Shown: positions 1 through 64,000 of the stretch, one piece after another | Layout: the number at the start of each line of letters is the position of its first letter | Position numbering within the stretch: position 1 is the first letter of the stretch | Assembly (NCBI GenBank): GCA_963734155.1 | Contig: CAVTGG010000017.1 | Location: forward strand, 131,705-195,704 | Reading direction: 5' to 3' | Source of the DNA: an uncultured Acidobacteriota bacterium | GTDB lineage: Bacteria > Acidobacteriota > Thermoanaerobaculia > Gp7-AA8 | DNA length: 64,000 nt | The notes under the pieces: model-generated | The model's database searches: none | Told to the model about the DNA's origin: nothing | What the model saw: the letters and a program-made list of their open reading frames with translations, nothing else | Translations under genes and position numbers: made by a program

Positions 1-140
1 TGTTGTCCCGTGTATGTTTTGAGAAACAACGACGCGAAGCGGCGCACGCTGCTGGAGTCGCGCGGATACCGCCGCGTGGCCGACGGCGCGCATCACGTCG
101 CGTACACGCGATAGCGGGTAGCGATAGACTCCGCGCCCAA

Positions 141-1947
141 ATGTGCGGCATCTACGGGATGGCCAGCACGTCCACGCTGCGCTATCCGGACGTGCTCGAG
201 AAAATGGGCGAGGCGCTGCGCCATCGCGGTCCCGACGGGAGCGCGGTGCTCGATGCGCCGCGCGCGCGCATCGGCACGGAGCGGCTTCGCATCATCGACC
301 TGCACGAGCGCGCCGATCAGCCGTTCGCATCGCCGGACGGGCAGGTGTGGCTCGAGGCGAACGGCGAGATCTACAACGCCGCCGAGATCCGCGCGCGCTA
401 TCCCGATTATCCGTATCGCTCGCACTCCGACGTCGAGACGATCCTGCCGCTCTACCTCGAGCACGGCACCGACGCGATCGCGATGCTCGACGGCATGTTC
501 GGCCTCGCGATCTGGGACGGCCGCAGCGGTACGCTGATCCTCGCGCGCGACCGCGCCGGCGAGAAGCCGCTGTTCTACACGCGGATCGGCGGCGAGGTCG
601 TGTTTGCATCCGAGCTGCAATGCCTGCTGCGCTATCCCGAGCTCTCGCGCGAGCTCGATCGCGAAGCGCTCGCCGGTTATCTCGCGCTCGGCTACATCCT
701 CGAGCCGCGCTCGCCGTTCACCGCCATCCGCCGCGTGCCCGCCGGCGCGTTCATGGTGTTCAACGAAGGCGGCGAGACGACGACGCGTTACTGGGATCCG
801 GCGAGCTTCGCCATGCAGCCGCGCGATCCGCGCGAAGCGGTGGCGGAGCTGCAGCGCCTGTTCGAACAGGCGGTGACGAAGCAGGTCATGTCCGACGTGC
901 CGGTCGGCGTGTTCATCAGCGGCGGCCTCGATTCATCACTGCTTGCGACGCTCGCATCGAAGGCGATCGGCGTCGACAAAGTGCACACGTTCTCGGCGCA
1001 ATTCGCCGAAGAGTCATATGACGAAAGCCGGGACGCGGCGGAGCTCGCGAAGCGAATGCGCACGCGCCATGTGCCGGTGCGCACGGACGAAGAGACGCTG
1101 CGCGAGGCGCTGCACCACGTGACGACGCGCGTCGCCGAGCCGCTCGCCGATCCGGCGATCCTGCCGACGTTCCTCCTCGCGCGTACCGCGCAGCAGTACG
1201 TGAAGGTGATTCTCAGCGGCGAAGGCGCCGACGAGTTGTTCGGCGGCTATCCGACCTACCTCGGCCACAAGATCGCGCCAAAGTACGAAGCCCTTCCATC
1301 GCTGCTCCGTTCCGCCCTCCGCAAGCTCGCCTTCTCCATCCCGCCCTCGGGAAAAAAAGTCACGTTCGAGTTTCTCCTCAAACGCTTCGTCACCGACGCC
1401 GAGAAGCCGTGGATCGAGCGGCACCTGTCGTGGTTCGGCACCGGCGCGTCTTCCACGCTGCCTCCACTCGTTGTATCGGATCACGATCCTCTGACGGGAG
1501 CCATGCTTCTCGACTACCAAACCTACCTGCGCGACAACCTCCTCGTGAAAGTCGATCGCGCGACGATGCTCTCGTCCGTCGAAGCGCGCGCCCCTTACCT
1601 CGACCGCTTCCTCACCGCCTTCGCCCTTTCGCTTCCACCCGAACTGCGCGTCCGCGGCCTAACAACGAAGTGGATCCTGAAGAAAGCCGCGGAGAAGTGG
1701 ATCCCGAAGGACGTCATCTACCGCCGCAAACGCGGCCTCAGCGTCCCCATCGCCGGCTGGATCAACGGCAGCCTCCGCACCGAAGTCGATCGCCTGCTTG
1801 CGCCCGCACGTTTACGCGAACAAGGAATCGTCGACGCCGACCGCATCGGCGAGCTGTTGCAACGCGCACCGCGAGAACCGCGCAAACCACGCGAAGACGC
1901 TGTGGGCGGTGATCATGTTGCAGTATTGGATGGAGAACTGGGCCTAA
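141..1947 (+). CDS. asnB: Asparagine synthetase (glutamine-hydrolyzing), with an apparent +1 frameshift near 1866-1893
   Basis: N-terminal MCGIYG Ntn-amidotransferase start followed by SGGLDSS PP-loop. The conserved C-terminus ...HAKTLWAVIMLQYWMENWA* is in the +1 frame and ends at TAA 1945-1947. The frame-0 ORF instead runs on to 2186 through a repeat element and is not protein-like there. Confidence 0.8.
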
Positions 1948-2013
1948 GAAAAGCAGAAAGCAAAAAGCAGAAGGAGTTTGATTTCTGCTTTTTGCTTTTT
2001 GCTTTCTGCTTTC
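1947..2013. repeat. Heptamer-unit palindrome (GCAGAAA/GCAAAAA units) between convergent asnB and a minus-strand ORF; probable bidirectional terminator
   Basis: agaaaagcagaaagcaaaaagcagaagg ...loop... atttctgctttttgctttttgctttctgctttc form a long inverted repeat. Confidence 0.7.
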
Positions 2014-2573
2014 AAATTGCCGGCAACGCCTCGATGTTCCCCACCGACCACCCGCCCGCGTGGGGGACGAGCGAGATCCAGTACCACTGGCCGTGCTCGC
2101 CGGCGAGGGAGACGCGGACGAAGAGACCGGCGTGGCCTTTGCGGAAGGGGTTGGGGGCGGGGGCGGAGAGCTCGACGATCATTTGATCGGTGCGGCGGTA
2201 GGCCTTGGCCGAGTCGATCGCGATCCACTGGCAGCGGCTTTCGGTGAGCGTCAGCGGGATCTTGCGTTGCGCGGATTGCATCGCGATCGCGGCCACTTGC
2301 GCGTTCGGCTTCTTCGGCGCGGGGCCGGACAGTGCGGCGATCGTTGCCGGCGATGCGATCGGCTGCGTCGTGCTCACGATCGCCACCGGCGCACCTTCGG
2401 CGACGCCTTCGGCTTTCAAGCGCAGACAGAACGTCTCGAGGATGCCTTGCGGGATCGTGTTCCAATCGGGCGCGAGCGGCATTTGCGGCGGCTGCTGCGA
2501 TGCGCAGGCAAAGCAGAACGCAGAAAGCAGAAGGCAGAACGCAACGCGGTAATGTCCCAGCACGCCATCCCAT
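2012..2573 (-). CDS. Hypothetical small secreted protein or lipoprotein
   Basis: High-GC3, non-R-rich ORF ...FCLLLSAFCFACASQQPPQMPLAPDWNTIPQG...GNIEALPAI. The hydrophobic signal-like N-terminus is encoded by a GCAGAAC heptamer repeat. The start is uncertain (GTG near 2573 or an internal ATG). Confidence 0.4.
2504..2549. repeat. Half copy of the GCAGAAC heptamer-repeat element, lying in the 5' coding region of the 2012..2573 ORF
   Basis: gcaggcaaagcagaacgcagaaagcagaaggcagaacgcaacgcgg. Related to the elements at 1947-2013 and 11072-11160. Confidence 0.6.
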
Positions 2574-2611
2574 TCTCCGTTATCTTTGCCGCCAATCGGT
2601 AGCCAGTTTTC

Positions 2612-4330
2612 ATGATCGGTGTCATCCATGCGGTCGCGCTCGCGATTCTGGCGGTGCTCTGCCACGGCGGAGGATGCGCGGTCCTGGACGCGCTTCGCAT
2701 GCGGACATCCGGCGCCGCGGTCCGCGCGGTGCTGGCGTCGGGTCTCGGCTTCGGCATGCTCGGAATGATCCTGTTCGCCGCCGGAAGTGTGGGCGTGCTG
2801 ACCCGAGGGGTGGTGCTGCTGATCCTGGCGCTCTTTGTCCTCTGCGCGGCGCGCTACGCGCGCGAGCTCCGGCAGCTCCTGCTGCGCACGCCGCGCGGCA
2901 TTGTGCTCGTGCTGTTCGGTGGCTCGCTGCCGGCATTTCTGCGCGCGCTGTATCCGCCGACCGGCTTCGACGCCACGATGTACCACCTTCCGTTCGCGCG
3001 CCTCTTCGCGGAAACGGGCTCGATGGAGTTCGCCGGCGCGATCCGCTTTCCGGTGTTCCCGCAACTGGACGAAGTGATCTTCGCGGCGGCGCTGCTCGTT
3101 GCCGACGATCTGACGGCGCAGCTGACGCAGTGCTATTGCATGTTCGTGACCGCGGCCGCGGTCATCGCCCTGAGCCGTGACGGCGACCGTTCGCGCGGCG
3201 GATCGCTCGCCGCCGCGATCTGGCTCGGAGCTCCGCTGGTCTTTTTCCTCGGCAGCCAGGCGTACGTCGACGCCGGACTGACGATGGCCGTGACCCTGGC
3301 GTTCCTGGCGTGGATCGAATGGCGCGCGTCGGATCATCCTCCGGCGTTGGCGGCCGCGATCGGCGCGTTCGCCGGATTCGCCGCGGCGACGAAATATCTC
3401 GGTCTCTTTTTCGTCGCGTGGCTCGGCCTCTCCGTGCTCGCCGTTCGCTCAGGCACTCGCCTGCGAAGCGTCGCCGCGTTCGCCGCCGGGGTCCTGCTGA
3501 CGGCAGCGCCGTGGTACCTGCGCATCGCCGCATGGACCGGCAATCCGGTGTTCCCCTATTTCGAGAGCGTCTTCGGTGCGAATGACTGGGCATTGCACGC
3601 CGACGCGTCGCTTCACGCCGGATCGCTAACGCTCCCCGCGCGCAATCCGGATGAATGGGTCCTGTTCAACGGCTACAACCTGCGGCTCTGGATCCTTGCG
3701 CTGACTCCTCCGGCGCTCGCAGGCGTCTTCCTCGACCGCCGCCTGCGCCTGCCGTTCGCCGCCGCCGCTGCCTACGCGATCGTCCTCTGGCGATACGACA
3801 CCCGTTTCCTGGTCGCTTCCCTCCCGCTATTCGCACTCTGCGCCTCCGCGGCCGTCACTGCGATTCCGTGGTGCCGTCGGCGCGTGGTGATCGCCAGTGC
3901 GATTGCACTCGTGCTCGTCGCGGCATACGCCTTCCAGATCCGCTACGACCTGCGATATCTCGGACCCATCCCGCGGACCTCCGACGAGCGGGACGCGTTT
4001 CTCGATCGGAGGATCGCCGCGTATCCCGCGTTTCGCGCCATCGCCGGAGCCGGCGGCGCGGGAAAGACGATTTATGCCTTCCGCTGCGAAGACGCGGCGT
4101 ACTACTGGAACGGCCGCTATCTCGGCGATTGGTTCGGGCCGTATCGCTACGACAGCGTCGTGCCCTTTGCTGACCAGCCGGACCGCTTCCCGAGCATCCT
4201 GCGCCGCTTCGGCGCGGAATACCTCGTCGTCTGCAACGCCTACAGCGGACCGCCGCCGGCCGGCGTCGAGCTGTTATTCAGCAGCCCGATGGCGCGCGCG
4301 TACCGCATTCCGTCAGTGCACGAGCCGTAG
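2612..4330 (+). CDS. GT-C fold glycosyltransferase, family 39/PMT_2-like (ArnT/PMT-type) polytopic membrane protein
   Basis: About 11 predicted TM helices and a first-loop Dxx[FY] motif (PTGFDATMYHLP) comparable to the YDEAIF and WDWDEVLF motifs of the paralogs at 58766 and 49253. A C-terminal soluble domain follows. Confidence 0.65.
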   Translation: MIGVIHAVALAILAVLCHGGGCAVLDALRMRTSGAAVRAVLASGLGFGMLGMILFAAGSVGVLTRGVVLLILALFVLCAARYARELRQLLLRTPRGIVLVLFGGSLPAFLRALYPPTGFDATMYHLPFARLFAETGSMEFAGAIRFPVFPQLDEVIFAAALLVADDLTAQLTQCYCMFVTAAAVIALSRDGDRSRGGSLAAAIWLGAPLVFFLGSQAYVDAGLTMAVTLAFLAWIEWRASDHPPALAAAIGAFAGFAAATKYLGLFFVAWLGLSVLAVRSGTRLRSVAAFAAGVLLTAAPWYLRIAAWTGNPVFPYFESVFGANDWALHADASLHAGSLTLPARNPDEWVLFNGYNLRLWILALTPPALAGVFLDRRLRLPFAAAAAYAIVLWRYDTRFLVASLPLFALCASAAVTAIPWCRRRVVIASAIALVLVAAYAFQIRYDLRYLGPIPRTSDERDAFLDRRIAAYPAFRAIAGAGGAGKTIYAFRCEDAAYYWNGRYLGDWFGPYRYDSVVPFADQPDRFPSILRRFGAEYLVVCNAYSGPPPAGVELLFSSPMARAYRIPSVHEP

Positions 4331-6748
4331 CTGGCGCGAGGTCTTCTCCTCGAAGAACGCGCGCACGTCGAGCGCGGGCTTCCGCGAGACCAGCTCGCGC
4401 GGCGATGTTTCGTACCAGTCGCTCGGGAAGTAGCGCGTGTAGCTTTCCTGCGTGAAGCGCTTGCACAGCAGCGCGATCACGCCGATGTCGGTCTCGCTGC
4501 GGATCACGCGTCCGGCCGACTGCACGACGCGGGTCATGCCGGGAATCAGATACGCGAACTCGAAGCCTGCGCCGTACTGCTCGTCGTAATACTGCTTGAG
4601 CAGCTCCTGCTCGAAGCTCACCTGCGGCAGCGCCGGGCCGATGACCATCACTCCCGCGAGCATATCTCCCTGGTAGTCGACTCCCTCGGCGTACATGCCG
4701 CCGGACACCGCGAGGATCAGGTTTCCCTTCCGCGGCCGGTCGCGCAGGATGTCGAGGATCGCGTTGCGCTCGTAGTCGGTCATGTCGGTGCGCTGCACCA
4801 TGACGTTCTTGCGAATCGGCGGCATGCGCTCGGCGATCTCGCGCAGGAACGCGTAGCTCGGGAAGAGCGCGAGAAAGTTGCCGTCGGCGGCGTCGGCGAT
4901 GTCGGCGACGTTCAGCGCGATGTTGTCGTAGTGATCGGCGCGCCGCTTGTACGTCGTATCGACTTCCGAGACGATGACGATCTTGCGGTTGGCGCGCGGG
5001 AACGGGGAGGGGAGCGAAAGCTCGGCGGTGCGGTCTTCGGGAAAGCCGAGGGTCTTGCGATAGAAGTCGAACGGCTCGAGGGTCGCGGAGAGCGCGACCG
5101 TCGCGTGCGCGGAGTCGAAGATCTTGCCGAGGAAACGCGATGGGTCTTTGCAGAAGATCTTGAGCCTGATCCCGTCGTTCGTTTTCTCGACAAGGTGCGC
5201 GAACTCGTCGCCATCCTCGGCCAACAGATTCGTGAACTTCACGAGCTTGAAGTAGAAGTCGATCAGCGGGTCGTCTTCCTCGGCGATGCGGTTGTCGATC
5301 TTCCAGCCGATGTACGCCAGCACCAGCCGCTCCCACTCCGTCCGCTGCGCGAGGAACAGCTCGCGGCTCGGCTCGCAGATCGCCTGTTTGACGTCGTCTT
5401 CGAGCAACTGCGCCAGCTCGTGGAAGTGATCGCGCAACAGCTCGAGCAGCTCTTCCCATCCCTCGATCCAGCAGTTGCGCGTTATGAGGTGCTGCCTGAT
5501 GTCGTCGAACGACTTCTCGTGCAGGTCGGGCGAGTAGTAGCCGCGGCCGCGGTCGACGAGGTTGTGTGCTTCGTCGACGACGAGGACGCAGTCGCCATAG
5601 TCGTTCTCCTGCTGATACGCCTTCAGGCCGACGTACGGATCGAAGATGTAGTTGTAGTCGCAGACGACCACGTCCGCCTGCTCGATGAGCTCCAGCGAGA
5701 CTTCGAACGGACAGACTTCGTTGTCGCGCGCGAGCGCAAATGTGATGTCGGGATCGAAGTAGCTCATCGACGTCACGAGGTGCGAGAGCAGCCCGCTCTT
5801 CTCCATCTTGTCGGAGTAGCGCGCCGCGAACGGGCAGAAATCCTCGTGACAGATCATCTCCGTGTGCGCGCACATCTTCGATTTCGCGCGGATGCGCAGC
5901 ACGCGGAACGAGCCGTCGTTGAGCGCGCGCAGCGCGTTGATGGCCGCGTCCTGCTGCATCGTCTTCGACGTCAGCACGAACAGTTTCTTGCCGAGCTTCA
6001 GCGACTGCCGGAGCGCGGGATAGAGCACGGCCATGGTCTTGCCGATGCCGGTAGGCGCGGAGACGAGGAGCGAATCGCGCTGATACACCGCGCGCGCGAC
6101 GGCGGAGACGATCTCGTCCTGGCCGGGACGCATGGCGTCGAACGGAAACTGCAGCGTGTCGGCGAAGGCGCGCTTCGCGACGCGCAGCGCGGCCGCGGTC
6201 TCGAGTGAGTCGATCAGCTTCGCCAGCGACGCATCGAGCGTGTCGCGGACGCGGACCGGATCGAACTCGGTGTCGATGACCTTCGCCTCGCCGGAGACGA
6301 GATCGATGAGCACGAGCTGCGGCTCGAACAGGAATCCGTCGAGGTCGGGCTGGCTCGACAAAAAGTAGGCGTAGAGCAGCAGTTGATAGAGATGCCGCTG
6401 CAGCTTCTCGGATCGCATCAGCGATTCGAGCTCGAGGTCGAAGTGGATCGACTTCACTTCCTCGATGCTGACGCGCTTCGCGTCTTTGTCGACCGAGAGG
6501 CCGTCGATGCGCCCGGTGATCGTGACCGACCATCCGCCGAGGTTCGTGCGATGGACGACGTGGACCTCGGCGCGGTAACGCGGGTCTTCACTCGCGCGCT
6601 GTTCGGCGCGCTGCGTGTGGATGTCCTGCCCGATCCACATCCGGCGGAACCCGTCGCCGCGCTCCACGCCGATGCGGCGGTACGTCGACTCGTGCACGAG
6701 ATCGCCGACCGCGCAGACGATCTCCCTCTTTTCGTAGTCGACGCGCAC
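4313..6748 (-). CDS. dinG: DinG/XPD-family ATP-dependent DNA helicase with an N-terminal PD-(D/E)xK (RecB/Cas4-like) nuclease domain
   Basis: The N-terminus has ITGRIDGL (motif II), SIEEVKS (ExK) and QLLLYAYF (QxxxY). The helicase core has Walker A SAPTGIGKT, DEAH box VVDEAHNL, and an FeS-domain cysteine cluster CAHTEMICHEDFCPF...CPFE. Confidence 0.85.
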   Translation of the reverse strand: MRVDYEKREIVCAVGDLVHESTYRRIGVERGDGFRRMWIGQDIHTQRAEQRASEDPRYRAEVHVVHRTNLGGWSVTITGRIDGLSVDKDAKRVSIEEVKSIHFDLELESLMRSEKLQRHLYQLLLYAYFLSSQPDLDGFLFEPQLVLIDLVSGEAKVIDTEFDPVRVRDTLDASLAKLIDSLETAAALRVAKRAFADTLQFPFDAMRPGQDEIVSAVARAVYQRDSLLVSAPTGIGKTMAVLYPALRQSLKLGKKLFVLTSKTMQQDAAINALRALNDGSFRVLRIRAKSKMCAHTEMICHEDFCPFAARYSDKMEKSGLLSHLVTSMSYFDPDITFALARDNEVCPFEVSLELIEQADVVVCDYNYIFDPYVGLKAYQQENDYGDCVLVVDEAHNLVDRGRGYYSPDLHEKSFDDIRQHLITRNCWIEGWEELLELLRDHFHELAQLLEDDVKQAICEPSRELFLAQRTEWERLVLAYIGWKIDNRIAEEDDPLIDFYFKLVKFTNLLAEDGDEFAHLVEKTNDGIRLKIFCKDPSRFLGKIFDSAHATVALSATLEPFDFYRKTLGFPEDRTAELSLPSPFPRANRKIVIVSEVDTTYKRRADHYDNIALNVADIADAADGNFLALFPSYAFLREIAERMPPIRKNVMVQRTDMTDYERNAILDILRDRPRKGNLILAVSGGMYAEGVDYQGDMLAGVMVIGPALPQVSFEQELLKQYYDEQYGAGFEFAYLIPGMTRVVQSAGRVIRSETDIGVIALLCKRFTQESYTRYFPSDWYETSPRELVSRKPALDVRAFFEEKTSRQLRLVH

Positions 6749-6766
6749 GGGATCATTTTACGCGGC

Positions 6767-7813
6767 CTAAAATCCGTTCGGGTTGTCCCAGGCCTCTTTC
6801 AGCTTGTTGAGCACGTCCGTGTTCCATGGCTCCGCCGGCGGATAGGTCTGCTTCGCGGCGTAGTGAAGACCGTTGCGGAACGCGGCGGCGGCATACGCGC
6901 GGATGTCGGTTGCGGTCGCGGCTCCCTTGAGGCCGTCGTCGTTGATGATGAGCGGCGCGGACGGGTTGTACCCCGCGGCGCGCGACTTGGCGAAGGCAAT
7001 GCCGGCGGCGACGGCGCCCGGCGTCAGCCACTGGCCCGAATGAAAGTCGAAGAACTCGACCGGCAGCGCAGGCGAGGGACAGTTGTCCGCCGCCTGCCGC
7101 TTGAAGAAGAATCGCTCGCTCTGCGTCACGATGCCGCTGCTCGTGCCGATGTACACCGGCGCGCCCTGCGCCGAGCGCACGATCTCTCCGCGCATTGCGT
7201 TCAGCCACGTCACGAGCTGGCAGTTGTCCACATTGTCTGCAGGCTGATTTTTGACTCGCAGCTCGTTCGCCACTTCCCACAACACGTTCTTGAAACGGCG
7301 CAGACGGTCCACGACCAGGCGGACCAGGCGAACCTGTTCCTGAAATCGGCCGGCATCGGCGGCATTGAAGAACAGACGGACGTTTCCCGGCGCATCGGAC
7401 GGCAGAGTCGGCGGCAGCGTCGGCTCGGGCAATCCGAACACCGTCGGCGAGTTCTCCGGCTGCTCGCCGGCGGCGACCGAGTGGTAGCTGAAGAGGCATA
7501 CCTGTACCCAGAATCCGAACTGGCCCGCCTGATCGACAGTGTTGATGAGATTGTCGATGTAGGCCGTGTTGATGGCGCGTTGCGGTGTATAGAGCGACAG
7601 CCGCCGCACCGCAGGGAGGCCTTCAATTGCCGAATTGCGGAAAAGGATCAGCTTCACCAGATTGACCGGGTATCCGCTGTCGCGCAGATACTTGAAATAG
7701 ATCGGGCCGGCGCCGCTGGCCGGTTTCCCCATGTATCGATCATTGGCGAGGTTATAAGCGCCGTAGCCGAGAAGTCGTGCTGGTATTGGCATGATGGATT
7801 GACACCATACCAT
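6767..7813 (-). CDS. Glycoside hydrolase, clan GH-A TIM-barrel type (GH5/GH26-like)
   Basis: WEVANEL acid/base motif typical of clan GH-A. No obvious signal peptide, and the start is uncertain. Confidence 0.5.
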   Translation of the reverse strand: MVWCQSIMPIPARLLGYGAYNLANDRYMGKPASGAGPIYFKYLRDSGYPVNLVKLILFRNSAIEGLPAVRRLSLYTPQRAINTAYIDNLINTVDQAGQFGFWVQVCLFSYHSVAAGEQPENSPTVFGLPEPTLPPTLPSDAPGNVRLFFNAADAGRFQEQVRLVRLVVDRLRRFKNVLWEVANELRVKNQPADNVDNCQLVTWLNAMRGEIVRSAQGAPVYIGTSSGIVTQSERFFFKRQAADNCPSPALPVEFFDFHSGQWLTPGAVAAGIAFAKSRAAGYNPSAPLIINDDGLKGAATATDIRAYAAAAFRNGLHYAAKQTYPPAEPWNTDVLNKLKEAWDNPNGF

Positions 7814-7913
7814 AATTAAAACTTCTACAGTGTCCTGCTCGCCATGAGCCGTTATTGGGGAACACCGCTTGCAGATAGTGGTGATGTCCGGAAGCGGACA
7901 AATAGGAGGCTAC

Positions 7914-8666
7914 ATGGCAAAAGATAAAGGGCTCGATCCGACGCCCGATAGTAATCCCGATCCAATCACTGGTGAGCCTGGTGCGCACCCTGTAGGCGTT
8001 GCCGGTGGTGGAACCGGAGGTGCGTTGGCGGGCGCGGCGATTGGCGGCGCTGTCGGCGGGCCGATCGGTGCGGCCATCGGCGGAGCAGTCGGCGCGGTTG
8101 CTGGCGGATATGCCGGGAAGGGCGTCGCAGAGACGGTCAATCCGACGGAAGAAAACGCATACTGGCAGCGCGAGCACAAAGCGCGGCCGTACGTACGGAA
8201 AGACACTCCCTACGAGCACTATGAGCCGGCGTATCGGTATGGTTGGGAGACTGCCTCGCGTCCGGAGTTCGCGAATCGCAGCTTCAACGATGCCGAGCGC
8301 GACCTCGAGCGCAACTGGGAGACCTACCGAGGTCCTTCGACCACACCGTGGCGCGACGTTCGCGAGGCGACGAAGGATTCGTTCGAACGCGTCCGCAGCG
8401 GAACCTGGCGCACGGGAGCGGCGGCGAAGAACACCGCCGACTACGCCGGCGACAAGGCCGAATCGGTTTGGGAGCAGATCAAGGGCAACTGGCATCAGGC
8501 CAAGGGCAGTGTGAAGGCGAAGTGGAACGATCTGACCGATGACGATCTCGATCAGATGGCCGGAGAAAAAGAACGGATCGTCGGCAAGATTCAGGAGCGG
8601 TACGGGGAAGCGAAGTGGAAACAGGCGGACATTGAGAACGAGCTTCGCTCGATCTCGCGTCGCTGA
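7914..8666 (+). CDS. csbD: CsbD-family general stress protein with a glycine-zipper N-terminal region
   Basis: AGGAGG RBS 4 nt upstream of ATG 7914. The C-terminus KGNWHQAKGSVKAKWNDLTDDDLDQMAGEKERIVGKIQERYG matches the CsbD domain. The N-terminus has a GGAVGGPIGAAIGGAVG glycine zipper. Confidence 0.8.
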   Translation: MAKDKGLDPTPDSNPDPITGEPGAHPVGVAGGGTGGALAGAAIGGAVGGPIGAAIGGAVGAVAGGYAGKGVAETVNPTEENAYWQREHKARPYVRKDTPYEHYEPAYRYGWETASRPEFANRSFNDAERDLERNWETYRGPSTTPWRDVREATKDSFERVRSGTWRTGAAAKNTADYAGDKAESVWEQIKGNWHQAKGSVKAKWNDLTDDDLDQMAGEKERIVGKIQERYGEAKWKQADIENELRSISRR

Positions 8667-8680
8667 GCAGTGACAACGTC

Positions 8681-8712
8681 AGGCGTGGACGATCTCCACG
8701 CCTGATTTTTTG
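8681..8712 (+). terminator. Rho-independent terminator downstream of csbD
   Basis: Stem aggcgtgga / tccacgcct with loop cgatc, followed by gattttttgtt. Confidence 0.8.
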
Positions 8713-11043
8713 TTAGAGCTTCTCCACGACCTCGCCTAACACGTACGAGTCATACTCGCCGTCGCGATACGGGCCGAACGCCAAAGTCGGGTTCGCGGCC
8801 TTCGACGACAGGCGCTCGTACATCTCGCGCACTAGTTCCTTTTTCACCTCCAGCGCCTCGGGCGAGAGCTCGCCGCGGAGCGAGAAGAGACGCTGGAAAT
8901 CGCCGCGCGGAAGTTTCAGCGGGCGGCGGACGTCATCGGAGCGCGGGTCCCATTCTCCGATCAGCACTTCGTCCTCGAGATCGTTCGAGCTCGTCTTCAC
9001 GCAGATCACGATCTCGCTGCCGATCAGCCGCTCGCGCGTCGTCGTCGGATGCGGATCGAATGCGCGCGCCGGCTCTTCTTCGTTGTGCAGCTCCTGACGC
9101 AGCAGCATGAACAGCGATTCCGGCACCTCCAGCGGCGTCACTTCGTCCGCGTCGCCTGCCGCGAACGGGACCATTTCGCCGACTTCGATGCGATCGAGTC
9201 CCTTGAGCGAAACGCTGCCGAGGAGGCGGATGCCGAGCATTTCGACCTCGGAGACGCCCGGCGCGAAGGCGATGAACGTTCCGAACGAAGTCTTCACCCT
9301 GTAGAGTTGCTGCGCCTCCGACGACAGCTCGTTCGACAGCTCCTGCACGAACGGCGCGGAGGCGACGATGCCTTCGTTGACGAGGTGTCCGTTCGCATCG
9401 AGGTACGCGTAAAACTCGCGCGCCTGCTGCGTGTGATCGATGACGTCCGCGCCGCGCAGCGGTGCGAAGAACTGCTGCACCTTCGTCTGGTCGTAGCCGT
9501 GCTGGATGAGGAACGACGCGATCTCGTCGATCTCCTTGTTCGACTTTCCCGTCGTCAGGCGCGACAGCTCGACGATGCCGGGTCCGTAGAACTCGGTGAT
9601 CACTTCGTTCGCATCGGATGCGCTTCTCATCGGCAGCAGCCGGTAGTAGCCGTAATTGAGCGCGATGCGCAGCCCCTTGTTGAACGCGAATCCCTTGCGC
9701 TTCATCTCGGAGTAGTAGCGCTGGATCTCGATCGCCGCGCGCACGAGGCGTAACGCGCGGCGCGTGGTGTAGAACGCGCCGTCGCCGAGGAACTTCTCGA
9801 ATTGCAGGAGGTGCCGCTGCGCGATGCCGTCGAGCTTGCGCTGGAAGACGAGCATCTGCCGGTACGAGCGGATCTCTTCCTTCCCGCCGCCGCGGCGGAT
9901 CTGGCCGAGGGTCTCGGAGAAGGCGGAGATGTCGTAGATCATCCCGAAGCGATGGATCATCGGATCGACGACGCCCGGCCGTCCGAAATCCATCGGCCGC
10001 GTGGAGCGCGAGAACGACGTCGCACCGCGGCGATCGGCGGAGACGACCTCGCCATCGGGAAGCGTGTTCGTCCAGACGATGCCGCGGCGCAGCTGATTGA
10101 GCACCGCGAACTCGCGCACGCGTCGCGCGATCAATTGGAACTGCTCGCGCTCTTCACGCGTGACCGCGTTCTGTGCCGCGGGATGATCGAAGAGAAAGTT
10201 TTCGAATCGCGGATCGAGCAGCAGCGCGAGCGTGATTCCCTGCTCGGGATTCGAGCCGAAGAGCGGCAGCGCCGCGCGGAACACCCGCTCGCGTTGCACG
10301 AGATCGTTCGCCGTCGTGCGCAGTCGTTCGTAGGAATCGCGGAAGGCCTGGAAATCGCGGCGCAGATATCCGTTGAGAAACGAGCGCAGCTCGCGCAGAT
10401 CGGGTCCGATGAATTCCTCGGTGAGGATCAGGACGTCGTCCTGCAGCAGACGGAAGAACTGCAGGCCGCGCTGCTCTTCGCCTTCGAGCAGATTTCCCGC
10501 TTTCGCCGAAAGCTCGGTCATCTGCTGCCGCGTCTCGCTGACCCAGCGGCCGAAGATGCGGTACTTCAACGTGTCGCCGAGGGAGCGGCCCACTTGCGTG
10601 TCGGCGGCGCTCACGCGGCGAGGGAGTCCGCTGAAATGGCGCGCGAGATCGAATGAATGTGCGAGCCAGAAAATCGCGTGATAGTCGCTCAGCAGATTCG
10701 ACATCATCGCGTTCTCGGCGGCCTTCATCAGCGACCCGACGTAGATGTTGAACGCCATCGCCGCCTTGTCTTTCGCATCCGTGGCCCGCGTGACCTGGAA
10801 CGCCGTCTCCTCGGTGAGCCAGCGGTCGAGCTTCGACTCCAGGTCTTTCAGCAGCAGCGTCTCCGAGACCGGATAGCCGAACGACGGCTGCTGCGTCTCG
10901 TCCGCCGGATAGATGCGCAGCGGCTGCGGCAGCAGCATCTCCGGCTGCGCGAACAGCTCCCGCAGCCCGCGCTCGAGGTCCATCGGCAGCAGGAACGTCG
11001 CTGCGTCGGGGCGCTGTTGGAGATAGGTGACGAGGGATTTCAT
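8713..11043 (-). CDS. Large cytoplasmic protein with a central class-III nucleotidyl cyclase (CHD)-like domain (probably divergent or degenerate)
   Basis: GMIYDISAFSET (FxDIxGFT-like metal Asp), KFLGDGAFYTT (second Asp), and LRIALNYGYY...FYGPGIVELSRL in place of the IRIGIHTG...WGDTVNLASR motif, so the catalytic Asn is replaced by Glu. About 340 aa at the N-terminus and about 220 aa at the C-terminus have no recognisable domains. Confidence 0.7.
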   Translation of the reverse strand: MKSLVTYLQQRPDAATFLLPMDLERGLRELFAQPEMLLPQPLRIYPADETQQPSFGYPVSETLLLKDLESKLDRWLTEETAFQVTRATDAKDKAAMAFNIYVGSLMKAAENAMMSNLLSDYHAIFWLAHSFDLARHFSGLPRRVSAADTQVGRSLGDTLKYRIFGRWVSETRQQMTELSAKAGNLLEGEEQRGLQFFRLLQDDVLILTEEFIGPDLRELRSFLNGYLRRDFQAFRDSYERLRTTANDLVQRERVFRAALPLFGSNPEQGITLALLLDPRFENFLFDHPAAQNAVTREEREQFQLIARRVREFAVLNQLRRGIVWTNTLPDGEVVSADRRGATSFSRSTRPMDFGRPGVVDPMIHRFGMIYDISAFSETLGQIRRGGGKEEIRSYRQMLVFQRKLDGIAQRHLLQFEKFLGDGAFYTTRRALRLVRAAIEIQRYYSEMKRKGFAFNKGLRIALNYGYYRLLPMRSASDANEVITEFYGPGIVELSRLTTGKSNKEIDEIASFLIQHGYDQTKVQQFFAPLRGADVIDHTQQAREFYAYLDANGHLVNEGIVASAPFVQELSNELSSEAQQLYRVKTSFGTFIAFAPGVSEVEMLGIRLLGSVSLKGLDRIEVGEMVPFAAGDADEVTPLEVPESLFMLLRQELHNEEEPARAFDPHPTTTRERLIGSEIVICVKTSSNDLEDEVLIGEWDPRSDDVRRPLKLPRGDFQRLFSLRGELSPEALEVKKELVREMYERLSSKAANPTLAFGPYRDGEYDSYVLGEVVEKL

Positions 11044-11071
11044 CGCGGAGGAGGCGAGTATAAAGAATGAC

Positions 11072-11160
11072 GGCAGGAGAACGCAGAACGCAGAACGCAG
11101 AATGGAGAACGAAGAAATTTCTCAATTCTCCGTTCTGCGTTCTGCGCTCTGCGTTCTGTC
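11072..11160. repeat. Long GCAGAAC-heptamer palindrome in the divergent intergenic region
   Basis: gcaggagaacgcagaacgcagaacgcagaatggagaa ... ttctccgttctgcgttctgcgctctgcgttctg. The stem is about 35 bp. Confidence 0.7.
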
Positions 11161-11175
11161 TTAAACTCTCCCACG

Positions 11176-11898
11176 ATGCGTCCCGTTCCCCTCCCATCCG
11201 CCGCCTGTCCCCGCTGCAACGGCTCGGGATGGGTGCCGCTGCCGGGCGATTCGCTGCGCGTCGAGCCGTGCGGATGTCAGGGCGATTTGCGGCGGCAGCA
11301 GCGGATTGGCAGCGCGAGTATTCCGAAGCGCTACGCGCACTGCACACTCGACACGTTCCGAGAGAAATCGACCGTGCTGCGCAACGCGAAGCGGCGCGTG
11401 CAGGAGTTCGTCGACCTCTGGCCGAACACGCCCGAAGGAAAAGGGCTGCTGCTGATGGGCGGCTGCGGCGCGGGCAAGACGCACCTCGCCGTCGCCGCGC
11501 TGCTCGAGATCATTCACAACGGCAAGCCGGGGCGGATGCTGTTCTCGAACTTTCAGGACCTCATCCAGGAAATCCAGGCCTCGTTCGACTCCGATCAGGT
11601 GCCGAGCAAATCGGAGCTTCTGCGCCCGTTGCTCGAAGCCGACCTGCTCGTGCTCGACGAGCTCGGATCGCAGAAGCCGACGAACTTCGTGCAGGACGTC
11701 CTCTATTACGTGATCAACACGCGCTACAACTCGGAGTTGGCGACGATCTTCACCACGAACTACTACGACCGCACCGGCGAGGCGAAGGAAGAGACGCTCG
11801 AGCAGCGGATCGGCACGCGGCTGCGCAGCCGGCTCGCGGAGATGGCCGAGCGGCTCGAGTTCACCGGCGCGACGGACCATCGGCGGAACACGCTGTGA
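11176..11898 (+). CDS. DnaC/DnaI/IstB-family AAA+ ATPase with an N-terminal zinc ribbon (putative helicase-loader-like)
   Basis: CPRCNGSGW...CGC zinc ribbon. Walker A GGCGAGKTHLAVA. Walker B LLVLDELG. Confidence 0.8.
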   Translation: MRPVPLPSAACPRCNGSGWVPLPGDSLRVEPCGCQGDLRRQQRIGSASIPKRYAHCTLDTFREKSTVLRNAKRRVQEFVDLWPNTPEGKGLLLMGGCGAGKTHLAVAALLEIIHNGKPGRMLFSNFQDLIQEIQASFDSDQVPSKSELLRPLLEADLLVLDELGSQKPTNFVQDVLYYVINTRYNSELATIFTTNYYDRTGEAKEETLEQRIGTRLRSRLAEMAERLEFTGATDHRRNTL

Positions 11899-12842
11899 AA
11901 CGCGGCATCTTCGACACGCTGCGCCGCGGGGCCGAGAACACGATCGCGAACTGGCCGCTGTCGGCCATCCGCCTCGCCGAGATGTTCGTGTTCGTCATCG
12001 CCACGATCGTCGCGGTCTTCGCGATGCTCGTGCCGATCCTGGTCTCGATCGGCATCCGCCTCGCCGAGCTCTCGACGCCGGATCGGGTCGAGTCGGCGAT
12101 CACGACGTTGCTCGAGAAATGGACGCTCTTTCTCTGGTTCGGCATCGGCCTCACCGTGATGATGTTCGTGTTCGTGCTCGTGCACGCGTACGTCGAAGCA
12201 GGCTGCGCGCGCGTGCTCGTCGATGCCGATCGCGCCGCGGGGCCGGTGGTCGTCGGACCGCGGCAGCGCTATCGCATCTTCACGATGGATCGCTGGCTCG
12301 CCGGCGCGAAGGAAGGCGGCTGGCGCGTCTTCTGGATTTACAACGGCGCCTGGGCGCTGGCCGCATTGCTTCTTCTGATTCCGCTGATTCCCGTTGCGGT
12401 GCTGATGTTCGTGTTCCAGGAGAACCCTGCCGTCGCCGCGGGCGTCGGCTGTCTTGGATTGTTGATCTTCATGCTGTTCGCGATGGTCGTCGGGATCACC
12501 ACTGGGATGTGGACGAACCGCGCGATCGCCGACTGGGCCGCGCATCGCAGCAGCGCGCGCACGGCCCTCGCCACCGGCTGGCGCGCGGTGAAGACCGACT
12601 TCGGCCGGCACATCCTCATCGCGCTCGCGGTGATCGTCATCGCCATGGCGGCGTCGTCGATCGCGAGCAGCCTTTCGATGATGGGAGGGTTCGGCAGTTC
12701 CTTCCGACACGATGCGAGCTTCAGCTTCGTCATGATTCCGCTGCAGTTGATCGGCTCGCTGCTCAGCTTCGCGATCTCCGCGTTCATCGGCAATTGGTAT
12801 CTCGCGTCGTATGCGGCGCTGGCGGTGGAGAGCAAGCCCTGA
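11895..12842 (+). CDS. Hypothetical polytopic membrane protein, translationally coupled (GTGA) to the DnaC-like ATPase
   Basis: GTG start overlaps the upstream stop. About 6 hydrophobic helices and no recognisable domain. Confidence 0.65.
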   Translation: MKRGIFDTLRRGAENTIANWPLSAIRLAEMFVFVIATIVAVFAMLVPILVSIGIRLAELSTPDRVESAITTLLEKWTLFLWFGIGLTVMMFVFVLVHAYVEAGCARVLVDADRAAGPVVVGPRQRYRIFTMDRWLAGAKEGGWRVFWIYNGAWALAALLLLIPLIPVAVLMFVFQENPAVAAGVGCLGLLIFMLFAMVVGITTGMWTNRAIADWAAHRSSARTALATGWRAVKTDFGRHILIALAVIVIAMAASSIASSLSMMGGFGSSFRHDASFSFVMIPLQLIGSLLSFAISAFIGNWYLASYAALAVESKP

Positions 12843-14132
12843 GCGCCTACGGCGCCTTCTTCTCCCGCGACGCGCGCGCGTTCCGCCCGTCCGCCATCCG
12901 CGCATTCGCAAAGCTGATCAACGACCCGGGCGTGATCTCGTTCGCCGGCGGCTCGCCGAACCCCGAGACATTTCCCGCCGAGCGGATCGCCGCAATCGCG
13001 GAGCAGGTCGTGCGCGAGCGTCGCACGGTGGCGCTGCAGTACGGACCGACGCGCGGCTTGCCGCGGCTCTGTTCGTTCATCGCGGATTTGTGCAACGCGC
13101 GGTTCGGCGGCGAGACGCCGCCGGGCCAGCCGGCGGGGACGCCGGCGTTCCGAAGCAACGCCGGCGCAACGCCTCGGAACGCCGGCGTCTCGCCGGCTGG
13201 TCAGGCGGCGTCTCGCCGCCTCACTCCGGATGACGTGCTGACGACGACCGGCTCGCAGCAGGCGCTCGATCTCATCGCCCACACGCTGCTCGATCCCGGC
13301 GACGTCGTCGCCGTGGAGTTGCCGACGTACATCGGCGGCTCGTCGTCGTTCTTCGCGCGCAGCGCGGAGCTCGTCGGCGTGCAGCAGGACGACGAAGGAA
13401 TCGTCCCCGAGTCGCTGCGCGAAGTCGCGTCGCAAGCATCGCGTGAAGCTGCTCTACACGATCCCGAATTTTCAGAACCCGTCGGGACGCCTGATGACGC
13501 AGGCGCGCCGCGACGAAGTGCTCGCGATCGCCGAGGAGCGCGACTTTCTGATCATCGAAGACGACCCGTACGGCGAGCTGGTGTACGTCGACGGCGCCGA
13601 CACCACTCCGATGAAATCGCGCGATGTGCATGAGCGCGTTTTGTATCTCGGCTCCTTTTCCAAAGTGCTCGCGCCCGGCCTGCGCTGCGGCTGGATCGTC
13701 GCGGCGAAGCCGCTCCTCGAGCGGCTGGAGATCGCGAAGCAGGCCGCCGATCTCTGCTCCGGCATGCTCGATCAGTCGATCGTCGACGAGTTCTGCAGCA
13801 GCGGCGAGCTCGCGCCGCAGATCGAGCGCGTCCGCGCGTTCTATCGCGGCAAGCGCGGCACGCTCATCGACGCGCTGCAGCAGCACTTCGCCGGCCGCGC
13901 CGAATGGACATCCGCCGATGGCGGCCTCTTCACCTTCGTCACGCTGCACGACGACATCGACACCGCGGCGCGCGTGCCAGATGCGGTCGCGCGCGGCGTC
14001 GCGTACATTCCGGGCGGGCCGTTCTTCGTCGATGGAAGCGGGCGCAACACGATGCGGCTCACGTTTGCGAAGGAATCTGACGAACGGATGCGAGAAGGCG
14101 TGGCGCGGTTGGCGGGCGTGTTCTATTCTTAG
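12839..14132 (+). CDS. PLP-dependent aminotransferase class I/II (2-aminoadipate/aromatic aminotransferase-like). It carries an in-frame palindromic element insertion and an apparent frameshift near 13431-13440
   Basis: N-terminal FFSRDARAFRPSAIRAF...GGSPNPETFP, then TGSQQALDL, KLLYTIPNFQNPSG and SFSKVLAPGLRCGWI. The N-terminal half is in frame 2 and the C-terminal half in frame 0. No canonical start codon was found near 12839. Confidence 0.7.
13108..13220. mobile_element. Palindromic MITE/RPE-like element (family 1), inserted in-frame into the aminotransferase CDS
   Basis: Near-perfect palindrome cggaacgccggcgtctcgccggctggtcaggcggcgtctcgcc with its inverse. It adds about 36 aa (ETPPGQPAGTPAFRSNAGATPRNAGVSPAGQAASRR) between the conserved ARFGG and LTPDDVLTTTGSQQAL. 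A second copy lies at 20026-20125. Confidence 0.75.
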
Positions 14133-14156
14133 GCAACTTCTCTCGGAGGTCCCCAT

Positions 14157-14759
14157 TTGGATGCTCATCGCGGTGGCTGGATTGAAATCATTGCCGGAGG
14201 CATGTTCTCCGGAAAATCGGAAGAGTTGATCCGGCGGCTGCGCCGGGCCGTGATCGCGCGGCAGCGGGTGCAGGTGTTCAAGCCGATCCTCGACGATCGC
14301 TTTTCGACGGACGAGGTGGTGTCGCGCGACGAGCGGCGCCTGAAGGCGATTCCCGTGGCCACGAGCACGGAGCTGCTCGCGCGCGTCGAGATCGGCGTGC
14401 AGGTCGTCGGCATCGATGAAGTGCAGTTCTTCGACGCGGGCGTGGTCGAAGTCTGCATGCAGCTCTCCGACGCCGGCATTCGCGTGATCGCGGCAGGGCT
14501 CGATCAGGATTACATGCGCCGCCCGTTCGGGCCGATGCCGGCGCTGCTGGCGGTGGCGGAGGAAGTGAGCAAGATGCACGCGGTGTGCGTGCGCTGCCGC
14601 GGCGCGGCGCACTACTCGCAGCGCGTGTCGGGCGGGAACTCGCAGGTGGAAGTGGGTGACTCGTCGTACGAAGCGCGCTGCCGCGGATGCTTCGAGGCCT
14701 ATCACGCCGCGCCGGAGGAAGCGCCGGCCGTGCAGCTGACGATTCCGCAGCCGGCGTGA
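14157..14759 (+). CDS. tdk: Thymidine kinase
   Basis: GGMFSGKSEELIRR P-loop, FKP..D.R motif and a C-terminal Cys zinc ribbon CVRCRG...CRGC. Confidence 0.85.
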   Translation: MDAHRGGWIEIIAGGMFSGKSEELIRRLRRAVIARQRVQVFKPILDDRFSTDEVVSRDERRLKAIPVATSTELLARVEIGVQVVGIDEVQFFDAGVVEVCMQLSDAGIRVIAAGLDQDYMRRPFGPMPALLAVAEEVSKMHAVCVRCRGAAHYSQRVSGGNSQVEVGDSSYEARCRGCFEAYHAAPEEAPAVQLTIPQPA

Positions 14760-14764
14760 AAGTA

Positions 14765-14842
14765 GCGGTTGCGCGGTTACGCGGTTACGCGGTTGCGCAG
14801 CGGGTTCTGCCGCGCGACCGCGCAACCGCGCAACGCGCAACC
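14765..14842. repeat. Heptamer-unit palindrome (GCGGTTA/GCGGTTG units)
   Basis: gcggttgcgcggttacgcggttacgcggttgcgc ... gcgcaaccgcgcaacgcgcaacc. Confidence 0.7.
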
Positions 14843-16224
14843 TGCTCGCCGCGCTTCTCGTTCTCCTCGCGCTCACCATCCGCTGCCGCGAGGCCGGCGG
14901 CGCCGCGCAGGATCCGCTCGACAAGGAAGCGGAAGAAGCGTTCGTCGCGTATCTGCGGATCGACACGTCGAATCCGCCGGGAAACGAGACGAACGGCGCG
15001 ACATATCCTGCGCGATCTGTTCGTGAAGAACGGCATCGCCGCGCAGCTCGTCGGCGATGATCCGAAGCGGCAGGGCGTGTACGCGCGGCTCGTGTCGGGC
15101 TCGAAAGAACCGGCGCTCCTGCTGCTCAGTCACATCGACGTCGTGCCGGCCGATCCGAGCGTCTGGACGCAGCCGCCGTTCAGCGGCGCGCGCTCGGGCG
15201 GCTACATCTGGGGACGCGGTGCGCTCGATACGAAATGCCTCACGATCGGCGAGCTGATGGCGATGCTCGAGTTGAAGCGCCGCAACGCATCGCTGCGGCG
15301 CGACATCGTCTTTCTCGCGACGCCGGATGAAGAGCTCGCGGGCATCAACGGAACGAAGAAGCTGCTCGACCAGCATCCGCAGCTGTTCGAGAACGTCGGC
15401 TTCGTGCTGAACGAAGGCGGCACGAACGAGACCGCGGTCGACAAGGTGCTGTTCTGGGGCATCGAGGTGCAGCAGAAAGTGCCGCTGTGGGTGCGCATCA
15501 CGACCGAAGGGAACCGGCGGGCATGGCGCGATCCCGCCGGATGATGGCGGCGCGACGGCGAAGCTCGTGCGCGCGCTCGATGCCGTGCGCGCGATCGAGA
15601 CGCCGTACCGCCTCGAAGCGAGCGTCGCCCGCGCCGCGGCGGCGGGGGCGGCGGTGCGCACCGACGCGCGCCGCGAACGGCTGCGCCTCTTCCGCGAGCC
15701 GCTCGACGTCGAGCGCATCCAGCGCGACGTCCCCGCCGGAAGCCGCTCGCTGCTGCACGACACGATCGCCATCACGCACATCGCCGCCGGCTCGTCGGTG
15801 AACATGATTCCCTCGCGCGCGATCGGCGACGTCGACATCCGCCTGTTTGCCCGATACGAAACCCGAGGCCATGCTCGCGCGCGTCCGCGAAGCGGTGGGA
15901 AAGAACGGCACGATCGAAGTGCTCGCCGCCGGCGAGCCGGTCGCCGAAAGCTCCGCGAAGACCGAGCTCTTCGACGTGATCGCGCACGCGATGCGCGCGC
16001 ACGCTCCCGGCTCCGCCGTCGCTCCCGTCGTCGGTCCCGGCACCACCGACAGCCGTTACTTTCGCGCGAGAGGAATCACCGCGTACGGGATCATGCCGTT
16101 CAAGGTGAACTACTACGACGCCGACAGCGTGCATGGAGTCGACGAGCGGATCCGCACGCGTTTCTTCGCCGAGGGAGTGCGTCTCACGCGGAACATCGTG
16201 CGCGATTTTTGCGAAGCGAAATGA
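14839..16224 (+). CDS. M20/M25/M40 family metallopeptidase, secreted, with three apparent frameshifts (near 14990, 15508 and 15845)
   Basis: Signal-like NLLAALLVLLALT, IDTSNPPGNE, LLSHIDVVPA, GRGALDTKC and GGHGAIPP, with a C-terminus ...GIMPFKVNYYDADSVHGVDERI. The domains are spread over three frames. No ATG was found at the 5' end. Confidence 0.6.
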
Positions 16225-16366
16225 CGCGCGTCACACTCTTCGCGGTTCAAATTTTTTTCTTTGTCAAGCGTCGTAGATAGAGAAAAATTTTTCTTCCTGT
16301 CCGTCGAATTTTGAGTAGTAGAATCGCGCTCTCGCTCCAACACACTACCGCTTCGAGGTTGAATAC

Positions 16367-16669
16367 ATGGTTAGTATTGACGATCGTCTGAATGCCATCA
16401 TTCGTGAGCTGATCGGGAACGGAATCACACTGGCACAGGCGGTCGAGGCCTTCGAAGGAAAGTACATCGTCGCTGCCATGACGGCGAGTAAAGGCAACGT
16501 CACCCAGGCCTCGCGCAAGCTCGGCGTGCACCGCAACACGCTGCACAACAAGCTCCGCACGCAGACGATGCTCAACGGATTCGCCGAGTCGGTGCGTCCG
16601 GTCCGCCGCCGCGTTTCGCACAAGCGCGTCTCCGCGCCGAAGTCGAGCCGTCCCGTCCGCCGGTCGTGA
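16367..16669 (+). CDS. Small Fis-family HTH DNA-binding protein
   Basis: C-terminal NVTQASRKLGVHRNTLHNKLR HTH_8 motif. An AT-rich promoter-like region lies upstream. The stop overlaps the rnr GTG start (GTGA). Confidence 0.65.
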   Translation: MVSIDDRLNAIIRELIGNGITLAQAVEAFEGKYIVAAMTASKGNVTQASRKLGVHRNTLHNKLRTQTMLNGFAESVRPVRRRVSHKRVSAPKSSRPVRRS

Positions 16670-18899
16670 CCCCGTCGCTCGCTGTTCCGCAACGCCCCGA
16701 GCTTCACCAGGCCCTCATCGAGCTCCTCCGCCAGCGCGGGAATCGCGTTCTCGCCGTGAAGGAGATTCACGAGCGGCTCGCGGACCACGACGTCACGCGT
16801 GAAGAAGTCGCCACCGCGGCCGAAGAGTTGGAGAACGACGGCGTCATCATCGCCGTGCGCGGCAAGCGCTACTCGCTGCTCGAGTTCACGCCGTACGTCA
16901 CGGGGCGCATTCGTGTGCATCCGGACGGGCACGGCACGTTGCCCGGGCCACCGCCCGCGGGCAGCGGGCAGCGGGCAGCGGGCGGCGATGAAGGCATTTA
17001 TGTCGATCGGCGCGCGATGAAAGGCGCGATGAACGGCGACCTCGTCGTCGTCCGCATCGACAAGCGCCGTCCCGAATACAAGAAGGTGCGCGACCGCCGC
17101 TACATCGCCGGCGAGGTCTCGCAGGTGCTGCGCCGCGCGAACCGCACCGTCGTCGGGCGCTTTCACAAAGAGCCCGAGCCGTTCGTCGTGCCGTTCGACG
17201 TCCGCCTCGACACCGACATCCTCATCGAGCACGGCGCGACGCTCGAGGCGCGCGACGGCGAGATGGTGAACGTCGAGCTCGATCGCTATCCCGATCGCTC
17301 CACGCATTTCGCGAGCGGCCGCGTCGTCGAGACGCTCGGCTTCATCGGCGAGCCCGGCGTCGACATCGAAGTCGTCATCCGCAAGCATCACATCGCGCAC
17401 AATTTTCCCGACGAGGTTCTCGCCGCGGCGGACGCGATCCCGCTCGAAGTTCCCGAGGACGAGATCGCGAAGCGCGTCGATCTCCGCGACCGCAACATCG
17501 TCACGATCGACGGCGAGACGGCGAAGGATTTCGACGACGCCGTCGAAGTGCAGAATCTTCCGAACGGCAACCTGCTTCTCGGCGTGCACATCGCCGACGT
17601 CTCGCATTACGTCACCGAGGGCAGCGCGCTCGATCGCGAAGCCTTCGAGCGCGGCACGTCGGTCTATTTTCCCGGCCGCGCGATCGCGATGCTGCCGGAG
17701 CGCCTCTCGAACGTCATCTGCTCGCTGAACCCGCAGATCGAGCGGCTCACGTTCTCGTGCGAGATCGAGATCGACCGCCGCGGGCGCTTCGTCCATCACA
17801 AGATCTACAAGTCGGTGATCAAGACCAAAGAGCGGATGACGTACACGAACGTCAACGCGATCCTCACCGAGCATCACACCGGAACTGCAGCGAGCGCTAC
17901 GGCTACCTGCTTCCCGATTTCCAGCGGATGCTCGAGCTGTACGAGATTCTCCGCGCGCGCCGCGATCAGCGCGGCTCGATCGACTTCGACCTACCCGAGG
18001 CCGAAGTGATGCTCGACAAGGCCGGCGACATCGAGGCCATCCGTCCCTCGGAGCGCAACGTCGCGCATCGCATCATCGAAGAGTTCATGCTTTCCGCGAA
18101 CGAAGTCGTCGCGCGCGAGCTCGTGTTCGCGGCGCAGCCGGGCCTCTATCGCGTGCACCAGCAGCCCGATCCGCAGAAGCTCGCCGATCTGAAAGAGATC
18201 CTCAAGGAATTCAAGCTCACGCTGCGCGGCGATCTCGAAGACATCCGCCCCGCGGAGCTGCAGCGCGTGTTGAAGTCCGTCGCCGGAACGCCGGAGGATC
18301 GCTTCCTCACGAACATCGTCCTCCGCTCGATGAAGCGCGCGTTCTATTCGGAAGAGAACACCGGACACTTCGCGCTCGGGCTCGAGCACTACTGCCACTT
18401 CACGTCGCCGATTCGCCGCTATCCCGATCTGATCGTGCACCGAAGATTGTTGGAGCTGATCTCGACCGGCGCGTTGTACGGCGAGCGGCGCGATGACATC
18501 GAGCGCGCGCATCCGCTGTACGCGCAGCAGTCGAGCGATCGCGAGCGCCGCGCCGAGGAGGCGGAGCGCGAGGTGCTGGAGTGGAAGAAAGTCATCTTCA
18601 TGCGCGACAAAGTCGGCAACGAATACAGCGGCATCGTCACCGGCGTCGCGCCGTTCGGCCTCTTCGTCGAGCTGGATGAAATCTTCGTGCAGGGCATGGT
18701 GCCGGTGGCGACGATCGGCGGCGATTTCTGGCGCTATCACGACCGTTCGCATCGGATGATCGGCGAGTCGTCTTCGCGCGAGCTGCGCCTCGGCGATCAC
18801 GTGAAGGTGCGCGTGGAGTCGATCGATGAGGACCGGCATCAGCTCGAGTTCCGACTGCTGGAAGTCGGCGGCGCGGCGATCAAAGAGCGCGAACGCTAA
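16666..18899 (+). CDS. rnr: Ribonuclease R, with two single-base insertions near 17878 and 17889 that split the ORF
   Basis: RNB domain motifs FTIDGETAKDFDDAV and GHFALGLEHYCHFTSPIRRYPDLIVHR, and a C-terminal S1 domain. Removing one base at each of two positions yields the consensus ILTEHHPELRERYGYLLPDF. Confidence 0.85.
16945..16990. repeat. GGGCAGC heptamer repeat inside the rnr coding region (in-frame low-complexity insert GSGQRAAGG)
   Basis: ccaccgcccgc gggcagc gggcagc gggcagc gggcggcg. Confidence 0.55.
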
Positions 18900-18936
18900 G
18901 CAGGCCCTTCATTTGCAGTCTGTTAACCTTCGACTT

Positions 18937-20016
18937 ATGGCGGACCTGGCAGAACGTCTGCGACAGCTCGTGAACGATCGCGTCGCGCTCGAAAGCAAAC
19001 TTCAAAAAGAACCGGGCGAGTTGTCCGACGCCGCGGTTCGTGAATACGACGGCAGGTATCAATCGCTGCAGCGGCAGCTCTCGTCGATGTTCCGCGAGGC
19101 GGGGAAGGATCAGGAGCGCATCACCATCATGCTGGAGATGATGCGCATCCTCGAGAACCGCCTCGTCTACCTGCAGAACTTCATCGTCGATCCGAGCTCC
19201 GAGAATCGCATCCTCGCGCAGCTGGTGACGAAGTTCATCGATCAGATGAGCGGCTCGAAGAGCAGCGTGCTGACGACGCTCGAGGCGACGTACTACCGCG
19301 CCGTCGCGGCGCTGTACGCGAACGATCTCGGGAAGGCGCGTGAAGGATTCAGCGCCGCGTGCGCGTCCGAGGAGTCGGACGAAGCGAACGACATCAAATA
19401 CAAGTCGTACGTGATCCTCGGCCACTTGTCGCACGAGGAGCGCGACTACGCGAAGGCGAAGGATCTCCACGATCAATCGCTGCGCTACTCGCCGAACGAC
19501 AACGTCACCGCGCAGGCGCTGGCGCTGAAGGCGCTGAACTCCTACGCGCTGCAGGATCACGACGACGCGCTGCATCTCTTCAACGAAGCGCTGCAGCTGT
19601 TCGACGAGCAGAAGCCGTTCTTCAACTCGTACTTTTTCCGCAACGCGCTGCTGTTCTGCGGCGCGATCCATTTCGATCGCCGCGCGTACGCCGAGGCCGA
19701 GGAGTTTTATCGCCGCGTCGTCGAGAACGTCGATCAGAGCTCGTTCGATTACTTCGACGCGCTCTCGCACCTCGGGCGCATCCGTTACACGCAGGAGCGG
19801 TACGCCGAGGCCGTCGACTCGTTCGAGAAAGCCGTGCAGACGCATCGCTTCAGCGAGAACGAGTACGTCGTCGACACCTGGTTCTGGATCGCGCGCTGCC
19901 ACCTCCGCCGCAACGACTCCGCGGAAGCGCGAAAATATCTCGAGAAAATCGCCGCGACCGACGTGCGGTATGACAAGAAGCCGCAGGCGGTCGAACTGCT
20001 TCAGCGAATCGCGTGA
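18937..20016 (+). CDS. Tetratricopeptide-repeat protein
   Basis: Multiple TPR-like helices, for example YYRAVAALYANDLGKAREGF and YKSYVILGHLSHEERDYAKAKDLHDQSLRYSP. Confidence 0.7.
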   Translation: MADLAERLRQLVNDRVALESKLQKEPGELSDAAVREYDGRYQSLQRQLSSMFREAGKDQERITIMLEMMRILENRLVYLQNFIVDPSSENRILAQLVTKFIDQMSGSKSSVLTTLEATYYRAVAALYANDLGKAREGFSAACASEESDEANDIKYKSYVILGHLSHEERDYAKAKDLHDQSLRYSPNDNVTAQALALKALNSYALQDHDDALHLFNEALQLFDEQKPFFNSYFFRNALLFCGAIHFDRRAYAEAEEFYRRVVENVDQSSFDYFDALSHLGRIRYTQERYAEAVDSFEKAVQTHRFSENEYVVDTWFWIARCHLRRNDSAEARKYLEKIAATDVRYDKKPQAVELLQRIA

Positions 20017-20025
20017 AACCCCTCG

Positions 20026-20125
20026 GAACGCCGCCGTCCCCGGCGGCTGGTCCGGCGGCGTCCCGCCGCCGCGTGGCGCCGAGACGGCGCCTGACCAGCC
20101 GGCGAGACGCCGGCGTTCCGATGCT
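20026..20125. mobile_element. Palindromic MITE/RPE-like element (family 1), intergenic copy
   Basis: cggaacgccgccgtccccggcggctggtc ... gaccagccggcgagacgccggcgttccga. It is the reverse-orientation near-identical match of 13108-13220. Confidence 0.75.
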
Positions 20126-20130
20126 TAACG

Positions 20131-20547
20131 ATGATGATTGAAGACTTCGAACGACAGGTAATCGCCGGCCTGCTGGCGGGCGACCATCCGCTGCTGGCGG
20201 CGCTGCGCGCGCAGCACGCCGCGGCCTCCGTGCGCGACCGCGAAGTCAACACGCGCGGCTTCGTCACGCGCTTCGATGTGCCGGCGTCGGCGAGTGCGAT
20301 CGATCGCAAGCTCCTGCACCTCGATGACCTGCAGATCGAGCTCGACGGCGTGAAAACGCCCGTCGACGCTTCGTTGCACGTCCTCAACGGGCGGATCAAA
20401 TCGCTCGAGTGTTTCGTCTACGACGGCGCGTTTCCGGAATCGCCGTCGATCAAAGCGGCGTGGTACTACGGGACGAAAAAGTATCCCGGCATCACGCGGG
20501 AGCTGATGGCGGAGCGGGACTTCGAAGAGCTGCTGGAAGAGGATTGA
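20131..20547 (+). CDS. Hypothetical cytoplasmic protein
   Basis: High-GC3 ORF MMIEDFERQVIAGLL...KYPGITRELMAERDFEELLEED with no recognisable domain. Confidence 0.5.
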   Translation: MMIEDFERQVIAGLLAGDHPLLAALRAQHAAASVRDREVNTRGFVTRFDVPASASAIDRKLLHLDDLQIELDGVKTPVDASLHVLNGRIKSLECFVYDGAFPESPSIKAAWYYGTKKYPGITRELMAERDFEELLEED

Positions 20548-20554
20548 GTGTCTC

Positions 20555-20690
20555 TCGTCGTTGCCCTTCTCCCCGCTTGCGGGGAGAAGGTGGCCGAAGG
20601 CCGGATGAGGGGTCGCTCCTCGCGCCATGCGCCGCCCCTCACGCGGCGCTGCGCGCCACCCTCTCCCCGCTTGCGGGGAGAGGGCAACGC
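20555..20690. mobile_element. Palindromic MITE-like element (family 2, CTCCCCGCTTGCGGGGAGA core) between convergent genes
   Basis: Two modules: cttctccccgcttgcggggagaaggtggccgaaggccggatgagggg and its imperfect inverse cccctcacgcggcgctgcgcgccaccctctccccgcttgcggggagaggg. A second copy lies at 49705-49824. Confidence 0.75.
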
Positions 20691-20692
20691 GG

Positions 20693-21724
20693 TTAGCGCG
20701 CGGCGGGCGCAACGACCGTGTCGTTGTAGCGATCCCACGGCGAGAGCACCCAGATCTCGGGACGCTTCTCGCCTTTCCTGATGTCCAGCTCGAACGGCTG
20801 GCCCGCCTCGCCCATGTCGCGAAGGCCGAGCATCACCCGCGCGTCGACCGGCTTGCCGCTCGCCGGATCCTTCGCCGTCACGGTGACGGTGTGCTTGCCG
20901 GGCTTCAACGAGTCGACGGACGGCGTGATCGTCACGTCCATCGGGCGAATGTCGATCGGCATGCGGAACTTGATCGTCTCGTAGCCTTCGCGCGCGACCG
21001 TGACCATCGGAGCGGCCAGCTCGTCGTGGCCGTTCGCGGCCTTCACGCGCGTCAGCTTCGCCTTCCACGGCAGCGCGTACGACGACGTCGGCGTGCCGTC
21101 CGGAACGTCTTTCGCGTAGAGGATCTCGTCGCCGACGGTGATCGATGCTTTCACCGGGATGTGCGTTTCTTTGTCGAGCGCGTAGATGACGAGCTTTCCG
21201 TCGAAGTCGGGCGGAATGCTCTTCGGCGTCACCGTGAGGTCGAACTGCCGCAGCCCCTGCGACGCCTGCGGCTTCGCGGCGATGCACGCCTTCGCCTCGT
21301 CCCACGCCTTCCACGAGTTGAGATCGATGCCGCTGACGTACGTGCGCATCATCAGAAAGCACTGCTCGTAGTCGCTCTTCTCTTTGAACTGATCGCAGAT
21401 CGCCATCGACTGCGTGAGCACGACGTCATTGCAGAACATGTTCGTGTTGCCCGGCGTCGCGTAGCAGGCGGCGAGCTTCGCGCAGTACGGCTTGAGCTCT
21501 CCGAGCAGCTGGTCCCAGTGCGCCTCGATCCACTGCTCGCTCATGTGCGTGTACGACTGCATGCGCGCGCCGGCCATGCCCAGCTCAGTGCGCTTCCACG
21601 ACGCGCAAAGGCTGCCGATTTCGCAATCGGTGCGTTTGTAATCGTCCGGGAAAATCTGCGGCGTGGCGGCCTGCAGCGACGTGGCGAGGACGAGGAGTAA
21701 GAGTACGGAGAGCTTTTTGAGCAT
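20693..21724 (-). CDS. Hypothetical secreted Cys-rich protein
   Basis: Signal peptide MLKKLSVLLLLVLATSLQA, about 10 Cys in the N-terminal half and a beta-rich C-terminal half. Confidence 0.7.
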   Translation of the reverse strand: MLKKLSVLLLLVLATSLQAATPQIFPDDYKRTDCEIGSLCASWKRTELGMAGARMQSYTHMSEQWIEAHWDQLLGELKPYCAKLAACYATPGNTNMFCNDVVLTQSMAICDQFKEKSDYEQCFLMMRTYVSGIDLNSWKAWDEAKACIAAKPQASQGLRQFDLTVTPKSIPPDFDGKLVIYALDKETHIPVKASITVGDEILYAKDVPDGTPTSSYALPWKAKLTRVKAANGHDELAAPMVTVAREGYETIKFRMPIDIRPMDVTITPSVDSLKPGKHTVTVTAKDPASGKPVDARVMLGLRDMGEAGQPFELDIRKGEKRPEIWVLSPWDRYNDTVVAPAAR

Positions 21725-21730
21725 CGCGTC

Positions 21731-22861
21731 TTAGTGAAACCGCGTCACTACGAACGCAATGTCGTCCCGGAATTCTTCCGTGGTGGCAAACTCGCTGATG
21801 TCGGCGTAAATCGCGTCGTACATCGTCGAGAGATCGGCGTCGGCGTTGCGCTCAATCAGCGACGCGACGCGGTCGATCGAATAGAACGTGCCCTCGAGGT
21901 TGCAGCGATCGGTGAGACCGTCGGTGTGGACGAACAGCGTGTCGCCCGGCGAGACCATGAGGGAGTGCTCTTCGAATGGCATGTTCGGCATCGCGCCGAG
22001 GAGATTGCCGGGCTGTTCGACGATCTGCGTCGTGCCGTGCTCGCGCCGATAGAGGAGAAACGGCGGATGCGCGGCGTTCGTGTAGACGAGCCGCATGTCG
22101 CTGTTCATCCGGAAAAACGCCGCGGTCGCGAACTGCGTCGGCAGGCTGACGCTGAAGAGAAAGTCGTTCAATGCTCCCATGAACCGCGCGAGCGATTGCT
22201 CCGCCGCGGCCTCGGTGTGGATGTAGCTCTTCAGCATCGACACGAGGATCGCCGCCGGCAGTCCGTGGCCGGACACGTCGGCCACGAAGAGATAGAGCAT
22301 GCCGTCCTGCAGGAAGTAGTCGTAGAAATCGCCGGAGAGCGTTTCGCTCGGGATGTACGCCGAGCGGATCTCGATGTGCTCCGACGTGAACGCGCGCTGC
22401 GGCATCAGCGCTTCCTGCACGCGCCGCGCGATCTGCAGGTCGCGAACCATCTGGTCGTTCATGCGCCGCAGCTGATCCTGATACGCCTTCATGCGCAGCA
22501 GCGCGCGCAGCCGGGCCGTGAGCACCTCGGTGTCGGAGCCTTTGGTGACGAAGTCGTCCGCGCCCGCGCCGAGGCCTTCGACGACGTGCTGTGCGGAATC
22601 GGAGCCGGTGAGCATCAGCACGGGGATCGTGCGCAGCTGCGGATCGCTCTTCAACTGGCGTGTGACCTCGAACCCGTCCATTCCGGGCATGCGATAGTCG
22701 ATCACCATCGCGTCCGGCATCAGCTGCCTCGCGAGTTGCAGCCCTTCTTCGCCCGAAAGCGCCGTCACCGCGTCATACCCGCGGCGCTCCAGGAACCGCT
22801 TGGTTACCTGAACATCATTCGCGTTGTCGTCAACGACGACGATTCGCTCGCGCTTTTCCAT
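21731..22861 (-). CDS. Response regulator receiver domain fused to a PP2C/SpoIIE-type (RsbU-like) phosphatase
   Basis: Receiver VVDDN...D...LMLTG...K, then PP2C SGDFYD...VADVSGHG...HTDGL. Confidence 0.85.
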   Translation of the reverse strand: MEKRERIVVVDDNANDVQVTKRFLERRGYDAVTALSGEEGLQLARQLMPDAMVIDYRMPGMDGFEVTRQLKSDPQLRTIPVLMLTGSDSAQHVVEGLGAGADDFVTKGSDTEVLTARLRALLRMKAYQDQLRRMNDQMVRDLQIARRVQEALMPQRAFTSEHIEIRSAYIPSETLSGDFYDYFLQDGMLYLFVADVSGHGLPAAILVSMLKSYIHTEAAAEQSLARFMGALNDFLFSVSLPTQFATAAFFRMNSDMRLVYTNAAHPPFLLYRREHGTTQIVEQPGNLLGAMPNMPFEEHSLMVSPGDTLFVHTDGLTDRCNLEGTFYSIDRVASLIERNADADLSTMYDAIYADISEFATTEEFRDDIAFVVTRFH

Positions 22862-22917
22862 GGCCGATTGCGAAGGCAGATTATGCAGGAATCTGACCAG
22901 CGGTTACCCTTCGCGCG

Positions 22918-23496
22918 ATGAAGCTCATCGTGGGTCTCGGCAATCCCGGATCCGAATACGAGCGCACCCGCCACAACGTCGGCTGGCAGGTGGTCGACGC
23001 GTTCGCGAAAAAGTTTCGCATCGCCGTGGCGCGCCATGAAAAAAGCGCGCTGACGGGAACGGGGCGGGTGGCGGGAGGGAGTGTGCTGGTGGCGAAGCCG
23101 CTCACGTACATGAACCTTTCCGGCGACGCGGTGCGGCTGCTCGTGAACGCGTACGCGGAGTCGACGACGGAGCTGATGGTCGTCTATGACGACATCGACC
23201 TGCCGCTCGGGAAACTGCGCATCCGGCCGAACGGATCGTCGGGAACGCACAACGGGATGCGCTCGATCATCGCCGAGCTCGCGACCGAAAACTTCCCGCG
23301 CCTCCGCGTCGGCATCGGCTCGCCGGAAACGCGGCTGCGCGACTACGTCCTCGACGAATTCACGGCCGAGGAACAGCCGGTCGTCGACCGCGCCATCGGG
23401 CGCGCGGTCGACGCGTTGGGGTTGTTCTGCCGGGACGATTTGCGGCGGGCGATGAACGAGTTCAATCGCGAACTTGAGCCCGATCCGTCATCCTGA
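22918..23496 (+). CDS. pth: Peptidyl-tRNA hydrolase
   Basis: MKLIVGLGNPGSEYERTRHNVGW. Confidence 0.9.
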   Translation: MKLIVGLGNPGSEYERTRHNVGWQVVDAFAKKFRIAVARHEKSALTGTGRVAGGSVLVAKPLTYMNLSGDAVRLLVNAYAESTTELMVVYDDIDLPLGKLRIRPNGSSGTHNGMRSIIAELATENFPRLRVGIGSPETRLRDYVLDEFTAEEQPVVDRAIGRAVDALGLFCRDDLRRAMNEFNRELEPDPSS

Positions 23497-23561
23497 GCCG
23501 CGAAGACGGCGAAGGATCTCAGCCTACGCAGGTTGAGATCCTTCGCTGCGCTCAGGATGAC
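23497..23561. repeat. REP-like compound palindrome (GTCATCCTGAGC ... GCTCAGGATGAC family)
   Basis: Outer stem gtcatcctgagc/gctcaggatgac and inner stem gcgaaggatctca/tgagatccttcgc. A second copy lies at 52758-52831. Confidence 0.7.
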
Positions 23562-23571
23562 GCACTTGGCG

Positions 23572-25350
23572 TCACTTCAGCCGAGGCTTGATGTAATCGT
23601 TCATCACCGCATCGCGCAGCAGCGACGGCGGGAGCAGTCCCTGCGCGAGGATGAAATCGTGATACGACTGGCGGTCGAAATTCTTGCCGAGCATCCGCTC
23701 CGCGTCGGCGCGTAATTCGACGAGCCTCGAGTAGCCGACGAACTACGACGGCGCCTGGCCCGGAGCCCAGAACGTGTAGCGCTCCACTTCCTGCAGCGCC
23801 ATCGCGTGCGAGAGCACGACGTCGTTCTCGAGCACGCGGAAGGCCTCGTCGCGCGACATGCGTCCGAGCTGCAGGCTCGGATCGAGGAACGCGCGCGCGG
23901 CGCGCATCAGCCGATGCTGCAGCGCGATGAGCTGTCCGTCGAGCGGCTCGTACGGCTTGACCTCGGCCTCGGCGTAGAGTCCCCATCCTTCGACGTTCAC
24001 GCTGTTGAACGCGTACAGCACGCGCGCCTGCGACACGCCTTTCTCCATCACCGACGCGAACTGCAGCTCGTGGCCGGGGCGTCCTTCGTGCGCGGTCAGC
24101 GTCCACGACGCCGCCTCGAACGTGAAGTCGTCGAAGCCGATGTCCTCCTTGCCGCCCTCACCCGGGATGCGCAGCGGCAGCACGAACGCCGCCGGCTCGC
24201 CGGTGTTGCCGATGAGGCGCGGCGGATCGACGTGCGGCGCCGGAACCGCGGCCGTTTCGGCGGCGGACCCGAGGCGGATCACCATGTCTCGCTGCGGCAG
24301 CGTGACCAGCTTCTGATCGCGGATCAGCTTCTCGAGATCCTTGATGCGCGACTGATAGTGCGGAAGGATCTTGTCGCCGACGAGCTGCTGTTTTTTCAGA
24401 TCGCGGATGACGTCGCGGTAGTCGCTCGAGGCGAATCCTTTCTCCTTCGCCACGAGCTGCGCGATCGTCTGCATCTCGCTCTGAATCTCGCGGAACGACG
24501 TCTTCGCGCGGCTGATCAGCTCCTCCACCGGCATGTCGTTGCCGCGCTGTTTCAGCTGATAGCGATACTGCTCGTCCGGCAGGCGGAAATCGTTCGATGC
24601 CTTCGGCAGCAGCTCGGTGCGCAGGAAGTCGTTGTACGCCGCGACCTGCTTCTTCAGCTCCGCGAACGGCGCTTCCGCATCCTTCATCTCGTACTTTTTG
24701 ATCAACTGCTCCATCCCGCCGAGGAAGCGGTCGCTGTTGGCGAGATCCTTCTCGAGGTTGTCCTTGAACGGACCGCGCAGCGACGGATTCTTCTTCATCG
24801 CCGCGCGCGTGTACGCCATCGCTTGCTCGGTGAGCGGCGTGTAGCCCTTTTCCAATCCCGTGTACTTGCGGAGGCGCGTCACGATCGCGGGACGCCGCGC
24901 CGGCGCAACGCGGTCGTCGAGCAGCGAGCGCGTGCCGTTGAAGAACATCTGCGAGAGGTTGAAGTACGGGATGTCGTACTTTTCGGAGATCCGCGTGCCT
25001 TCGATGGAGTCTTCGCCGGCATGGATGAGGATCTGGAGATCCTGCTTCACCGCGGGATCGGTTTCCGCCGGCACCTTCGCCTGCAGCTGTTTCACCGCGC
25101 CCTTAAGGGCGGCGATGAGTTTCGCATTCTGATCGAGCGGCAGCTGCGACACCTCGGTGTCATAGCCTTCGACGCCGATCGCCGACGCGCCCTCGGGACC
25201 GAAGCGCGCCTGGATGTCGTTGAGGAGTTTTGCGTTTTGATTACTGCGCTCGACCCACGCGGGCGCGGCGAGCAGCGGAACGGTCACGGCAACGGCAAGG
25301 AGAAGCGCGGAGAAACGGCGATGCAACATGCGGTCGTTGTACGGACGCAC
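23572..25350 (-). CDS. DUF885 family secreted protein (putative metallopeptidase). It has an in-frame TAG at 23743-23745 at a conserved Tyr position
   Basis: Signal peptide. HEGRPGHELQ signature. After the TAG the same frame continues ...FVGYSRLVELRADAERMLGKNFDRQSYHDFILAQGLLPPSLLRDAVMNDYIKPRLK*, matching the DUF885 C-terminus (PGQALSYK...FHD..L). Confidence 0.7.
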
Positions 25351-25388
25351 CCGGCTGCGGTTTCGTCGGCGCGGGATAAACTACAAAT

Positions 25389-26969
25389 ATGACCTCGATC
25401 CACACCCTCGGTGAGTTGCGCGCTTCCGGCTATCGCGTTCGCTCCGTCAAAGACGAAATGCGCGCGAACCTGCTCGCGAAAATTGCGCGCGGCGAGACGA
25501 CGTTTCCCGGCATTCACGGCTACGAGCGCACCGTCATCCCGGCGATTCACAACGCCATCCTCTCGAAGCACGACATCATCCTGCTCGGCCTTCGCGGACA
25601 GGCGAAGACGCGCATCCTCCGCTCGCTCACGGCGCTCCTCGACGAGCACGTGCCGGCGGTCGACGGCTGCGAGATCAATGACTCGCCGTATGCGCCGACG
25701 TGCAAGCGCTGCCGGCGCCTCGCGGTCGAAAAAGGGGAAGAACTGCCGATCGCGTGGATCGGACGCGATCTGCGGTATCGCGAGAAGCTGGCGACGCCGG
25801 ACGTCACCGTCGCCGATCTCATCGGCGACATCGATCCGATCAAGGCAGCGAATCAGCGGCTGACGTATGCCGATGAAGAAGTGATCCACTACGGCATCAT
25901 CCCGCGCACGAATCGCGGCATCTTCGCCATCAACGAGCTGCCCGACCTCGCGCCGCGCATCCAGGTCGCGCTGCTGAACATTCTCGAAGAGCGCGATCTG
26001 CAAATCCGCGGATTTCCGGTGCGGATTCCAATGGACGTCGTACTTGTCTTCAGCGCGAATCCCGAGGATTACACCAGCCGAGGGAACATCATCACGCCGC
26101 TCAAAGACCGCATCGACTCGCAGATCCTCACGCACTATCCGCAGAGCGTCGAGACCGCGCGGCGGATCACGGATCAGGAAGCGTGGCTCGACCGCGATGC
26201 GGATATGACGATCGACATTCCGCCGTACGTGCGCGATCTCGTCGAATCGATCGCCTTCGTCGCGCGGGGCTCGGAGCTCGTCGATCAATCGTCCGGCGTC
26301 TCCGCACGGCTCACGATTGCGGCGCTGGAGCTGTTGCAATCGAACCTCGAGCGTCGCGCGGCGTTGACGCGCGATCACTATGTTTTCCCGCGGCTCTCCG
26401 ATCTGAACATGGTGCTGCCGGCGATCACCGGCAAAGTGGAGATGGTGTACGAGGGTGAGCAGCAGGGTGCGGAAGTCGTCGCGCGGAAGCTGATCGGCGA
26501 GGCTGTGGGGAAGTTGTTTGCGACGAAGTTCCCGGCGATCGAGCGCGCGGGCATCGGCGAACGCGCCGCGCGCGAGAAGCGCTACGGCGAGATCGATCAC
26601 GATGAGCTCGACGACATGTTCGCGGGCCGGCGCAAGAAGAAAGAACCGCAACGCGAAGAGCCGCCGCCGGCGGCGCCGAGCGAAGCGGGATACGAGTCGA
26701 TCCTCGGCTGGTTCGCGGACGGGAACAAGATCACGCTCTCCGACGAACAGCCGTTCGCCGAGTACTTCCGCGAGCTGAGCCGCGTGCCGCGCCTCGCGGA
26801 CGTCGCGCGCAAGTACGCGAGCCCGAAGCGCGACGAAGAGCAGGCGTTCTGGATGGAGATGGTGCTCGAAGGCCTGCACCAGGCCCTGCGCCTGGCGCGC
26901 GAGGACCTCGACTCGACGATCACGTTCCAGGAACTGATGAAGTTCAACGTGCTGCGGACGGTGCGTTAG
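25389..26969 (+). CDS. AAA+ ATPase, Mg-chelatase ChlI/MoxR-like, with an acidic C-terminal extension
   Basis: LLGLRGQAKT Walker A-like, GIFAINELPDL Walker B-like, and sensor region VLVFSANPED. Confidence 0.75.
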   Translation: MTSIHTLGELRASGYRVRSVKDEMRANLLAKIARGETTFPGIHGYERTVIPAIHNAILSKHDIILLGLRGQAKTRILRSLTALLDEHVPAVDGCEINDSPYAPTCKRCRRLAVEKGEELPIAWIGRDLRYREKLATPDVTVADLIGDIDPIKAANQRLTYADEEVIHYGIIPRTNRGIFAINELPDLAPRIQVALLNILEERDLQIRGFPVRIPMDVVLVFSANPEDYTSRGNIITPLKDRIDSQILTHYPQSVETARRITDQEAWLDRDADMTIDIPPYVRDLVESIAFVARGSELVDQSSGVSARLTIAALELLQSNLERRAALTRDHYVFPRLSDLNMVLPAITGKVEMVYEGEQQGAEVVARKLIGEAVGKLFATKFPAIERAGIGERAAREKRYGEIDHDELDDMFAGRRKKKEPQREEPPPAAPSEAGYESILGWFADGNKITLSDEQPFAEYFRELSRVPRLADVARKYASPKRDEEQAFWMEMVLEGLHQALRLAREDLDSTITFQELMKFNVLRTVR

Positions 26970-26999
26970 GGCGGCCCGCGAAGGCCGCCCCTAACAGCG

Positions 27000-28805
27000 T
27001 CAGTGCTGCATGCGCAGTGGATCCTCGAAGATGAAGAAGAAGCAGGGCTGATTGAGCAGTTGCGCGAGCGACTGCTGCCGGCGCAGCAGATCGTTGAACG
27101 AACGATTCACTCCTTCGCCCGCCGGATCCGGAACGGTGATGCCGGTGAGGAACCCCGACAGCGTTCCGGTCTGGCTCACGTGCGTGAAGACGGCTCCGGT
27201 CTCGTCGCGGTGGCAGGAGTTGCACGTATTCAGGGAGAGGTGGTGCCGCAGATTGGCCTGCGGCGGACCGACGATTGTGGCGCTCGGCTGCGGCGCCGGG
27301 CCGTCCCAGCGCATCTTGCCGAGGCTTCCGGCGCTCGGGACTACCGGCGCGGCGCCGCCGAGGAACGGGTTGCCCGCGAAATCATCGGGAACGACGTGCT
27401 TGTCCTGCACGATGAGCGCCGCGTTCGCGTTGGTGTAATCGGCAAGCGTCTGCGTCTGATTGAGGGTGATGTCCGGCGTCTGCTTCACCGTGTCCTCGAA
27501 CAGATGGCCGGTGGTCGACGAAAGCCGGAACTCGCGCAGCTCCCACGGCGACGTGAGTGCGATCTCGTTCGTGCGCAGCTGATTGAGCGAGCTGTGATTC
27601 GGAGTCTGCGCCGGATTGGTCCCCGCCTCGGTGAACTGGACGGTGATTGCCTCCAGCGCCGCGTTGTACGCCGGCGAGCCGACCGGATTGTTTTTCAGGT
27701 TCTGCCACTGCTGTCCCCAGGCCTTCAGCGAGGGGCAGCTCGGCCGGCGGATGCCGTACTCGAAGATCACCAGGAACGGGCGCGGGTTGCAGTTGCCGTC
27801 CATCAGCGCGAAGACGAAGCGTCCTTCGCCCGCGCTGCCGCCGCCGTAAATCAGGTTCCCGCGCAGATCGATGCGGTTGACGATGGCCACGAGCTTGAAC
27901 GGCGACTTCGCGAGATCGAGCTGGTTGCCGTTGATCTTCGGCCACTGATTGATGACCGTCGAGATCTGCGCGCGGTGCGGCACGATGAAGTCGTTCACGT
28001 TCTGATCGACTTCCCACTTGCGCAGCCACTTCCGCGTGAACGCCGCCGGCTGCAAGCCCGCGCCGGTCGCCATCTCCGACATGAGATGGCCGAACGTCCA
28101 CTTGCCCATCGGCGTGCCGGCGTTGGTGCAGGGGTTGAACGTCCGCTGCGGATCGTTGACCACGCCCGGATCGTTGATCAGCAGAGACGCGGCGGGAACG
28201 ACGGAAGCGGGCGGGACGAACGGAAAGATCGGAATGAACTGACCGGCCTGGATCGGCCTGAGCGCCACCTGAAGACGTTTGTTGTCGGTGAACTTGAGCT
28301 CCTGAACATTCGAGCGGTTCGGAACGGGCGGAATCTCGCGCAGCGATTCGATTTTGCGCTCGTCGAGCTGCGGAATGACGGTCGCCATCAGCTCGCGGCC
28401 GACGAACACCGGAATCTCCTTCGCGCGCAGCACCTGCTCCTGCTGTTCTTTCAGCTGGCCTGCGTCCACGGTGATGAACGCGGAGTGAATGCCGTCGCCG
28501 GCTTTCTCGTCGGGGCGCTCGCCATCGTCGCGGAGCACCGCCTTCTCGCGCTCCAGCTGGATGGTGATGGTGCGCGGCGCGCGCTCGGAACGTCCGAACT
28601 GCACCATCAAGACTGCGTTTCCTTCCTTCGCCGGTTCGCTCAGCAGCCGCACCGCGGCACGCTCGGCGACCGGCGGCGTCATGGTGAGGTCGCGTCTCGG
28701 TTCCGCGGCGATGCCGGCGGTCGGTTGCGCAACCTGCGCGACGACGGCGGCGGCCAGTGCCAAGAGAACGACGATCGTGAGAATGATCACGGGCCTCTGT
28801 TTCAT
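27000..28805 (-). CDS. Hypothetical secreted protein with a C-terminal CxxCH motif
   Basis: Signal/TM MKQRPVIILTIVVLLALAAAVVA. Single CNSCH motif near the C-terminus. No other domains recognised. Confidence 0.65.
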   Translation of the reverse strand: MKQRPVIILTIVVLLALAAAVVAQVAQPTAGIAAEPRRDLTMTPPVAERAAVRLLSEPAKEGNAVLMVQFGRSERAPRTITIQLEREKAVLRDDGERPDEKAGDGIHSAFITVDAGQLKEQQEQVLRAKEIPVFVGRELMATVIPQLDERKIESLREIPPVPNRSNVQELKFTDNKRLQVALRPIQAGQFIPIFPFVPPASVVPAASLLINDPGVVNDPQRTFNPCTNAGTPMGKWTFGHLMSEMATGAGLQPAAFTRKWLRKWEVDQNVNDFIVPHRAQISTVINQWPKINGNQLDLAKSPFKLVAIVNRIDLRGNLIYGGGSAGEGRFVFALMDGNCNPRPFLVIFEYGIRRPSCPSLKAWGQQWQNLKNNPVGSPAYNAALEAITVQFTEAGTNPAQTPNHSSLNQLRTNEIALTSPWELREFRLSSTTGHLFEDTVKQTPDITLNQTQTLADYTNANAALIVQDKHVVPDDFAGNPFLGGAAPVVPSAGSLGKMRWDGPAPQPSATIVGPPQANLRHHLSLNTCNSCHRDETGAVFTHVSQTGTLSGFLTGITVPDPAGEGVNRSFNDLLRRQQSLAQLLNQPCFFFIFEDPLRMQH

Positions 28806-28871
28806 AAGAGATCCTCCTCATCAGTAGTGACGCGAGGCGCGCGATCGTTACAGTCGCGATAAACTCAAGGC

Positions 28872-29306
28872 GTGACCAAGGTGACGGCCGACATCCCGAA
28901 CGAGCTTTCGCGGCAGATCGATCGGATCATCCGCGACGGTTGGTTTCCCGATCAGGAAACGATCGTGCGCGAGGCGCTGCATCAGTTCGTCGATGCGAAG
29001 TCGTTCCTCGGCGATTCGCCGCGCATGCTCCACCGCTTCGCCGCCGACGCGCTCAACGACTCCAAGCCCGACGTCGCGCTGAAGTTCGTCAACCGCGCCA
29101 TCTCGCTCCTCACGCAGAACAAAGTCACCGACTTTGCGCTCTATCAGGCACTCGTGGAATTGCGCGTGCAGATCCTCCTGGTCATGGGCCGCGAAGACGA
29201 CGCGCTCACTTCGCTCGAAGAAGCGCGCGAGCAGTTGCCGAACAATCCGTCGATCGCGAAGTGGATTGAGAAGCTGAAGAAGAACCAGCCTCGCGGCGAG
29301 GCATGA
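28872..29306 (+). CDS. Small protein with an RHH-like N-terminus and a TPR-like C-terminus
   Basis: GTG start. IPNELSRQIDRIIRDGWFPDQETIVREALHQFV resembles a ribbon-helix-helix. The stop overlaps ATG 29303 (ATGA). Confidence 0.5.
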   Translation: MTKVTADIPNELSRQIDRIIRDGWFPDQETIVREALHQFVDAKSFLGDSPRMLHRFAADALNDSKPDVALKFVNRAISLLTQNKVTDFALYQALVELRVQILLVMGREDDALTSLEEAREQLPNNPSIAKWIEKLKKNQPRGEA

Positions 29307-30397
29307 GACATCGCTACGGTTACCTCGACCCGGACCTGATCCGACAACTCCTCGCGGAGATGGGCCTCCGCCGCCTGTTCAATCAGCTGCTGCTGCAGAG
29401 CAGCGGCGACGTCGAAGAGGCGATGCGCTGGATGCGCATGCTCCAGCAACGCGGCTACATCGATCCCGACGTCGATCTCGACGCGTTCTTCGCGCAACTC
29501 CTCGAAGAGAACGTGCTTGGGCAGGACGCCGAAGGAAACGTCGTGCTGGCGACGGGCGGGGAGCGGCAGATCCGGCGTGACGCGCTCGATGAGATCTTCG
29601 GTGGGCTGCAGAAATCGATCGCCGGCTATCACTCCGTGCCGAACGCGGGGCAGGGGACGGAGCGGCTCACGGAAACGCGGCCGTACCACTTCGGCGACGA
29701 CCCGATGTCGATCGACTCCATCCGCTCGCTGCAGAACGCGATGAAGCACAACGATCCGGCCAACGACATCACGATCACCGAAGACGATCTCGAAGTCTTC
29801 GAGACCGAGCACAACTCCAGCTGCGCGACCGTCGTGATGATCGACATCTCTCACTCGATGATCCTCTACGGCGAGGACCGCATCACGCCGGCGAAGAAAG
29901 TCGCGCTCGCGCTGACGGAGCTGATCCTCACGAAATATCCGAAGGACGCCATCGACGTCCTCCTCTTCGGCGACGACGCGCGCGAAGTGCCGATCTCGGA
30001 GATCCCGTACGCCGAAGTCGGTCCGTTTCACACCAACACGAAGGCCGGGCTCGAGCTCGCGCAGCGCATCCTTCGGCGGCGCAAGCACAACAACAAACAG
30101 ATCTTCATGATCACCGACGGCAAGCCGTCGGCGTTGACGGAGAACGGCCGGCTCTACACGAACTCGTTCGGCCTCGACATGAAGATCGTAAACCGCACGC
30201 TCGAAGAAGCCGACCGCTGCCGCCGCGCTGGCATCCCCATCACGACGTTCATGCTCGCCACCGATCCGATGCTCGTGAACTTCGTCGACCAGCTCTCGAA
30301 GATCAACCGCGGACGGGCGTTCTACGCGTCACCGGACCGCCTCGGCGAGTACATCCTTGCGGACTACATTCGCAACCGGCGGAAATTCGTGCACTGA
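29303..30397 (+). CDS. VWA domain-containing protein (CoxE/ChlD-like partner of the AAA+ ATPase)
   Basis: MIDISHSM MIDAS-like motif followed by ...ITDGKPSA.... Confidence 0.8.
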   Translation: MRHRYGYLDPDLIRQLLAEMGLRRLFNQLLLQSSGDVEEAMRWMRMLQQRGYIDPDVDLDAFFAQLLEENVLGQDAEGNVVLATGGERQIRRDALDEIFGGLQKSIAGYHSVPNAGQGTERLTETRPYHFGDDPMSIDSIRSLQNAMKHNDPANDITITEDDLEVFETEHNSSCATVVMIDISHSMILYGEDRITPAKKVALALTELILTKYPKDAIDVLLFGDDAREVPISEIPYAEVGPFHTNTKAGLELAQRILRRRKHNNKQIFMITDGKPSALTENGRLYTNSFGLDMKIVNRTLEEADRCRRAGIPITTFMLATDPMLVNFVDQLSKINRGRAFYASPDRLGEYILADYIRNRRKFVH

Positions 30398-30417
30398 CTC
30401 GTTCGGTTACGCAGCCC

Positions 30418-34513
<4,096 letters not shown>

Positions 34514-34514
34514 G

Positions 34515-35153
34515 TTACAACGAGCGGCGGAACAACTCCAGTGTGCGGCGCCACGCATCGGCGGCGGCGTCGGGGTTGTAGACCTCGGGACGGTGGTCGT
34601 TGAAGAACGCGTGCTGCGCGTTCGGATAGGTCACCACCTCGACGGTTTTCCCCATCTTCTCCAGCTTCGCACCGAGCTCGCGTCCTTTGTCTGCCGGCAC
34701 GCCTTTGTCGTCTTCGCCGTAGATCAAAAGCAGCGGCGCCTCGAGCTTCTCCCAGTCCGTCACGACCTTCTTGAAGCCGCCGTAGAAGCTCACCGCCGCG
34801 CCGACATTCGGATCGTTCACGGCCGCGTGCTGCGCGAGCCCGCCGCCCATGCAGAATCCGACAACGCCGTATTGCTTCGACGTGCACTCCGGATGCTGCA
34901 GCAGATACGCGCCCGCGCCGATGATCTCCGACAGCGCGCGATCGACGTCGAGCTCCATCAGCATCTTCTGCGCTTCATCGGGCGACTTCGTGGTCTTGCC
35001 GTGGTAGAGATCCGGCGCCAGCGCGAGGAAGCCTTCGCTCGCGAATCGCTCGACGACATCCTCGATGTGCGGCACGAGTCCCCACCACTCCTGAATCACG
35101 ACGACGGCGGGTCCTTTGCCGGCGAGATACCCATGCGAAACGCGCTGTCCCAT
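34515..35153 (-). CDS. Dienelactone hydrolase family protein
   Basis: VVVIQEWWGL...GFCMGG nucleophile elbow ...HAFFND. Confidence 0.85.
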   Translation of the reverse strand: MGQRVSHGYLAGKGPAVVVIQEWWGLVPHIEDVVERFASEGFLALAPDLYHGKTTKSPDEAQKMLMELDVDRALSEIIGAGAYLLQHPECTSKQYGVVGFCMGGGLAQHAAVNDPNVGAAVSFYGGFKKVVTDWEKLEAPLLLIYGEDDKGVPADKGRELGAKLEKMGKTVEVVTYPNAQHAFFNDHRPEVYNPDAAADAWRRTLELFRRSL

Positions 35154-35188
35154 GAGCGCGCATTCTAATGTGTGTCAAAATAAAAGCG

Positions 35189-35443
35189 ATGCACATGACC
35201 AAAGACCAGGTCACCGCGCTGGCGCAGAAGCGCAGCTGTCCGCGCTGTGACTACGATAAAACGGTCGGGAACGCCCTGTGCCGCCGCTGCCGGAGCAAGC
35301 TTCCGCAGCACATGCGCTCCGGAGTCGAGAACATCCCGTCGAAGGACAGCTGGCTCGTCGGCCGCGCCCTTCGCGCCGCCGCGAACTACTTCGACGTGCA
35401 CTTCCAGTCGATCCGAAATTTTGGCGGCGGACGGAAAAGGTGA
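35189..35443 (+). CDS. Hypothetical small zinc-ribbon protein
   Basis: CPRCDYD...CRRC. The start is uncertain (35168, 35189 or 35195). Confidence 0.4.
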   Translation: MHMTKDQVTALAQKRSCPRCDYDKTVGNALCRRCRSKLPQHMRSGVENIPSKDSWLVGRALRAAANYFDVHFQSIRNFGGGRKR

Positions 35444-35445
35444 TA

Positions 35446-35512
35446 GGTGTTAGGGGATAGGGGTTTGGGGTTAGGAGTTACTTAACCCCAACCCCCTATC
35501 TCCTAACCCCTA
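35446..35512. repeat. G-rich/C-rich heptamer palindrome (TTAGGGG-like units) with G-quadruplex potential; terminator between convergent genes
   Basis: gttaggggataggggtttggggttaggag tta ctt aaccccaaccccctatctcctaacccctacc. Confidence 0.7.
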
Positions 35513-36976
35513 CCTCGTTCCGCCCCCGCTCGACGCCGCCGCCACTTCCGCCAGCTCACGCGCGCGCTCGTCGCGCGGCGCCTGCGATGCGAGCTCCTCG
35601 GCGCGTTTCGCGACATCGGTGCCGCCACGCGAGCCGCCGCGCAGCGACTCGCCCCAGACTGCGCCGAGGGACGCGAGACGGTGGCGGCGGGACGCGGACG
35701 TCCACGGATTCGCGAAGTCGGAGCCGTGCAGCTCACGCACGATCGTGTGCTGCTTGCCGTCCGGCAGCGAGCGGTAGTGCAGGCGAACCGTGGCCACGCG
35801 CTGGCGCGCCTTCAGCGGAGTGCGAAGCTCGAGCGCGTAGAGACCGGTGACTGACGTGTTGTGCAGCAGCGCGCGCTCCGTCGTCAGCGAAGACTGATCG
35901 CCGATCGCCTCGTAGCGCTCGACTGCATCGGAATTGAAATCGATCTCCAGCCGCGCGTCGGTGCCGATCGGCGGAACCGAGCCGCGCTGCGGAACGTCGA
36001 CCATCGCCGTGTCGATCGTCAGGCGGAGAATGCCGCGTTTCCCGTTCGCATCGACCGGCGCGGGTGACGCTTCCGCTTCGAGGCGCACGCCGCGTTTCAC
36101 ACGCCGCGACGGCGCGCCGGCGAAGTAGTTCACGAGCGCTTCCACGTCCGCGCTCGACGGCGAAGGACGCGCGCCGTTCTCGATCGTCGTCCGGATGCGG
36201 CGGAACACCGATGAGTCGACGGAGATCCCGAACACCGATTTCGGCGCGAGGTTCAAGTCATCTGCAAATGCAGGAGGGACCAGCGAACTCGACGCGGCCG
36301 TCTTGCGTCGCAGCATCGGCGCTTCCTCCGTCACGGTGATCGTTGACGGAGGAGGAGGTGCCGCCGCGACCGGTGCCGGCACTTCCGCGGGTGGGGCCAT
36401 CGGCGGTGCATACTCGGCCACCTGTTGCGGCTGGGGAGCGCTCATCACACCACCGACCACGCCGCCCACGGTGCCGCCGGCGACTCCGCCTTCCACACCG
36501 CCTTCGACGCCACGCTCTTCGGCGAGCGCAAACTCCCGGTCCCGCCGCGGGCTCGCCTCATTGCGCGCCAGCTCCGGCGCCATCGCCGCGCGGGGCGGCG
36601 GTGTCGTGGCCTGCACGATGTCGACGCGAACTTCGTCCGCTGCTGCGGCGGGCGCGGACAGACTCGCTGCGGTATCGATCGCGGTCGCCATCGGCTTCGG
36701 AGCCGGCGGCGCGCTCTCCTTCATCGCGGTGATGGCATTCGGCCGGTTTTCAGGAACGAGCATGAACAGCGCGGCGGCGACGGAGATCAGCACGATGATC
36801 GATGCGGCGATGCGCAGATTGAATCCGATCGAGCGCGAGAAACGCGCGCGCTCCGCCTCGACGTCGAGATAGCGGGGAATGTCGCCCTTGATGCGGTCCA
36901 GCAGATCAGCGGGCGGCCGTGGAACGACCGTCAGCGACAGCTTGCGCTGAATCTCTGCTTTTCGTTTCGAAGTCAT
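35510..36976 (-). CDS. Putative anti-sigma factor (single-pass membrane, Pro/Ala/Gly-rich periplasmic region)
   Basis: ATGA overlap with the upstream ECF sigma gene. One TM LRIAASIIVLISVAAALFMLV and GGV repeats. Confidence 0.6.
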   Translation of the reverse strand: MTSKRKAEIQRKLSLTVVPRPPADLLDRIKGDIPRYLDVEAERARFSRSIGFNLRIAASIIVLISVAAALFMLVPENRPNAITAMKESAPPAPKPMATAIDTAASLSAPAAAADEVRVDIVQATTPPPRAAMAPELARNEASPRRDREFALAEERGVEGGVEGGVAGGTVGGVVGGVMSAPQPQQVAEYAPPMAPPAEVPAPVAAAPPPPSTITVTEEAPMLRRKTAASSSLVPPAFADDLNLAPKSVFGISVDSSVFRRIRTTIENGARPSPSSADVEALVNYFAGAPSRRVKRGVRLEAEASPAPVDANGKRGILRLTIDTAMVDVPQRGSVPPIGTDARLEIDFNSDAVERYEAIGDQSSLTTERALLHNTSVTGLYALELRTPLKARQRVATVRLHYRSLPDGKQHTIVRELHGSDFANPWTSASRRHRLASLGAVWGESLRGGSRGGTDVAKRAEELASQAPRDERARELAEVAAASSGGGTR

Positions 36977-37578
36977 GTCACATCCTCATGGAGCAGCGAC
37001 TCGAGCAGCGTGAAGGCACGGTGCAGCCGCTTGCGGACGGCCACCGTCGTGATCTTCTCGATGCGCGCGATCTCTTTCACCGGCAGCCCTCCCCAGAAAT
37101 GCGCCGTCACCGTGAATCGCAGGTCTTCCTGGAGCTTCATCACTGCCTCGCGGAGGTGCTCGGCCTCCTCCTGATCCACCAACACCTCATCGGCCGGTGG
37201 CGTTTCATCTGCAACATCGATCGAATCGGGCTCATCGAGCGAAGTCATCCGCCGCGGACGGCGGATGTGGTTCAAAAACGTCGTGTAGGCGATACGGTAA
37301 AGCCAGGTGAAGAGTTGCGAACGTCCGTCGAATCCTTTGAGTGCGCCCCACGCTTTCTGATACGTCTCCTGCGTCAGATCGGCAGCCAGATCGCTGTCGC
37401 CGCACAGACGGTAAATCGATGCAAATACGGCCGAGTACGTTCTCTCGACCAGTGCTTCCGCGGCCGCGGTGTCACCCGCCCGAATCGCGGCGAGGAGCCT
37501 CTGCTCCTCCGACCACGGAGTCGTCGTCACTACTTCGCGCTCCGATTTTTGCATCGGGAACGGTGCGACTTCGGCCAC
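36973..37578 (-). CDS. RNA polymerase sigma-70 factor, ECF subfamily
   Basis: Sigma-70 region 2 (DLTQETYQKAW) and region 4 (LPVKEIARIEKITTVAVRKRLHRA). Confidence 0.9.
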   Translation of the reverse strand: MAEVAPFPMQKSEREVVTTTPWSEEQRLLAAIRAGDTAAAEALVERTYSAVFASIYRLCGDSDLAADLTQETYQKAWGALKGFDGRSQLFTWLYRIAYTTFLNHIRRPRRMTSLDEPDSIDVADETPPADEVLVDQEEAEHLREAVMKLQEDLRFTVTAHFWGGLPVKEIARIEKITTVAVRKRLHRAFTLLESLLHEDVT

Positions 37579-37635
37579 AGAAATTTGACGCTCATGACAT
37601 CAGAAAAGAAACCAAGGCGACGTTATCCTAGCGGG

Positions 37636-38493
37636 ATGAAACGGTTTCTCGCGATTTCAGTGCTGCTCGCGCTCGCTTTCGGCTGCCGGAAGGAGCCCGC
37701 GATCGACGTCACGGCGCACAACAACGACATCCTCAAATGGCGCGCCGACCGCGCCCAGCGCCTGCAGCGCGAAGACGGCTGGCTGAGCCTCATCGGACTG
37801 CACTGGCTCGTCGAAGGAGAGAACAAACCGATCCCCGGCGTGACGTTGATTCGACAGGGCGATGCCATCACGCTTCAGTCCGGCGAGGGGATGACGATCG
37901 ATGGGAAGCCGGTCGCCGCGCCGCTGAAGCTCGCCGATGATTCGTCGGAAAACGGACCGACCGTCGTGCAGATGGGGACGAAGCGATTCCAGGTCATCAA
38001 GCGCGGACCGCGTCTTGGTCTTCGCGTGAAAGACTCGCAGGCGGACACGCGCACGCATTTCGCGGGACTCGATTACTACTCGGTCGATCCGAAGTGGCGC
38101 GTCGAAGCGCGCTTCGAGCCGTACAAGCCGGTCAAGCAGATTCCGATCACCGACATCACCGGCTTGACGTCGGACAACCCCGCGCCCGGCGCGCTCGTCT
38201 TCACCGTCGACGGCAAGGAGTACCGGATCGATCCGATCGTCGAAGAGGGGGAGAAAGACTTCTTCATCATCTTCCGCGACGCCACGAGCCGCGACGAAAC
38301 GTACGGCGCCGGCCGCTATCTCTACGCCTCGCCGCCGGGAGCCGACGGCAAAGTGATCGTCGACTTCAACAAGGCCTACAACCCGCCCTGCGCGTTCACG
38401 CCGTACGCGACCTGCCCGCTCCCGCCCCAGCAGAACCGCCTGCCGATCCGCATCGAGGCAGGGGAGAAAAAGTACCGCGGCGGGCACGCCTAA
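37636..38493 (+). CDS. DUF1684 family lipoprotein
   Basis: Lipobox LALAFGC. Conserved FFIIFRDATS..ETYGAGRYL, DFNKAYNPPCAF and YATCPLPP. Confidence 0.85.
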   Translation: MKRFLAISVLLALAFGCRKEPAIDVTAHNNDILKWRADRAQRLQREDGWLSLIGLHWLVEGENKPIPGVTLIRQGDAITLQSGEGMTIDGKPVAAPLKLADDSSENGPTVVQMGTKRFQVIKRGPRLGLRVKDSQADTRTHFAGLDYYSVDPKWRVEARFEPYKPVKQIPITDITGLTSDNPAPGALVFTVDGKEYRIDPIVEEGEKDFFIIFRDATSRDETYGAGRYLYASPPGADGKVIVDFNKAYNPPCAFTPYATCPLPPQQNRLPIRIEAGEKKYRGGHA

Positions 38494-38504
38494 CATTCGT
38501 CCAC

Positions 38505-38590
38505 ACGTGCCCGTGCCCGCGCCCGTGCCCGAGCCCGGGGTGGGGGAACGAACCACCCACCCCGGGCACGGGCGCGGGCACGGGCACGGG
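38505..38590. repeat. Heptamer-unit palindrome (GCCCGTG units) downstream of the DUF1684 gene
   Basis: cgtgcccgtgcccgcgcccgtgcccgagcccggggtggg gaacgaacca cccaccccgggcacgggcgcgggcacgggcacg. The stem is about 38 bp. Confidence 0.75.
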
Positions 38591-38731
38591 AAATACCGCG
38601 GGACAACACTCGTAGACCCAACCCCGGCCCTGTGGACATCATCAACAGTTACGTCCTACGCCACCCTCGTTTTTCCACCGCCCGTAGGTCTGTAAGCCCC
38701 TGGTCGTAACCTCTTCCGCGGAGGTGATGCG

Positions 38732-39100
38732 ATGGATCGACAACAGGTGATCACGGTTCTCGAGTCGCTGGCCAACGGCACCGATCCGAGCACCGGCGCG
38801 CGGATTCCGAGCGAGACGTTTCACAGCGCCGACACGGTGCGCGCGCTCTTCGCCGCCGCGTCGCTGCTGAAGAGCGCGCGCAACGGCAACACGAAGTTCG
38901 TCGCCGCCGGCACGCCGTGGAGCTCGGAGGAGGACTCGCGGCTCACGCAGGAGTTCGAGAATCGGATGACGATCGCGCAGATCGCGCTGCAGCACGGGCG
39001 CACGTCAGCCGCGATCACGAGCCGGCTCGTGAAGCTGGGGAGAATCCAGCCTACGCAGACGCCCGCTCGTCCGACAACACCTGCGCCACGCACGCAGTGA
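38732..39100 (+). CDS. Hypothetical protein with a SANT/Myb-like motif
   Basis: WSSEEDSRLTQEF...IAQIALQHGRTSAAITSRL. It overlaps the 3' end of the convergent M20 gene by about 50 nt, so the call is tentative. Confidence 0.35.
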   Translation: MDRQQVITVLESLANGTDPSTGARIPSETFHSADTVRALFAAASLLKSARNGNTKFVAAGTPWSSEEDSRLTQEFENRMTIAQIALQHGRTSAAITSRLVKLGRIQPTQTPARPTTPAPRTQ

Positions 39101-40460
39101 GCGCGCTCGCGTAAGGAATGTGGAGGAACTCGTTCGGACCATGCGCATTGCTCTGCGGTCCCAGCACCCCGGTGATCAGAAACTGTGCCTCGGGGTACCG
39201 CGCGCCGAGCATGCCCATGAACGGAATCGATCCGCCTTCGCCGAACGTCATGGCGCCTTTGCCGTAGTATGTCTGCGACGCCCGCTCCACCGACTCTTCG
39301 AGCCACGGCGCGATCTTCGGCGCCACCCATCCCGCGCCCCCTTTTTCCGGCTCGAACGTGACGCGCGCGCCGTACGGAGGATCGTTTTCGAGCAGCGCTT
39401 TCAGCTTCCGGTCGACCTCCGCCGCGTCGAGCGACGGCGGGATGCGCAGCGAGAGCTTGAGCGCCGTCTTCGGCCGCAATACGTTTCCGGCCTGCAGCAG
39501 ATCCGGCATGCCTGCCTGGCCGGTGTACGCGAGCGCGGGACGCCAGGTGCGATTGATCAGAAGCTGCAGCGGGTCCTTCGTCACCGGCTGCATGCCGGGG
39601 AGGAACGGGAACTTGCTCCAGACGTCATCGCCGAGGATTCGGGCGGTCGCTTGAAGCTCCGCGAGACGCTCGGGCGGGACATCGATGTGCAGCCACTCGG
39701 GGAGGATCTCGCCGTTCGACGCATCTTCGAGGCGATCGAGCAGCATGCGGATGATGCGGAAGCTCGACGGCACGATGCCGCTCGCATCGCCGCTGTGCAC
39801 GCCTTCGCTGAGCACTTCCACGGTGAGATTGCCGACGATCGAGCCGCGCAGCGACGTCGTCATCCAGAGCTGATCGTACGTGCCGCAGCCGGAGTCGAGG
39901 CAGATGACGAGTCGCGGCGTCCCGATGCGATCGGCGAGCAATTCGATGTACGTCGGCAGGTCGAGCGAGCCACTCTCTTCGCAGCATTCGATCAGCACGA
40001 CGATGCGCGAGTGCGGCAGCTTCTGCCGCTGCAGCGAAGCGATGGAGGCGATGGTCGCAAAGATCGCGTAGCCGTCGTCCGCGCCGCCGCGTCCGTAGAG
40101 CTTGCCGTCGCGCAGCACCGGCGTCCACGGCCCGAGTCCCTCTTCCCAGCCGACCATCGCCGGCTGCTTGTCGAGATGCCCGTACATCAGCACCGTCGAC
40201 GACTCGTCGCCCTCGATCTCCATGAAGATCACCGGCGTGCGCTCTTCGACCTCGTGCACTTCGAGCGTGAGCCCTTCGATTCCCTGCCGCTCCACCCATC
40301 CCTTTGCCAGCGCAACCGCTTGATGCATATGGCCGTTGCGGCGCCACTCGGGATCGAACAGCGGCGACTGGTTCGGGATGCGGATGTAGTCGTGGAGAGC
40401 AGGAACGATCGACGACGACCAGTTCTCGTCGATGATGCTACGGGTTTGCTCAGGGTTCAT
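39051..40460 (-). CDS. M20 family dipeptidase/deacylase
   Basis: MYGHLDKQP, GRGGADDG and ECCEESGS metal-binding contexts. Start chosen at MNPEQTRSIIDENW; other in-frame ATGs exist upstream. Confidence 0.8.
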   Translation of the reverse strand: MNPEQTRSIIDENWSSSIVPALHDYIRIPNQSPLFDPEWRRNGHMHQAVALAKGWVERQGIEGLTLEVHEVEERTPVIFMEIEGDESSTVLMYGHLDKQPAMVGWEEGLGPWTPVLRDGKLYGRGGADDGYAIFATIASIASLQRQKLPHSRIVVLIECCEESGSLDLPTYIELLADRIGTPRLVICLDSGCGTYDQLWMTTSLRGSIVGNLTVEVLSEGVHSGDASGIVPSSFRIIRMLLDRLEDASNGEILPEWLHIDVPPERLAELQATARILGDDVWSKFPFLPGMQPVTKDPLQLLINRTWRPALAYTGQAGMPDLLQAGNVLRPKTALKLSLRIPPSLDAAEVDRKLKALLENDPPYGARVTFEPEKGGAGWVAPKIAPWLEESVERASQTYYGKGAMTFGEGGSIPFMGMLGARYPEAQFLITGVLGPQSNAHGPNEFLHIPYASALTACVAQVLSDERASA

Positions 40461-40627
40461 TGCGGTCGCGGAGGATAGCATCGAACCCCTGGTGTATGCG
40501 ATCATCTCCATAAATCCATAAAATCCAATCCGAAGTGGGGTACCATTGCCGGCATCCAACCGGGTCCATTTTTTCGGGAAAGCCGTCGTTTCTTAACGCC
40601 GCCCCGCGCGGCTGATCGTGATAACGT

Positions 40628-41275
40628 GTGATGAGTCTAAAGTCAGTCAACTCGCAGCGGTCCGCCGATGACACACATGAAGGGAAGGCTGCCGTGCTGG
40701 ACGAAAGGCCGCAAGCGCGACCCGAGAAGAAGGGTCGTCCGCGCGTGATCACCCAGAGCCCTGCCGCGCCGCCTGCTTCCGCTGCCGATGACGTCGAGGC
40801 TCTGTACATCGAGCACCGCAGCCTCCTCTTGTACGTCGCCTCGCGCAAGTTCCGCATCCCGGAGTGCGACTCGGAGAATCTGATCCAGGAAGTGTTCCTC
40901 TCGTTCCTGCAGTCGGGAACGAAGATCGACAACGTGCGGGCGTGGCTGGTGGCGGCGATGTGCAACGCCAGCCGGCACTACTGGCGCGCGCAGGGACGGA
41001 CGGAGTCGCTGCCGGAAGACATCAGCGATCACTCCGATCCCGGCTCGCACGGACTCGCCGACCAGTTCGCGACGCAGATGACCGTGCGGCAGGCGCTCCA
41101 GTACCTGCAGCCGCGCTGCCGCGAGACGCTCTGGCTGCACTACTTCGAAGGCCGCTCGGCCGGCGACGTGGCCCGCGAGTTGGAAACGACGAACCGCTAC
41201 GCGGAGAAGCTGATTCACAACTGCCTCAAACGCGTGCGCGAGATCTACCTCAACATCACGTCGGTGAGCCGATGA
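40628..41275 (+). CDS. RNA polymerase sigma factor, ECF/sigma-70 family
   Basis: Region 2 EALYIEHRSLLLYVASRKF...DSENLIQEVFLSF and region 4 AGDVARELETTNRYAEKLIHNCLKRVRE. ATGA overlap with the downstream anti-sigma gene. Confidence 0.8.
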   Translation: MMSLKSVNSQRSADDTHEGKAAVLDERPQARPEKKGRPRVITQSPAAPPASAADDVEALYIEHRSLLLYVASRKFRIPECDSENLIQEVFLSFLQSGTKIDNVRAWLVAAMCNASRHYWRAQGRTESLPEDISDHSDPGSHGLADQFATQMTVRQALQYLQPRCRETLWLHYFEGRSAGDVARELETTNRYAEKLIHNCLKRVREIYLNITSVSR

Positions 41276-42609
41276 TGGTCGAAGAGAAACACTACGACGA
41301 CGACTCCCTGATCGCCCTCGCGCCGGCAACATTCGCGAGCGACGATCACCTCTCGGTCTGCACCAGTTGCCGCGAGCGCCTCGAAACCTTCCGCATCCTC
41401 GCCGACGCATTGCGCGACGAAGCCACCTGGAACGACTGTCCCCTGAACGAAGCCCCCATCCCCGAAACCATCGCCACGCTTCGCGGCTTCGCCGATCAAA
41501 TGGCGATCGAAGACGCCGAAGCGGCCATGTTCCTGCCGGAGCTCATCTCCGGTTCGCGCGAGACGTGGATGGCGAACTCTCCACCGCCACCCCGAGTTCC
41601 GCACCCCCGGTACGGTCCGGAAGCTGCTCGAAGCCGTCCCCGCCGCCCGCGACACCATGCCCCGCGACGCGGTCGAGTTGACCGCCCTCGCCACCGAGAT
41701 CGCCGACCACCTCGAAGACGCCACCCCTCAACTGCGCGGTGCCGCCTGGAGGGAGCGCGCCTACGCACTCTTCTACGTCGGCGACTTTGCGGCTGCTGAG
41801 AGGGCTCTTTGCGCCTCGGAAAGTCACTTTAGCGAGTCTTGTGCGAGTGATTACGACCTGGCGCGGGTGGGGATTGTGCGGGCGGTGGTGGAGCGGGGGT
41901 TGGAGAAGTATTCAAGCGCAATCGCGCACGCGCAAAGGAGTGTCCGGCAGTTCCAGCTGTATGCCGACACCACCAAGCGTAGCCTCTGCGCAATTGGCTG
42001 AAGTGAACCTTCTTTTGGGATGCTCTCAGTATGCAACAGGCATATGCGTCTCCTTACCTCGTTGAGGAACAGACTGCTTCGGAGCGGTGACATATGCCAA
42101 CGTATGACTCGTGGTTGGGAATCTAGGCTACTGCTGTTGGAAGCTGAATCGACTCGATCAGGCGCTGCAGTACTTTGATGAAGCAGCGAAGACTCCAGGG
42201 AGAAATCGGCAATCACTCGGAGGCCGTACGTGCACGTTGGAACACTGCCGCGTGTTGACCGAGCGAAGGTATGTTCCGGGACAGCATTGCCCCGTCTTGC
42301 GTGCTGTGTCGACCGAATTCGAACGACTCGGCATGAGACACACAGCCACGGATGCCAGTCTCGAGATCGCCGAACTGCTTGTAACCAGCGGTGCATTAGC
42401 CGAGGCCGAAGAAATTTGCCGAACGGCTATTCGGCATTTCGAACGTTCGAGCCTCACCTACACCGCACCTGCACTTGACGGCTCTCGCGCTGATGCATGA
42501 GGCAGTCAGAAACCGGACGGCAACGCAGAAACTCGTTTCTCACGTTCGCGAGTATCTGCGTCGCGTTCCTGAAGAGCCCCACCTCCTTTTTGCGTATCCC
42601 GCTGAATAA
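41272..42609 (+). pseudogene. Anti-sigma factor (zinc-finger CxxC plus TPR domain), disrupted by at least four frameshifts and in-frame stops, with a low-GC 3' half
   Basis: N-terminus HLSVCTSCRERLE. TPR-like segments continue across frames 1, 2, 0 and 1 (...EFRTPGTVRKLLEAV..., ...AEVNLLLGCSQYATG..., ...GNLGYCCWKLNRLDQALQYFDEAAK..., ...LMHEAVRNRTATQKLVSHVREYLRRVPEE*). GC falls to about 52-55% after about 41.9 kb. Confidence 0.55.
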
Positions 42610-42699
42610 CCCAAATTGAGGGTAGGGATTTGATGCGCTGCGTCACTCCCTTATTCAAGGGCGCGCCCTCCCTATCGCTTGAGCCTGAGGAGGGCGCAT

Positions 42700-42894
42700 A
42701 TGAGACGGTATACCCGTGGTGTCGCTGCTGCTGTTCTAGCCATCACGCTATCGATCCAGTTCACACCGGTTGTTGCGGCATCGCCGCGCGATCGCGATGA
42801 TTTTCAAACGAAAATCGAGCGGATTATCAATCGACTGCAGCGATTCTTTCGGTTAACCCCGTTCGATAACGGGATCGCCCCGCCCCATCCCTAA
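42700..42894 (+). CDS. Hypothetical small secreted peptide (64 aa) in the low-GC segment
   Basis: GAGGAGGG RBS 6 nt before ATG. Signal-like MRRYTRGVAAAVLAITLSIQFTPVVAA. Confidence 0.4.
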   Translation: MRRYTRGVAAAVLAITLSIQFTPVVAASPRDRDDFQTKIERIINRLQRFFRLTPFDNGIAPPHP

Positions 42895-42953
42895 AACCCT
42901 CCCACCCGCCCGCCCGTACAATACGGCGCGCTCCTGAGGAGGGGTGCGTTCAT

Positions 42954-43877
42954 ATGGGCGACATTTTGGCGGTCCGGAATGTGGTCAAGGTCTTTGGTGC
43001 CGTTCGGGCGGTGGATGGGATCTCCTTCACCGTGCGCCGCGGCACGATCACCGGGCTTTTGGGGCGGAATGGGGCGGGGAAGACGACCACCATTCGGATG
43101 ATCACCGGCATCTTCATGCCGGATTCCGGTGACATCCAGTGGATGGGCGGTGGGGATGGGAGCGGGACGTCGTTCCGCGACCGGATCGGCTATTTGCCGG
43201 AAGAGCGCGGGCTCTACCGGCAGATGAAGATCGTCGAGCTGCTGCTGTTCCTCGCCGAGATCAAGGGCAAGAGGCCGGCGGACGTTCGCGCGAAGATCGA
43301 CCACTGGCTCGAGCGCTTCGAGCTTACCGAAAAGCGCAACGCGAAAGTCGAAGAGCTCTCGAAGGGCAACCAGCAGAAAGTCCAGCTCATCGCCACGCTG
43401 CTCCACGACCCCGAGCTCATCATCCTCGACGAGCCGCAGTCCGGACTCGATCCCGTCAACATGGTCCTCGTCCGCAATCTCCTGCGCGATCTTCGCGCCG
43501 AAGGCAAGACCATCCTTCTCTCCACCCACATGATGGGCGAAGCGGAGCGCATGGCCGACGAGATCATCCTCATCCACCGCGGGCAGGTCGTCCTCGACGG
43601 CAGCCTTGAAGAAGTCCGCGGCGCGAAGCACGCACTGCACATCGACTTCGAAGGCGACGGCGCCTTCCTCAACACGCTCCCCGAGGTGCGGCACGCCGCC
43701 GTCGTCGGCAACTCCGCGGAGATCACGCTCGCCGACGGGGCCGATCCGCAGAAGATTCTGGAAGCCGCGGTAGGGCGCGTTCGCATCCGCCGCTTCGAGC
43801 TCGCCGTGCCCTCGCTCGAGCAGATCTTCATCGAGAAAGTCGGCGCGGAAACCCTCGCCGCGGAGGTGGAGAAATGA
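42954..43877 (+). CDS. ABC transporter ATP-binding protein
   Basis: Walker A GRNGAGKTT, signature LSKGNQQKV and Walker B IILDEP. Confidence 0.9.
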   Translation: MGDILAVRNVVKVFGAVRAVDGISFTVRRGTITGLLGRNGAGKTTTIRMITGIFMPDSGDIQWMGGGDGSGTSFRDRIGYLPEERGLYRQMKIVELLLFLAEIKGKRPADVRAKIDHWLERFELTEKRNAKVEELSKGNQQKVQLIATLLHDPELIILDEPQSGLDPVNMVLVRNLLRDLRAEGKTILLSTHMMGEAERMADEIILIHRGQVVLDGSLEEVRGAKHALHIDFEGDGAFLNTLPEVRHAAVVGNSAEITLADGADPQKILEAAVGRVRIRRFELAVPSLEQIFIEKVGAETLAAEVEK

Positions 43878-45178
43878 AGAAGACCCTCGCCGTCTTCAAG
43901 CGCGAATACCTGGTGGCCGTGCGGAAGAAGATGTTCATCATCATGACCTTCCTCATGCCGCTGCTCATGGTCGTCGCCTTCCTCGGGCCGACGATGCTCA
44001 TGGAGCGCGGCCTCGGCGACAAGCACATCGCCGTCGTCGACGGCAGCGGCCAGCTCGAGTCGGCATTCAAAGCGCCGGAAAAAGACGACAGCCCCGACAT
44101 CGCCATCGGCAAGCGCGGGCGCGACCTCCCGCAGCAGATGATCATCCAGTACGTCGACGCCCACGGCAACGCCGACGTCGACGCGGCCGGGAAACCGTAC
44201 GTCACGCGCCTCGGCGCGAAGGACGGATTCGACGGCGTTTTCGTCCTGCCGCACGACACGCTCACCAACACCGACGCGAAGCTGAAGTACTACAGCCGCA
44301 GCGCCACCGACTTCGTCACCCAGGGCCGGCTCTCCTCGCGCACCAACCGCTTCGTGCAGGAGCGGCGGCTCGCGGAGCGCGGCATCGACAAAGCGGAAAG
44401 TGAAAAGCTCCTCAGCACCCTGAAAACCGAGGGCGTGCAGATCTCGAAGACCGGCGAAGAGAAAAAAGGCGGCATCGCGAACTTCCTCGTCGGCATCGTC
44501 CTCACCGCGCTGCTGTTCATCCCCAGCTTCATCTACGGCCTCGAAACGATGCGCGGCATCATCCAGGAGAAAACGGACCGCGTCGTCGAAGTGCTCGTCT
44601 CCTCCGTTTCTTCGAGACAACTCCTCGTCGGCAAAGTCCTCGGCATCGCCGCGGTCGGCCTCACGCAGATCGGCGTCTGGCTGCTCATGGCCGGCATCGC
44701 CGGCGCCTATGCCGGCGCGGTGGCCACGGCCGGCGGGATGAACGTCTTCGCCATCCTGAAGCCGGCGACCTTCATCTTCTTCGTCGTCTTCTTCATCCTT
44801 TCGTATCTCAGCTACGTCTGCATCTACGCCATCGGCGGCTCGGTCTGCAATTCGGAAAAGGAAGCGCAGCAGCTGATCATGCCCGTGACCATGCCGATGA
44901 TGCTGCCGTGGTTCCTCATCGCGCCGATCCTCACCAATCCCGACTCGAAGCTCGCCGTCGGACTCTCGATGGCGCCGGTGTGGGGACCGCTGACGATGTA
45001 CGTGCGCACGCTCGTCGCCGAGCCGCCGATGTGGCAGATCGCCGTCACGATCGTCGTCTCGATCCTGACGATCTCGCTCTTCTTCTGGATCACCGCAAAA
45101 ATCTTCCGCGTCGGAATCCTCTCGTACGGAAAGCGCCCGACGATTCCGGAGATCTGGAAGTGGCTGAAAGTAGCGTGA
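43874..45178 (+). CDS. ABC-2 family transporter permease
   Basis: ATGA overlap with the ATPase gene. N-terminal TM, a large extracytoplasmic loop and 5 C-terminal TMs. Confidence 0.85.
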   Translation: MKKTLAVFKREYLVAVRKKMFIIMTFLMPLLMVVAFLGPTMLMERGLGDKHIAVVDGSGQLESAFKAPEKDDSPDIAIGKRGRDLPQQMIIQYVDAHGNADVDAAGKPYVTRLGAKDGFDGVFVLPHDTLTNTDAKLKYYSRSATDFVTQGRLSSRTNRFVQERRLAERGIDKAESEKLLSTLKTEGVQISKTGEEKKGGIANFLVGIVLTALLFIPSFIYGLETMRGIIQEKTDRVVEVLVSSVSSRQLLVGKVLGIAAVGLTQIGVWLLMAGIAGAYAGAVATAGGMNVFAILKPATFIFFVVFFILSYLSYVCIYAIGGSVCNSEKEAQQLIMPVTMPMMLPWFLIAPILTNPDSKLAVGLSMAPVWGPLTMYVRTLVAEPPMWQIAVTIVVSILTISLFFWITAKIFRVGILSYGKRPTIPEIWKWLKVA

Positions 45179-45180
45179 GG

Positions 45181-45259
45181 TAGCGGGCAGGCGAGCTGGC
45201 GGGCAAGCGGGCCGGGCGACTGTCTGCTGCCCGCCTGCTCGCTGGCCCGCTGCCCGCTA
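45181..45259. repeat. Heptamer-unit palindrome (GCGGGCA units)
   Basis: tagcgggcaggcgagctggcgggcaagcgggccgggcg actgt ctgctgcccgcctgctcgctggcccgctgcccgcta. Confidence 0.65.
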
Positions 45260-45268
45260 AGCTATGAT

Positions 45269-45290
45269 CCCCCTCCAAGTTCGGAGGGGG
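45269..45290 (+). promoter_or_regulatory. RBS-sequestering hairpin immediately upstream of the acyl-CoA ligase start codon
   Basis: ccccctcc aagttc ggaggggg. The GGAGG Shine-Dalgarno lies in the 3' arm of the stem, 5 nt before ATG 45295. Confidence 0.4.
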
Positions 45291-45294
45291 CTTC

Positions 45295-47107
45295 ATGCCG
45301 GATCCAAAAACGCTCAACGATATCTATGAGCTAACCTCGTCAGTCGATCGCCCTGCGATCATGAAGTACAAGAAGGGCGACCGGTGGATCGACGTCACGG
45401 TTCCCGAGTTCCGCGACACGGTTCGCTGGTTTTCCACGGGCCTGTACGAGCTCGGCGTGAAGCCGGGCGATCGCGTCGGCATCCTCTCCGAGAATCGTCC
45501 CGAGTGGACGATCGCCGACTTCGCGACGCTCTGCGCGTCCGCCGTCAGCGTGCCGGTCTATCCGACGCTCCTCGGCTGGCAGATCGAGTACATCCTCAAC
45601 GACGCCGGCACGGTCGCCGTCGTCTGCTCGACAAAAGAGCAGCTCGACAAAGTGCTGGAGATCCGCTCGCACGTTCCCGCGCTGCAGAACGTGATCGTCT
45701 GCGATCTTCCCGAGCCGGTCGAGGGCGTCCTCACATTCGCCGACGTCGTCGCGCGCGGCCGCGCGTTCGAACAGAAAAACGGGCGCGGCTGGTTCGATCA
45801 GTCGCGCGCCTCGCGCACGCCCGACGATCTGGCCACGCTCGTCTACACCTCCGGCACTACCGGCAATCCGAAGGGCGCGATGCTCACGCACGGCAACATC
45901 ACGACGAACGTCGTCTCCGTGCGCGAAGCCGTGCCGTTCCAGATCGGCGACGTCGCGCTGTCGATCCTCCCGCTCTCGCACATCCTCGAGCGCATGGTCG
46001 ACTACCTCTATCTCTACAAGAACGGCACGATCGCGTACGCGGAGAACGTCAACAAAGTCGCCGACAACCTGCAGGAGATCCGCCCGCAGTACTTCGGCGC
46101 GGTGCCGCGTCTCTTCGAAAAGATGCGCATGCGGATCATGGACAACGTCGCCACCGCGCCGCCCGCGCGCCAGAAGATCTTTCACTGGGCGCTGAAAGTG
46201 GGCGAGGAGCGGCTGCCGTATCGCATCGAAGGCAAGCCGCTGCCGCTCGGCCTCAAACTGAAATCCGCGATCGCCGACAAGCTCGTCTTCAGCAAGATCA
46301 TCGCGCGCCTCGGCGGCAACGTGAAGTACGTCGTCTCCGGCGGCGCACCGCTGTCGCAGGAGCTCGCCGCGTTCTTCATCGGTGCGGGCGTGGAGATCCT
46401 CGAAGGCTACGGCCTCACCGAAACCTCGCCCGTCATCTCGGTGAATCGTCCCGACAAGCGCCGCCTCGGCACGGTCGGTCCGGTCATCGACGGCGTGGAA
46501 GTGAAGATCGCCGAGGACGGTGAGATCCTCTCGCGCGGCCCGCACATCATGAAGGGCTACTGGAACAACCCCGAGGCCACGGCGCAGGCGATCGATCAAG
46601 GATGGATGGTTCCACACCGGCGACATCGGCGAGCTCGACAAGGATGGATTCCTCAAGATCACCGACCGCAAGAAAGACATCATCATCAACGCGTACGGAA
46701 AGAACATCGCGCCGCAGCCGCTCGAAGCGCTGCTCAAGAGCTCCCCGTACGTCGGCACGCCGGTGCTCATCGGCGACCGCCGCAAGTTCCTCACCGCGCT
46801 CATCGTGCCGAACTTCGAGAAGCTCGAGCGTGACGCGGCCGCGGCGGGCATCGAGGTGAAATCGTACGAAGAGCTCGTGGGTCACGACGGCGTGAAGAAG
46901 ATGATCCAGGGCGAGATCGATCGCTTCAATCAGAACCTCGACCGGCAGGAGAAGATCCGCCGCTTCGCGCTCCTGCCGCGCGACTTCACCATCGAAGAAG
47001 ACGAGATCACGCCGTCGCTCAAAGTGAAGCGCAAAGTCATCGACAAGAAATACAAACACATCATCGACCAGCTCTACGCCAACGACAATCTCGTGGAAAC
47101 CACATGA
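45295..47107 (+). CDS. fadD: Long-chain fatty acid-CoA ligase (AMP-dependent synthetase/ligase), with a single-base insertion near 46598-46601
   Basis: LVYTSGTTGNPKGAML AMP motif. The conserved DGWFHTGDIGELDKDGFLKITDRKKD and the C-terminal domain are in the +1 frame. Confidence 0.85.
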
Positions 47108-49248
47108 CCGCTGCCGCTGCTCCGCTTCCGGACACCACTCGCGCATTCATCATCGAACGACAAGGCGATCTCGGGATCGTCTGGTTCGACCTGCCCGGCG
47201 AGAAGATCAACAAGTTCTCTTCCACCGTCGGCCTCGAATTCTCTGCATTGATCGACGAGCTCGCGGCTGCGACCGATCTCAAGAAAATCATTTTCGCCTC
47301 GCGCAAGCCGGGCATCTTCATCGCCGGCGCGGACGTGAGCGAGTTCACCAAGGCGACAAGCGCCGACGAAGCGCGCGAGTACGTCCGCTTCGGCCAGCAG
47401 ATGTTTCAGAAGCTCGCGAAACTGCCGCAGGTCACGGTGGCCGCGATCGACGGCGCGTGCCTCGGCGGCGGCTGCGAGATGGCCATCAGCTGCGACTGGC
47501 GCGTGATCACCGACTCTCCGAAAGCGCAGATCGGCCTGCCCGAAGTGAAGCTCGGCATCTTCCCCGCGTGGGGCGGCGTGACCAAGCTCCCGCGGCTCAT
47601 CGGACTCCCCGCGGCGCTCGACATCATCCTCAACGGCAAAGCGCTCGACGGCAAACGCGCGAAGAAAGCGGGACTCGTCGACGAAGTCGTGGAGCCCGGA
47701 ATCCTCCTCGACGTCGCGAAGAAATTCGCCGAACGCGGCAAACGCAAAGGCGGCGGTCGGACGAAGTTCTACATCGAAGGCAACCCGCTCGCGCGCAACC
47801 TCATCTTCAACAAAGCGCGCAAAGCGGTGCTCGCGCAGACGCACGGGCAATACCCGGCGCCGCTCAAAGCCATCGAGGTGATGCAGTACGCGATGGGCAC
47901 GAGCGTCGAGCGCGGGCTCGAGAAAGAAGCGCAGGAAGTCGCGCCGCTGATCATGGGCGACGTCGCGCAGAACCTCGTGCGCCTCTTCTTCCTGATGGAA
48001 GACTCGAAGAAAGATCCGTATCCGGTGAAGCCGCTCGACGTCCGCGAAGCGGGCGTCCTCGGCGCGGGCATCATGGGCGGCGGGATCGCGCAGATCGTCG
48101 TCGACAAAACGCCCGCCGACGTGCGGATGCGCGACATCAACTGGAAAGCAATCGCCGGCGGGATGAAGGCGGCGTCGAGGGTGTGGAGAAAAAAAGTCGA
48201 GCGGCGGCGCATGACGCGCGGCGAGATGGCGCGCAAGCTCGCGCGCATCACCGGCGCCACCGATTGGAGCGGCTTCTCGCGCGCCGACGTCGTGATCGAA
48301 GCGGTCGTCGAGAACCTGCCGATCAAGCGGCAGGTGCTGGCGGAGTTCGAGTCGCTCTCGAAGCCGAATGCGATCTTCGCGACGAACACGTCGACGATTC
48401 CGATCACGAATATCGCGGCCGAGGCCAAGCGGCCGGAGAACGTCGTCGGCATGCACTTCTTCAATCCCGTCGACAAGATGCCGCTCGTCGAAGTGATCCG
48501 CGGCGAGAAGAGCTCCGACGTGGCGATGGTCACGGTCGCGAACTTCGCGCGCAAGCTCGGCAAAACCGTCGTCTATTGCAACGACGGGCCGGGCTTCATC
48601 GTCAATCGCATCCTCGGCCCGTACATGAACGAGTCGGGATTCCTGCTCGAAGAAGGCAACAGCATCGAGTCGATCGACAAAGCGATGATCGACTTCGGCA
48701 TGCCGATGGGACCGATGGCGCTGCTCGACGAAGTGGGACTCGACGTCGCCGCGAAAGTCGCGGTCATCCTCGGCGAAGCCTTCGGCGCGCGGCTGCAGCA
48801 GAAGTCGACCATCGTCGACAAGCTCTACGCCGACGGACGCCACGGCAAGAAAAACGGGCGCGGGCTGTACATCTACGAAGGCGGCAAACGGCAGGGGCCG
48901 GATCCGTCCGTCTACAAAGTCCTCGGCATTCGTTCGCCGAAGCCGGCGGACGCGAACGCGGTCGTCGAGCGGACGATCTTCGCGATGATCAACGAAGCGT
49001 CACTGATTCTTGACGAGAAGATCGTCGCCTCCGCGGGCGAGCTCGATCTGGCCATGATCATGGGCACCGGCTTCCCGCCGTTCCGCGGGGGATTGCTGCG
49101 GTACGCCGATTCTCTCGGCCTGCCGTACATCCTCGCGCGCCTCGACGAGCTGTCGTCGACGCTCGGTCCGCGCTTCACGCCGAACGAGGCTCTCAAGCGC
49201 GTCGCCGAACGGGACGGGAAGTTCTATCGGGCCTACGCTCGTTCGTAG
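47104..49248 (+). CDS. fadB: Fatty acid oxidation complex alpha subunit (enoyl-CoA hydratase/3-hydroxyacyl-CoA dehydrogenase)
   Basis: Crotonase fold AIDGACLGGGCEMAISCD and NAD-binding GVLGAGIMGGGIA. ATGA overlap with the upstream ligase gene. Confidence 0.9.
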   Translation: MTAAAAPLPDTTRAFIIERQGDLGIVWFDLPGEKINKFSSTVGLEFSALIDELAAATDLKKIIFASRKPGIFIAGADVSEFTKATSADEAREYVRFGQQMFQKLAKLPQVTVAAIDGACLGGGCEMAISCDWRVITDSPKAQIGLPEVKLGIFPAWGGVTKLPRLIGLPAALDIILNGKALDGKRAKKAGLVDEVVEPGILLDVAKKFAERGKRKGGGRTKFYIEGNPLARNLIFNKARKAVLAQTHGQYPAPLKAIEVMQYAMGTSVERGLEKEAQEVAPLIMGDVAQNLVRLFFLMEDSKKDPYPVKPLDVREAGVLGAGIMGGGIAQIVVDKTPADVRMRDINWKAIAGGMKAASRVWRKKVERRRMTRGEMARKLARITGATDWSGFSRADVVIEAVVENLPIKRQVLAEFESLSKPNAIFATNTSTIPITNIAAEAKRPENVVGMHFFNPVDKMPLVEVIRGEKSSDVAMVTVANFARKLGKTVVYCNDGPGFIVNRILGPYMNESGFLLEEGNSIESIDKAMIDFGMPMGPMALLDEVGLDVAAKVAVILGEAFGARLQQKSTIVDKLYADGRHGKKNGRGLYIYEGGKRQGPDPSVYKVLGIRSPKPADANAVVERTIFAMINEASLILDEKIVASAGELDLAMIMGTGFPPFRGGLLRYADSLGLPYILARLDELSSTLGPRFTPNEALKRVAERDGKFYRAYARS

Positions 49249-49252
49249 CACG

Positions 49253-51207
49253 GTGGCTTCAGCTCCCGACCTTTTGACGCCGCGGCAGCGCGCGATCGTC
49301 GCGATCGCTGCGCTCGTCTGCGCCGCTTCGCGCTTCCTCGCGCTCGCGCGCTCCGTCTGGGACTGGGACGAAGTGCTCTTCACGCTGGCGATGCGCGACT
49401 ACAACGTCGCGCTGCACCACCCGCATCCGCCCGGTTTCCCGGCGTACATCTTCCTCGGCCATATCGCGCGCTTCGTCACCGACAGCGACTTTCACGCGCT
49501 GCGGCTCGTCAATCTCATCGCGGCGATGCTCGTCTTCCCGGCGATCTTCTTCCTCGCCCGCGAGCTGCGGCTGCGCTTCGAAACCTCGCTCATCGCCGCG
49601 CTGCTCTTCGCATTTTTCCCGAACGTCTGGTTCTTCGGCGGCGGCGCGTTCAGCGACATCCCGTCGATCGTGCTGGTCTGCTTCGCCGCGGGATTGCTGT
49701 TTCGCAGCCCCTCACCCGGCGCTTCGCGCCACCCTCTCCCCGCAGGCGGGGAGAGGGGCGACGACAGCGTCCGCGTCGCGCTTCTCCCCGCTTGCGGAAA
49801 GGTGGCCGAAGGCCGGATGAGGGGCGTTACGCCTACTGGCTCGGAGCGTTGCTGCTCGCGATCGCGATCGGCATCCGTCCGCAAAACCTGCTCGTCGGAC
49901 TCTTTCCCGCGATTTACGCCACACGCAAACGGCGTCCGCTGGAGATCGTCGTCGCGCTGCTGATCGGCATCGCCGTCGTCGGCATCTGCTTCGGCGGCGC
50001 GATTCAGGCCACCGGCTCGCTGCCCGAATACATGCGCGTCGTGCGCGAGCATGGCGACTACATCTCGCGCGTCGACTCGTTCCACAGCCCCGACCGCCCC
50101 GCGCTCTGGCGCCTCTTCGATCGCTTCTTCATCAAGCAATACCAGTCGCCGGTGCTGAGCGCGATCGCGTCGCTGCTCGTGCTCGTGTCGGCGATCGGCG
50201 CGGTTCGCGACCGCGACCGGTCGATGCTCTACAACGTCCTGACCTTCGCGCCGTTCGCGATCTCCGCCTGGCTGATGCTCGACCGCTTCAGCATCAGCCG
50301 CTTCTCCATCGGATATCAGCCGATGTTCGCGATCCTCGCCGCCGATGGCATCCGCCGCCTCGGACGTTTCCGTCCGTGGCTCGAGCCCGTCTTCGCGTCG
50401 GCGCTCGTCGTCGCCTTCATCGCCTACACCGCGCCGGATTTGAACGTCGTCCGCACGACGGTCGCTCCCTCGGTGCTGGCGACGCAGGCGCTGTTGCGAA
50501 CGGTCGATCCGAAGCGCGACGAGCTGTACGTCGGCCACACGATGTCGAAGTTCGTCGACCTCGTCGCGCCGGGCTTGCCCTATCGCCGCGTCATCGACGA
50601 TCGCGCGCTGCCGCTCGCGCCGAACCCGCGCGCGTGGCTGCTCGCGGAAGTGACGGAGACGAAGCCGGAGGGATTGATGTTCACGCGCGAGCGCGGGCAT
50701 CTCTGGAACATCGCCCGCCGCCACTACTTCGAAATCGTGCTCAAGCCGCTGCGCACCCGCGCGCAGTTCCTCGCCGGCTGGTACGCCCCCGAGGCCCAGG
50801 ACATTCATGAATGGCGCTGGATGGTCGGCCGCTCGGTCACGATCCTGCCGCCGCAGAACGGCCCGGCGATCCTGCGCATGCACCTCGGCATTCCCGGCGA
50901 GTTGATGGACAAGAATCCGGAGATCACCGTGAAAATCAACGGCCGCATCGTCGACCGCTTCCGGACCTCCGAGGGATATCTCGAGCGCAACGTCCACGTC
51001 ATGCCCGCGCCGAACGGCGCGCCGAACACGCTCGAGCTCTCGATCGATCACACCCTCAGCCCGCCGCCCGCCAGGCCACCGGTCGGAAGCTCGGCCGCGG
51101 CTCGCAATTTGGCGTGGGGGCGGCATAGTGGAGGACAGGCTCGCTGTCTGTCCTTCTCTGGACAGCAGGATGTCTGTCCTCCACTTGGGTATTCTTTGAG
51201 CCTATGA
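49253..51207 (+). CDS. GT-C glycosyltransferase family 39/PMT_2-like membrane protein, interrupted by a family-2 palindromic element
   Basis: WDWDEVLFTLAMRDY and HHPHPPGFP motifs. The N-terminal part is in frame 2, and the C-terminal part (from ...YAYWLGALLLAIAIGIRPQ) is in frame 1 after the element. Confidence 0.65.
49705..49824. mobile_element. Palindromic MITE-like element (family 2), inserted inside the GT39 CDS
   Basis: cccctcacccggcgcttcgcgccaccctctccccgcaggcggggagagggg ... cttctccccgcttgcggaaaggtggccgaaggccggatgagggg. Same two modules as 20555-20690, in swapped order. Confidence 0.75.
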
Positions 51208-52757
51208 GTCTTCTTGTCGCGACATTCGTCACTGCATTCAGCGCCGGCGCCGTCAAAGCCCACATCCAATTCTTAGCGAACGATTTGCTCGAAGGCCGCG
51301 GCACGGGCACGCGCGGCTATCGCATCGCGGCGAACTACGTCGCGGCGCAGTTCGGCGCGGCCGGGCTGGAGACTTCGTTTCAGGAAGTGCCGTTGCGCGA
51401 GACGGTGCCGAGCGCGCATTCGACGGTCACGCTGCTGCGCGACGGCGCAGAGCCGGTGACGCTGCGCGCGTTCGAGCAGTTCGTCACGCAGGGCAATGCA
51501 TTGAAGGATGACAGCACCGTCGAGGCGCAGATCGTCTTCGCCGGATTCGGCATCACCGCGCCCGATCAAAAGTACGACGACTACGCGAAGATCGACGTGC
51601 GCGGAAAAATCGTAGCCATCTTCAGCGGCGCGCCGCCGTCGTTCGAGAATGCCATCCGCGCGCATCACAGCTCGTCGCTGAACAAGATCGAGAACGCGGC
51701 GAGGCACGGCGCGGTCGGGCTGATCACGCTCGAGTCGCCGAAGGAAGCGCAGCGCTCGCCGTGGACGCGCGTCGCGCGGCAGTCGAAGCTCGGCACGATG
51801 CACTGGCTGCGCGCCGACGGCACGCCCAACGCCGTCAACCCGCAGCTCACCACCGGCGTCGGCGTCGATCTCGAGACGACGAAGAGCATCTTCGGCGATG
51901 AGGCCGATGCCATCTTCGCTGCGCTCGATCGCGGCCAGCCGCCGTCGAAGCCGCTGAAACTGCGCGCGCGCATTCATCTCGTCAGCGCGCATCGCGAGTT
52001 GAAAAGCCCGAACGTGATCGGCATCCTTCGCGGTTCCGATCCGAAGCTGCGCGACGAGTACGTCGTCTACTCCGCGCACCTCGATCACCTCGGCATCACC
52101 GAGCCCGTGAACGGCGACGGCATCAACAACGGCGCGCTCGACAACGGCACCGGCATCGCCGCGATCATCGAGATCGCCAAAGCCTTCGCCGCGCGGCCCG
52201 AGCGCCCGCGCCGCTCGATCCTCTTCCTCGCCACGACCGGCGAAGAGAAGGGGCTGAAGGGCGCCGACTACTTCGCGAACAATCCGACCGTGCCGTTCGA
52301 GTCGATCGTCGCCGACATCAACATCGACATGCTCCTGCTCCTGCACAAGACCAGCGACGTCGTGGTCTTCGGCATCGACAACAGCGACCTCGGCGACATG
52401 GCCCGCGCCGCCGCGCGCGAGATGAACCTCGAGATCAGCGCCGATCGCGCGCCCGAGGAAGTCGTGTTCGTGCGCAGCGACCAGTACCCGTTCATCAAGC
52501 GCGGCATCCCGGCGATCTTCGTGAACAGCGGATACAACGCCGTCGAGCCGGGCGTGAACATGGCCGAGGAGATGAGAGTGTGGCGGCGCACGCGCTACCA
52601 CTCGCCCACGGACGACCTCGAGCAGCCGATCGACTACGAAGCGGCGCTGCTGCCGATCGAGCTCGACTTCCGCATCGGCCTCGCCGCCGCGAATCGCGAG
52701 GAGCGGCCGAAATGGAAAACGGGGGATTTTTTCGGGGAGATGTTTGGGCGTCGCTGA
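51204..52757 (+). CDS. M28 family metallopeptidase (aminopeptidase with PA domain)
   Basis: HLDHLG, DNGTG and EEKGLKG zinc-binding contexts. Confidence 0.85.
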   Translation: MSLLVATFVTAFSAGAVKAHIQFLANDLLEGRGTGTRGYRIAANYVAAQFGAAGLETSFQEVPLRETVPSAHSTVTLLRDGAEPVTLRAFEQFVTQGNALKDDSTVEAQIVFAGFGITAPDQKYDDYAKIDVRGKIVAIFSGAPPSFENAIRAHHSSSLNKIENAARHGAVGLITLESPKEAQRSPWTRVARQSKLGTMHWLRADGTPNAVNPQLTTGVGVDLETTKSIFGDEADAIFAALDRGQPPSKPLKLRARIHLVSAHRELKSPNVIGILRGSDPKLRDEYVVYSAHLDHLGITEPVNGDGINNGALDNGTGIAAIIEIAKAFAARPERPRRSILFLATTGEEKGLKGADYFANNPTVPFESIVADINIDMLLLLHKTSDVVVFGIDNSDLGDMARAAAREMNLEISADRAPEEVVFVRSDQYPFIKRGIPAIFVNSGYNAVEPGVNMAEEMRVWRRTRYHSPTDDLEQPIDYEAALLPIELDFRIGLAAANREERPKWKTGDFFGEMFGRR

Positions 52758-52831
52758 GTGTCATTCCGAGCCGCGCAGACGGCGAGGAATCCCCTCAATC
52801 GGGGGATTCCTCGCTACGCTCGGAATGACAC
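52758..52831. repeat. REP-like compound palindrome, second copy of the GTCATYCYGAGC family
   Basis: gtgtcattccgagc cgcgcagacg gcgaggaatcccc tcaatc gggggattcctcgc tac gctcggaatgacac. Confidence 0.7.
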
Positions 52832-52857
52832 AGGCGCAACTATGATATGCAGCGCTT

Positions 52858-55800
52858 ATGACGATCACCGCAGAACAGCGCCAGGTCGACCTCGTCGACC
52901 GGCTCGCGGCGGAGGCGGCCAAGCGCGTTTCACCCGAGCAGGCTGAGAGCGCCAGGCACTTCGTTCGCCGATATTTCGCACACGTCGCGCCCGACGACGT
53001 GATCTACACCTCCTTCGACACGCTCCTCGGCGGCGCGCTGTCGCTCTGGGAGTTCGGCGCGCAGCGCACGCCCCACGTTCCGAAAATCCGTCTCTTCAAT
53101 CCGACGCTGGAGAAGAACGGCTTCGAGACCGAGCACACGGTCGTCGAGATCGTGAACGACGACATGCCGTTCCTCGTCGACTCCGTGACCGCGGAGTTCA
53201 ATCGCCGCGACCGCAAGATCCATCTCCTCCTGCATCCGATCATCCACGCGCGGCGCGACGCGTCGGGCAACCGCCTCGAAGTCGTCGACACCGGCAGCGC
53301 CGGCACGAGCGCGATGGTCGAGTCGTACATGCACGTCGAGATCGATCAGGAGACCGAGGCCGGCGAGCTCGAGTCGATGCGCGCGGCGCTGGAGAACATC
53401 CTCCATCAGGTCCGTCTCGCCGTCGCCGACTGGCGCACCATGCGCCAGCGCCTCACCGACGACATCGCCGAGCTCGAGACCGCGGCACTGCCGATGCCCG
53501 CCGAAGAAGTGCAGGAAGCGAAGGCCTTTCTGCAGTGGCTCGACAACGGCCACTTCATCTTCCTCGGCTATCGCCGCTACACCTTCGAAACGCGCGACGG
53601 CGCCGACTACAACAAGCCCGTGCCCGAAACGGGCCTCGGCATCTCGCGCGAGATCCGCAACGAGACGATCGAGAACGCGCAGCGGCCGCTCCCCGCGACC
53701 GACAGCGAATACGCGCGCCGCAAAGACCTCATCATCATCACCAAGGCGAACCGCCGCAGCGCGATTCACCGCCCCGTGCGCATGGATCGCATCGGCGTCA
53801 AGCGCTACGACGAGCAGGGGAACCTGATCGGCGAGGATCGCTTCCTCGGCCTCTTCACCTCCGCCGCGTATCAACGCAGCGTGCGCGACATCCCGATGCT
53901 GCGCCTCAAGGCGAAGCGCGTCCTCGACCGCGCCGGCCTCGATCCGCATTCGCACAACGGCAAGGCCCTCGTCGACATCCTCGAGACCTTCCCGCGCGAC
54001 GAATTTTTCCAGATCACCGACAACGACCTCTTCGAGATCGGGCGCGGCATCCTGCTGCTGCAGGAGCGCCAGCGCGTCGCGCTCTTCACGCGCAAGGATC
54101 TCTTCGAGCGATTCGTCTCCTGCTACGTCTTCGTCCCGCGTGACCGCTACACGCCCGAGTTCAAGGAGCGCGCGAAGGCGATTCTCGAAGAAGCCTTCGC
54201 GGGCCGCGACACCGAGGTCTACGACCACATCACCAACTCGCCGCTCGCGCGCGGACTGTTCATCGTCCGCACGACGCCCGGTCAGCTGCCCGACGTCGAC
54301 GCGCGCCGCGTCGAGGCCTTCCTCGCCGACGCCGCCCGCACGTGGAGCGACAAACTCCTCGACGCGCTCGTGCAGGAGATGGGCGAGGAGATCGGCATCG
54401 ATCTCCACCATCGCTACAAAAAAGCGTTTCCGATGGCGTACTCGGAGCGCTTCTCCGCGAGCGCCGCGCTGTACGACATCGGCCACATCGAGCACGTGCT
54501 CGCGACGGGCGAGCTGGTCGTCGATCTCTACCGCCACCGCAGCGAGGAGCGGCAGTTCCACTGCAAGATCATTCACGCCGGCCCGCCGGTGCCGCTGTCG
54601 GAGATCATGCCGCGGCTCGAGAATATGGGCCTCAAAGTGCTGGCCGAGGAGCCGTTCGAGATACTGCCCCTCGGCGCGCACTACCCGGTGCGCATCCGCG
54701 ATTTCAGTCTCGACGCGGAAGGGATGCAGGACGATCTCACGCCGGTCAAAGAGAAATTTCAGGATGCGTTCATCCGCATCTGGACGCGGCAGGCCGAGAA
54801 CGACGGCTTCAATCGCCTCGTCCTCGGCGCGGAGCTCGAGTGGCACGAAGTGGTCATCCTGCGCGCGTACGCGAAGTACCTGCGGCAGGTCGGCGTCACC
54901 TTATCCGAGGCGTACATCCAGCAGACGCTCGCCAAACATCCCGGCGTCACGCGCAACATCATCCAACTCTTCAAGATGTACTTCGACCCGTCGATCGGCG
55001 ACGTCGGGCTGGGACGGAAAGGCGCCGGCCTCGGCATCCGCTCCCAGATCGAAGACGCGCTCGAGCGCGTCACCGCGCCGGATGAAGATCGCATCCTTCG
55101 CCTGTATGTGCGGCTGATCGAAGCGACACTGCGCACGAACTACTTCCAGCACGACGCGAACGGCGATCGCAAGCTCTACGTCTCCTACAAGCTCGACTCG
55201 AGCGCCGTGCCGGAGCTGCCGTCGCCGCGGCCGATGTACGAGATCTTCGTGTACGCGCCGTGGATGGAAGGCATCCATCTGCGCTTCGGCAAGGTCGCGC
55301 GCGGCGGCATCCGCTGGTCCGATCGCCGCGAGGATTTCCGCACCGAGATCCTCGGCCTGGTGAAAGCGCAGCAGGTCAAGAACGTCGTCATCGTGCCGGT
55401 CGGATCGAAGGGCGGATTCGTGGTCAAGAATCCGTCGGCCGATCGCGCGCTGTTCCAGCAGGAAGGCATCGAGTCGTACAAGACGCTGCTGCGCGGCATG
55501 CTCGACATCACCGACAACCTGCAGGGCGATCAGCTCGTCCCGCCGCGCGACGTCGTGCGCCGCGACAGCGACGATCCGTATCTCGTCGTCGCCGCCGACA
55601 AAGGCACGGCGACGTTCTCCGACATCGCCAACGGCATCTCCGCCGAATACGGCTTCTGGCTCGGCGATGCGTACGCGTCCGGCGGCTCCGTCGGCTACGA
55701 CCACAAGGCCATGGGCATCACCGCGCGCGGCGGCTGGGAGGCGGTCAAGCGCCACTTCCGCGAGCTCGGCATGGACACGCAGAGCGAAGACTTCACCTGC

Positions 55801-57684
55801 GTCGGCGTCGGCGACATGTCCGGCGACGTCTTCGGCAACGCGATGTTGCTCTCCCATCACATCAAGCTCCTCGGCGCGTTCAATCACTCGCACATCTTCG
55901 TCGACCCCGATCCCGATCCTTCGAACAGCTTCGCCGAGCGCAAGCGGATGTTCGACAACCGGCTGAACTGGAACGGCTACAACACGGAGCTGCTGTCGAA
56001 AGGCGGCGCAGTGTTCGAGCGCAGCGCGAAGACGCTCACGGTGTCGGACGAAGTGCAGGCGCTGTTCGAGCTGCCGAAGCGCACCGTGACGCCGGCGGAA
56101 CTGATGCGCGCGATCCTCCTCGCGCGCGCCGACCTGCTCTGGCTCGGCGGCATCGGCACATACGTGAAGGCGAGCTGGGAGGATCAAGGCGCGGCGCGCG
56201 ACCGCGCCAACGACGCGATTCGCGTGAACGGCAACGAGCTGCGCGTGCGGGTGGTGGGCGAGGGGGCGAACCTCGGATTCACGCAGCCCGCGCGCATCGA
56301 GTTCGGAATCGGCGGGGGGAAGATCAACACCGACGCCATCGACAACTCCGCCGGCGTCGATACATCCGACCACGAGGTCAACATCAAGATCGCGCTCTAC
56401 GACGCCATCGCGCGCGGCGAGCTCTCCGGCATCGACGAGCGCAACAAACTGCTCGCCGACATGACCGACGACGTGGCGAAGCTCGTGCTGCGCGACAACT
56501 ACGAGCAGACGCAGGCGATCTCCGTGACGCACGCGATCGGCGAGGCACAGCTCGACGCGCAGGCGCGCTTCATGCGCGGGCTCGAGAAAGCCAACAAGCT
56601 CGATCGCAAGATCGAGGCGCTGCCGGACGACGAGGCGATCGCCGACCGTCACGCCCAGAACCTCGGCCTCACGCGTCCCGAGCTCGCGGTGCTCCTCGCG
56701 TACGCGAAGCTCGTGCTCTATGAAGACCTGTTGAAGTCCGATCTGCCGGATGACTCGCAGCTCGTCGACGATCTCATTCTCTATTTTCCTGACGACCTGC
56801 GCACGCGGTACCGCGCGGCGATCGAGCGGCACAAACTGCGCCGCGAGATCATCGCCACCGTCGTCACGAACGCGATGATCAACCGCGTGCGGCCGACGCT
56901 GGCCTGGCAGATGTGCGACGAGACCGGCAAGCCGCCGGCCGACATCGCCCGCGCGTTCATCATCATGCGCGAGTCGTTCGACCTGCGCACGATCTGGGCG
57001 GAGATCGAGGCCCTCGACAACAAACTGCCGGCCAGCGTGCAGACCGACATGCTCATCTCCGTCGCCGGCCTGCTCGAGCGCGCGATCGGCTGGCTGCTGC
57101 GCAGCACGTACGAGAAGCTCGACATCGCCGCATACATCGCCGAGTTCCGCCCGCGCATCGCCGCGATCCAACAGAACCTCGGCGAGATCCTGCCGCAGTC
57201 GATGCTGCAGGCCGTGCGCGTGCGCGAGTCGGAGCTGACGGTCGATGGCATCCCCGAGGATCTCGCGCGCCGCGTGGCGAGCCTCGATGTGATGACGTCG
57301 GCGATGGACATCGTGCGCATCGCGCGTACCGACGCGGCGCATGGCGTCGAAGAAGTGGCGCGCGTCTACTTCGGCATCGGCGCGCGGTTGAGCCTCGACC
57401 GTCTTCGCAGCGCAACGGCGTCGATCCCGGCAGAGACGCCGTGGCAGAAGAGCGCGCTCAATTCGCTGGTCGATGATCTGTTCAACTACCAGAGCACGCT
57501 CGCCTCGCGCGTGATCGCCGAAACGAACGGCGCGCCGAATCCGGTCGACACCTGGCTCGCGTCGCGCCCGCGCGTCGTCGAGCGCGTCGATCAGACGATG
57601 AACGACCTCCGCTCGTCGTCGAGCGTCGATCTGGCGATGCTGACCGTCGCGTCGCGGCAACTGCGAGCGCTCGTGGAGTCGTGA
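52858..57684 (+). CDS. gdhB: NAD-specific glutamate dehydrogenase, large (about 180 kDa) form
   Basis: 1608 aa with the conserved catalytic core ...GGIRWSDRREDFRTEILGLVKAQQVKNVVIVPVGSKGGFV.... Confidence 0.95.
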   Translation: MTITAEQRQVDLVDRLAAEAAKRVSPEQAESARHFVRRYFAHVAPDDVIYTSFDTLLGGALSLWEFGAQRTPHVPKIRLFNPTLEKNGFETEHTVVEIVNDDMPFLVDSVTAEFNRRDRKIHLLLHPIIHARRDASGNRLEVVDTGSAGTSAMVESYMHVEIDQETEAGELESMRAALENILHQVRLAVADWRTMRQRLTDDIAELETAALPMPAEEVQEAKAFLQWLDNGHFIFLGYRRYTFETRDGADYNKPVPETGLGISREIRNETIENAQRPLPATDSEYARRKDLIIITKANRRSAIHRPVRMDRIGVKRYDEQGNLIGEDRFLGLFTSAAYQRSVRDIPMLRLKAKRVLDRAGLDPHSHNGKALVDILETFPRDEFFQITDNDLFEIGRGILLLQERQRVALFTRKDLFERFVSCYVFVPRDRYTPEFKERAKAILEEAFAGRDTEVYDHITNSPLARGLFIVRTTPGQLPDVDARRVEAFLADAARTWSDKLLDALVQEMGEEIGIDLHHRYKKAFPMAYSERFSASAALYDIGHIEHVLATGELVVDLYRHRSEERQFHCKIIHAGPPVPLSEIMPRLENMGLKVLAEEPFEILPLGAHYPVRIRDFSLDAEGMQDDLTPVKEKFQDAFIRIWTRQAENDGFNRLVLGAELEWHEVVILRAYAKYLRQVGVTLSEAYIQQTLAKHPGVTRNIIQLFKMYFDPSIGDVGLGRKGAGLGIRSQIEDALERVTAPDEDRILRLYVRLIEATLRTNYFQHDANGDRKLYVSYKLDSSAVPELPSPRPMYEIFVYAPWMEGIHLRFGKVARGGIRWSDRREDFRTEILGLVKAQQVKNVVIVPVGSKGGFVVKNPSADRALFQQEGIESYKTLLRGMLDITDNLQGDQLVPPRDVVRRDSDDPYLVVAADKGTATFSDIANGISAEYGFWLGDAYASGGSVGYDHKAMGITARGGWEAVKRHFRELGMDTQSEDFTCVGVGDMSGDVFGNAMLLSHHIKLLGAFNHSHIFVDPDPDPSNSFAERKRMFDNRLNWNGYNTELLSKGGAVFERSAKTLTVSDEVQALFELPKRTVTPAELMRAILLARADLLWLGGIGTYVKASWEDQGAARDRANDAIRVNGNELRVRVVGEGANLGFTQPARIEFGIGGGKINTDAIDNSAGVDTSDHEVNIKIALYDAIARGELSGIDERNKLLADMTDDVAKLVLRDNYEQTQAISVTHAIGEAQLDAQARFMRGLEKANKLDRKIEALPDDEAIADRHAQNLGLTRPELAVLLAYAKLVLYEDLLKSDLPDDSQLVDDLILYFPDDLRTRYRAAIERHKLRREIIATVVTNAMINRVRPTLAWQMCDETGKPPADIARAFIIMRESFDLRTIWAEIEALDNKLPASVQTDMLISVAGLLERAIGWLLRSTYEKLDIAAYIAEFRPRIAAIQQNLGEILPQSMLQAVRVRESELTVDGIPEDLARRVASLDVMTSAMDIVRIARTDAAHGVEEVARVYFGIGARLSLDRLRSATASIPAETPWQKSALNSLVDDLFNYQSTLASRVIAETNGAPNPVDTWLASRPRVVERVDQTMNDLRSSSSVDLAMLTVASRQLRALVES

Positions 57685-58778
57685 AACCACCGCCGCGACG
57701 ACTGATTCCGATCCTCGTCGCGGCGATCGCGTTGCTTTACGGCGCGTGGATTCTCCGCCAGGGAATCCTCTGGGGCGCGGACATCGACCGGCTCTCCCGG
57801 TGGGCCGACGCGCTGGTCGCGCATCACTTCAACTTCGCGTCCTTCCTGCACGACACGCGGTTCGTCGCGCCGCCGATTCTCTACCTCGGATTCATCACCG
57901 TCGTCGCGGTGGCCAAAGTCGTCGCCGGCAGCGACTGGCCGCTGCTGATCGTCGCTCTCAACTGGGCGGCGGTGATTCTGACCGCGTCGCTCGTGCTCAC
58001 GACGCTTCGCCGCGTAACCGCGTCCACGCTTGCCGTGATCGTCGCGGCGGTGCTGCTCGTGAATTTCGAGATGCTCCAGTTCACGTGCTTTCCGATGACG
58101 GACGTGCTCTTCCTCGGCATCGCGACCGTCGTGCTCGTGATGTCGCTGCGCGTCGCGGAGCAACCCTCCGCGCGCGCGATCCTCGGAGGAACCGCCGCGC
58201 TGCTGGTTGCGTGCATGTTCCGTCCCGCGGCCGCGCCGCTCGTTGTTGTGTGGGTTGTGGCGCTGCTCTGGCCGCGCATCGGTCTGCGCACGATCGCCGC
58301 GCTCATCGTCCTCGCCGTCCTGCTCTTCGCGGCGTTGATGCACGACGTCACGCTCTGGCCGTTCACCCTGTTGCGCGGTTGGGTCATCTACATCCACGGC
58401 AGCTACGCCAACGGCACGATCGTCACGGGACGCCCCGAAACATGGGTCGCGCCGCCGGTCTCGTACGTCGACTATCTCGCGATGATCGTGCGCCGCTGGC
58501 TCTCCTTCTTCGCGCCGACGATGACCGGCTATTCGACGCTGCACAAAGTCGCGAATCTTCTCTACTTCATTCCGGTCTATGGCCTCGCCCTCGCGGCCGT
58601 GTTTCTCCGTCGCAGCGCCGCGGCGACACTGCTCCTGATCGCGATCCTCGCGACGTCGGCGTTCCACGGAATGCAGGAAGTCGACTACGACCATCGCTAT
58701 CGCTTGCCGGTGCTGCCGCCGCTGATCCTGCTGGCGAGCATCGGGACCGTGGAGGTCGCGCGACGATGCGGTCGTTGA
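57681..58778 (+). CDS. Hypothetical polytopic membrane protein (possible glycosyltransferase accessory/GtrII-like)
   Basis: GTGA overlap with the gdh stop. About 9 TM helices. Its stop overlaps the downstream GT39 gene by 13 nt. Confidence 0.65.
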   Translation: MKPPPRRLIPILVAAIALLYGAWILRQGILWGADIDRLSRWADALVAHHFNFASFLHDTRFVAPPILYLGFITVVAVAKVVAGSDWPLLIVALNWAAVILTASLVLTTLRRVTASTLAVIVAAVLLVNFEMLQFTCFPMTDVLFLGIATVVLVMSLRVAEQPSARAILGGTAALLVACMFRPAAAPLVVVWVVALLWPRIGLRTIAALIVLAVLLFAALMHDVTLWPFTLLRGWVIYIHGSYANGTIVTGRPETWVAPPVSYVDYLAMIVRRWLSFFAPTMTGYSTLHKVANLLYFIPVYGLALAAVFLRRSAAATLLLIAILATSAFHGMQEVDYDHRYRLPVLPPLILLASIGTVEVARRCGR

Positions 58779-60223
58779 TTGCCGCCGTCCTGACGTACAT
58801 CGCCGTCTGCTTGTACATGGGTCTCTCGCTGCCGGGTCTGCAATATGACGAGGCGATTTTCGAGCATGGCGCGGTGGCCATGATCACCGGCGATCGGGCC
58901 CCCGATTTCGGGACGGTCGAGCGAACCTGGATCCCGCTTTTCGGGTGGCGCTTTCCTCTGATGGTGATCGAGTACGCAGGCGCGGCGAAGCACTATCTGC
59001 TGGCGATTCCTTTCGCCCTCTTCGGCACCGCGCCGGCCGTCGGCCGCATCGTTTCCATGCTCCTCGGCGCGATCGGCATCTTCGGCATCGGCCGCGCGCT
59101 GGGCGGACCCACGGGCGCGGCGGTCGCGTTCGTGCTCGCGATTCATCCCGAATACGTGTCGTGGACGATTTATGACAATGGCGGCACCGCGCTCTGGATG
59201 GCGAGCTGCGGCCTCGTCGCCCTCGCCTTGAGCCGCCTCGTGCACCGCGCCGATCGCTCGTCCGCATTTCTCCTCGGCGCCGCGATCGGCTTCGCCTTGT
59301 GGGGCCGCGCCAACTTCCTCTGGATCGTGACCGGCCTCGCCGCCGCATGGCTGATCACCGTTCGCAAAGCCATTCACGTCCCCAGCTTCGCGGCCGGATG
59401 CCTCGTTGGCGGCGCGCCGCTCGTGGTGTACGAACTGTTCACCCGCTTCGCCACGCTTCGCTTCACCCCGACGCCGGCGGGCGGGGCGCGGTTCGAGTAC
59501 GCACTCAGCGCGCTGGCCTACGACGGAGAGCGCGCCGGCATGTGGGGCGGGATCGCGCCGCCGCAGTGGCAGTTCATCGTCTTCGGCGTCGTCGTGCTCC
59601 TGTCGATGTTCGTTGCCCCGCGCTGGGCAACGATCGCGACGATCGTCGCTTACGCGTTCGCGTTCCTCACACCGCTGCCCGTGAATCCCCATCACTTCGC
59701 CGCGCTCTTGCCGCTCCCGGTCATCGTGGTGTGCCTGGCCGCCGCGCGGCTGTGGCATCGCGGACGGATCGCCGTCGTCGTGCTCGGCGTTGCCTACGCG
59801 GCGTTCGCGTTTTCCTGGAACCGCGCCGCGCACGAAGGACTCGCCGCTACGCATGGCGTGGGCATGTGGTCCGACGCCATCACGGACGTCAGCCGCGCGT
59901 TGGAGTCGAAGGGCCGCCACGTCGACATCGTCGATTGGGGACTCGCCAACAACCTCTATGTCCTCAGCCGGGGGAAGGTGCCGTTCCGTGAAGTCTTCTG
60001 GCGCGCGGACACGCAGTGGACGCCGCTCGTGAGCCGCGGCGGACTGTTCCTCCTGAACGCCCCCGGCAACACGCACTTCCAGCCCGCCGCGGCCGGCTTC
60101 ACGCGCGCGCTCGAAGAGACGGGCGCGCGCTTCTCCGTGACGACGTTCCGCCAGCGCAACGGCGCCGAATACGCGCGGTTGTATGACGTCGAGCCGCGAA
60201 GGACTAGCGCCGCTCCACGCTGA
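58766..60223 (+). CDS. GT-C glycosyltransferase family 39/PMT_2-like membrane protein
   Basis: First-loop LQYDEAIFEHGA (DE motif) and multiple TM helices. Confidence 0.75.
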   Translation: MRSLIAAVLTYIAVCLYMGLSLPGLQYDEAIFEHGAVAMITGDRAPDFGTVERTWIPLFGWRFPLMVIEYAGAAKHYLLAIPFALFGTAPAVGRIVSMLLGAIGIFGIGRALGGPTGAAVAFVLAIHPEYVSWTIYDNGGTALWMASCGLVALALSRLVHRADRSSAFLLGAAIGFALWGRANFLWIVTGLAAAWLITVRKAIHVPSFAAGCLVGGAPLVVYELFTRFATLRFTPTPAGGARFEYALSALAYDGERAGMWGGIAPPQWQFIVFGVVVLLSMFVAPRWATIATIVAYAFAFLTPLPVNPHHFAALLPLPVIVVCLAAARLWHRGRIAVVVLGVAYAAFAFSWNRAAHEGLAATHGVGMWSDAITDVSRALESKGRHVDIVDWGLANNLYVLSRGKVPFREVFWRADTQWTPLVSRGGLFLLNAPGNTHFQPAAAGFTRALEETGARFSVTTFRQRNGAEYARLYDVEPRRTSAAPR

Positions 60224-60602
60224 CCAGCGCGACATCCTGCCAGCCTGCCGCACGAATGGCGTCAAGGACGGCGACGACTTCGCCGTAAGGCACGCGCTTG
60301 TCGCCGCGCACGCCGATCGGACGCGACCCTTCCGTCGCATGCAGCTTCCGCAGCGCCGAAGCGACTTCCTCGCTGCGCACGATCAGCTTGTCCAGATACA
60401 CCGTCCCGTCGTCCTTCACTGTGATCGGAAACATGCGGTTCTCGGTGCCCGGGGCCTTGCTCGTCTCCGGCAACTGCACCGGCACGCCATGAATCATCGA
60501 CGGGAGGACGACCATGAAGATGATGAGCAGGACGAGACAGACATCGACGAGCGGAGTGACGTTGATCTCGGAGTTGAGCGCCGCCGAACGGATCGCGTGC
60601 AT
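60204..60602 (-). CDS. exbD: Biopolymer transport protein ExbD/TolR
   Basis: AGGAGG RBS. MHAIRSAALNSEINVTPLVDVCLVLLIIFMV TM plus a periplasmic domain. Confidence 0.8.
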   Translation of the reverse strand: MHAIRSAALNSEINVTPLVDVCLVLLIIFMVVLPSMIHGVPVQLPETSKAPGTENRMFPITVKDDGTVYLDKLIVRSEEVASALRKLHATEGSRPIGVRGDKRVPYGEVVAVLDAIRAAGWQDVALVSVERR

Positions 60603-60657
60603 GAAGTGCCTCCTGATGCGTTGGACACGAGGAGGCGGCGGCGCGAAACTCGGTCGT

Positions 60658-61929
60658 TCAGCGTGACGCCGCAAACAACTCGCGCCCGCACTGCACCGCA
60701 GTGAGTTTCTTTTCTTCGACGCGCAAGAGGATGTCCGGCTCGGCGGCGAACCGCCAGGTGTTGCTGCCCGCGCGTTCGAGCACCGCATCGGTCTCGCCGC
60801 GTTGATAGTGCAGCGCGCCGTCGACGGCCGCGAGCACGCGTTTCGATCCGTCTTCGCTCACGTACGTCCCCGTGAATGGGGACAAATCGGATGCCGATGC
60901 AGGCTTCTCATCGAGCCGCGGATACGCGAGGCCGAACAGCAGCGACGCGAGATCGCACGCCGTCGCGCGGACGGGCTCGGACTCGACATTGCTCAGGACG
61001 ATGATGGTGAGATCCGAGTCGGGATAGTGCACGAGGAACGAGGCGAAGCCGTTCGTCCCGCCGCGGTGGTTGTAGACGGCGCGGTCGAAGTGCCGCGTGA
61101 TCTGCCAGCCATAGCCGTAATCCGCGCGCACCGGCGTCAGCATGGATTTCGTGAGCTCCGCGGGGAGAAGGGAGCGATCGAAGAGCGCGGTCGCGAATGC
61201 GCCGAGGTCCGCGGTCGTGGAAAGGAAACCGCCGGCGGAAAACGCGCCGTCGTCTTTGTAGGCGATGTTGCGAAGCGCGCCTTGCCGCAGATCGTACCCG
61301 CGCGCGCGCCGCGGAACGATCGCCCAGACGTCGTCGTAGCGCGTGTCGGGCATCGACGCCGGGATCAGGACCGAGTCGCGAATGAGGTCGAGCCACGGCC
61401 TGCCCGCCGCTTTTTCCATCACGTACGCGAGCAGCAGGTAGCCGAAGTTGCTGTAGCGATAGGTCTCGCCCGGAGTCGTCTTCGGGCGAACGTCGGGCTG
61501 CGTGGCGAGATACCGATCGAGCACCGGCACGAGCTCCGGCCCGGGCCCGCTCGGAACGTCGCCGAATCGGTCGGGGATGCCGGACGTGTGGCTGAGCAGA
61601 TGGGCGACGGTCACGCCTTCCCACCCGGCGGGGCAGGGAGAGAAATGGCGGCAAATCGCGTCGGACAGAGTGAGCTGCTTCAGCGCGGCCGCCGATACGA
61701 TCGGCTTCGTCAGCGAGCCGATTCGATAAATCGTGTCGTTGCGATTCGGCGCATGCTGTTCGACGTCCGCGTCGCCATAGCTCCGCGCGAAAATCGTTTT
61801 TCCATGTTGCATCACGCGCACGCTGCCGCTGAACGGGCGGACCGACTGCCGCCGCGCGAAGTAGCGTTCGAGATCGGACGTCGCGCAACGCGGCAGTGCA
61901 ATCAGAGCGAAGAGGAGCGCGTACTTCAC
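60658..61929 (-). CDS. Serine hydrolase, beta-lactamase/PBP4-like
   Basis: Signal peptide, SLTK (SxxK) and YSN (YxN) motifs. Confidence 0.8.
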   Translation of the reverse strand: MKYALLFALIALPRCATSDLERYFARRQSVRPFSGSVRVMQHGKTIFARSYGDADVEQHAPNRNDTIYRIGSLTKPIVSAAALKQLTLSDAICRHFSPCPAGWEGVTVAHLLSHTSGIPDRFGDVPSGPGPELVPVLDRYLATQPDVRPKTTPGETYRYSNFGYLLLAYVMEKAAGRPWLDLIRDSVLIPASMPDTRYDDVWAIVPRRARGYDLRQGALRNIAYKDDGAFSAGGFLSTTADLGAFATALFDRSLLPAELTKSMLTPVRADYGYGWQITRHFDRAVYNHRGGTNGFASFLVHYPDSDLTIIVLSNVESEPVRATACDLASLLFGLAYPRLDEKPASASDLSPFTGTYVSEDGSKRVLAAVDGALHYQRGETDAVLERAGSNTWRFAAEPDILLRVEEKKLTAVQCGRELFAASR

Positions 61930-61930
61930 G

Positions 61931-63937
61931 TCAGTCGTCGGTGAACACGTCGCTCAGCACGCGCGCGAACGCGTTCGCGGGCGGGAGGCCGATGCGGTAG
62001 GTTTCGTTCGGCATCTCGTAGCGGAAGACGACGCGGCCGTTCTTCGTGACGGTGCCGCGGCCTTCGCGGGTCTTGCGTCCGCGGCCGATGCCTTCGACTT
62101 TTCCGTCGAAGCGGATGACGACGCCGGCGTTGTCGGCGACGCGGATGAATGGGACTTCGTCCTTCATCGCCTCGATCAGCACCTGCTCGAGCGCGCCTCC
62201 GTGAATCTCGACCGCCTTCACGCCGCGCAGCAGCTGGCGCGCGTGCTCGAGGGCGCGGTCGTTCGCGTCGGCGTCGTCGCTGCCGTCGACGTAGGTTTCT
62301 ACCGAGGAGGTCGAGTACACGGGCGGCGGTGGCGGCTCTTCCTCGCGCTGTTTTACCGGCGGCTTCTCCACCACGACGGGCGGTTTTTCGACGACGACCG
62401 GCGGCTTGTACGTGGTGGTGGCGGGCGGTGCGGCGGTGGTCGTCGTGATCGGCGCGGACAACACCGGCGACTGCGTGGTCGTCGTCTCGATGATCTGCGG
62501 CGCGGTGTCGGTCGGGACGACGTTCACCGACGCCTCGGCGACTGTGGCCTGCGGCGCTTGCGTGGTCGTCGTTACGGGCGGGGGAGCCGTCTCCGTCACG
62601 GGCGGCTTCGACGCGATCATCGACTTCACCTTCGGCCACAGCAGCAACCCGCCGCCGGCGATCGCGGCGAATCCGATCAGCAGGACGCCGAGCACGACCC
62701 AGATCGGCTTGATGCCCTGCTCCATCTTCGGCTGCGGGACATCGGTGACGATGGGCGGCGGCGCGGCGAAATTCTGCGCGGGAAGGGGAGTCAACAGCGT
62801 CGCCGCCGCGGTGACCGCGGCAGGAGCGGGCGCGAACGGTTGCGATGGAGGAGGAGGCGGAGGAGGCGTCGGCGATTCGGTGCGGACGGTCTCGCGATGC
62901 AGCGTGTCGATCTCCACCTGCTGCGATTTCATCCGCATCGTTTCGTCGCCATCGAGGGGCAGCGCCATCGTCGGCATGGCCCTCGGGTCGGGCAACGCGC
63001 GCTCGATCTCTTCGAGCGCTTTGGCGAACTCCTTCGCGCTGCCGTAACGCAGATCGCGGGTGCGCGCCAACGCGCGCTTCAGCACTTCCTGAATCGCGGC
63101 GTTGCCCGGCATGTCCTGCGGCAGCGCGCTGATCGCCGCTTCCTGCTCGCGCGTGTGAATCAAAAAGTACTCGTGCGGCGACTTCGCTTCATACGGCGGG
63201 CGTCCGGTGAGCAATTCGTACAGCACCATGCCCGCTGCATAGACATCCGCGCGGCCGTCGATCTTCTCGCCTTCGTTGAGAATGCCGAGCTGCTCGGGCG
63301 ACGCGTAGCGCAGTTTGCCGACGAAGATACCGGTGCGCGTCGCGTTCACTTCCGCGACGTCGTCGACCTTCGCCACGCCGAGGTCGATGATCTTCACCGT
63401 CCCGTCGCGCGTGATCATGAGGTTCTCGGGGCTGACGTCGCGATGAATGATGCCCGCGCGATGGATGGCGTCGAGGCCGTTCAGCGTCTGGATGAGGATT
63501 CCGATCGCTTCCTTCGGCGGCAGCGTTCCGCGCGTGCGCAGTTTCTGCGCGAGATTCTCGCCGTCGATGAACTCCGACACCATGTAGGTCGAGCCGTCGG
63601 GCAGCGCGGCGAAGTCGTACATCGTGGCGACATTCGGGTGCGTGACTTTCGTCGCCGCGCGCGCCTCGCGGAGGAAGCGGTCCTGCGCGTCCTTGTTCTC
63701 CGAGATCTGCGGATGCACGACCTTGATGACGCGCGTCGCGCCGAGGTATTTGTGCGTGGCCTTGAAGACCTGGCCCATGCCGCCCGCGCCGAGGCGCTCG
63801 ACGATCTCGTACTTGCCGTCGAGCAGATTGCCGGTGTACTGGCGGGTGAACTCGGTGACGACTTCGCCGCAATGCGGGCAGGCCCGGAAGGCCGAGTCGA
63901 TCTCAGCTTTGCAACGGAGGCAGCGGAACGAGGACAT
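61931..63937 (-). CDS. Ser/Thr protein kinase with an N-terminal zinc ribbon, Pro-rich linker, TM segment and C-terminal periplasmic domain
   Basis: CLRCKAEIDSAFRACPHCG. Kinase motifs GAGGMGQVFKA, HRDVSPEN and DLGVA. Confidence 0.9.
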   Translation of the reverse strand: MSSFRCLRCKAEIDSAFRACPHCGEVVTEFTRQYTGNLLDGKYEIVERLGAGGMGQVFKATHKYLGATRVIKVVHPQISENKDAQDRFLREARAATKVTHPNVATMYDFAALPDGSTYMVSEFIDGENLAQKLRTRGTLPPKEAIGILIQTLNGLDAIHRAGIIHRDVSPENLMITRDGTVKIIDLGVAKVDDVAEVNATRTGIFVGKLRYASPEQLGILNEGEKIDGRADVYAAGMVLYELLTGRPPYEAKSPHEYFLIHTREQEAAISALPQDMPGNAAIQEVLKRALARTRDLRYGSAKEFAKALEEIERALPDPRAMPTMALPLDGDETMRMKSQQVEIDTLHRETVRTESPTPPPPPPPSQPFAPAPAAVTAAATLLTPLPAQNFAAPPPIVTDVPQPKMEQGIKPIWVVLGVLLIGFAAIAGGGLLLWPKVKSMIASKPPVTETAPPPVTTTTQAPQATVAEASVNVVPTDTAPQIIETTTTQSPVLSAPITTTTAAPPATTTYKPPVVVEKPPVVVEKPPVKQREEEPPPPPVYSTSSVETYVDGSDDADANDRALEHARQLLRGVKAVEIHGGALEQVLIEAMKDEVPFIRVADNAGVVIRFDGKVEGIGRGRKTREGRGTVTKNGRVVFRYEMPNETYRIGLPPANAFARVLSDVFTDD

Positions 63938-64000
63938 AAGTTCGGATGATAACCGGTACGTTGCGGACTTTATGACAGCTTGCTTTGAAACCCCGCCCGC

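Follow-up and report, generated by a model that had tools for sequence, protein, structure and literature searches.

Palindromic elements with tandem-unit arms at gene junctions in an acidobacterial genome region

The window, by which we mean the whole 64,000-nucleotide stretch of DNA analysed here, comes from an uncultured soil member of the Acidobacteriota (Thermoanaerobaculia) and carries short tandem repeats at eight loci, listed below with their gene context. Loci from other genomes are designated by L numbers.

P1, 1947..2014, no strand assigned: palindrome, unit GCAGAAA/GCAAAAA, period 7, stem 23 bp, occupying the entire spacer between the convergent stop codons of asnB (TAA, 1945-1947) and of a small lipoprotein gene (2012-2014, minus strand); RNA fold -37 kcal/mol, z = -4.75.
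P2, 2508..2546, minus strand: tandem-only array, GCAGAAN x 4-5, without inverted arm (z = 0.19), encoding on this strand the signal-peptide core AFCLLLSAFCFAC of the small lipoprotein.
P3, 11065..11163, no strand assigned: palindrome, unit GCAGAAC, period 7, stem 32 bp, between the divergent start codons of a 776-aa gene (8713..11043, minus strand) and an IstB/DnaA-like ATPase gene (11176..11898, plus strand); RNA fold -59 kcal/mol, z = -9.9.
P4, 14760..14842, plus strand: palindrome, unit GCGGTTRC, period 8, stem about 25-35 bp, beginning 4 nt past the thymidine kinase (TK) stop, which overlaps the GTG start of an M20 peptidase gene, so that the element falls in the first codons of M20; RNA fold -63 kcal/mol, z = -5.35.
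P5, 16941..16987, plus strand: tandem array, GCGGGCA x 4.4, period 7, in a loop of RNase R.
P6, 35437..35519, no strand assigned: palindrome, unit GGGGWTA, period 7, degenerate, stem 30-37 bp, between convergent stop codons (35443, 35510) and overlapping both; RNA fold -59 kcal/mol, z = -6.8.
P7, 38504..38592, no strand assigned: palindrome, unit CCCGTG, period 6, stem 35 bp, inner core GGGGTGGGGG...CCCACCCC, beginning 12 nt past the stop codon (38493) of a DUF1684 lipoprotein gene that has its true start near 37636; RNA fold -87 kcal/mol, z = -9.6.
P8, 45178..45261, no strand assigned: palindrome, unit AGCGGGCA, period 8, degenerate, stem 24-27 bp, flanked by an ABC-2 permease gene, which stops at 45178, and the following gene, which has the same orientation and starts at 45295; RNA fold -72 kcal/mol, z = -6.5.

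Anatomy, abundance and assembly of the elements

The elements are small DNA palindromes, 60-120 bp in size, in which a unit of 6-8 nt is repeated in tandem a few times along each arm. The first-pass annotation had described all eight loci as sharing one architecture, tandem heptamers followed by a loop and inverted copies, with a different 7-mer at each. This architecture does exist at six loci, and repeats are present at all eight close to where they had been placed, but the inverted arm is missing at two, 2513-2543 and 16957-16987. At the first no inverted arm was detected and the RNA fold is that of shuffled sequence (z = 0.2); at the second there is only a short complementary stretch (z = -2.8 against shuffles). 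Periods were determined with Tandem Repeats Finder, which gave 7 for 1950-2012, 2513-2543, 11078-11158, 16957-16987 and 35444-35480, 8 for 14765-14842 (GCGGTTRC) and 45182-45258 (AGCGGGCA, degenerate), and 6 for 38506-38590 (CCCGTG). The term heptamer therefore fits three of the six palindromes and both tandem-only arrays, whereas two palindromes have an 8-nt unit and one a 6-nt unit, and a strict 7-nt period has to be abandoned. The idea of a separate 7-mer for each locus is only partly right, as GCAGAAN recurs at three loci and a CGGGCA core is common to 16957, 38506 and 45182. The window alone contains at least six different units. Among the window units, only GGGGWTA (P6) has a run of four G.

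The stems of the six palindromes are about 23-35 bp long with 84-96% complementarity, and their RNA folds range from -37 to -87 kcal/mol (z -4.8 to -9.9), a stability matched by none of 200 shuffles. Across all loci examined we found 58 elements, with a period of 7 in 40, 8 in 14 and 6 in four; the G-rich arm comes first in 44 and the C-rich arm in three.

Chance is ruled out as the explanation and the elements are lineage-rich. A chance frequency, the outcome that the first-pass annotation had named as fatal to its proposal, is far below what we observed: the window holds six tandem-unit palindromes and 40 second-order Markov simulations of it gave none. Loci from close relatives within the Thermoanaerobaculia hold 26 in 198 kb, as against two in 779 kb of other loci with similar GC, the clade sample being two syntenic regions in which counts from different genomes are not independent. 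A search of the entire window against Rfam returned nothing at or above the gathering score.

The window carries at least six frameshifts in five genes relative to intact orthologues, and because of these, irregularities of one base within its units (for instance, the 3'-arm unit of 7 nt at 14834) are untrustworthy; in its copy of P4, a 1-nt deletion breaks the M20 frame. These frameshifts, together with the capacity of some library artefacts to create palindromes, would be compatible with elements that are products of assembly or sequencing, for example of chimeric fold-back reads or mis-collapsed repeats. However, independent assemblies of the same organisms, made from different samples by different pipelines (NCBI MAG vs ENA, JGI vs Logan, ENA vs JGI), contain identical elements: identity is 99.996% over 22 kb for L088 and L089, and 100% for L083/L084 and L085/L086. 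Elements are moreover found at orthologous sites in many genomes, and the reading frame is kept where they lie within genes. We consider an artefact to be extremely improbable.

Occupied, empty and translated sites in other genomes

The same gene junction bears palindromes with different units in different lineages, or none. At the TK/M20 junction the unit is GCGGTTRC in the window and L085, GGTCNCCC in L087, GGTTCCTC in L088 and GTGCTGC in L090, and there is no element in L083, L091, L092 or L093. The divergent P3 site has the GCAGAAC family in the window and L083 and a GCGGGCR palindrome in L085; L090 and L093 bear their own genome's variant, and no element is present in L087, L088 and L092, which have a spacer of ∼31-33 nt, or in L091, which has one of 61 nt. 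At P6, L002 has a GGCKCATR octamer palindrome and L003 a spacer of only 5 nt. Related hexamer palindromes occupy the P7 site in L001 and L002, a GCAGAAG heptamer palindrome that of L011, an ATTGTGA palindrome that of L025, and a non-tandem double hairpin that of L003. The P8 site shows three different units in all, with a CCCGYG hexamer palindrome in L001 and a double GGCKCATR palindrome in L002, and is empty in L003 (GTAG|CCCGCT-ATG). L002 also has a GTGCTGG palindrome between two genes that overlap (ATGA) in the window. Judged by sequence comparison, one and the same junction can acquire an element, lose it or have it exchanged for another over the time in which species diverge. Comparison of filled with empty sites at P3, P4, P5, P6, P8, M20/YfhO and L002 1120 revealed no target-site duplication, and no fixed terminal motif or common target sequence.

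Between genomes that are ∼90% identical the elements are as conserved as their surroundings (P4 has equal copy number and an identical loop in the window and L085), and in near-identical genomes copy number is unchanged. The elements are therefore not hypermutable, and this degree of conservation counts against the reading that we favour below.

Some copies are translated. At the N-terminus of the M20 peptidase, in-frame palindromes add 26 aa in L085, 29 aa in L088 and 24 aa in L090; these are three lineages with three different units, and no alternative start codon lies downstream. In L087 the palindrome at this junction is upstream of the M20 start. P5 adds 12 residues (GPPPAGSGQRAA) to RNase R in the window, bearing out the earlier assignment of an rnr element encoding GSGQRAAGG; the insertion is missing in L083, L088 and L090, and in L085 it is a full palindrome with a 29-bp stem that adds 30 residues in frame. 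The signal peptide previously ascribed to P2 stands in so far as the array encodes the hydrophobic core AFCLLLSAFCFAC, but the ATG start at 2573 does not: the ORF ending at 2012 probably begins with GTG near 2560. L087 and L088 show degenerate 7-nt periodicity at the P2 site and L090 shows none. L085 has a full palindrome there with a newly added 5' arm, a 33-39-nt block, (AAACCAG)x4, inserted just upstream of the conserved signal-peptide array and complementary to it at 28 of 29 positions. This block looks like an inverted arm made in place by one template-switch event.

Copies at different loci of a genome share more than their unit. Three copies in L093 have the common unit order GAATGAA-GAACGCA-GAACGCA-GAATGAA-GAATTGA; two of them have an identical 11-nt non-repeat end, AAAAGCTGAAT (18 nt including the first unit), and the third a related end, AAAAGATGAAT. 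At the site orthologous to P1, L093 has a related element with the common end AGAAAAGC(A/T)G. Both copies in L090 begin with ATGAAGGCAGAAGG, and the ends TAGCGGGCAG...CTGCCCGCTA are common to P8 in the window and the P3 element of L085. In the 12-64 kb of sequence covered per genome, multi-copy families with shared ends, loops and unit order comprise three copies in L093, two in L090, and five each in L119 and L126. Copies within a genome are more alike than copies at the orthologous site of another genome.

L119 is a contig from a genuine HK97-type phage, with a portal, an HK97-type capsid and a head-tail adaptor. It has six elements in 12 kb, five of them from one family with a conserved loop, and five further elements of that main family are found in L126. 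The L119 elements fill nearly every gap of a same-strand block of structural genes and have a conserved right flank, CCTTTCACCCC.

These observations bear on the possibility that the elements are purely local mutational by-products, in which a native seed expands by slippage and is mirrored by fold-back at each site separately, with no transfer between loci. The unit or end does often match native sequence at an empty site, as with GCGGCTGC in L083 and the unit GCGGTTGC, GGCAGCG in the L090 rnr gene and the unit GGCAGCG, CCCGCT in L003 and the unit TGCCCGCT, and ATGAAG at the YfhO start and the element end. Sites without an element are themselves mini-palindromes, matching its outermost pairs, and the L085 5' arm at the signal-peptide array was created in place. 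The seed matches are, however, short, each with a chance probability that we estimate at roughly 0.03-0.15. Non-repeat ends, inner edge units and the order of units are common to copies at different loci of one genome, which follow their genome and not their site, and the same families are found again in distant lineages and in a phage. We therefore regard a purely local origin as improbable.

Possible hairpin function and proposed dispersal

Could the elements act primarily as hairpins in RNA, or as DNA cruciforms, with the tandem build being simply how very long stems arise and persist? Possible roles are U-tract-independent or factor-dependent terminators, protectors of 3' ends against exonucleases, intercistronic RNase III sites and gene insulators. 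The very stable folds (-37 to -87 kcal/mol), the position of most elements 0-12 nt from stop codons, and the consistent arm polarity, which suggests that a strand-level property matters, are in keeping with this, as are the elements in nearly every gap of the phage structural block with their conserved right flank. The 3' end of the DUF1684 gene bears some long hairpin, of unrelated sequence, in at least six lineages. Enterobacterial REP elements have such roles (PMC3733652).

The general reading as terminator stems in the first-pass annotation was not supported, while its remark that the palindromes do not resemble ordinary intrinsic terminators was. A stem-plus-T-run pattern is present only at P1 (1950-2012, match at 1954-2001), which matches because its unit is A/T-rich; the other five window palindromes have no T run, although the genome does have canonical U-tract terminators, as at 8678-8706. 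Locations are also unlike those of intrinsic terminators. P3 (11078-11158) lies between divergent starts, as the first-pass annotation had it for one element, and in relatives only ∼33 nt separate these start codons. P4 falls within the opening codons of M20 and P5 within rnr, and other elements separate genes whose stop and start overlap in relatives. In-frame copies in M20 and RNase R are further difficult to reconcile with termination or cleavage, which would destroy the message, and close relatives lack an element at the same sites. Mismatches in the stems on the sense strand are A·C in 20 cases and G·U in ten, so that G·U is not preferred and selection for RNA pairing is not apparent. A strong hairpin downstream of the DUF1684 gene is confined to the close clade, most of the 55 homologous loci having no special structure there (median z = -0.27). 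Textbook terminators have the opposite arm polarity to elements with a C-rich 3' arm. Taking both sides together, we think a primary function as hairpins possible, though less likely than the reading that follows.

We favour, with about even confidence, non-autonomous palindromic repeat elements of a REPIN/MITE-like kind, kept up by slippage and template switching, with any effect on transcripts being secondary. Such elements would behave as selfish DNA: each genome bears a few unit families in several copies each, and copies would settle at gene junctions as the sole places tolerated in a compact genome. Replication slippage would duplicate and homogenize units within an arm. Fold-back or template switching of the nascent strand would then make, and repair, the inverted arm; published work documents template switching as a source of new and perfected hairpins (PMC8794818, PMC5941160, PMC7202029). 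New loci may arise when replication switches template onto an existing element by way of unit-length microhomology, or alternatively through a trans-acting enzyme. Where transcribed, the elements would form very stable hairpins, and pausing, termination or protection would be a side effect. A copy that landed in frame just past a start codon or in a surface loop would simply be translated, a purine-rich arm as a charged and a pyrimidine-rich arm as a hydrophobic stretch.

The anatomy, the excess over chance with its restriction to a lineage, the turnover at fixed sites, the ends and unit order common to different loci, the in-frame coding copies and the phage carrier are direct observations, and they speak for this reading; slippage, template switching, the route of dispersal and the absence of a primary function we infer. 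Periodic, arm-specific mismatches count for slippage within arms: the stem at L085 2334-2411 has the same transition mismatch (A·C, sense strand) at most of its 7-nt repeats, and at P7 of L001 the 3' arm has period 12 and the 5' arm period 6. No transposase, reverse transcriptase or other mobility gene was found in the window or among ∼130 called genes of related loci, a result that we count for non-autonomous elements; as no mobilizing enzyme is known, the case for calling them mobile is drawn from the sharing of sequence between loci. The absence of a target-site duplication, fixed terminal motif or common target sequence tells against the REPIN/MITE-like reading, as does the conservation noted above. 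The strong polarity (44 vs 3 of 58) is not predicted by a purely selfish model, and lasting hairpins at some junctions, like the density of one element per 2 kb among the structural genes of a streamlined phage, could reflect usefulness.

A more far-reaching proposal, to which we assign a low probability, is that the elements are transposase-free mobile DNA, copying themselves by hairpin-primed or template-switch replication through unit-length microhomology and shared between phage and host, or else that they are written and moved by a dedicated enzyme that reads a 7/8-bp periodic duplex. If the transposase-free form were true, the fixed polarity, in which a purine-rich arm precedes a pyrimidine-rich one, would supply N-terminal extensions of the 'charged then hydrophobic' type. 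New signal peptides would then arise from the elements repeatedly, and the elements would modulate translational coupling of adjacent genes.

Relation to known repeat families

The literature search for comparable elements gave as nearest precedent the inverted arrays of the heptamer GGGAATC in Xanthomonas (Rehm et al., 2015; PMC4692102), of which there are 70-75 pairs per genome (PMC4692102). As summarized in PMC4679880 and PMC4692102, they belong to a class of long simple sequence repeats whose units are 5-11 nt in length (Mrazek et al., 2007). The corresponding form, a 5-11-nt tandem array with an inverted array close behind, is seen at six window loci and in 58 elements overall. In both systems tandem 7-nt units, usually about four copies, are followed closely by the inverted array; both are mostly intergenic, 0-50 bp from stop or start codons with some overlapping stops, and both are without a transposase link or an assigned function. 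A further likeness is that in Xanthomonas the repeat type is usually kept between two species while its length varies. The Xanthomonas arrays, however, consist of one G-rich unit studied as a G-quadruplex former, whereas the elements described here fall into at least twelve unit families, with units of 6, 7 and 8 nt, and the majority of these are unable to form quadruplexes; a single genome-wide G-rich quadruplex unit was not found. The present elements further differ from those of Xanthomonas in the replacement of units at fixed sites, the in-frame translation of copies, their carriage by a phage and the host phylum, Acidobacteriota.

The cyanobacterial STRR heptamer and TAACTGA repeats (PMC4679880, PMC4692102) are likewise tandem heptanucleotide arrays, intergenic and of several unit types per genome, but they are mostly direct arrays in which inverted pairs are rare, and the GC content of their genomes is lower. 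Template-switch (quasipalindrome) mutation provides a way in which replication could produce the inverted arm and repair arm mismatches; it has been described for single hairpins and not for multi-copy families of tandem-unit palindromes (PMC8794818, PMC5941160, PMC7202029). The M20 and RNase R copies are palindromes inserted in frame in coding sequence. In this they are like the Rickettsia palindromic elements, with which they have no sequence relation; Ogata et al., in Science in 2000, reportedly described those as inserted in frame in protein genes and translated without destroying the protein. The Rickettsia elements form 100-150-bp families of fixed sequence without tandem units. MITEs combine terminal inverted repeats with a target-site duplication, and no such duplication was found where filled and empty sites were compared.

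REP elements, their doublets (REPINs) and RAYT transposases (PMC3733652, PMC3116915) provide the remaining comparison. Both systems are short, multi-copy extragenic palindromes in genome-specific families adjoining gene ends, REP doublets also form long hairpins, and palindrome families with conserved sequence within a genome are present here. REP arms are not tandem arrays, in contrast to those of the present elements, and REPs bear a fixed GTAG or CGTC tag. Here only P4 and P8 begin with GTAG, CTAG precedes the P3 element of L085, and P1, P3, P6, P7 and most relatives have no tag. REPINs depend on a RAYT (Y1/HUH transposase) gene, and none was found among the window ORFs or the called genes of related loci; RAYT genes are single-copy. 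Genomes with tandem-unit palindromes also carry classical REPIN-like doublets.

Anatomy and authenticity of the repeat loci

Eight repeat loci of the window (P1-P8) had been described in the first-pass annotation as sharing one architecture, with a separate heptamer at each. We read them directly in the sequence and with Tandem Repeats Finder and an inverted-repeat search; the observation is real and needs correcting. Six loci have the proposed architecture, being true palindromes in which each arm repeats a 6-8-nt unit in tandem (hereafter tandem-unit palindromes), and two, P2 and P5, are tandem arrays that lack an inverted arm. Nor are the repeats strictly heptameric, since Tandem Repeats Finder gives periods of 6, 7 or 8 among the palindromes, and units recur, with GCAGAAN common to three loci and a CGGGCA core to three.

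Repeat loci of the window
P1, 1950-2012: unit GCAGAAA, period 7, stem 23 bp
P2, 2513-2543: unit GCAGAAN, tandem array, inverted arm absent
P3, 11078-11158: unit GCAGAAC, period 7, stem 32 bp
P4, 14765-14842: unit GCGGTTRC, period 8, stem 25 bp
P5, 16957-16987: unit GCGGGCA, tandem array, inverted arm absent
P6, 35437-35519: unit GGGGWTA, period 7, stem 30-37 bp
P7, 38506-38590: unit CCCGTG, period 6, stem 35 bp; additional inner core GGGGTGGGGG/CCCACCCC
P8, 45179-45258: unit AGCGGGCA (degenerate), period 8, stem 24-27 bp

RNA folds of the six palindromes have energies of -37 to -87 kcal/mol (z-scores -4.8 to -9.9); P2 is unstructured and P5 weakly structured. Chance occurrence, which the annotation had named as the explanation to be eliminated, is not borne out: a detector that required a stem of 18 bp or more with 78% or more of it paired, a loop no longer than 40 nt and an arm periodicity of 0.68 or higher found six elements in the window and none in 40 second-order Markov simulations. 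The window has a GC content of 64.7% and ordinary housekeeping genes, with no mobility genes, and the Rfam search that had been proposed gave no match anywhere along it.

Compared with intact orthologues of relatives, the window contains at least six frameshifts, in asnB (1864-1883), an aminotransferase gene (13434-13486), the M20 peptidase gene (three, at 14842, 15507 and 15844) and rnr, encoding RNase R (17871-17886). These seem to reflect either an indel-prone assembly or pseudogenes, so single-base details of the window repeats cannot be relied on. The elements as such are no artefact, because the same organisms assembled independently from other samples carry identical ones.

Fixed sites with varying occupants

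Syntenic loci from eleven relatives formed the comparison set. The sites themselves are fixed, and their occupants vary between relatives.

Occupants of orthologous sites (L001-L003 and L083-L093, loci of related genomes; L011 and L025, loci of DUF1684 homologues in other organisms)
P3 site, between the divergent starts of a 776-aa gene and an IstB/DnaA-like ATPase gene: GCAGAAC in the window and L083; GCAGAAG in L090; a GCAGAAC/GAAGAAT mix in L093; a GCGGGCR palindrome within the same, conserved flanks in L085; no element in L087, L088 and L092 (start-to-start ~31-33 nt) or L091 (61 nt)
P4 site, thymidine kinase (TK)/M20 junction: GCGGTTRC in the window and L085; GGTCNCCC in L087; GGTTCCTC in L088; GTGCTGC in L090; no element in L083, L091, L092 and L093, where the TK stop overlaps the M20 start
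P6 site, between convergent stops: GGGGWTA in the window; GGCKCATR in L002; a 5-nt spacer in L003
P7 site, 3' of a DUF1684 lipoprotein gene: hexamer palindromes in the window, L001 and L002; GCAGAAG in L011; ATTGTGA in L025; a non-tandem double hairpin in L003
P8 site, after an ABC-2 permease stop: AGCGGGCA in the window; CCCGYG in L001; GGCKCATR in L002; empty in L003

The DUF1684 gene of L002 is frameshifted, and its C-terminal part alone entered the DUF1684 alignment. Elsewhere in L002, a GTGCTGG palindrome separates two genes whose window counterparts overlap. An empty site is often a mini-palindrome matching the outermost pairs of the element (GAGTCTAAA|TTAAACTC at P3, GTAG|CCCGCTA at P8, TAAG..CTTA at P6), and the native sequence at a site often matches units or ends. 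On sequence comparison, these features would be compatible with a small hairpin from which elements grow or to which they collapse, and with entry by microhomology; neither target-site duplications nor a common target motif were found. At the P3 site of L090 (9745-10001), the full palindrome is preceded by a 49-nt segment in three head-to-tail copies; the segment takes in the left flank and half a palindrome. A 601-aa gene without a Pfam domain lies at 27000-28805 of the window, where L002 (560-675), with the same neighbouring genes, has only an GGTTGCGC octamer palindrome.

Several copies lie within genes. In L085, L088 and L090 the P4-site palindrome follows the M20 start codon, a GTG overlapping the TK stop, and precedes the hydrophobic core of the M20 signal peptide, adding 26, 29 and 24 residues in frame, respectively; no other M20 start codon is available downstream of it in these genomes. 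In L087 the M20 start codon falls within the 3' arm. The repeat claimed inside the rnr coding region is confirmed as 12 extra RNase R residues in the loop following HPDGHGTLP, where L085 has 30 (a full palindrome) and L083, L088 and L090 have no insertion. YfhO begins inside elements in L088, L090 and L093. Such copies in M20, RNase R and YfhO cannot be terminators.

Elements of one genome also resemble each other. All three copies in L093 have a common unit order, and their non-repeat end, AAAAGCTGAAT, is identical in two (11 nt, or 18 nt with the first unit) and related in the third; both copies in L090 have the same outer and inner edge units. When seven GAA-type elements were aligned, they grouped by genome and not by site. 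Local origin alone therefore cannot explain everything.

Distribution in relatives, other bacteria and viruses

A genome scan placed the window among MAGs of Thermoanaerobaculia (Acidobacteriota). The 776-aa protein (8713-11043, minus strand) has no Pfam domain and is highly conserved: at E<1e-20 it has >1100 homologues, of which the top 120 share 71-100% identity with it; where a source is named for these, it is a Thermoanaerobaculia MAG in almost every case. Eight clade loci totalling 198 kb contain 26 tandem-unit palindromes (1.3 per 10 kb), whereas 779 kb of similar-GC loci that carry a DUF1684 homologue in other organisms yielded two, in L011 and L025. The elements also occur in three relatives at a greater distance (73-75% identity).

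Viral contigs scanned for (GCAGAAN)x4 gave 44 stretches, with tandem-unit palindromes at 13 of those loci. One IMG/VR contig, L119 (1-12008), encodes portal, capsid and adaptor proteins and is genuinely an HK97-type phage. Of the six elements in its 12 kb, five form a single family whose loop and right flank are conserved; a homology search with its capsid returned no informative host names. A related contig, L126 (1-14944), has five. The main family of the two contigs, GAATGCA x4-5, comprises about 9-10 elements, mostly with loop GAAAGACTTTTGA and in several cases followed by CCTTTCACCCC. Elements occupy most gaps separating same-strand genes in both. Tandem-unit palindromes are also present in viral contigs L113 (6606-8190), L115 (10553-10739), L112 (1770-4618), L117 (3512-3591), L121 (3207-4555) and L114 (8825-8926), with the further units GGAGTGAT, GTCGAAA, AGTAGCC, AGGGATT, GTCAGCY and AAATGCT, so the architecture extends beyond a single bacterial clade.

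Function, origin and precedents

Most of the repeats had been taken as consistent with terminator stems. This is not supported as a general role: among the window palindromes P1 alone matches a stem-plus-T-run pattern, and coding copies exist. The genome uses ordinary terminators too, as the canonical intrinsic one at 8678-8706 (a 12-bp stem, then TTTTTGTT) shows. Where the direction of transcription is clear, sense-strand stem mismatches are A·C in 20 cases and G·U in 10, so that this wobble-bias test does not support selection for RNA pairing. Downstream of 55 DUF1684 homologues strong structure is confined to the close clade, and we reject the notion that the DUF1684 3' end requires a hairpin. 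G-quadruplexes are rejected as a general explanation because G4-capable units occur in P6 alone; the many unit types likewise argue against single-sequence explanations of this kind.

Arm polarity is marked. In 58 elements from all loci examined the 5' arm is G-rich in 44 and C-rich in three; the order is thus G-rich or purine-rich arm, then C-rich or pyrimidine-rich arm, opposite to the polarity of textbook terminators. Non-periodic long hairpins have no clear bias. Such polarity would make the elements read 'charged then hydrophobic' in either orientation. Together with the placement of elements tight against stop codons, their persistence at certain junctions in genomes whose proteins have diverged by about 25% and their filling of gaps in the phage structural module, it speaks for some function. 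The main rival explanation is that they are primarily functional hairpins. With the mismatch counts and coding copies also in view, we consider this possible but rather unlikely.

The best-supported reading, in which our confidence and our doubt are about evenly matched, is that these are non-autonomous palindromic tandem-repeat elements: slippage within an arm would maintain the tandem units, template switching would maintain the palindrome, and the elements would be dispersed among gene junctions through microhomology. The arms are homogenised separately, a pattern expected from slippage within an arm: in L085 (2334-2411) the same transition mismatch (A·C, sense strand) recurs at most 7-nt stem repeats, and at P7 in L001 the period is 6 in one arm but 12 in the other. 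In the signal peptide of a small lipoprotein, the window, L085, L087 and L088 have retained the array codon by codon. An additional 33-39-nt block, (AAACCAG)x4, lies immediately upstream of the array in L085 only and is complementary to it at 28 of 29 positions, which suggests that an inverted arm can arise in place. Short-range hypermutability is rejected, since near-identical genomes carry identical elements; it is also at odds with P4, which differs in neither copy number nor loop between genomes of about 90% identity.

If this reading is correct, some phages and the Thermoanaerobaculia, a group of soil Acidobacteriota that is abundant and uncultured, harbour palindromic microsatellite elements of many families that reshape gene junctions, turn over between close species and enter protein N-termini. 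They would offer a natural system for the origin of long hairpins by slippage plus template switching, for the spread of repeat families without an obvious transposase, and for the conversion of non-coding repeats into coding sequence such as signal-peptide regions. In practice, gene callers read through the elements, misplacing start codons or lengthening genes, terminator predictors will miss or miscall them, and stems of such length and perfection can interfere with assembly and PCR.

In-frame coding insertions are likewise made by the palindromic elements of Rickettsia. The closest precedent is the GGGAATC heptamer arrays of Xanthomonas, with 70-75 convergent inverted pairs per genome, mostly <=50 bp from start or stop codons, no link to mobile elements and unknown function (PMC4692102); our reading would extend these little-studied arrays to another phylum and to phages. 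REP/REPIN elements are similarly extragenic, multi-copy, genome-specific and palindromic, but a fixed tag and a RAYT gene are characteristic of them (PMC3733652), whereas here the tag is not a general feature. Among long simple repeats of bacteria, heptamers are the most frequent, with polymerase slippage proposed as their source (Mrazek 2007, as cited in PMC4679880), and hairpin creation and repair by template switching is documented (PMC8794818, PMC5941160, PMC7202029). The intrastrand-triplex repeats of PMC4666352 involve a G/C-rich triplex motif and not tandem-unit palindromes. What appears to be new is the many families of 6-8-nt units, unit replacement at fixed junctions, concerted evolution of separate loci, N-terminal copies read in frame, and occurrence in Acidobacteriota and in a phage.

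Just downstream of the P7-site palindrome in L002 (11826-11934) a 36-nt unit (CGTAACTTGTGGTGTAGGGCAGGTTTTCCAACCTGC) occurs three times head to tail; without spacers, this is not a CRISPR array. The window contains two palindromic families not made of tandem units, of GGCGGCGAGACGCCGCC type and CTCCCCGCTTGCGGGGAG type (13106-13220 and 20041-20104; 20565-20684 and 49740-49797), which look REP-like. Relatives carry multi-copy classical REPIN-like double hairpins, GTGGAGCGGCGGGCTTCAGCCCGCCG and, in L090, GGAGGGCGGACGTCTCGTCCGCC, sometimes at sites where other genomes have tandem-unit palindromes.

REPIN-like double hairpins in relatives
L003: 11602-11663
L083: 3303, 7891, 15633
L087: 11102, 14387
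L088: 1445, 7965
L090: 1100, 7040, 13595, 15684

Follow-up and report, generated by a model that had tools for sequence, protein, structure and literature searches.

The window (the whole stretch of DNA analysed, 64,000 nucleotides) comes from a soil acidobacterium of the class Thermoanaerobaculia (Acidobacteriota). The locus considered here contains a gene for a 776-aa protein and, divergently oriented across a 132-bp intergenic region with a palindrome, a gene for a DnaC/DnaI-type AAA+ ATPase, followed by a gene for a membrane protein (Table 1). The sequence features listed in a preliminary description of this DNA were all found where it had placed them, and the motifs quoted from the large protein begin at residues 366 (FGMIYDISAFSET), 417 (KFLGDGAFYTT), 458 (LRIALNYGYY) and 485 (FYGPGIVELSRL). 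Its list of the parts of this protein lacked two: an insertion of ~45 aa within the class III cyclase domain (CHD) and a C-terminal domain of ~135 aa.

Table 1. Features of the locus, with coordinates in the window.
Feature	Coordinates	Strand	Basis
Gene for the 776-aa protein ("BIG776" family)	8713..11043	-	ORF
N-terminal, mostly alpha-helical domain, residues 1 to ~320	10084..11043	-	AlphaFold model; no detectable relatives
Predicted class III CHD, residues ~362-627	9163..9960	-	Foldseek, hhalign, invariant columns
Helical insertion within the CHD, residues ~501-545	9409..9543	-	After the "ELSRLTTGK" helix; Foldseek, model, hhalign
C-terminal alpha/beta domain, residues ~640-776	8716..9126	-	AlphaFold model; long-form members only
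80-nt palindrome of AGAACGC heptamers	11078..11157		Perfectly centred, in the divergent intergenic region
DnaC/DnaI-type AAA+ ATPase, 240 aa, with N-terminal 4-Cys motif	11176..11898	+	ORF, profiles
Membrane protein, 315 aa, six hydrophobic segments	11895..12842	+	ORF; GTG start overlaps the ATPase stop

The 776-aa protein contains no hydrophobic segment and is therefore considered soluble. It yielded no match in Pfam, NCBIfam, PADLOC or PHROGs. The identical protein was recovered together with 1152 homologous clusters, all the named ones belonging to Thermoanaerobaculia or Acidobacteriota, and 240 clusters were obtained at E≤1e-3 in a 50%-identity library. The family appears to be restricted to Thermoanaerobaculia and vertically inherited. 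It includes short-form members of ~670 aa, which stop near residue 640. The AlphaFold2 model, based on a diverse alignment of 86 sequences, had a pLDDT of 83.5 and a pTM of 0.61, with poorly modelled loops at residues 472-481 and 527-533. The N-terminal domain (pLDDT mostly >90; helices over residues 63-320) had no match in Pfam, NCBIfam, PHROGs or PADLOC, and the significant fold matches listed (the top 50 from the PDB and a few from BFVD) were all of the cyclase type; this domain is presumed to be regulatory or to act as a sensor. The C-terminal domain was modelled with strands in residues 677-712 and helices in residues 713-748 (pLDDT about 60-85).

The proposal that the large protein has a class III CHD lacking the transition-state Asn was supported by the model, Foldseek and hhalign, and the metal-binding residues are retained. 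Without exception, the top 50 Foldseek matches of the predicted structure in the PDB were adenylyl or guanylyl cyclases of class III (best E value 5.6e-6, probability 1.00; target-normalised TM score 0.70-0.79), including Pseudomonas aeruginosa CyaB, Synechocystis Cya2, Mycobacterium avium Ma1120, M. tuberculosis Rv1900c, Rv1625c, mammalian AC and sGC. The only significant matches in BFVD were likewise of the cyclase type (two named as guanylate-cyclase-domain proteins, one COG4252 sensor and one response regulator). Alignment of the family against a CHD alignment with hhalign gave a probability of 73.8% (E value 2.9e-5), and removal of the insertion changed the global E value from 4.4e-5 to 5.3e-6, with a probability of 69.8%. 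The insertion is also apparent from the Foldseek alignments, which cover 263-298 columns on targets of 160-200 residues, and from the model, in which it forms helices at residues 503-514, 519-530 and 537-540. Only one of 41 family members gave a match to PF00211, and this match was weak (E value 0.21); two members carry the label "class 3 adenylate cyclase" in the JGI pipeline. The model and the profile comparisons thus support a CHD divergent beyond standard profile libraries and detectable by sensitive methods only.

In the hhalign alignment, D371, K417, D421, R459, E484, R495 and K614 fall on canonical cyclase positions, corresponding to metal binding (D371 and D421), substrate specification (K417 and E484) and the phosphate and transition-state functions (R459, R495 and K614). 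Among the 41 sequences (24-67% identity), 21 columns were invariant, all in residues 370-615, and these included D371, K417, D421, R459, R495 and K614; E484 was nearly invariant in this set and invariant in the 86-sequence alignment. Profile-profile alignment placed V491 in the column of the transition-state Asn, followed by the invariant E492, and the Asn is absent from every family member, with Val, Ile or Ala in its place and then the invariant Glu. The original statement that this Asn is replaced by Glu was therefore correct as to the loss, but off by one residue as to the Glu.

As in homodimeric bacterial cyclases, a single chain carries the metal Asp pair together with the Lys for the substrate, the phosphate and transition-state Arg residues and the Lys of the C-terminal "KG". 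Unlike known class III cyclases, the protein is not recognised by PF00211, has Val and then Glu at the Asn column and Glu at the substrate Asp position, contains the insertion after the catalytic helix, bears N- and C-terminal domains unique to its family, and belongs to a family seemingly limited to one bacterial class. The DUF2652 proteins of Actinobacteria, Bacteroidetes and Proteobacteria (Biol Direct 2016, PMC4886424) are likewise CHD-like by remote homology only, and their mycobacterial members, compared here by the published residue pattern, also have the D,D metal ligands, the K,E pair and the Arg, with the Asn replaced by a hydrophobic residue. They differ in being single-domain proteins of ~250 aa from other phyla (PMC4886424), and none of the 41 family members matched DUF2652, even at E≤10.

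The absence of the Asn, together with an insertion near the active-site helix, makes inactivity or another type of catalysis possible. The CHD-fold domain could be a pseudoenzyme or have been re-purposed, binding a nucleotide or some other ligand but yielding no cyclic nucleotide, or catalysing a different nucleotidyl-transfer reaction, with the invariant Glu492 and the insertion creating a new active-site geometry. The loss of the Asn in all members, the position of the insertion beside the catalytic helix and a divergence too great for PF00211 detection are consistent with such a change, as is the repeated location of the family near genes of nucleotide or DNA metabolism (purC for the short form; DinG, DnaC-like and tdk for the long form). 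We nevertheless consider it unlikely, given that the two metal Asp residues, the Lys, the two Arg residues and the C-terminal Lys do not vary at identities as low as 24%, the pattern expected from an active two-metal enzyme. Pseudo-cyclases have usually lost one or both of the Asp residues. Moreover, cyclases known to be active can lack the Asn, an example being Rv1900c, which resembles the 776-aa protein in this respect (cited in PMC4886424).

The neighbouring gene had been assigned to the DnaC/DnaI/IstB family of AAA+ ATPases with an N-terminal Cys motif, an assignment with which Pfam, NCBIfam, PDB and orthologue comparisons agreed. The best Pfam match was IstB_IS21 (PF01695; E value 1.5e-14), with Bac_DnaA at 2.3e-7; the NCBIfam matches (PRK08116, 2.5e-34; DnaI, 7.5e-20; IstB, 1.8e-17) were all below the curated cut-offs, a feature distinguishing this ATPase from DnaC, DnaI and IstB. 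Among solved structures, its best relative was Aquifex aeolicus DnaC (3ECC; E value 8.1e-24), and it shares the AAA+ core, Walker A, Walker B and sensor-1 with this protein and with the Bacillus/Geobacillus DnaI loaders (4M4W, 2W58). The Cys residues (C11-x2-C14...C32-x-C34), K101 of Walker A, D161/E162 of Walker B and N195 of sensor-1 are kept in 65-68 of 68 orthologues. As in DnaI, a Cys-rich, presumably zinc-binding, segment precedes the AAA+ core, but it spans only ~40 aa, and its resemblance to the DnaI zinc domain is at the level of Cys richness. Homology suggests that the protein is a probable replicative helicase loader. In contrast to DnaC and DnaI operons, where to our knowledge no such arrangement has been described, its gene shows translational coupling to that of an integral membrane protein.

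The coupled gene was correctly described as encoding a protein with six hydrophobic segments, its start codon (GTG, 11895-11897) overlapping the ATPase stop codon (TGA, 11896-11898) in a GTGA sequence. The product had no match in Pfam, NCBIfam, PADLOC, PHROGs or the PDB. The taxon-named members of its 273 homologous clusters all come from Thermoanaerobaculia, and none of the clusters has a precomputed Pfam domain. The gene lies directly downstream of the ATPase gene in 65 of 68 loci, with coincident alignment boundaries in roughly 30, and many orthologous loci show the same overlap. Its product is a membrane protein specific to this lineage and is translated jointly with the ATPase.

The heptamer palindrome was also confirmed: its arms (11078-11117 and 11118-11157) are 40 nt each and 88% complementary, with no spacer. 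The heptamer pattern matched 11 times, versus 0.13 expected by chance, and the palindrome as RNA is predicted to form a hairpin of -59.4 kcal/mol (z = -9.5). At the orthologous site, a palindrome of AGAACGC units was found at one locus only (L001); different repeat-built hairpins occupy this intergenic site at six loci (L004, L033, L040, L058, L066 and L079), and it lacks any hairpin at about 50 loci. At least five further repeat-built hairpins occur within the window. The palindrome is therefore a sporadic hairpin element, one copy of a repeat-built class scattered over the intergenic regions of the genome, and not a conserved regulatory site.

The preliminary description had left open whether the three genes are unrelated neighbours or make up a signalling or conflict module. 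In such a module, a cyclase-made signal would control the ATPase and a membrane effector. The divergent arrangement of the 776-aa gene and the ATPase gene is kept in 68 of 80 near-clade loci (at most of the remaining 12, the sequence on the ATPase side is too short for an answer), making a lineage-specific functional link possible, and the high frequency and translational coupling of the ATPase-membrane pair, with PADLOC matches of the ATPase to DrmD (3.9e-5) and mad8 (1.2e-4), point in the same direction. However, synteny of the trio is confined to one Thermoanaerobaculia subclade, among close relatives (59-96% identity), and takes in an entire block with housekeeping genes, in which a DinG-like helicase, an aminotransferase and thymidine kinase are also encoded. 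The short-form orthologues (about 35-38% identity) lay between pepA and purC in all five cases examined, neither the ATPase gene nor the membrane gene being present within 5-8 kb, and two long-form orthologues (L064 and L077) are found in other contexts, also without these genes nearby. The divergent intergenic region measures between 33 bp and >1 kb depending on the locus, its palindrome is not conserved, no relative of the 776-aa protein was found in phage or plasmid collections, and the PADLOC matches reflect weak, generic AAA+ similarity. The proximity of a nucleotide-cyclase-fold protein to a membrane protein recalls Pycsar (and, by a looser analogy, CBASS), but neither protein matches a PADLOC defence-system model, no cNMP-binding effector was seen near the 776-aa gene, neither the ATPase nor the membrane protein showed a cNMP-binding domain in Pfam or NCBIfam, and the latter is coupled to the ATPase rather than to the cyclase. 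The genes also lie within a conserved core-genome block, and their association is lost in other clades. With co-occurrence confined to close relatives, a module seems distinctly improbable, and unrelated neighbours are favoured.

It is very improbable that the locus is a mobile-element remnant in which the ATPase would be either the helper protein IstB from an IS21-type element or a DnaC of phage origin, despite the top Pfam match to IstB_IS21 and a match to PHROG 50 ("DnaC-like helicase loader"; 3.1e-54). The ATPase gene is adjoined by neither an IstA transposase gene nor another phage gene, no istA or flanking inverted repeats were found in the loci examined, its position is kept across ~68 genomes (61-98% identity), it is closer to chromosomal Aquifex DnaC than to IS5376 IstB (1.4e-7), and the G+C content is even across the region.

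We therefore favour, with a probability of about 0.6, the reading in which the three genes are chromosomal neighbours through lineage-specific synteny, rather than one system, and the 776-aa protein has at its core a strongly diverged class III nucleotidyl-cyclase domain. This lineage-restricted variant is probably catalytic. The presence of the invariant Asp pair, Lys, Glu and Arg/Lys on one chain leads us to infer that it works in the manner of homodimeric class III cyclases. Two subunits, arranged head to tail, would create two active sites, each binding a nucleoside triphosphate and two divalent metals for cyclisation, the likeliest conversion being that of ATP or GTP to cAMP or cGMP, and the unique N-terminal helical domain may gate this activity. 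The missing Asn and the invariant Glu one residue later predict an altered positioning of the ribose which, if true, would make a relaxed or unusual substrate or product specificity possible.

The three genes of interest were all located, at the positions listed below together with the other features of the region and the catalytic residues of the 776-aa cyclase-like protein (hereafter referred to as BIG776). The GTG start of the membrane-protein gene and the TGA stop codon of the ATPase gene overlap, the two genes sharing the four bases GTGA (acgctGTGAa, 11890-11899). A hydropathy scan identified six hydrophobic segments in the 315-aa protein and none in BIG776 or the ATPase, as expected from the membrane protein translationally coupled to an ATPase that had been reported from the sequence. 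The motifs previously picked out in BIG776 lie at residues 366-378, 417-427, 458-467 and 485-496. The observations underlying the preliminary description (ORFs, GTGA overlap, palindrome and motifs) are thus real.

Features of the region and catalytic positions of the cyclase-like protein BIG776
Feature	Position	Strand	Remarks
Repeat-built hairpin	1950-2005		
DinG-like helicase gene	4313-6748	-	811 aa
348-aa ORF	6767-7813	-	No family match
CsbD-like gene	7869-8666	+	Glycine-zipper region
776-aa ORF (BIG776)	8713-11043	-	From the ORF list
Palindrome	11078-11157		In the 132-bp intergenic region; 40-nt arms, 88% complementarity, no spacer, AGAACGC heptamers
240-aa ORF (ATPase)	11176-11898	+	From the ORF list
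315-aa membrane protein	11895-12842	+	Third reading frame, GTG start at 11895
Aminotransferase gene	about 12839-14132	+	
GC-rich hairpin	13133-13194		Within the aminotransferase gene
Repeat-built hairpin	14776-14834		
Repeat-built hairpin	35437-35519		
Repeat-built hairpin	38508-38592		
Repeat-built hairpin	45179-45254		
First metal Asp	D371		'YDISAFS' against 'FADIVGFT'
Substrate Lys	K417		'EKFLGDGAFY' against 'IKILGDCYYC'
Second metal Asp	D421		Motif shared with K417
Phosphate Arg	R459		'LRIALNYG' against 'MRIGIHSG'
Substrate Asp of 'YDIWG'	E484		
Transition-state Arg	R495		
Lys of 'KGK'	K614		

The assignment of BIG776 to the class III cyclases is not trivial, because profile libraries do not find the domain. 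Scans of the protein against Pfam, NCBIfam, PADLOC and PHROGs yielded no match, and it did not match PF00211 at E≤0.1, so the curated threshold of that family was not reached. Across 41 diverse members of the family, PF00211 gave a single weak match (E 0.21) at E≤10, and a Pfam scan of 10 distant members provided nothing useful. Searches of PDB sequences, with the single sequence and with the family profile, returned chance matches only (L33 and torsin-interacting protein). A first AlphaFold model, based on an alignment limited to sequences at least 71% identical, had a pLDDT of 62 and was discarded before any fold search. The addition of short-form relatives (31-37% identity) to the alignment gave a model with a pLDDT of 83.5 and a pTM of 0.61. 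In a Foldseek search of the PDB with this predicted model, class III adenylyl and guanylyl cyclases occupied the best 50 positions with a probability of 1.00. They included CyaB (3R5G, E 5.6e-6), Cya2, Ma1120, Rv1900c, Rv1625c, mammalian AC and soluble GC, with target-normalised TM values of 0.70-0.79 for the model. The alignments extended over 263-298 columns for targets of 160-200 residues, an excess implying an insertion in the cyclase homology domain (CHD) of BIG776. In BFVD, every significant match was a cyclase-type protein, and two carried the name of a guanylate-cyclase-domain protein. Likewise, hhalign comparison of the family alignment with a CHD alignment (C1 and C2 domains of AC5, AC8 and AC9, taken from PDB alignment printouts) gave a probability of 73.8% (E 2.9e-5) over residues 368-515. 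Global alignment with the removal of residues 501-545 gave 69.8% (E 5.3e-6), and also paired a C-terminal 'LKGL' of the family with the 'KGKG' hairpin of the cyclases. The fold search on the model and the profile alignment thus bear out the cyclase call, and we put the probability of the predicted CHD fold at about 0.9.

The alignment of 41 family members (24-67% identity) contains 21 invariant columns, all of which fall within residues 370-615, including those of D371, K417, D421, R459, E492, R495 and K614. D371 and D421, the putative metal-binding pair, occupy the Asp columns of the CHD. The substrate-specifying pair of class III cyclases is Lys/Asp for ATP and Glu/Cys for GTP. In BIG776, K417 occupies the Lys position and a nearly invariant E484 the Asp position, and this K/E combination does not form a canonical signature. 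The Arg of the transition-state pair is retained, whereas the Asn is absent. The preliminary description had the Asn replaced by Glu; the loss of the Asn holds, but its column is occupied by V491 (Val, Ile or Ala across the family) and the invariant Glu, E492, is the next residue. Such strong constraint on the active site speaks for a functional two-metal enzyme and against a domain in decay. In class III cyclases, the parts played by the two metals, by the substrate-specifying Lys/Asp and by the transition-state Asn/Arg are well established and have been summarised, and Rv1900c is active without the Asn (PMC4886424). The odds slightly favour BIG776 being catalytically active. The K/E pair also occurs in the CHD-like DUF2652 proteins, which were predicted to be AC/GC; those of mycobacteria are reported to have a residue pattern similar to that of BIG776, namely D,D and K,E with only the Arg of the last pair, Ile standing in for the Asn (PMC4886424). 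None of the 41 BIG776 members matched the DUF2652 profile at E≤10, so we take the likeness as analogy rather than membership.

Outside the CHD, residues 1 to ~320 form a mostly helical domain modelled with confidence (pLDDT >90), and residues 640-776 an alpha/beta domain confined to the long forms of the protein. Relatives of either region were not detectable with the tools used. As its most likely mechanism, BIG776 would act as a homodimer, a two-metal class III nucleotidyl cyclase under the control of the N-terminal helical domain, with a specificity that the absent Asn and the invariant Glu may alter.

A search with the 776-aa protein identified 1152 homologous clusters; all 120 of those listed were at least 71% identical to it, and each taxon name among them was Thermoanaerobaculia or Acidobacteriota. 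An exhaustive profile search of a 50%-identity library recovered 240 clusters at E≤1e-3. The family comprises long forms of ~770-780 aa and short forms of ~670 aa, which end near residue 640, the named short forms likewise belonging to Thermoanaerobaculia. The gene was present in 244 genomes in a scan of species-representative genomes. This gives a minimum of 244 species-level genomes with the gene, all in the one acidobacterial class to which the family appears to be restricted. A mobile-element origin was rejected, as tblastn searches of plasmid and phage collections found no relatives. A literature search found no papers joining Thermoanaerobaculia with adenylate cyclase.

The ATPase had been assigned to the DnaC/IstB family, which proved correct. 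In Pfam it matched Bac_DnaA and, above the gathering score, IstB_IS21 (PF01695, 1.5e-14). The NCBIfam matches were each below the curated cut-off: PRK08116 (119 bits against 189), DnaI (71 against 228), the IstB equivalog (64 against 200) and DnaC (58 against 357). Walker A, Walker B and sensor-1 motifs, together with sequence similarity, place the protein in the DnaC/DnaI/IstB clade of AAA+ proteins. The four N-terminal Cys, Walker A K101, Walker B D161/E162 and sensor-1 N195 are kept in 65-68 of the 68 orthologues (66-67 for K101, D161/E162 and N195). PHROG 50, 'DnaC-like helicase loader', was matched at 3.1e-54, and the best solved relative was Aquifex aeolicus DnaC (3ECC, E 8.1e-24), with IS5376 IstB far behind (1.4e-7). 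A transposition-related IstB/IS21 protein, suggested by the Pfam match, was rejected, as there is no adjacent transposase ORF, synteny is kept in 68 genomes and the protein is nearer to Aquifex DnaC than to IstB. By homology, we read the ATPase as a predicted chromosomal helicase loader of the DnaC/DnaI type.

The membrane protein had no match in Pfam, NCBIfam, PADLOC, PHROGs or the PDB. Its family appears to be confined to Thermoanaerobaculia: among 273 homologous clusters, those with a taxon name were from this class, and none carried a Pfam domain. Of the 68 loci with the ATPase, 65 have the membrane-protein gene directly after it. The overlap of the two genes is probably conserved, since at roughly 30 of the 65 their alignments meet in the same way as in the window. 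The membrane protein is fast-evolving (30-88% identity at loci at which the ATPase is 61-98% identical), and it is unusual for a helicase-loader homologue to be co-translated with an integral membrane protein.

It had been suggested that the three genes might form a signalling or conflict module, or be unrelated neighbours. In the near clade, consisting of 80 loci from species-representative genomes with a BIG776 59-96% identical to that of the window, the ATPase was found at 68 loci, the membrane protein at 65, an aminotransferase at 53 and a thymidine kinase at 31. A co-directional DinG-like helicase gene lies directly downstream from the BIG776 gene at 59 loci, at times overlapping it (L002). 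Loci without a given gene were mostly on short contigs, and the entire block is therefore syntenic in this clade, as is expected among close relatives for cooperating and unconnected genes alike. Two long-form loci lacked the ATPase despite a sufficient flank: at L064, PheS and a PQQ dehydrogenase adjoin the cyclase-like gene, and at L077 an FAD oxidoreductase lies upstream and a convergent purC downstream. Each of the five short-form orthologues examined (~36-38% identity) is flanked on one side by pepA, an M17 leucyl aminopeptidase gene in divergent orientation, and is followed by a co-directional purC (SAICAR synthetase), which at L081 overlaps the cyclase-like gene by 4 nt; no ATPase or membrane-protein gene was present within 5-8 kb of any of the five. 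The preliminary description had named a lack of conserved co-occurrence in related genomes as evidence against a module, and this lack is what the neighbourhood comparison revealed. The sequence of BIG776 is kept while its partners change, so it behaves as a stand-alone gene and is probably independent of its neighbours. PADLOC-DB, which includes the Pycsar and CBASS cyclases, gave no match for BIG776 or the membrane protein and weak generic AAA+ matches only for the ATPase. The BIG776 locus lies in a conserved core-gene block, not in a variable island. The proposed three-gene system is not supported; the arrangement is best read as synteny and should not be kept as a candidate operon for defence or signalling.

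The presence of purC next to the cyclase-like gene in the short-form clade and at L077 makes a link to purine metabolism possible. It is unlikely, although conceivable, that the BIG776 family serves Thermoanaerobaculia as a whole as a core enzyme, with a CHD bearing an invariant Glu for Asn, that makes a non-canonical nucleotide product or senses nucleotide pools, linking purine or DNA metabolism to signalling. This reading is hinted at by the recurrent neighbours, which are purC in one clade and, in a second, the DnaC-type loader, thymidine kinase and the DinG-like helicase.

The DinG/XPD-type helicase (Helicase_C_2, DEAD_2 and HBB) carries an N-terminal extension of ~190 aa with weak PADLOC matches to Cas4-like PD-(D/E)xK nucleases (E about 4e-3). 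Between it and the cyclase-like gene lie the CsbD-like gene and the 348-aa ORF, a pair found at that position solely in the window genome and its closest relative (L001), and which therefore looks like a recent insertion. The aminotransferase gene, after the membrane protein, matches intact orthologues (e.g. a 403-aa protein of L010) in two frames, with a switch near 13410-13490, and contains an extra segment of ~40 aa at the site of the GC-rich hairpin. It is either a frameshifted pseudogene or a MAG assembly error.

The palindrome between the divergent genes has a predicted folding energy of -59.4 kcal/mol (z = -9.5). A function as an operator or terminator was rejected: consensus scans of the region found no promoter or terminator, and most of the orthologous intergenic regions lack the element. 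The AGAACGC element occurs at the orthologous site in L001 only. Six other loci have repeat-built hairpins with different units there (GTTGTCG-type in L004 and L033, GAATGTT-type in L040, L058 and L066, and another unit in L079), and about 50 have no hairpin, some with start codons only 33-44 bp apart. At least five more of these long hairpins, of which the genome has many, lie in the window, their arms being tandem arrays of a 6-8-nt unit that varies by site (AAAGCAG, GCGGTTAC, TAGGGGT, CGTGCC and others). The palindrome is a sporadic, genome-wide type of element and not a locus-specific regulator. The occurrence of different heptamers at one orthologous site across genomes suggests recurrent local generation or insertion of hairpins. 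We know of no description of such repeat-built elements.

Across life, cAMP and cGMP come mainly from class III cyclases, whose diversity in poorly cultured phyla goes largely unseen, since annotation hinges on a single Pfam model. BIG776 illustrates this annotation gap, as it escapes Pfam, NCBIfam, PADLOC and PHROGs although nearly all of its catalytic residues are retained. If active, it would constitute a structurally distinct subclass of cyclases that lacks the Asn and has both an inserted subdomain and a helical N-terminal domain of a novel type, and would be a candidate major source of second messenger in abundant soil Acidobacteriota.

Follow-up and report, generated by a model that had tools for sequence, protein, structure and literature searches.

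An interrupted glycosyltransferase gene in the genome of an uncultured acidobacterium raises the question of what the palindromic sequence within it is and whether this sequence really breaks the gene. The original prediction for this stretch of DNA (64 kb, here called the window) described a palindromic MITE in two copies with opposite module order, one between convergent genes and one within a GT39-type gene. We recovered the repeat family, both locations and the opposite order, and arrived at another kind of element. Probably, the copies are dimers of the REP (repetitive extragenic palindrome) type, head-to-head in the glycosyltransferase gene (locus 2) and tail-to-tail between the convergent genes (locus 1), which were newly inserted and would be mobilized in trans.

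The window contains four copies of a module of ~47 nt, arranged as two inverted pairs. The module consists, in this order, of an invariant head hairpin of 10-12 bp (CCYTCTCCCCGC-NN-GCGGGGAGARGG), a GGTG linker, a second hairpin and the tail CGGRTGAGGGG. The second hairpin varies in sequence and length while its pairing is kept, and it is usually closed by C-GNA-G or C-GNNA-G loops. With up to three mismatches allowed, the core CTCCCCGCTTGCGGGGAGA matched seven times at four places in the window (20568-20587, 20662-20681, 49735-49754 and 49784-49802); shuffled sequence gave a mean of 0.03 matches, and 0 of 100 shuffles reached seven. A profile built from the four modules and searched against the window retrieved exactly four full modules and nothing else (20565-20611 and 49781-49823 on the plus strand, 20636-20684 and 49709-49757 on the minus strand; E-values from 9e-14 to 6e-11). 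For three modules out of four, folding yields two hairpins and a tail (z -3.0 to -4.2), and both pairs reach -52.6 to -62.1 kcal/mol as single-stranded DNA (z -6.8 to -9.6 in comparison to shuffles). Each dimer combines one alpha-type and one beta-type module. The GTAG tag is absent from the modules, and CGTC, which three of the four window heads have at a distance of 1-5 nt on their outer side, is not conserved in other taxa. Therefore, we count the family as untagged.

The pair at locus 2 (49708-49824, refined palindrome limits) lies with its heads inward in a loop of the GT-C-like glycosyltransferase gene. Its beta-type module (49708-49757, minus strand; profile match 49709-49757, E = 3.3e-13) reads on the plus strand as tail' CCCCTCACCCG, second hairpin GGCGC-TTC-GCGCC and head CCCTCTCCCCGC-AG-GCGGGGAGAGGG, and folds as RNA into two hairpins with a free tail (-32.8 kcal/mol, z -3.5). 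The spacer between the heads, GCGACGACAGCGTCCGCGTCGC (49758-49779, ~22-28 nt), belongs to the ~28-31-nt head-to-head class when measured core to core; spacers of this length class and of unrelated sequence were also present in L005, L016, L033, L040, L077, L091, L094 and L099. The alpha-type module (49780-49824, plus strand, supported by module alignment; profile E = 6.2e-11) has a defective head that reads GCGGAAAGG where the other alpha copy reads GCGGGGAGAAGG, with 3 nt fewer. Its second hairpin (GGCC-GAA-GGCC) and tail CGGATGAGGGG are intact, and its RNA fold is no better than that of shuffles (z +0.5).

Locus 1 has its tails inward (20559-20689, refined palindrome limits) and fills the gap between the stop codons of two convergent ORFs (20131-20547, plus strand, and 20693-21724, minus strand). 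In its alpha-type module (20559-20612, plus strand; profile E = 9e-14; RNA fold -27.9 kcal/mol), an outer CGTTGC lengthens the palindrome, and the head CCTTCTCCCCGC-TT-GCGGGGAGAAGG is followed by the second hairpin GGCC-GAA-GGCC and the tail CGGATGAGGGG. A tail-to-tail spacer of 22 nt (20613-20634) leads to the beta-type module, which includes an outer GCAACG (20635-20689, minus strand; E = 1.2e-12; RNA fold -34.2 kcal/mol, z -4.2). The spacers of the two loci are unrelated to each other.

Both sites are empty in the closest relatives that we found, and both pairs are therefore lineage-specific insertions. The full stretch of 145 nt between the convergent stop codons at locus 1 (20548-20692) is absent from relatives, in which the two genes overlap by 4 nt. 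This site was empty in the loci of six relatives with 80% to at least 90% amino-acid identity, according to gene tables (L119, L120, L121 and L157-L159), an alignment with L119, L120 and L121 and a BLAST break in L157. Comparison with the empty site revealed at most an ambiguous TTA/TTG as a target-site duplication. At locus 2, two syntenic relatives (L001 and L002, ~93% DNA identity) carry CGC-GGY-GCN-NNC-RAT-CGC in place of the 119-nt insert of the window, in a short and basic loop that orthologues read as R-GARDRN-AYW. The insertion at this locus was not clean, with ~12 nt of the loop missing. The 119 nt replace these ~12 nt, a net gain of 107 nt, and the comparison with the empty site showed this loss instead of a target-site duplication. 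The element was found in 0 of 15 aligned full-length orthologues, which thus do not share it as native coding sequence, and the examined loci of relatives (L001, L002, L119-L121 and L156-L159) contained no modules. We conclude that both dimers were gained recently in the lineage of the window, at sites that are empty in close relatives.

Further copies of the module were found in many other genomes. A search pattern of 27 nt, taken from head and linker and leaving out the tail, matched at least 116 stretches, and the matches listed include Rhizobiales, Lysobacterales, Solimonas, Terriglobia, Thermoanaerobaculia and one Myxococcota MAG. The Myxococcota occurrence is taken from the title of that single MAG. 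Although it was outside the pattern, the tail was conserved in almost all of the pattern matches listed. The module is carried by 318 plasmid or replicon records, and in Sinorhizobium meliloti each replicon has 12-40 copies of the complete module of 48 nt, with 94-96% identity to that of the window. Essentially no matches to the pattern were found in GenBank phages, while IMG/VR contained 34 contigs with the pattern, most of them named after apparent isolate-genome ids and possibly representing prophage calls. By a crude GC3-based gene context, which is too rough for quantification, most of the copies look intergenic. The module is shared nearly base for base between Alpha- and Gammaproteobacteria, Acidobacteriota and Myxococcota, occurs in a recognizable variant in Deinococcus, and is patchy among close relatives. 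Classical REP families are, as far as is known, confined to one species or genus, and the spread across phyla sets the module apart from them. We tentatively suggest, as one possibility, that the near-identity across phyla results from repeated transfer of the repeat together with a mobilizing enzyme, or from recognition by a factor that is itself conserved across phyla.

The structure of the module is conserved by compensatory change. The 65 distinct second hairpins were 86% paired, compared to 70 +/- 2% with shuffled partners; in four pairs both partners change, and a score for covariation of 0.171 (versus 0.044) was reached by 0 of 500 shuffles. The dimer forms are likewise regular. In loci of many taxa, which total 0.93 Mb, 39 out of 44 spacers between tails measured 22-36 nt. 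Head-to-head spacers fell into three length classes (about 28-31, 55-57 and 70-75 nt), unless the two modules used one shared head. Tail-to-tail and head-to-head dimers each recur in dozens of genomes.

These observations bear on what kind of element this is. A classical MITE, which derives from an insertion sequence by deletion, has terminal inverted repeats, is moved by a DDE transposase and generates target-site duplications, would agree with the size of 117-131 nt, with the folding of the whole inverted repeat as one long hairpin and with the presence/absence polymorphism of both copies. It would not account for ends that differ between the copies (heads outward in one, tails outward in the other), for ~47-nt modules that also pair tail-to-tail, head-to-head or by a shared head, or for the target sites described above, and no parent insertion sequence was seen at the loci examined. 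Neither comparison with an empty site yielded a target-site duplication, and we therefore do not read the element as a classical MITE, an origin that is very unlikely; the unit is the ~47-nt module in dimer forms of the REP/BIME type. The opposite module order had also led to the proposal of an invertible or foldback structure, in which the two orders would be two states of one element. We hardly give this any credence, since the two orders correspond to separate, stable dimer types that recur in many unrelated genomes with spacer classes of their own; moreover, the spacers at the two loci do not match, and neither a recombinase gene nor flanking crossover sites were noted.

The module could also primarily be a structured RNA, for instance a 3'-end stabilizer, an attenuator or another cis motif, maintained by selection at the RNA level rather than as selfish DNA. 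The covariation of the second hairpin, the tandem G-A mismatches that are frequent in its longer versions and the position of locus 1 and of a Deinococcus copy between convergent genes are in line with this, as is the reported transcription of S. meliloti intergenic repeats (PMC3738161). Searches of the window and eight related loci against Rfam 15, with both the gathering score and a permissive threshold, returned no family match. Far below threshold, matches to models of long-hairpin microRNA precursors were seen. An intrinsic terminator was considered and rejected: no terminator-like site was found at the element, and no T run follows the hairpins, which are therefore unlike intrinsic terminators. 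Against a primarily RNA-level role we further count that the modules occur in both orientations as symmetric pairs, here also within a coding region, that C-GNA-G loops are no less characteristic of stable mini-hairpins of DNA, and that new insertions would be left unexplained. Altogether, we regard such a role as unlikely.

Comparison with published repeats is consistent with the assignment to REP-type sequences. The sequences suggest that the module belongs to a family published in two places, its head as the S. meliloti canonical REP, ACCTTCTCCCCGCAAGCGGGGCGAAGG, and its 3' part as the Deinococcus radiodurans canonical REP, GGGAGAGGGCCTTGCGAAGCAAGGGGTGAGGG (Tobes & Pareja 2006, PMC1525189, Additional file 15). 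The head hairpin is shared with the S. meliloti REP, from which the alpha head in the window, CCTTCTCCCCGC-TT-GCGGGGAGAAGG, differs at the loop and at one stem base. As published, the S. meliloti "REP" is limited to the head of 27 nt. The present description adds the second hairpin, the tail and the dimer forms, in an acidobacterial host and with one of the dimers inside a gene. In the supplementary alignments of the same study, fragments of the S. meliloti repeat border copies of ISRm22 and ISRm19, and in one of these cases tail' and second hairpin adjoin the repeat fragment (PMC1525189). The D. radiodurans REP, which is one of the mosaic small noncoding repeats (SNRs) of this species (PMC1525189, PMC1978522), shares the layout of head 3' arm GGGAGAGGG, GAA-loop hairpin and tail GGTGAGGG. 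A genomic D. radiodurans copy, located between convergent genes, has the same three-part layout and additionally a head 5' arm, CCCTCTACCC. SNRs are present in 295 copies in D. radiodurans and absent from D. geothermalis (PMC1525189, PMC1978522), a patchy distribution that resembles that of the module. The Deinococcus repeat differs by a shorter, imperfect head and by a second-hairpin stem of different sequence; the common layout and 17 identical flanking bases suggest that it is homologous.

REP/BIME sequences of the Escherichia coli type are short GC-rich palindromes that are paired head-to-head or tail-to-tail across typical spacers, frequently as heterodimers; they are mostly located at the 3' ends of genes, their doublets form long hairpins, and a conserved GTAG or CGTC tag marks one end of the palindrome (PMC3733652). 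The module in the window shares with them the dimer forms, the heterodimers and the characteristic spacers. In contrast to REPs mobilized by RAYTs it has no GTAG tag, and in contrast to E. coli-type REPs it consists of two hairpins plus a conserved single-stranded tail and is near-identical across phyla. Locus 2 additionally resembles the Rickettsia palindromic elements (RPEs), reviewed together with other repeats within protein-coding genes in PMC3184786, in that a palindrome interrupts coding sequence at a loop with conserved segments on both sides; it differs from them in unrelated sequence and in a reading frame that, as assembled, is not preserved. Two further rhizobial families were considered. 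RIMEs, a type of mosaic palindrome in the intergenic DNA of rhizobia, are annotated in S. meliloti beside "MOTIF" A, B and C palindromes. An identity with RIMEs was rejected, as the S. meliloti chvI-chvG (exoS) intergenic region (434 nt, L160, 3053-3486), which belongs to the two-component system that appears in the title of the RIME-defining paper, contains AT-richer palindromes but neither the CTCCCCGC core nor any copy of the module. The module may correspond to the A, B and C motifs. Br-REP1/2 of Bradyrhizobium yielded no sequence match in the respective paper or its supplements. A literature search by sequence found the core in none of the main texts covered; its single hit was a Klebsiella CRISPR paper.

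It remains to be considered what the insertion did to its host gene. The N-terminal part (49253-49705, plus strand, frame 2; 151 codons; 92% identical to residues 1-136 of the L001 orthologue) ends with ...AAGLLFR, and the C-terminal part (49828-51207, plus strand) starts in another frame with YAYWLG, 122 nt past the end of the N-terminal part. This agrees with the end at GLLFR, the restart and the frame change noted in the original prediction. The gene matches the Pfam family DIE2_ALG10 with 28.3 bits (cut-off 27) and PMT_2 with 17.1 bits (cut-off 26.1), and some of its orthologues are named "glycosyltransferase family 39 protein" by NCBI. Two genes at 2612 and 58766 had been put forward as uninterrupted GT39 paralogs. 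Both match PMT_2 only weakly and below threshold, and in BLASTP the gene at 2612 has no detectable similarity to the interrupted gene (E = 1.7), which makes a paralog comparison uninformative.

As 107 is not divisible by three, the net insert breaks the frame in the assembled sequence. In one reading, to which we assign even odds, the frame shift is due to the insertion itself, which has turned the glycosyltransferase gene into a young pseudogene or a split gene. Consistent with this, the source annotation calls only a 452-aa C-terminal product, and at least three further frame switches are needed to follow the orthologues over the last ~25 codons (roughly 51056-51130), and the normal stop codon is out of frame. 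Additionally, the other frame breaks in the window are single-base insertions, and one such error at locus 2 would not restore the frame. About equally probable is the reading that the break comes from an indel in the assembly and that, in the real gene, a tolerant loop is extended by ~35-37 in-frame codons. The original prediction had pointed to indel errors across this contig, and in our comparison with relatives 4 of 14 other genes were frame-broken, with six switches in about 22 kb (46,596; ~17,880; 15,848; 15,508; 15,005; ~13,435; plus a 1-nt gap at 14,759); the broken genes include an RNase R-like gene, a predicted aminotransferase and an M20 peptidase. These broken genes point to assembly errors, and the head hairpin that is 3 nt short suggests local miscalling within the palindrome. 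Both flanking reading frames are open through the element, with five of the six element frames free of stop codons, and other palindromes are inserted in frame in orthologues, in one case at this very loop. The dN/dS ratio on the window branch was 0.17, compared to 0.14 and 0.20 on the branches of intact orthologues, and thus gave no sign of relaxed selection. In a search for an independent assembly, the junction pattern had 0 matches and the spacer pattern one chance match. Given the error-prone assembly, a true gene break and an assembly artefact are about equally likely. From its sequence, the glycosyltransferase was probably functional until recently or may still be so. In Thermoanaerobaculia, the module and other palindromes may be tolerated as in-frame loop insertions in membrane glycosyltransferases, similar to RPEs.

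For the dimers themselves, we propose that they would spread as hairpin-forming non-coding DNA moved in trans. By analogy with REP doublets (REPINs), the mover could be an enzyme that acts on single-stranded hairpins. As a by-product, dimers might act as strong stem-loops in DNA or in transcripts. Only four modules are present within the 64-kb window, and in four loci of other genomes the stretches between module clusters contained housekeeping genes only and no transposase.

Annotations should mask the element or mark it as a REP-type repeat, and spurious peptides that derive from it (e.g., ...SPRLRGEGGRRPDEG...) should not be called genes. Likewise, a pseudogene call for the split glycosyltransferase would need support from reads. 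The connection of the S. meliloti "REP" with that of D. radiodurans, together with the copies in several other phyla, raises the question of what moves or maintains a near-invariant 47-nt non-coding module. In the uncultured acidobacterial lineage, the two pairs of filled and empty sites indicate a repeat family that has been active recently.

The original prediction had pointed to a repeated palindromic element in the window, and this observation was confirmed: there are four modules, arranged in two pairs, and the four sites of the core CTCCCCGCTTGCGGGGAGA are 20568-20587, 20662-20681, 49735-49754 and 49784-49802. With at most three mismatches permitted and matches on either strand of the palindrome counted, the window has seven matches to the core, compared to 0.03 expected from shuffles. 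Alignment of the four copies delimited a module of about 47 nt, and a profile built from them retrieved the same four copies and no others across the 64 kb. The module starts with a head hairpin (CCYTCTCCCCGC-NN-GCGGGGAGARGG), followed by a GGTG linker (overlapping the head end as written), a second hairpin of variable sequence and length, and the tail CGGRTGAGGGG. Two subtypes are present in the window: alpha, distinguished by ...AAGGTGGCCGAAGGCCGGATGAGGGG, with both copies on the forward strand, and beta, distinguished by ...GAGGGTGGCGCG[A/C]AGCGCCG[G/C]GTGAGGG, with both copies on the reverse strand. At 20559-20689, alpha is followed by a 22-nt spacer and beta, with the tails inward; at 49708-49824, beta is followed by a spacer and alpha, with the heads inward. 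Folding of both dimers was much stronger than that of shuffles (z -6.8 to -9.6), and three of the four single modules fold into two hairpins with a free tail. The fourth (49780-49824), whose head is 3 nt short, folds no better than shuffles.

Both dimers were inserted recently. The tail-to-tail dimer lies between two convergent genes (20131-20547, forward; 20693-21724, reverse). The 145 nt that separate their stop codons are missing in the loci of six relatives, where both genes overlap by 4 nt. The head-to-head dimer lies in a gene for a membrane protein of about 590 aa with weak Pfam matches (DIE2_ALG10, 28.3 bits, cut-off 27; PMT_2, 17.1 bits, cut-off 26.1), some orthologues of which NCBI names "glycosyltransferase family 39 protein". 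All 15 aligned full-length orthologues are without the element and read ...LL[FL]R-GARDRN-AYWLG... or a near variant at the site, so it is not shared as native coding sequence, a reading we disfavour. Two syntenic loci (L001 and L002) share about 93% DNA identity with the window on either side of the insertion, up to window position 49705/49708 on the left and from 49829/49831 onward on the right. The interval measures 15-16 nt in these loci and 122-123 nt in the window, a net gain of 107 nt (about 12 nt replaced by 119 nt). No modules were found in the relatives' loci examined, and from these empty sites we conclude that both dimers are gains in the lineage of the window. For the flanking genes, the nearest named homologues belong to Thermoanaerobaculia or Acidobacteriota MAGs. 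Comparison with the empty sites of L001 and L002 revealed no target-site duplication at the glycosyltransferase locus; because of this, and because the ends of the two copies differ, a classical MITE is disfavoured. The interpretation in the original prediction is partly right: the reading as a palindromic repeat family stands, and the descriptions as a MITE and as an invertible switch are disfavoured. An intrinsic terminator was likewise disfavoured.

The module is common to several phyla. A 27-nt pattern of head and linker matched at least 116 stretches in one-genome-per-species contigs. Among the matches listed, Rhizobiales form the majority, accompanied by Lysobacterales/Xanthomonadales, Solimonas, Terriglobia, Thermoanaerobaculia, other Acidobacteriota and one Myxococcota MAG; the tail is kept almost everywhere among them, though it was outside the search pattern. 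In several Alphaproteobacteria (e.g. the loci L014, L048, L072 and L101), the module equals the alpha copy of the window except for the 2-nt loop, and one more base differs in a Lysobacterales MAG (L117). Further, it is present in 318 plasmid/replicon records, with 12-40 copies at 94-96% identity in each S. meliloti replicon, and is essentially absent from GenBank phages. A predicted (pro)viral IMG/VR contig (IMGVR_UViG_2643221934_000004; L124 4052-4769) carries a dense module cluster, with the head and linker pattern five times on one strand within about 700 nt.

The two-hairpin structure is conserved across these copies. In 65 distinct second hairpins (7-54 nt), pairing is retained at 86%, compared to 70 ± 2% after shuffling of partners. 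In an alignment of 12 sequences free of gaps, four pairs show changes on both sides, with a covariation score of 0.171 vs. 0.044 that none of 500 shuffles reached. The loops are mostly C-GNA-G or C-GNNA-G, and a tandem G-A mismatch is frequent in longer stems. The module also forms the standard dimer types of repetitive extragenic palindromes (REPs), recurrently across taxa: the tail-to-tail spacer measures 22-36 nt in 39 of 44 cases, and head-to-head pairs either share one head or fall into spacer classes of about 28-31, 55-57 and 70-75 nt. Both window dimers belong to the commonest spacer classes. For REPs, head-to-head and tail-to-tail dimers with prevalent heterodimers have been described, as have families that are untagged or have no associated transposase (Di Nocera et al. 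2013, PMC3733652).

No Rfam family matched the element, and the core was not found in the main texts of the literature searched. However, Additional file 15 of Tobes and Pareja (2006, PMC1525189) lists "canonical REP sequences", among which that of S. meliloti, ACCTTCTCCCCGCAAGCGGGGCGAAGG, is the head of the window module, and that of D. radiodurans, GGGAGAGGGCCTTGCGAAGCAAGGGGTGAGGG, comprises the head's 3' arm, followed by a hairpin with a GAA loop and by the tail. A D. radiodurans copy located between convergent uvrA and P450 genes (L161) reads CCCTCTACCC-TTGC-GGGAGAGGG-ccttgcGAAgcaagg-GGTGAGGGGG. Supplementary alignments of the same study show ISRm22 and ISRm19 bordered by fragments of the S. 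meliloti repeat (PMC1525189), and 295 mosaic small noncoding repeats were reported for D. radiodurans and none for D. geothermalis (PMC1978522). Identity with RIME was ruled out, as the S. meliloti chvI-chvG intergenic region has different, AT-richer palindromes; the module may be one of the palindromes annotated as "MOTIF" A/B/C in S. meliloti. The tail-to-tail spacer of L064 (about 3470-3500) contains CGAGATTCCGG, half of the Bradyrhizobium Br-REP1 palindrome CCGGAATCTCGAGATTCCGG (PMC5082802), and some spacers of other Bradyrhizobiaceae-type loci loosely resemble it. This module may correspond to the "flanking palindromes" of Br-REP1.

As assembled, the glycosyltransferase gene is frame-broken, since the net gain is 107 nt, and we consider an assembly error and a real break about equally probable. 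Comparison of 14 other window genes with those of close relatives showed that four are also frame-broken (six switches, about 22 kb): the RNase R-like gene (about 17871-17892), an M20 peptidase (15848, 15508 and 15005), a predicted aminotransferase (about 13407-13486) and an AMP-dependent ligase (46596). Their proteins otherwise share about 90-97% identity with those of relatives, except beside the aminotransferase break, and the breaks in these conserved genes look like assembly error. The contig thus appears error-prone, and its apparent pseudogenes are not to be trusted. A 1-nt gap is also present at a gene junction (14759). Also speaking against a real break, dN/dS on the window branch of the glycosyltransferase (0.17; dN 0.0146, dS 0.0866) gives no sign of relaxed selection when set beside two intact-orthologue branches (0.14 and 0.20). 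Both flanking frames are stop-free across the element, so that one suitable indel would yield a single ORF. Additionally, the orthologue P0055 carries a different palindrome of about 105 nt (GGCGCGCCGGC...GCCGGCGCGCC; L156 1960-2060) in frame at the same loop, and P0002 another in-frame palindromic insert at a different loop, where P0007 has extra residues.

In favor of a real break, the other breaks in the window, where resolved, are each a one-base insertion relative to close relatives, and one such insertion would not restore the frame. At the background rate, an error within 122 nt would also have a probability of only about 3%, unless palindromes attract errors in this assembly, a possibility hinted at by the 3 nt missing from one head. 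We sought an independent assembly of the insertion and found none. At the 3' end of the gene (51056-51130), at least three further frame switches within about 75 nt are needed to match the orthologues; as these span the last 25 or so codons, the normal stop codon (conserved ...LAWGPA*) is out of frame. Such clustering would be unusual for random assembly error as well as for neutral decay.

Other palindromes were observed in the window and its relatives. A distinct family with units such as GGCGGCGAGACGCCGCCGGGCCAGCCGGCGGGGACGCCGGCGTTCCGA, probably the "first" family of the original prediction, lies at 13105-13229 and, just about 430 nt away from the tail-to-tail dimer, at 20023-20124. Complementarity of its arms is 88-93%, both from one locus to the other and within 13105-13229. 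The RNase R-like gene contains an in-frame, partly palindromic insertion of 36 nt (12 codons; 16949-16984; CGCCCGCTGCCCGCTGCCCGCTGCCCGCGGGCGGTG) that the relative L157 does not have. The intact glycosyltransferase orthologue of L001 holds a GGCGGGCTTCAGCCCGCC / GGTGGGCTAAAGCCCACC pair (4978-5060), and the intact RNase R-like gene of L157 has a similar one (11688-11752). In this lineage, palindromes seem to be commonly inserted in frame. The window further holds an 80-nt near-perfect palindrome of AGAACGC-type heptamer repeats (11078-11157), related purine-rich repeats (1950-1981 and 2510-2541), and an inverted repeat (38510-38590) whose 35-nt arms consist of CCCGTGCCCG-type units and are 91% complementary around an 11-nt loop.

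By analogy with REP doublets, we infer that the module would be mobilised in trans as a unit that forms hairpins, and its stem-loops in DNA or transcripts may exert secondary effects. The kind of element itself is already well known. The element in the window adds a new, acidobacterial member to a REP family of which only short consensus sequences, those of S. meliloti and D. radiodurans, had been listed before, and the fuller description of its module and dimers, together with its spread across phyla, exceeds anything in the literature searched.
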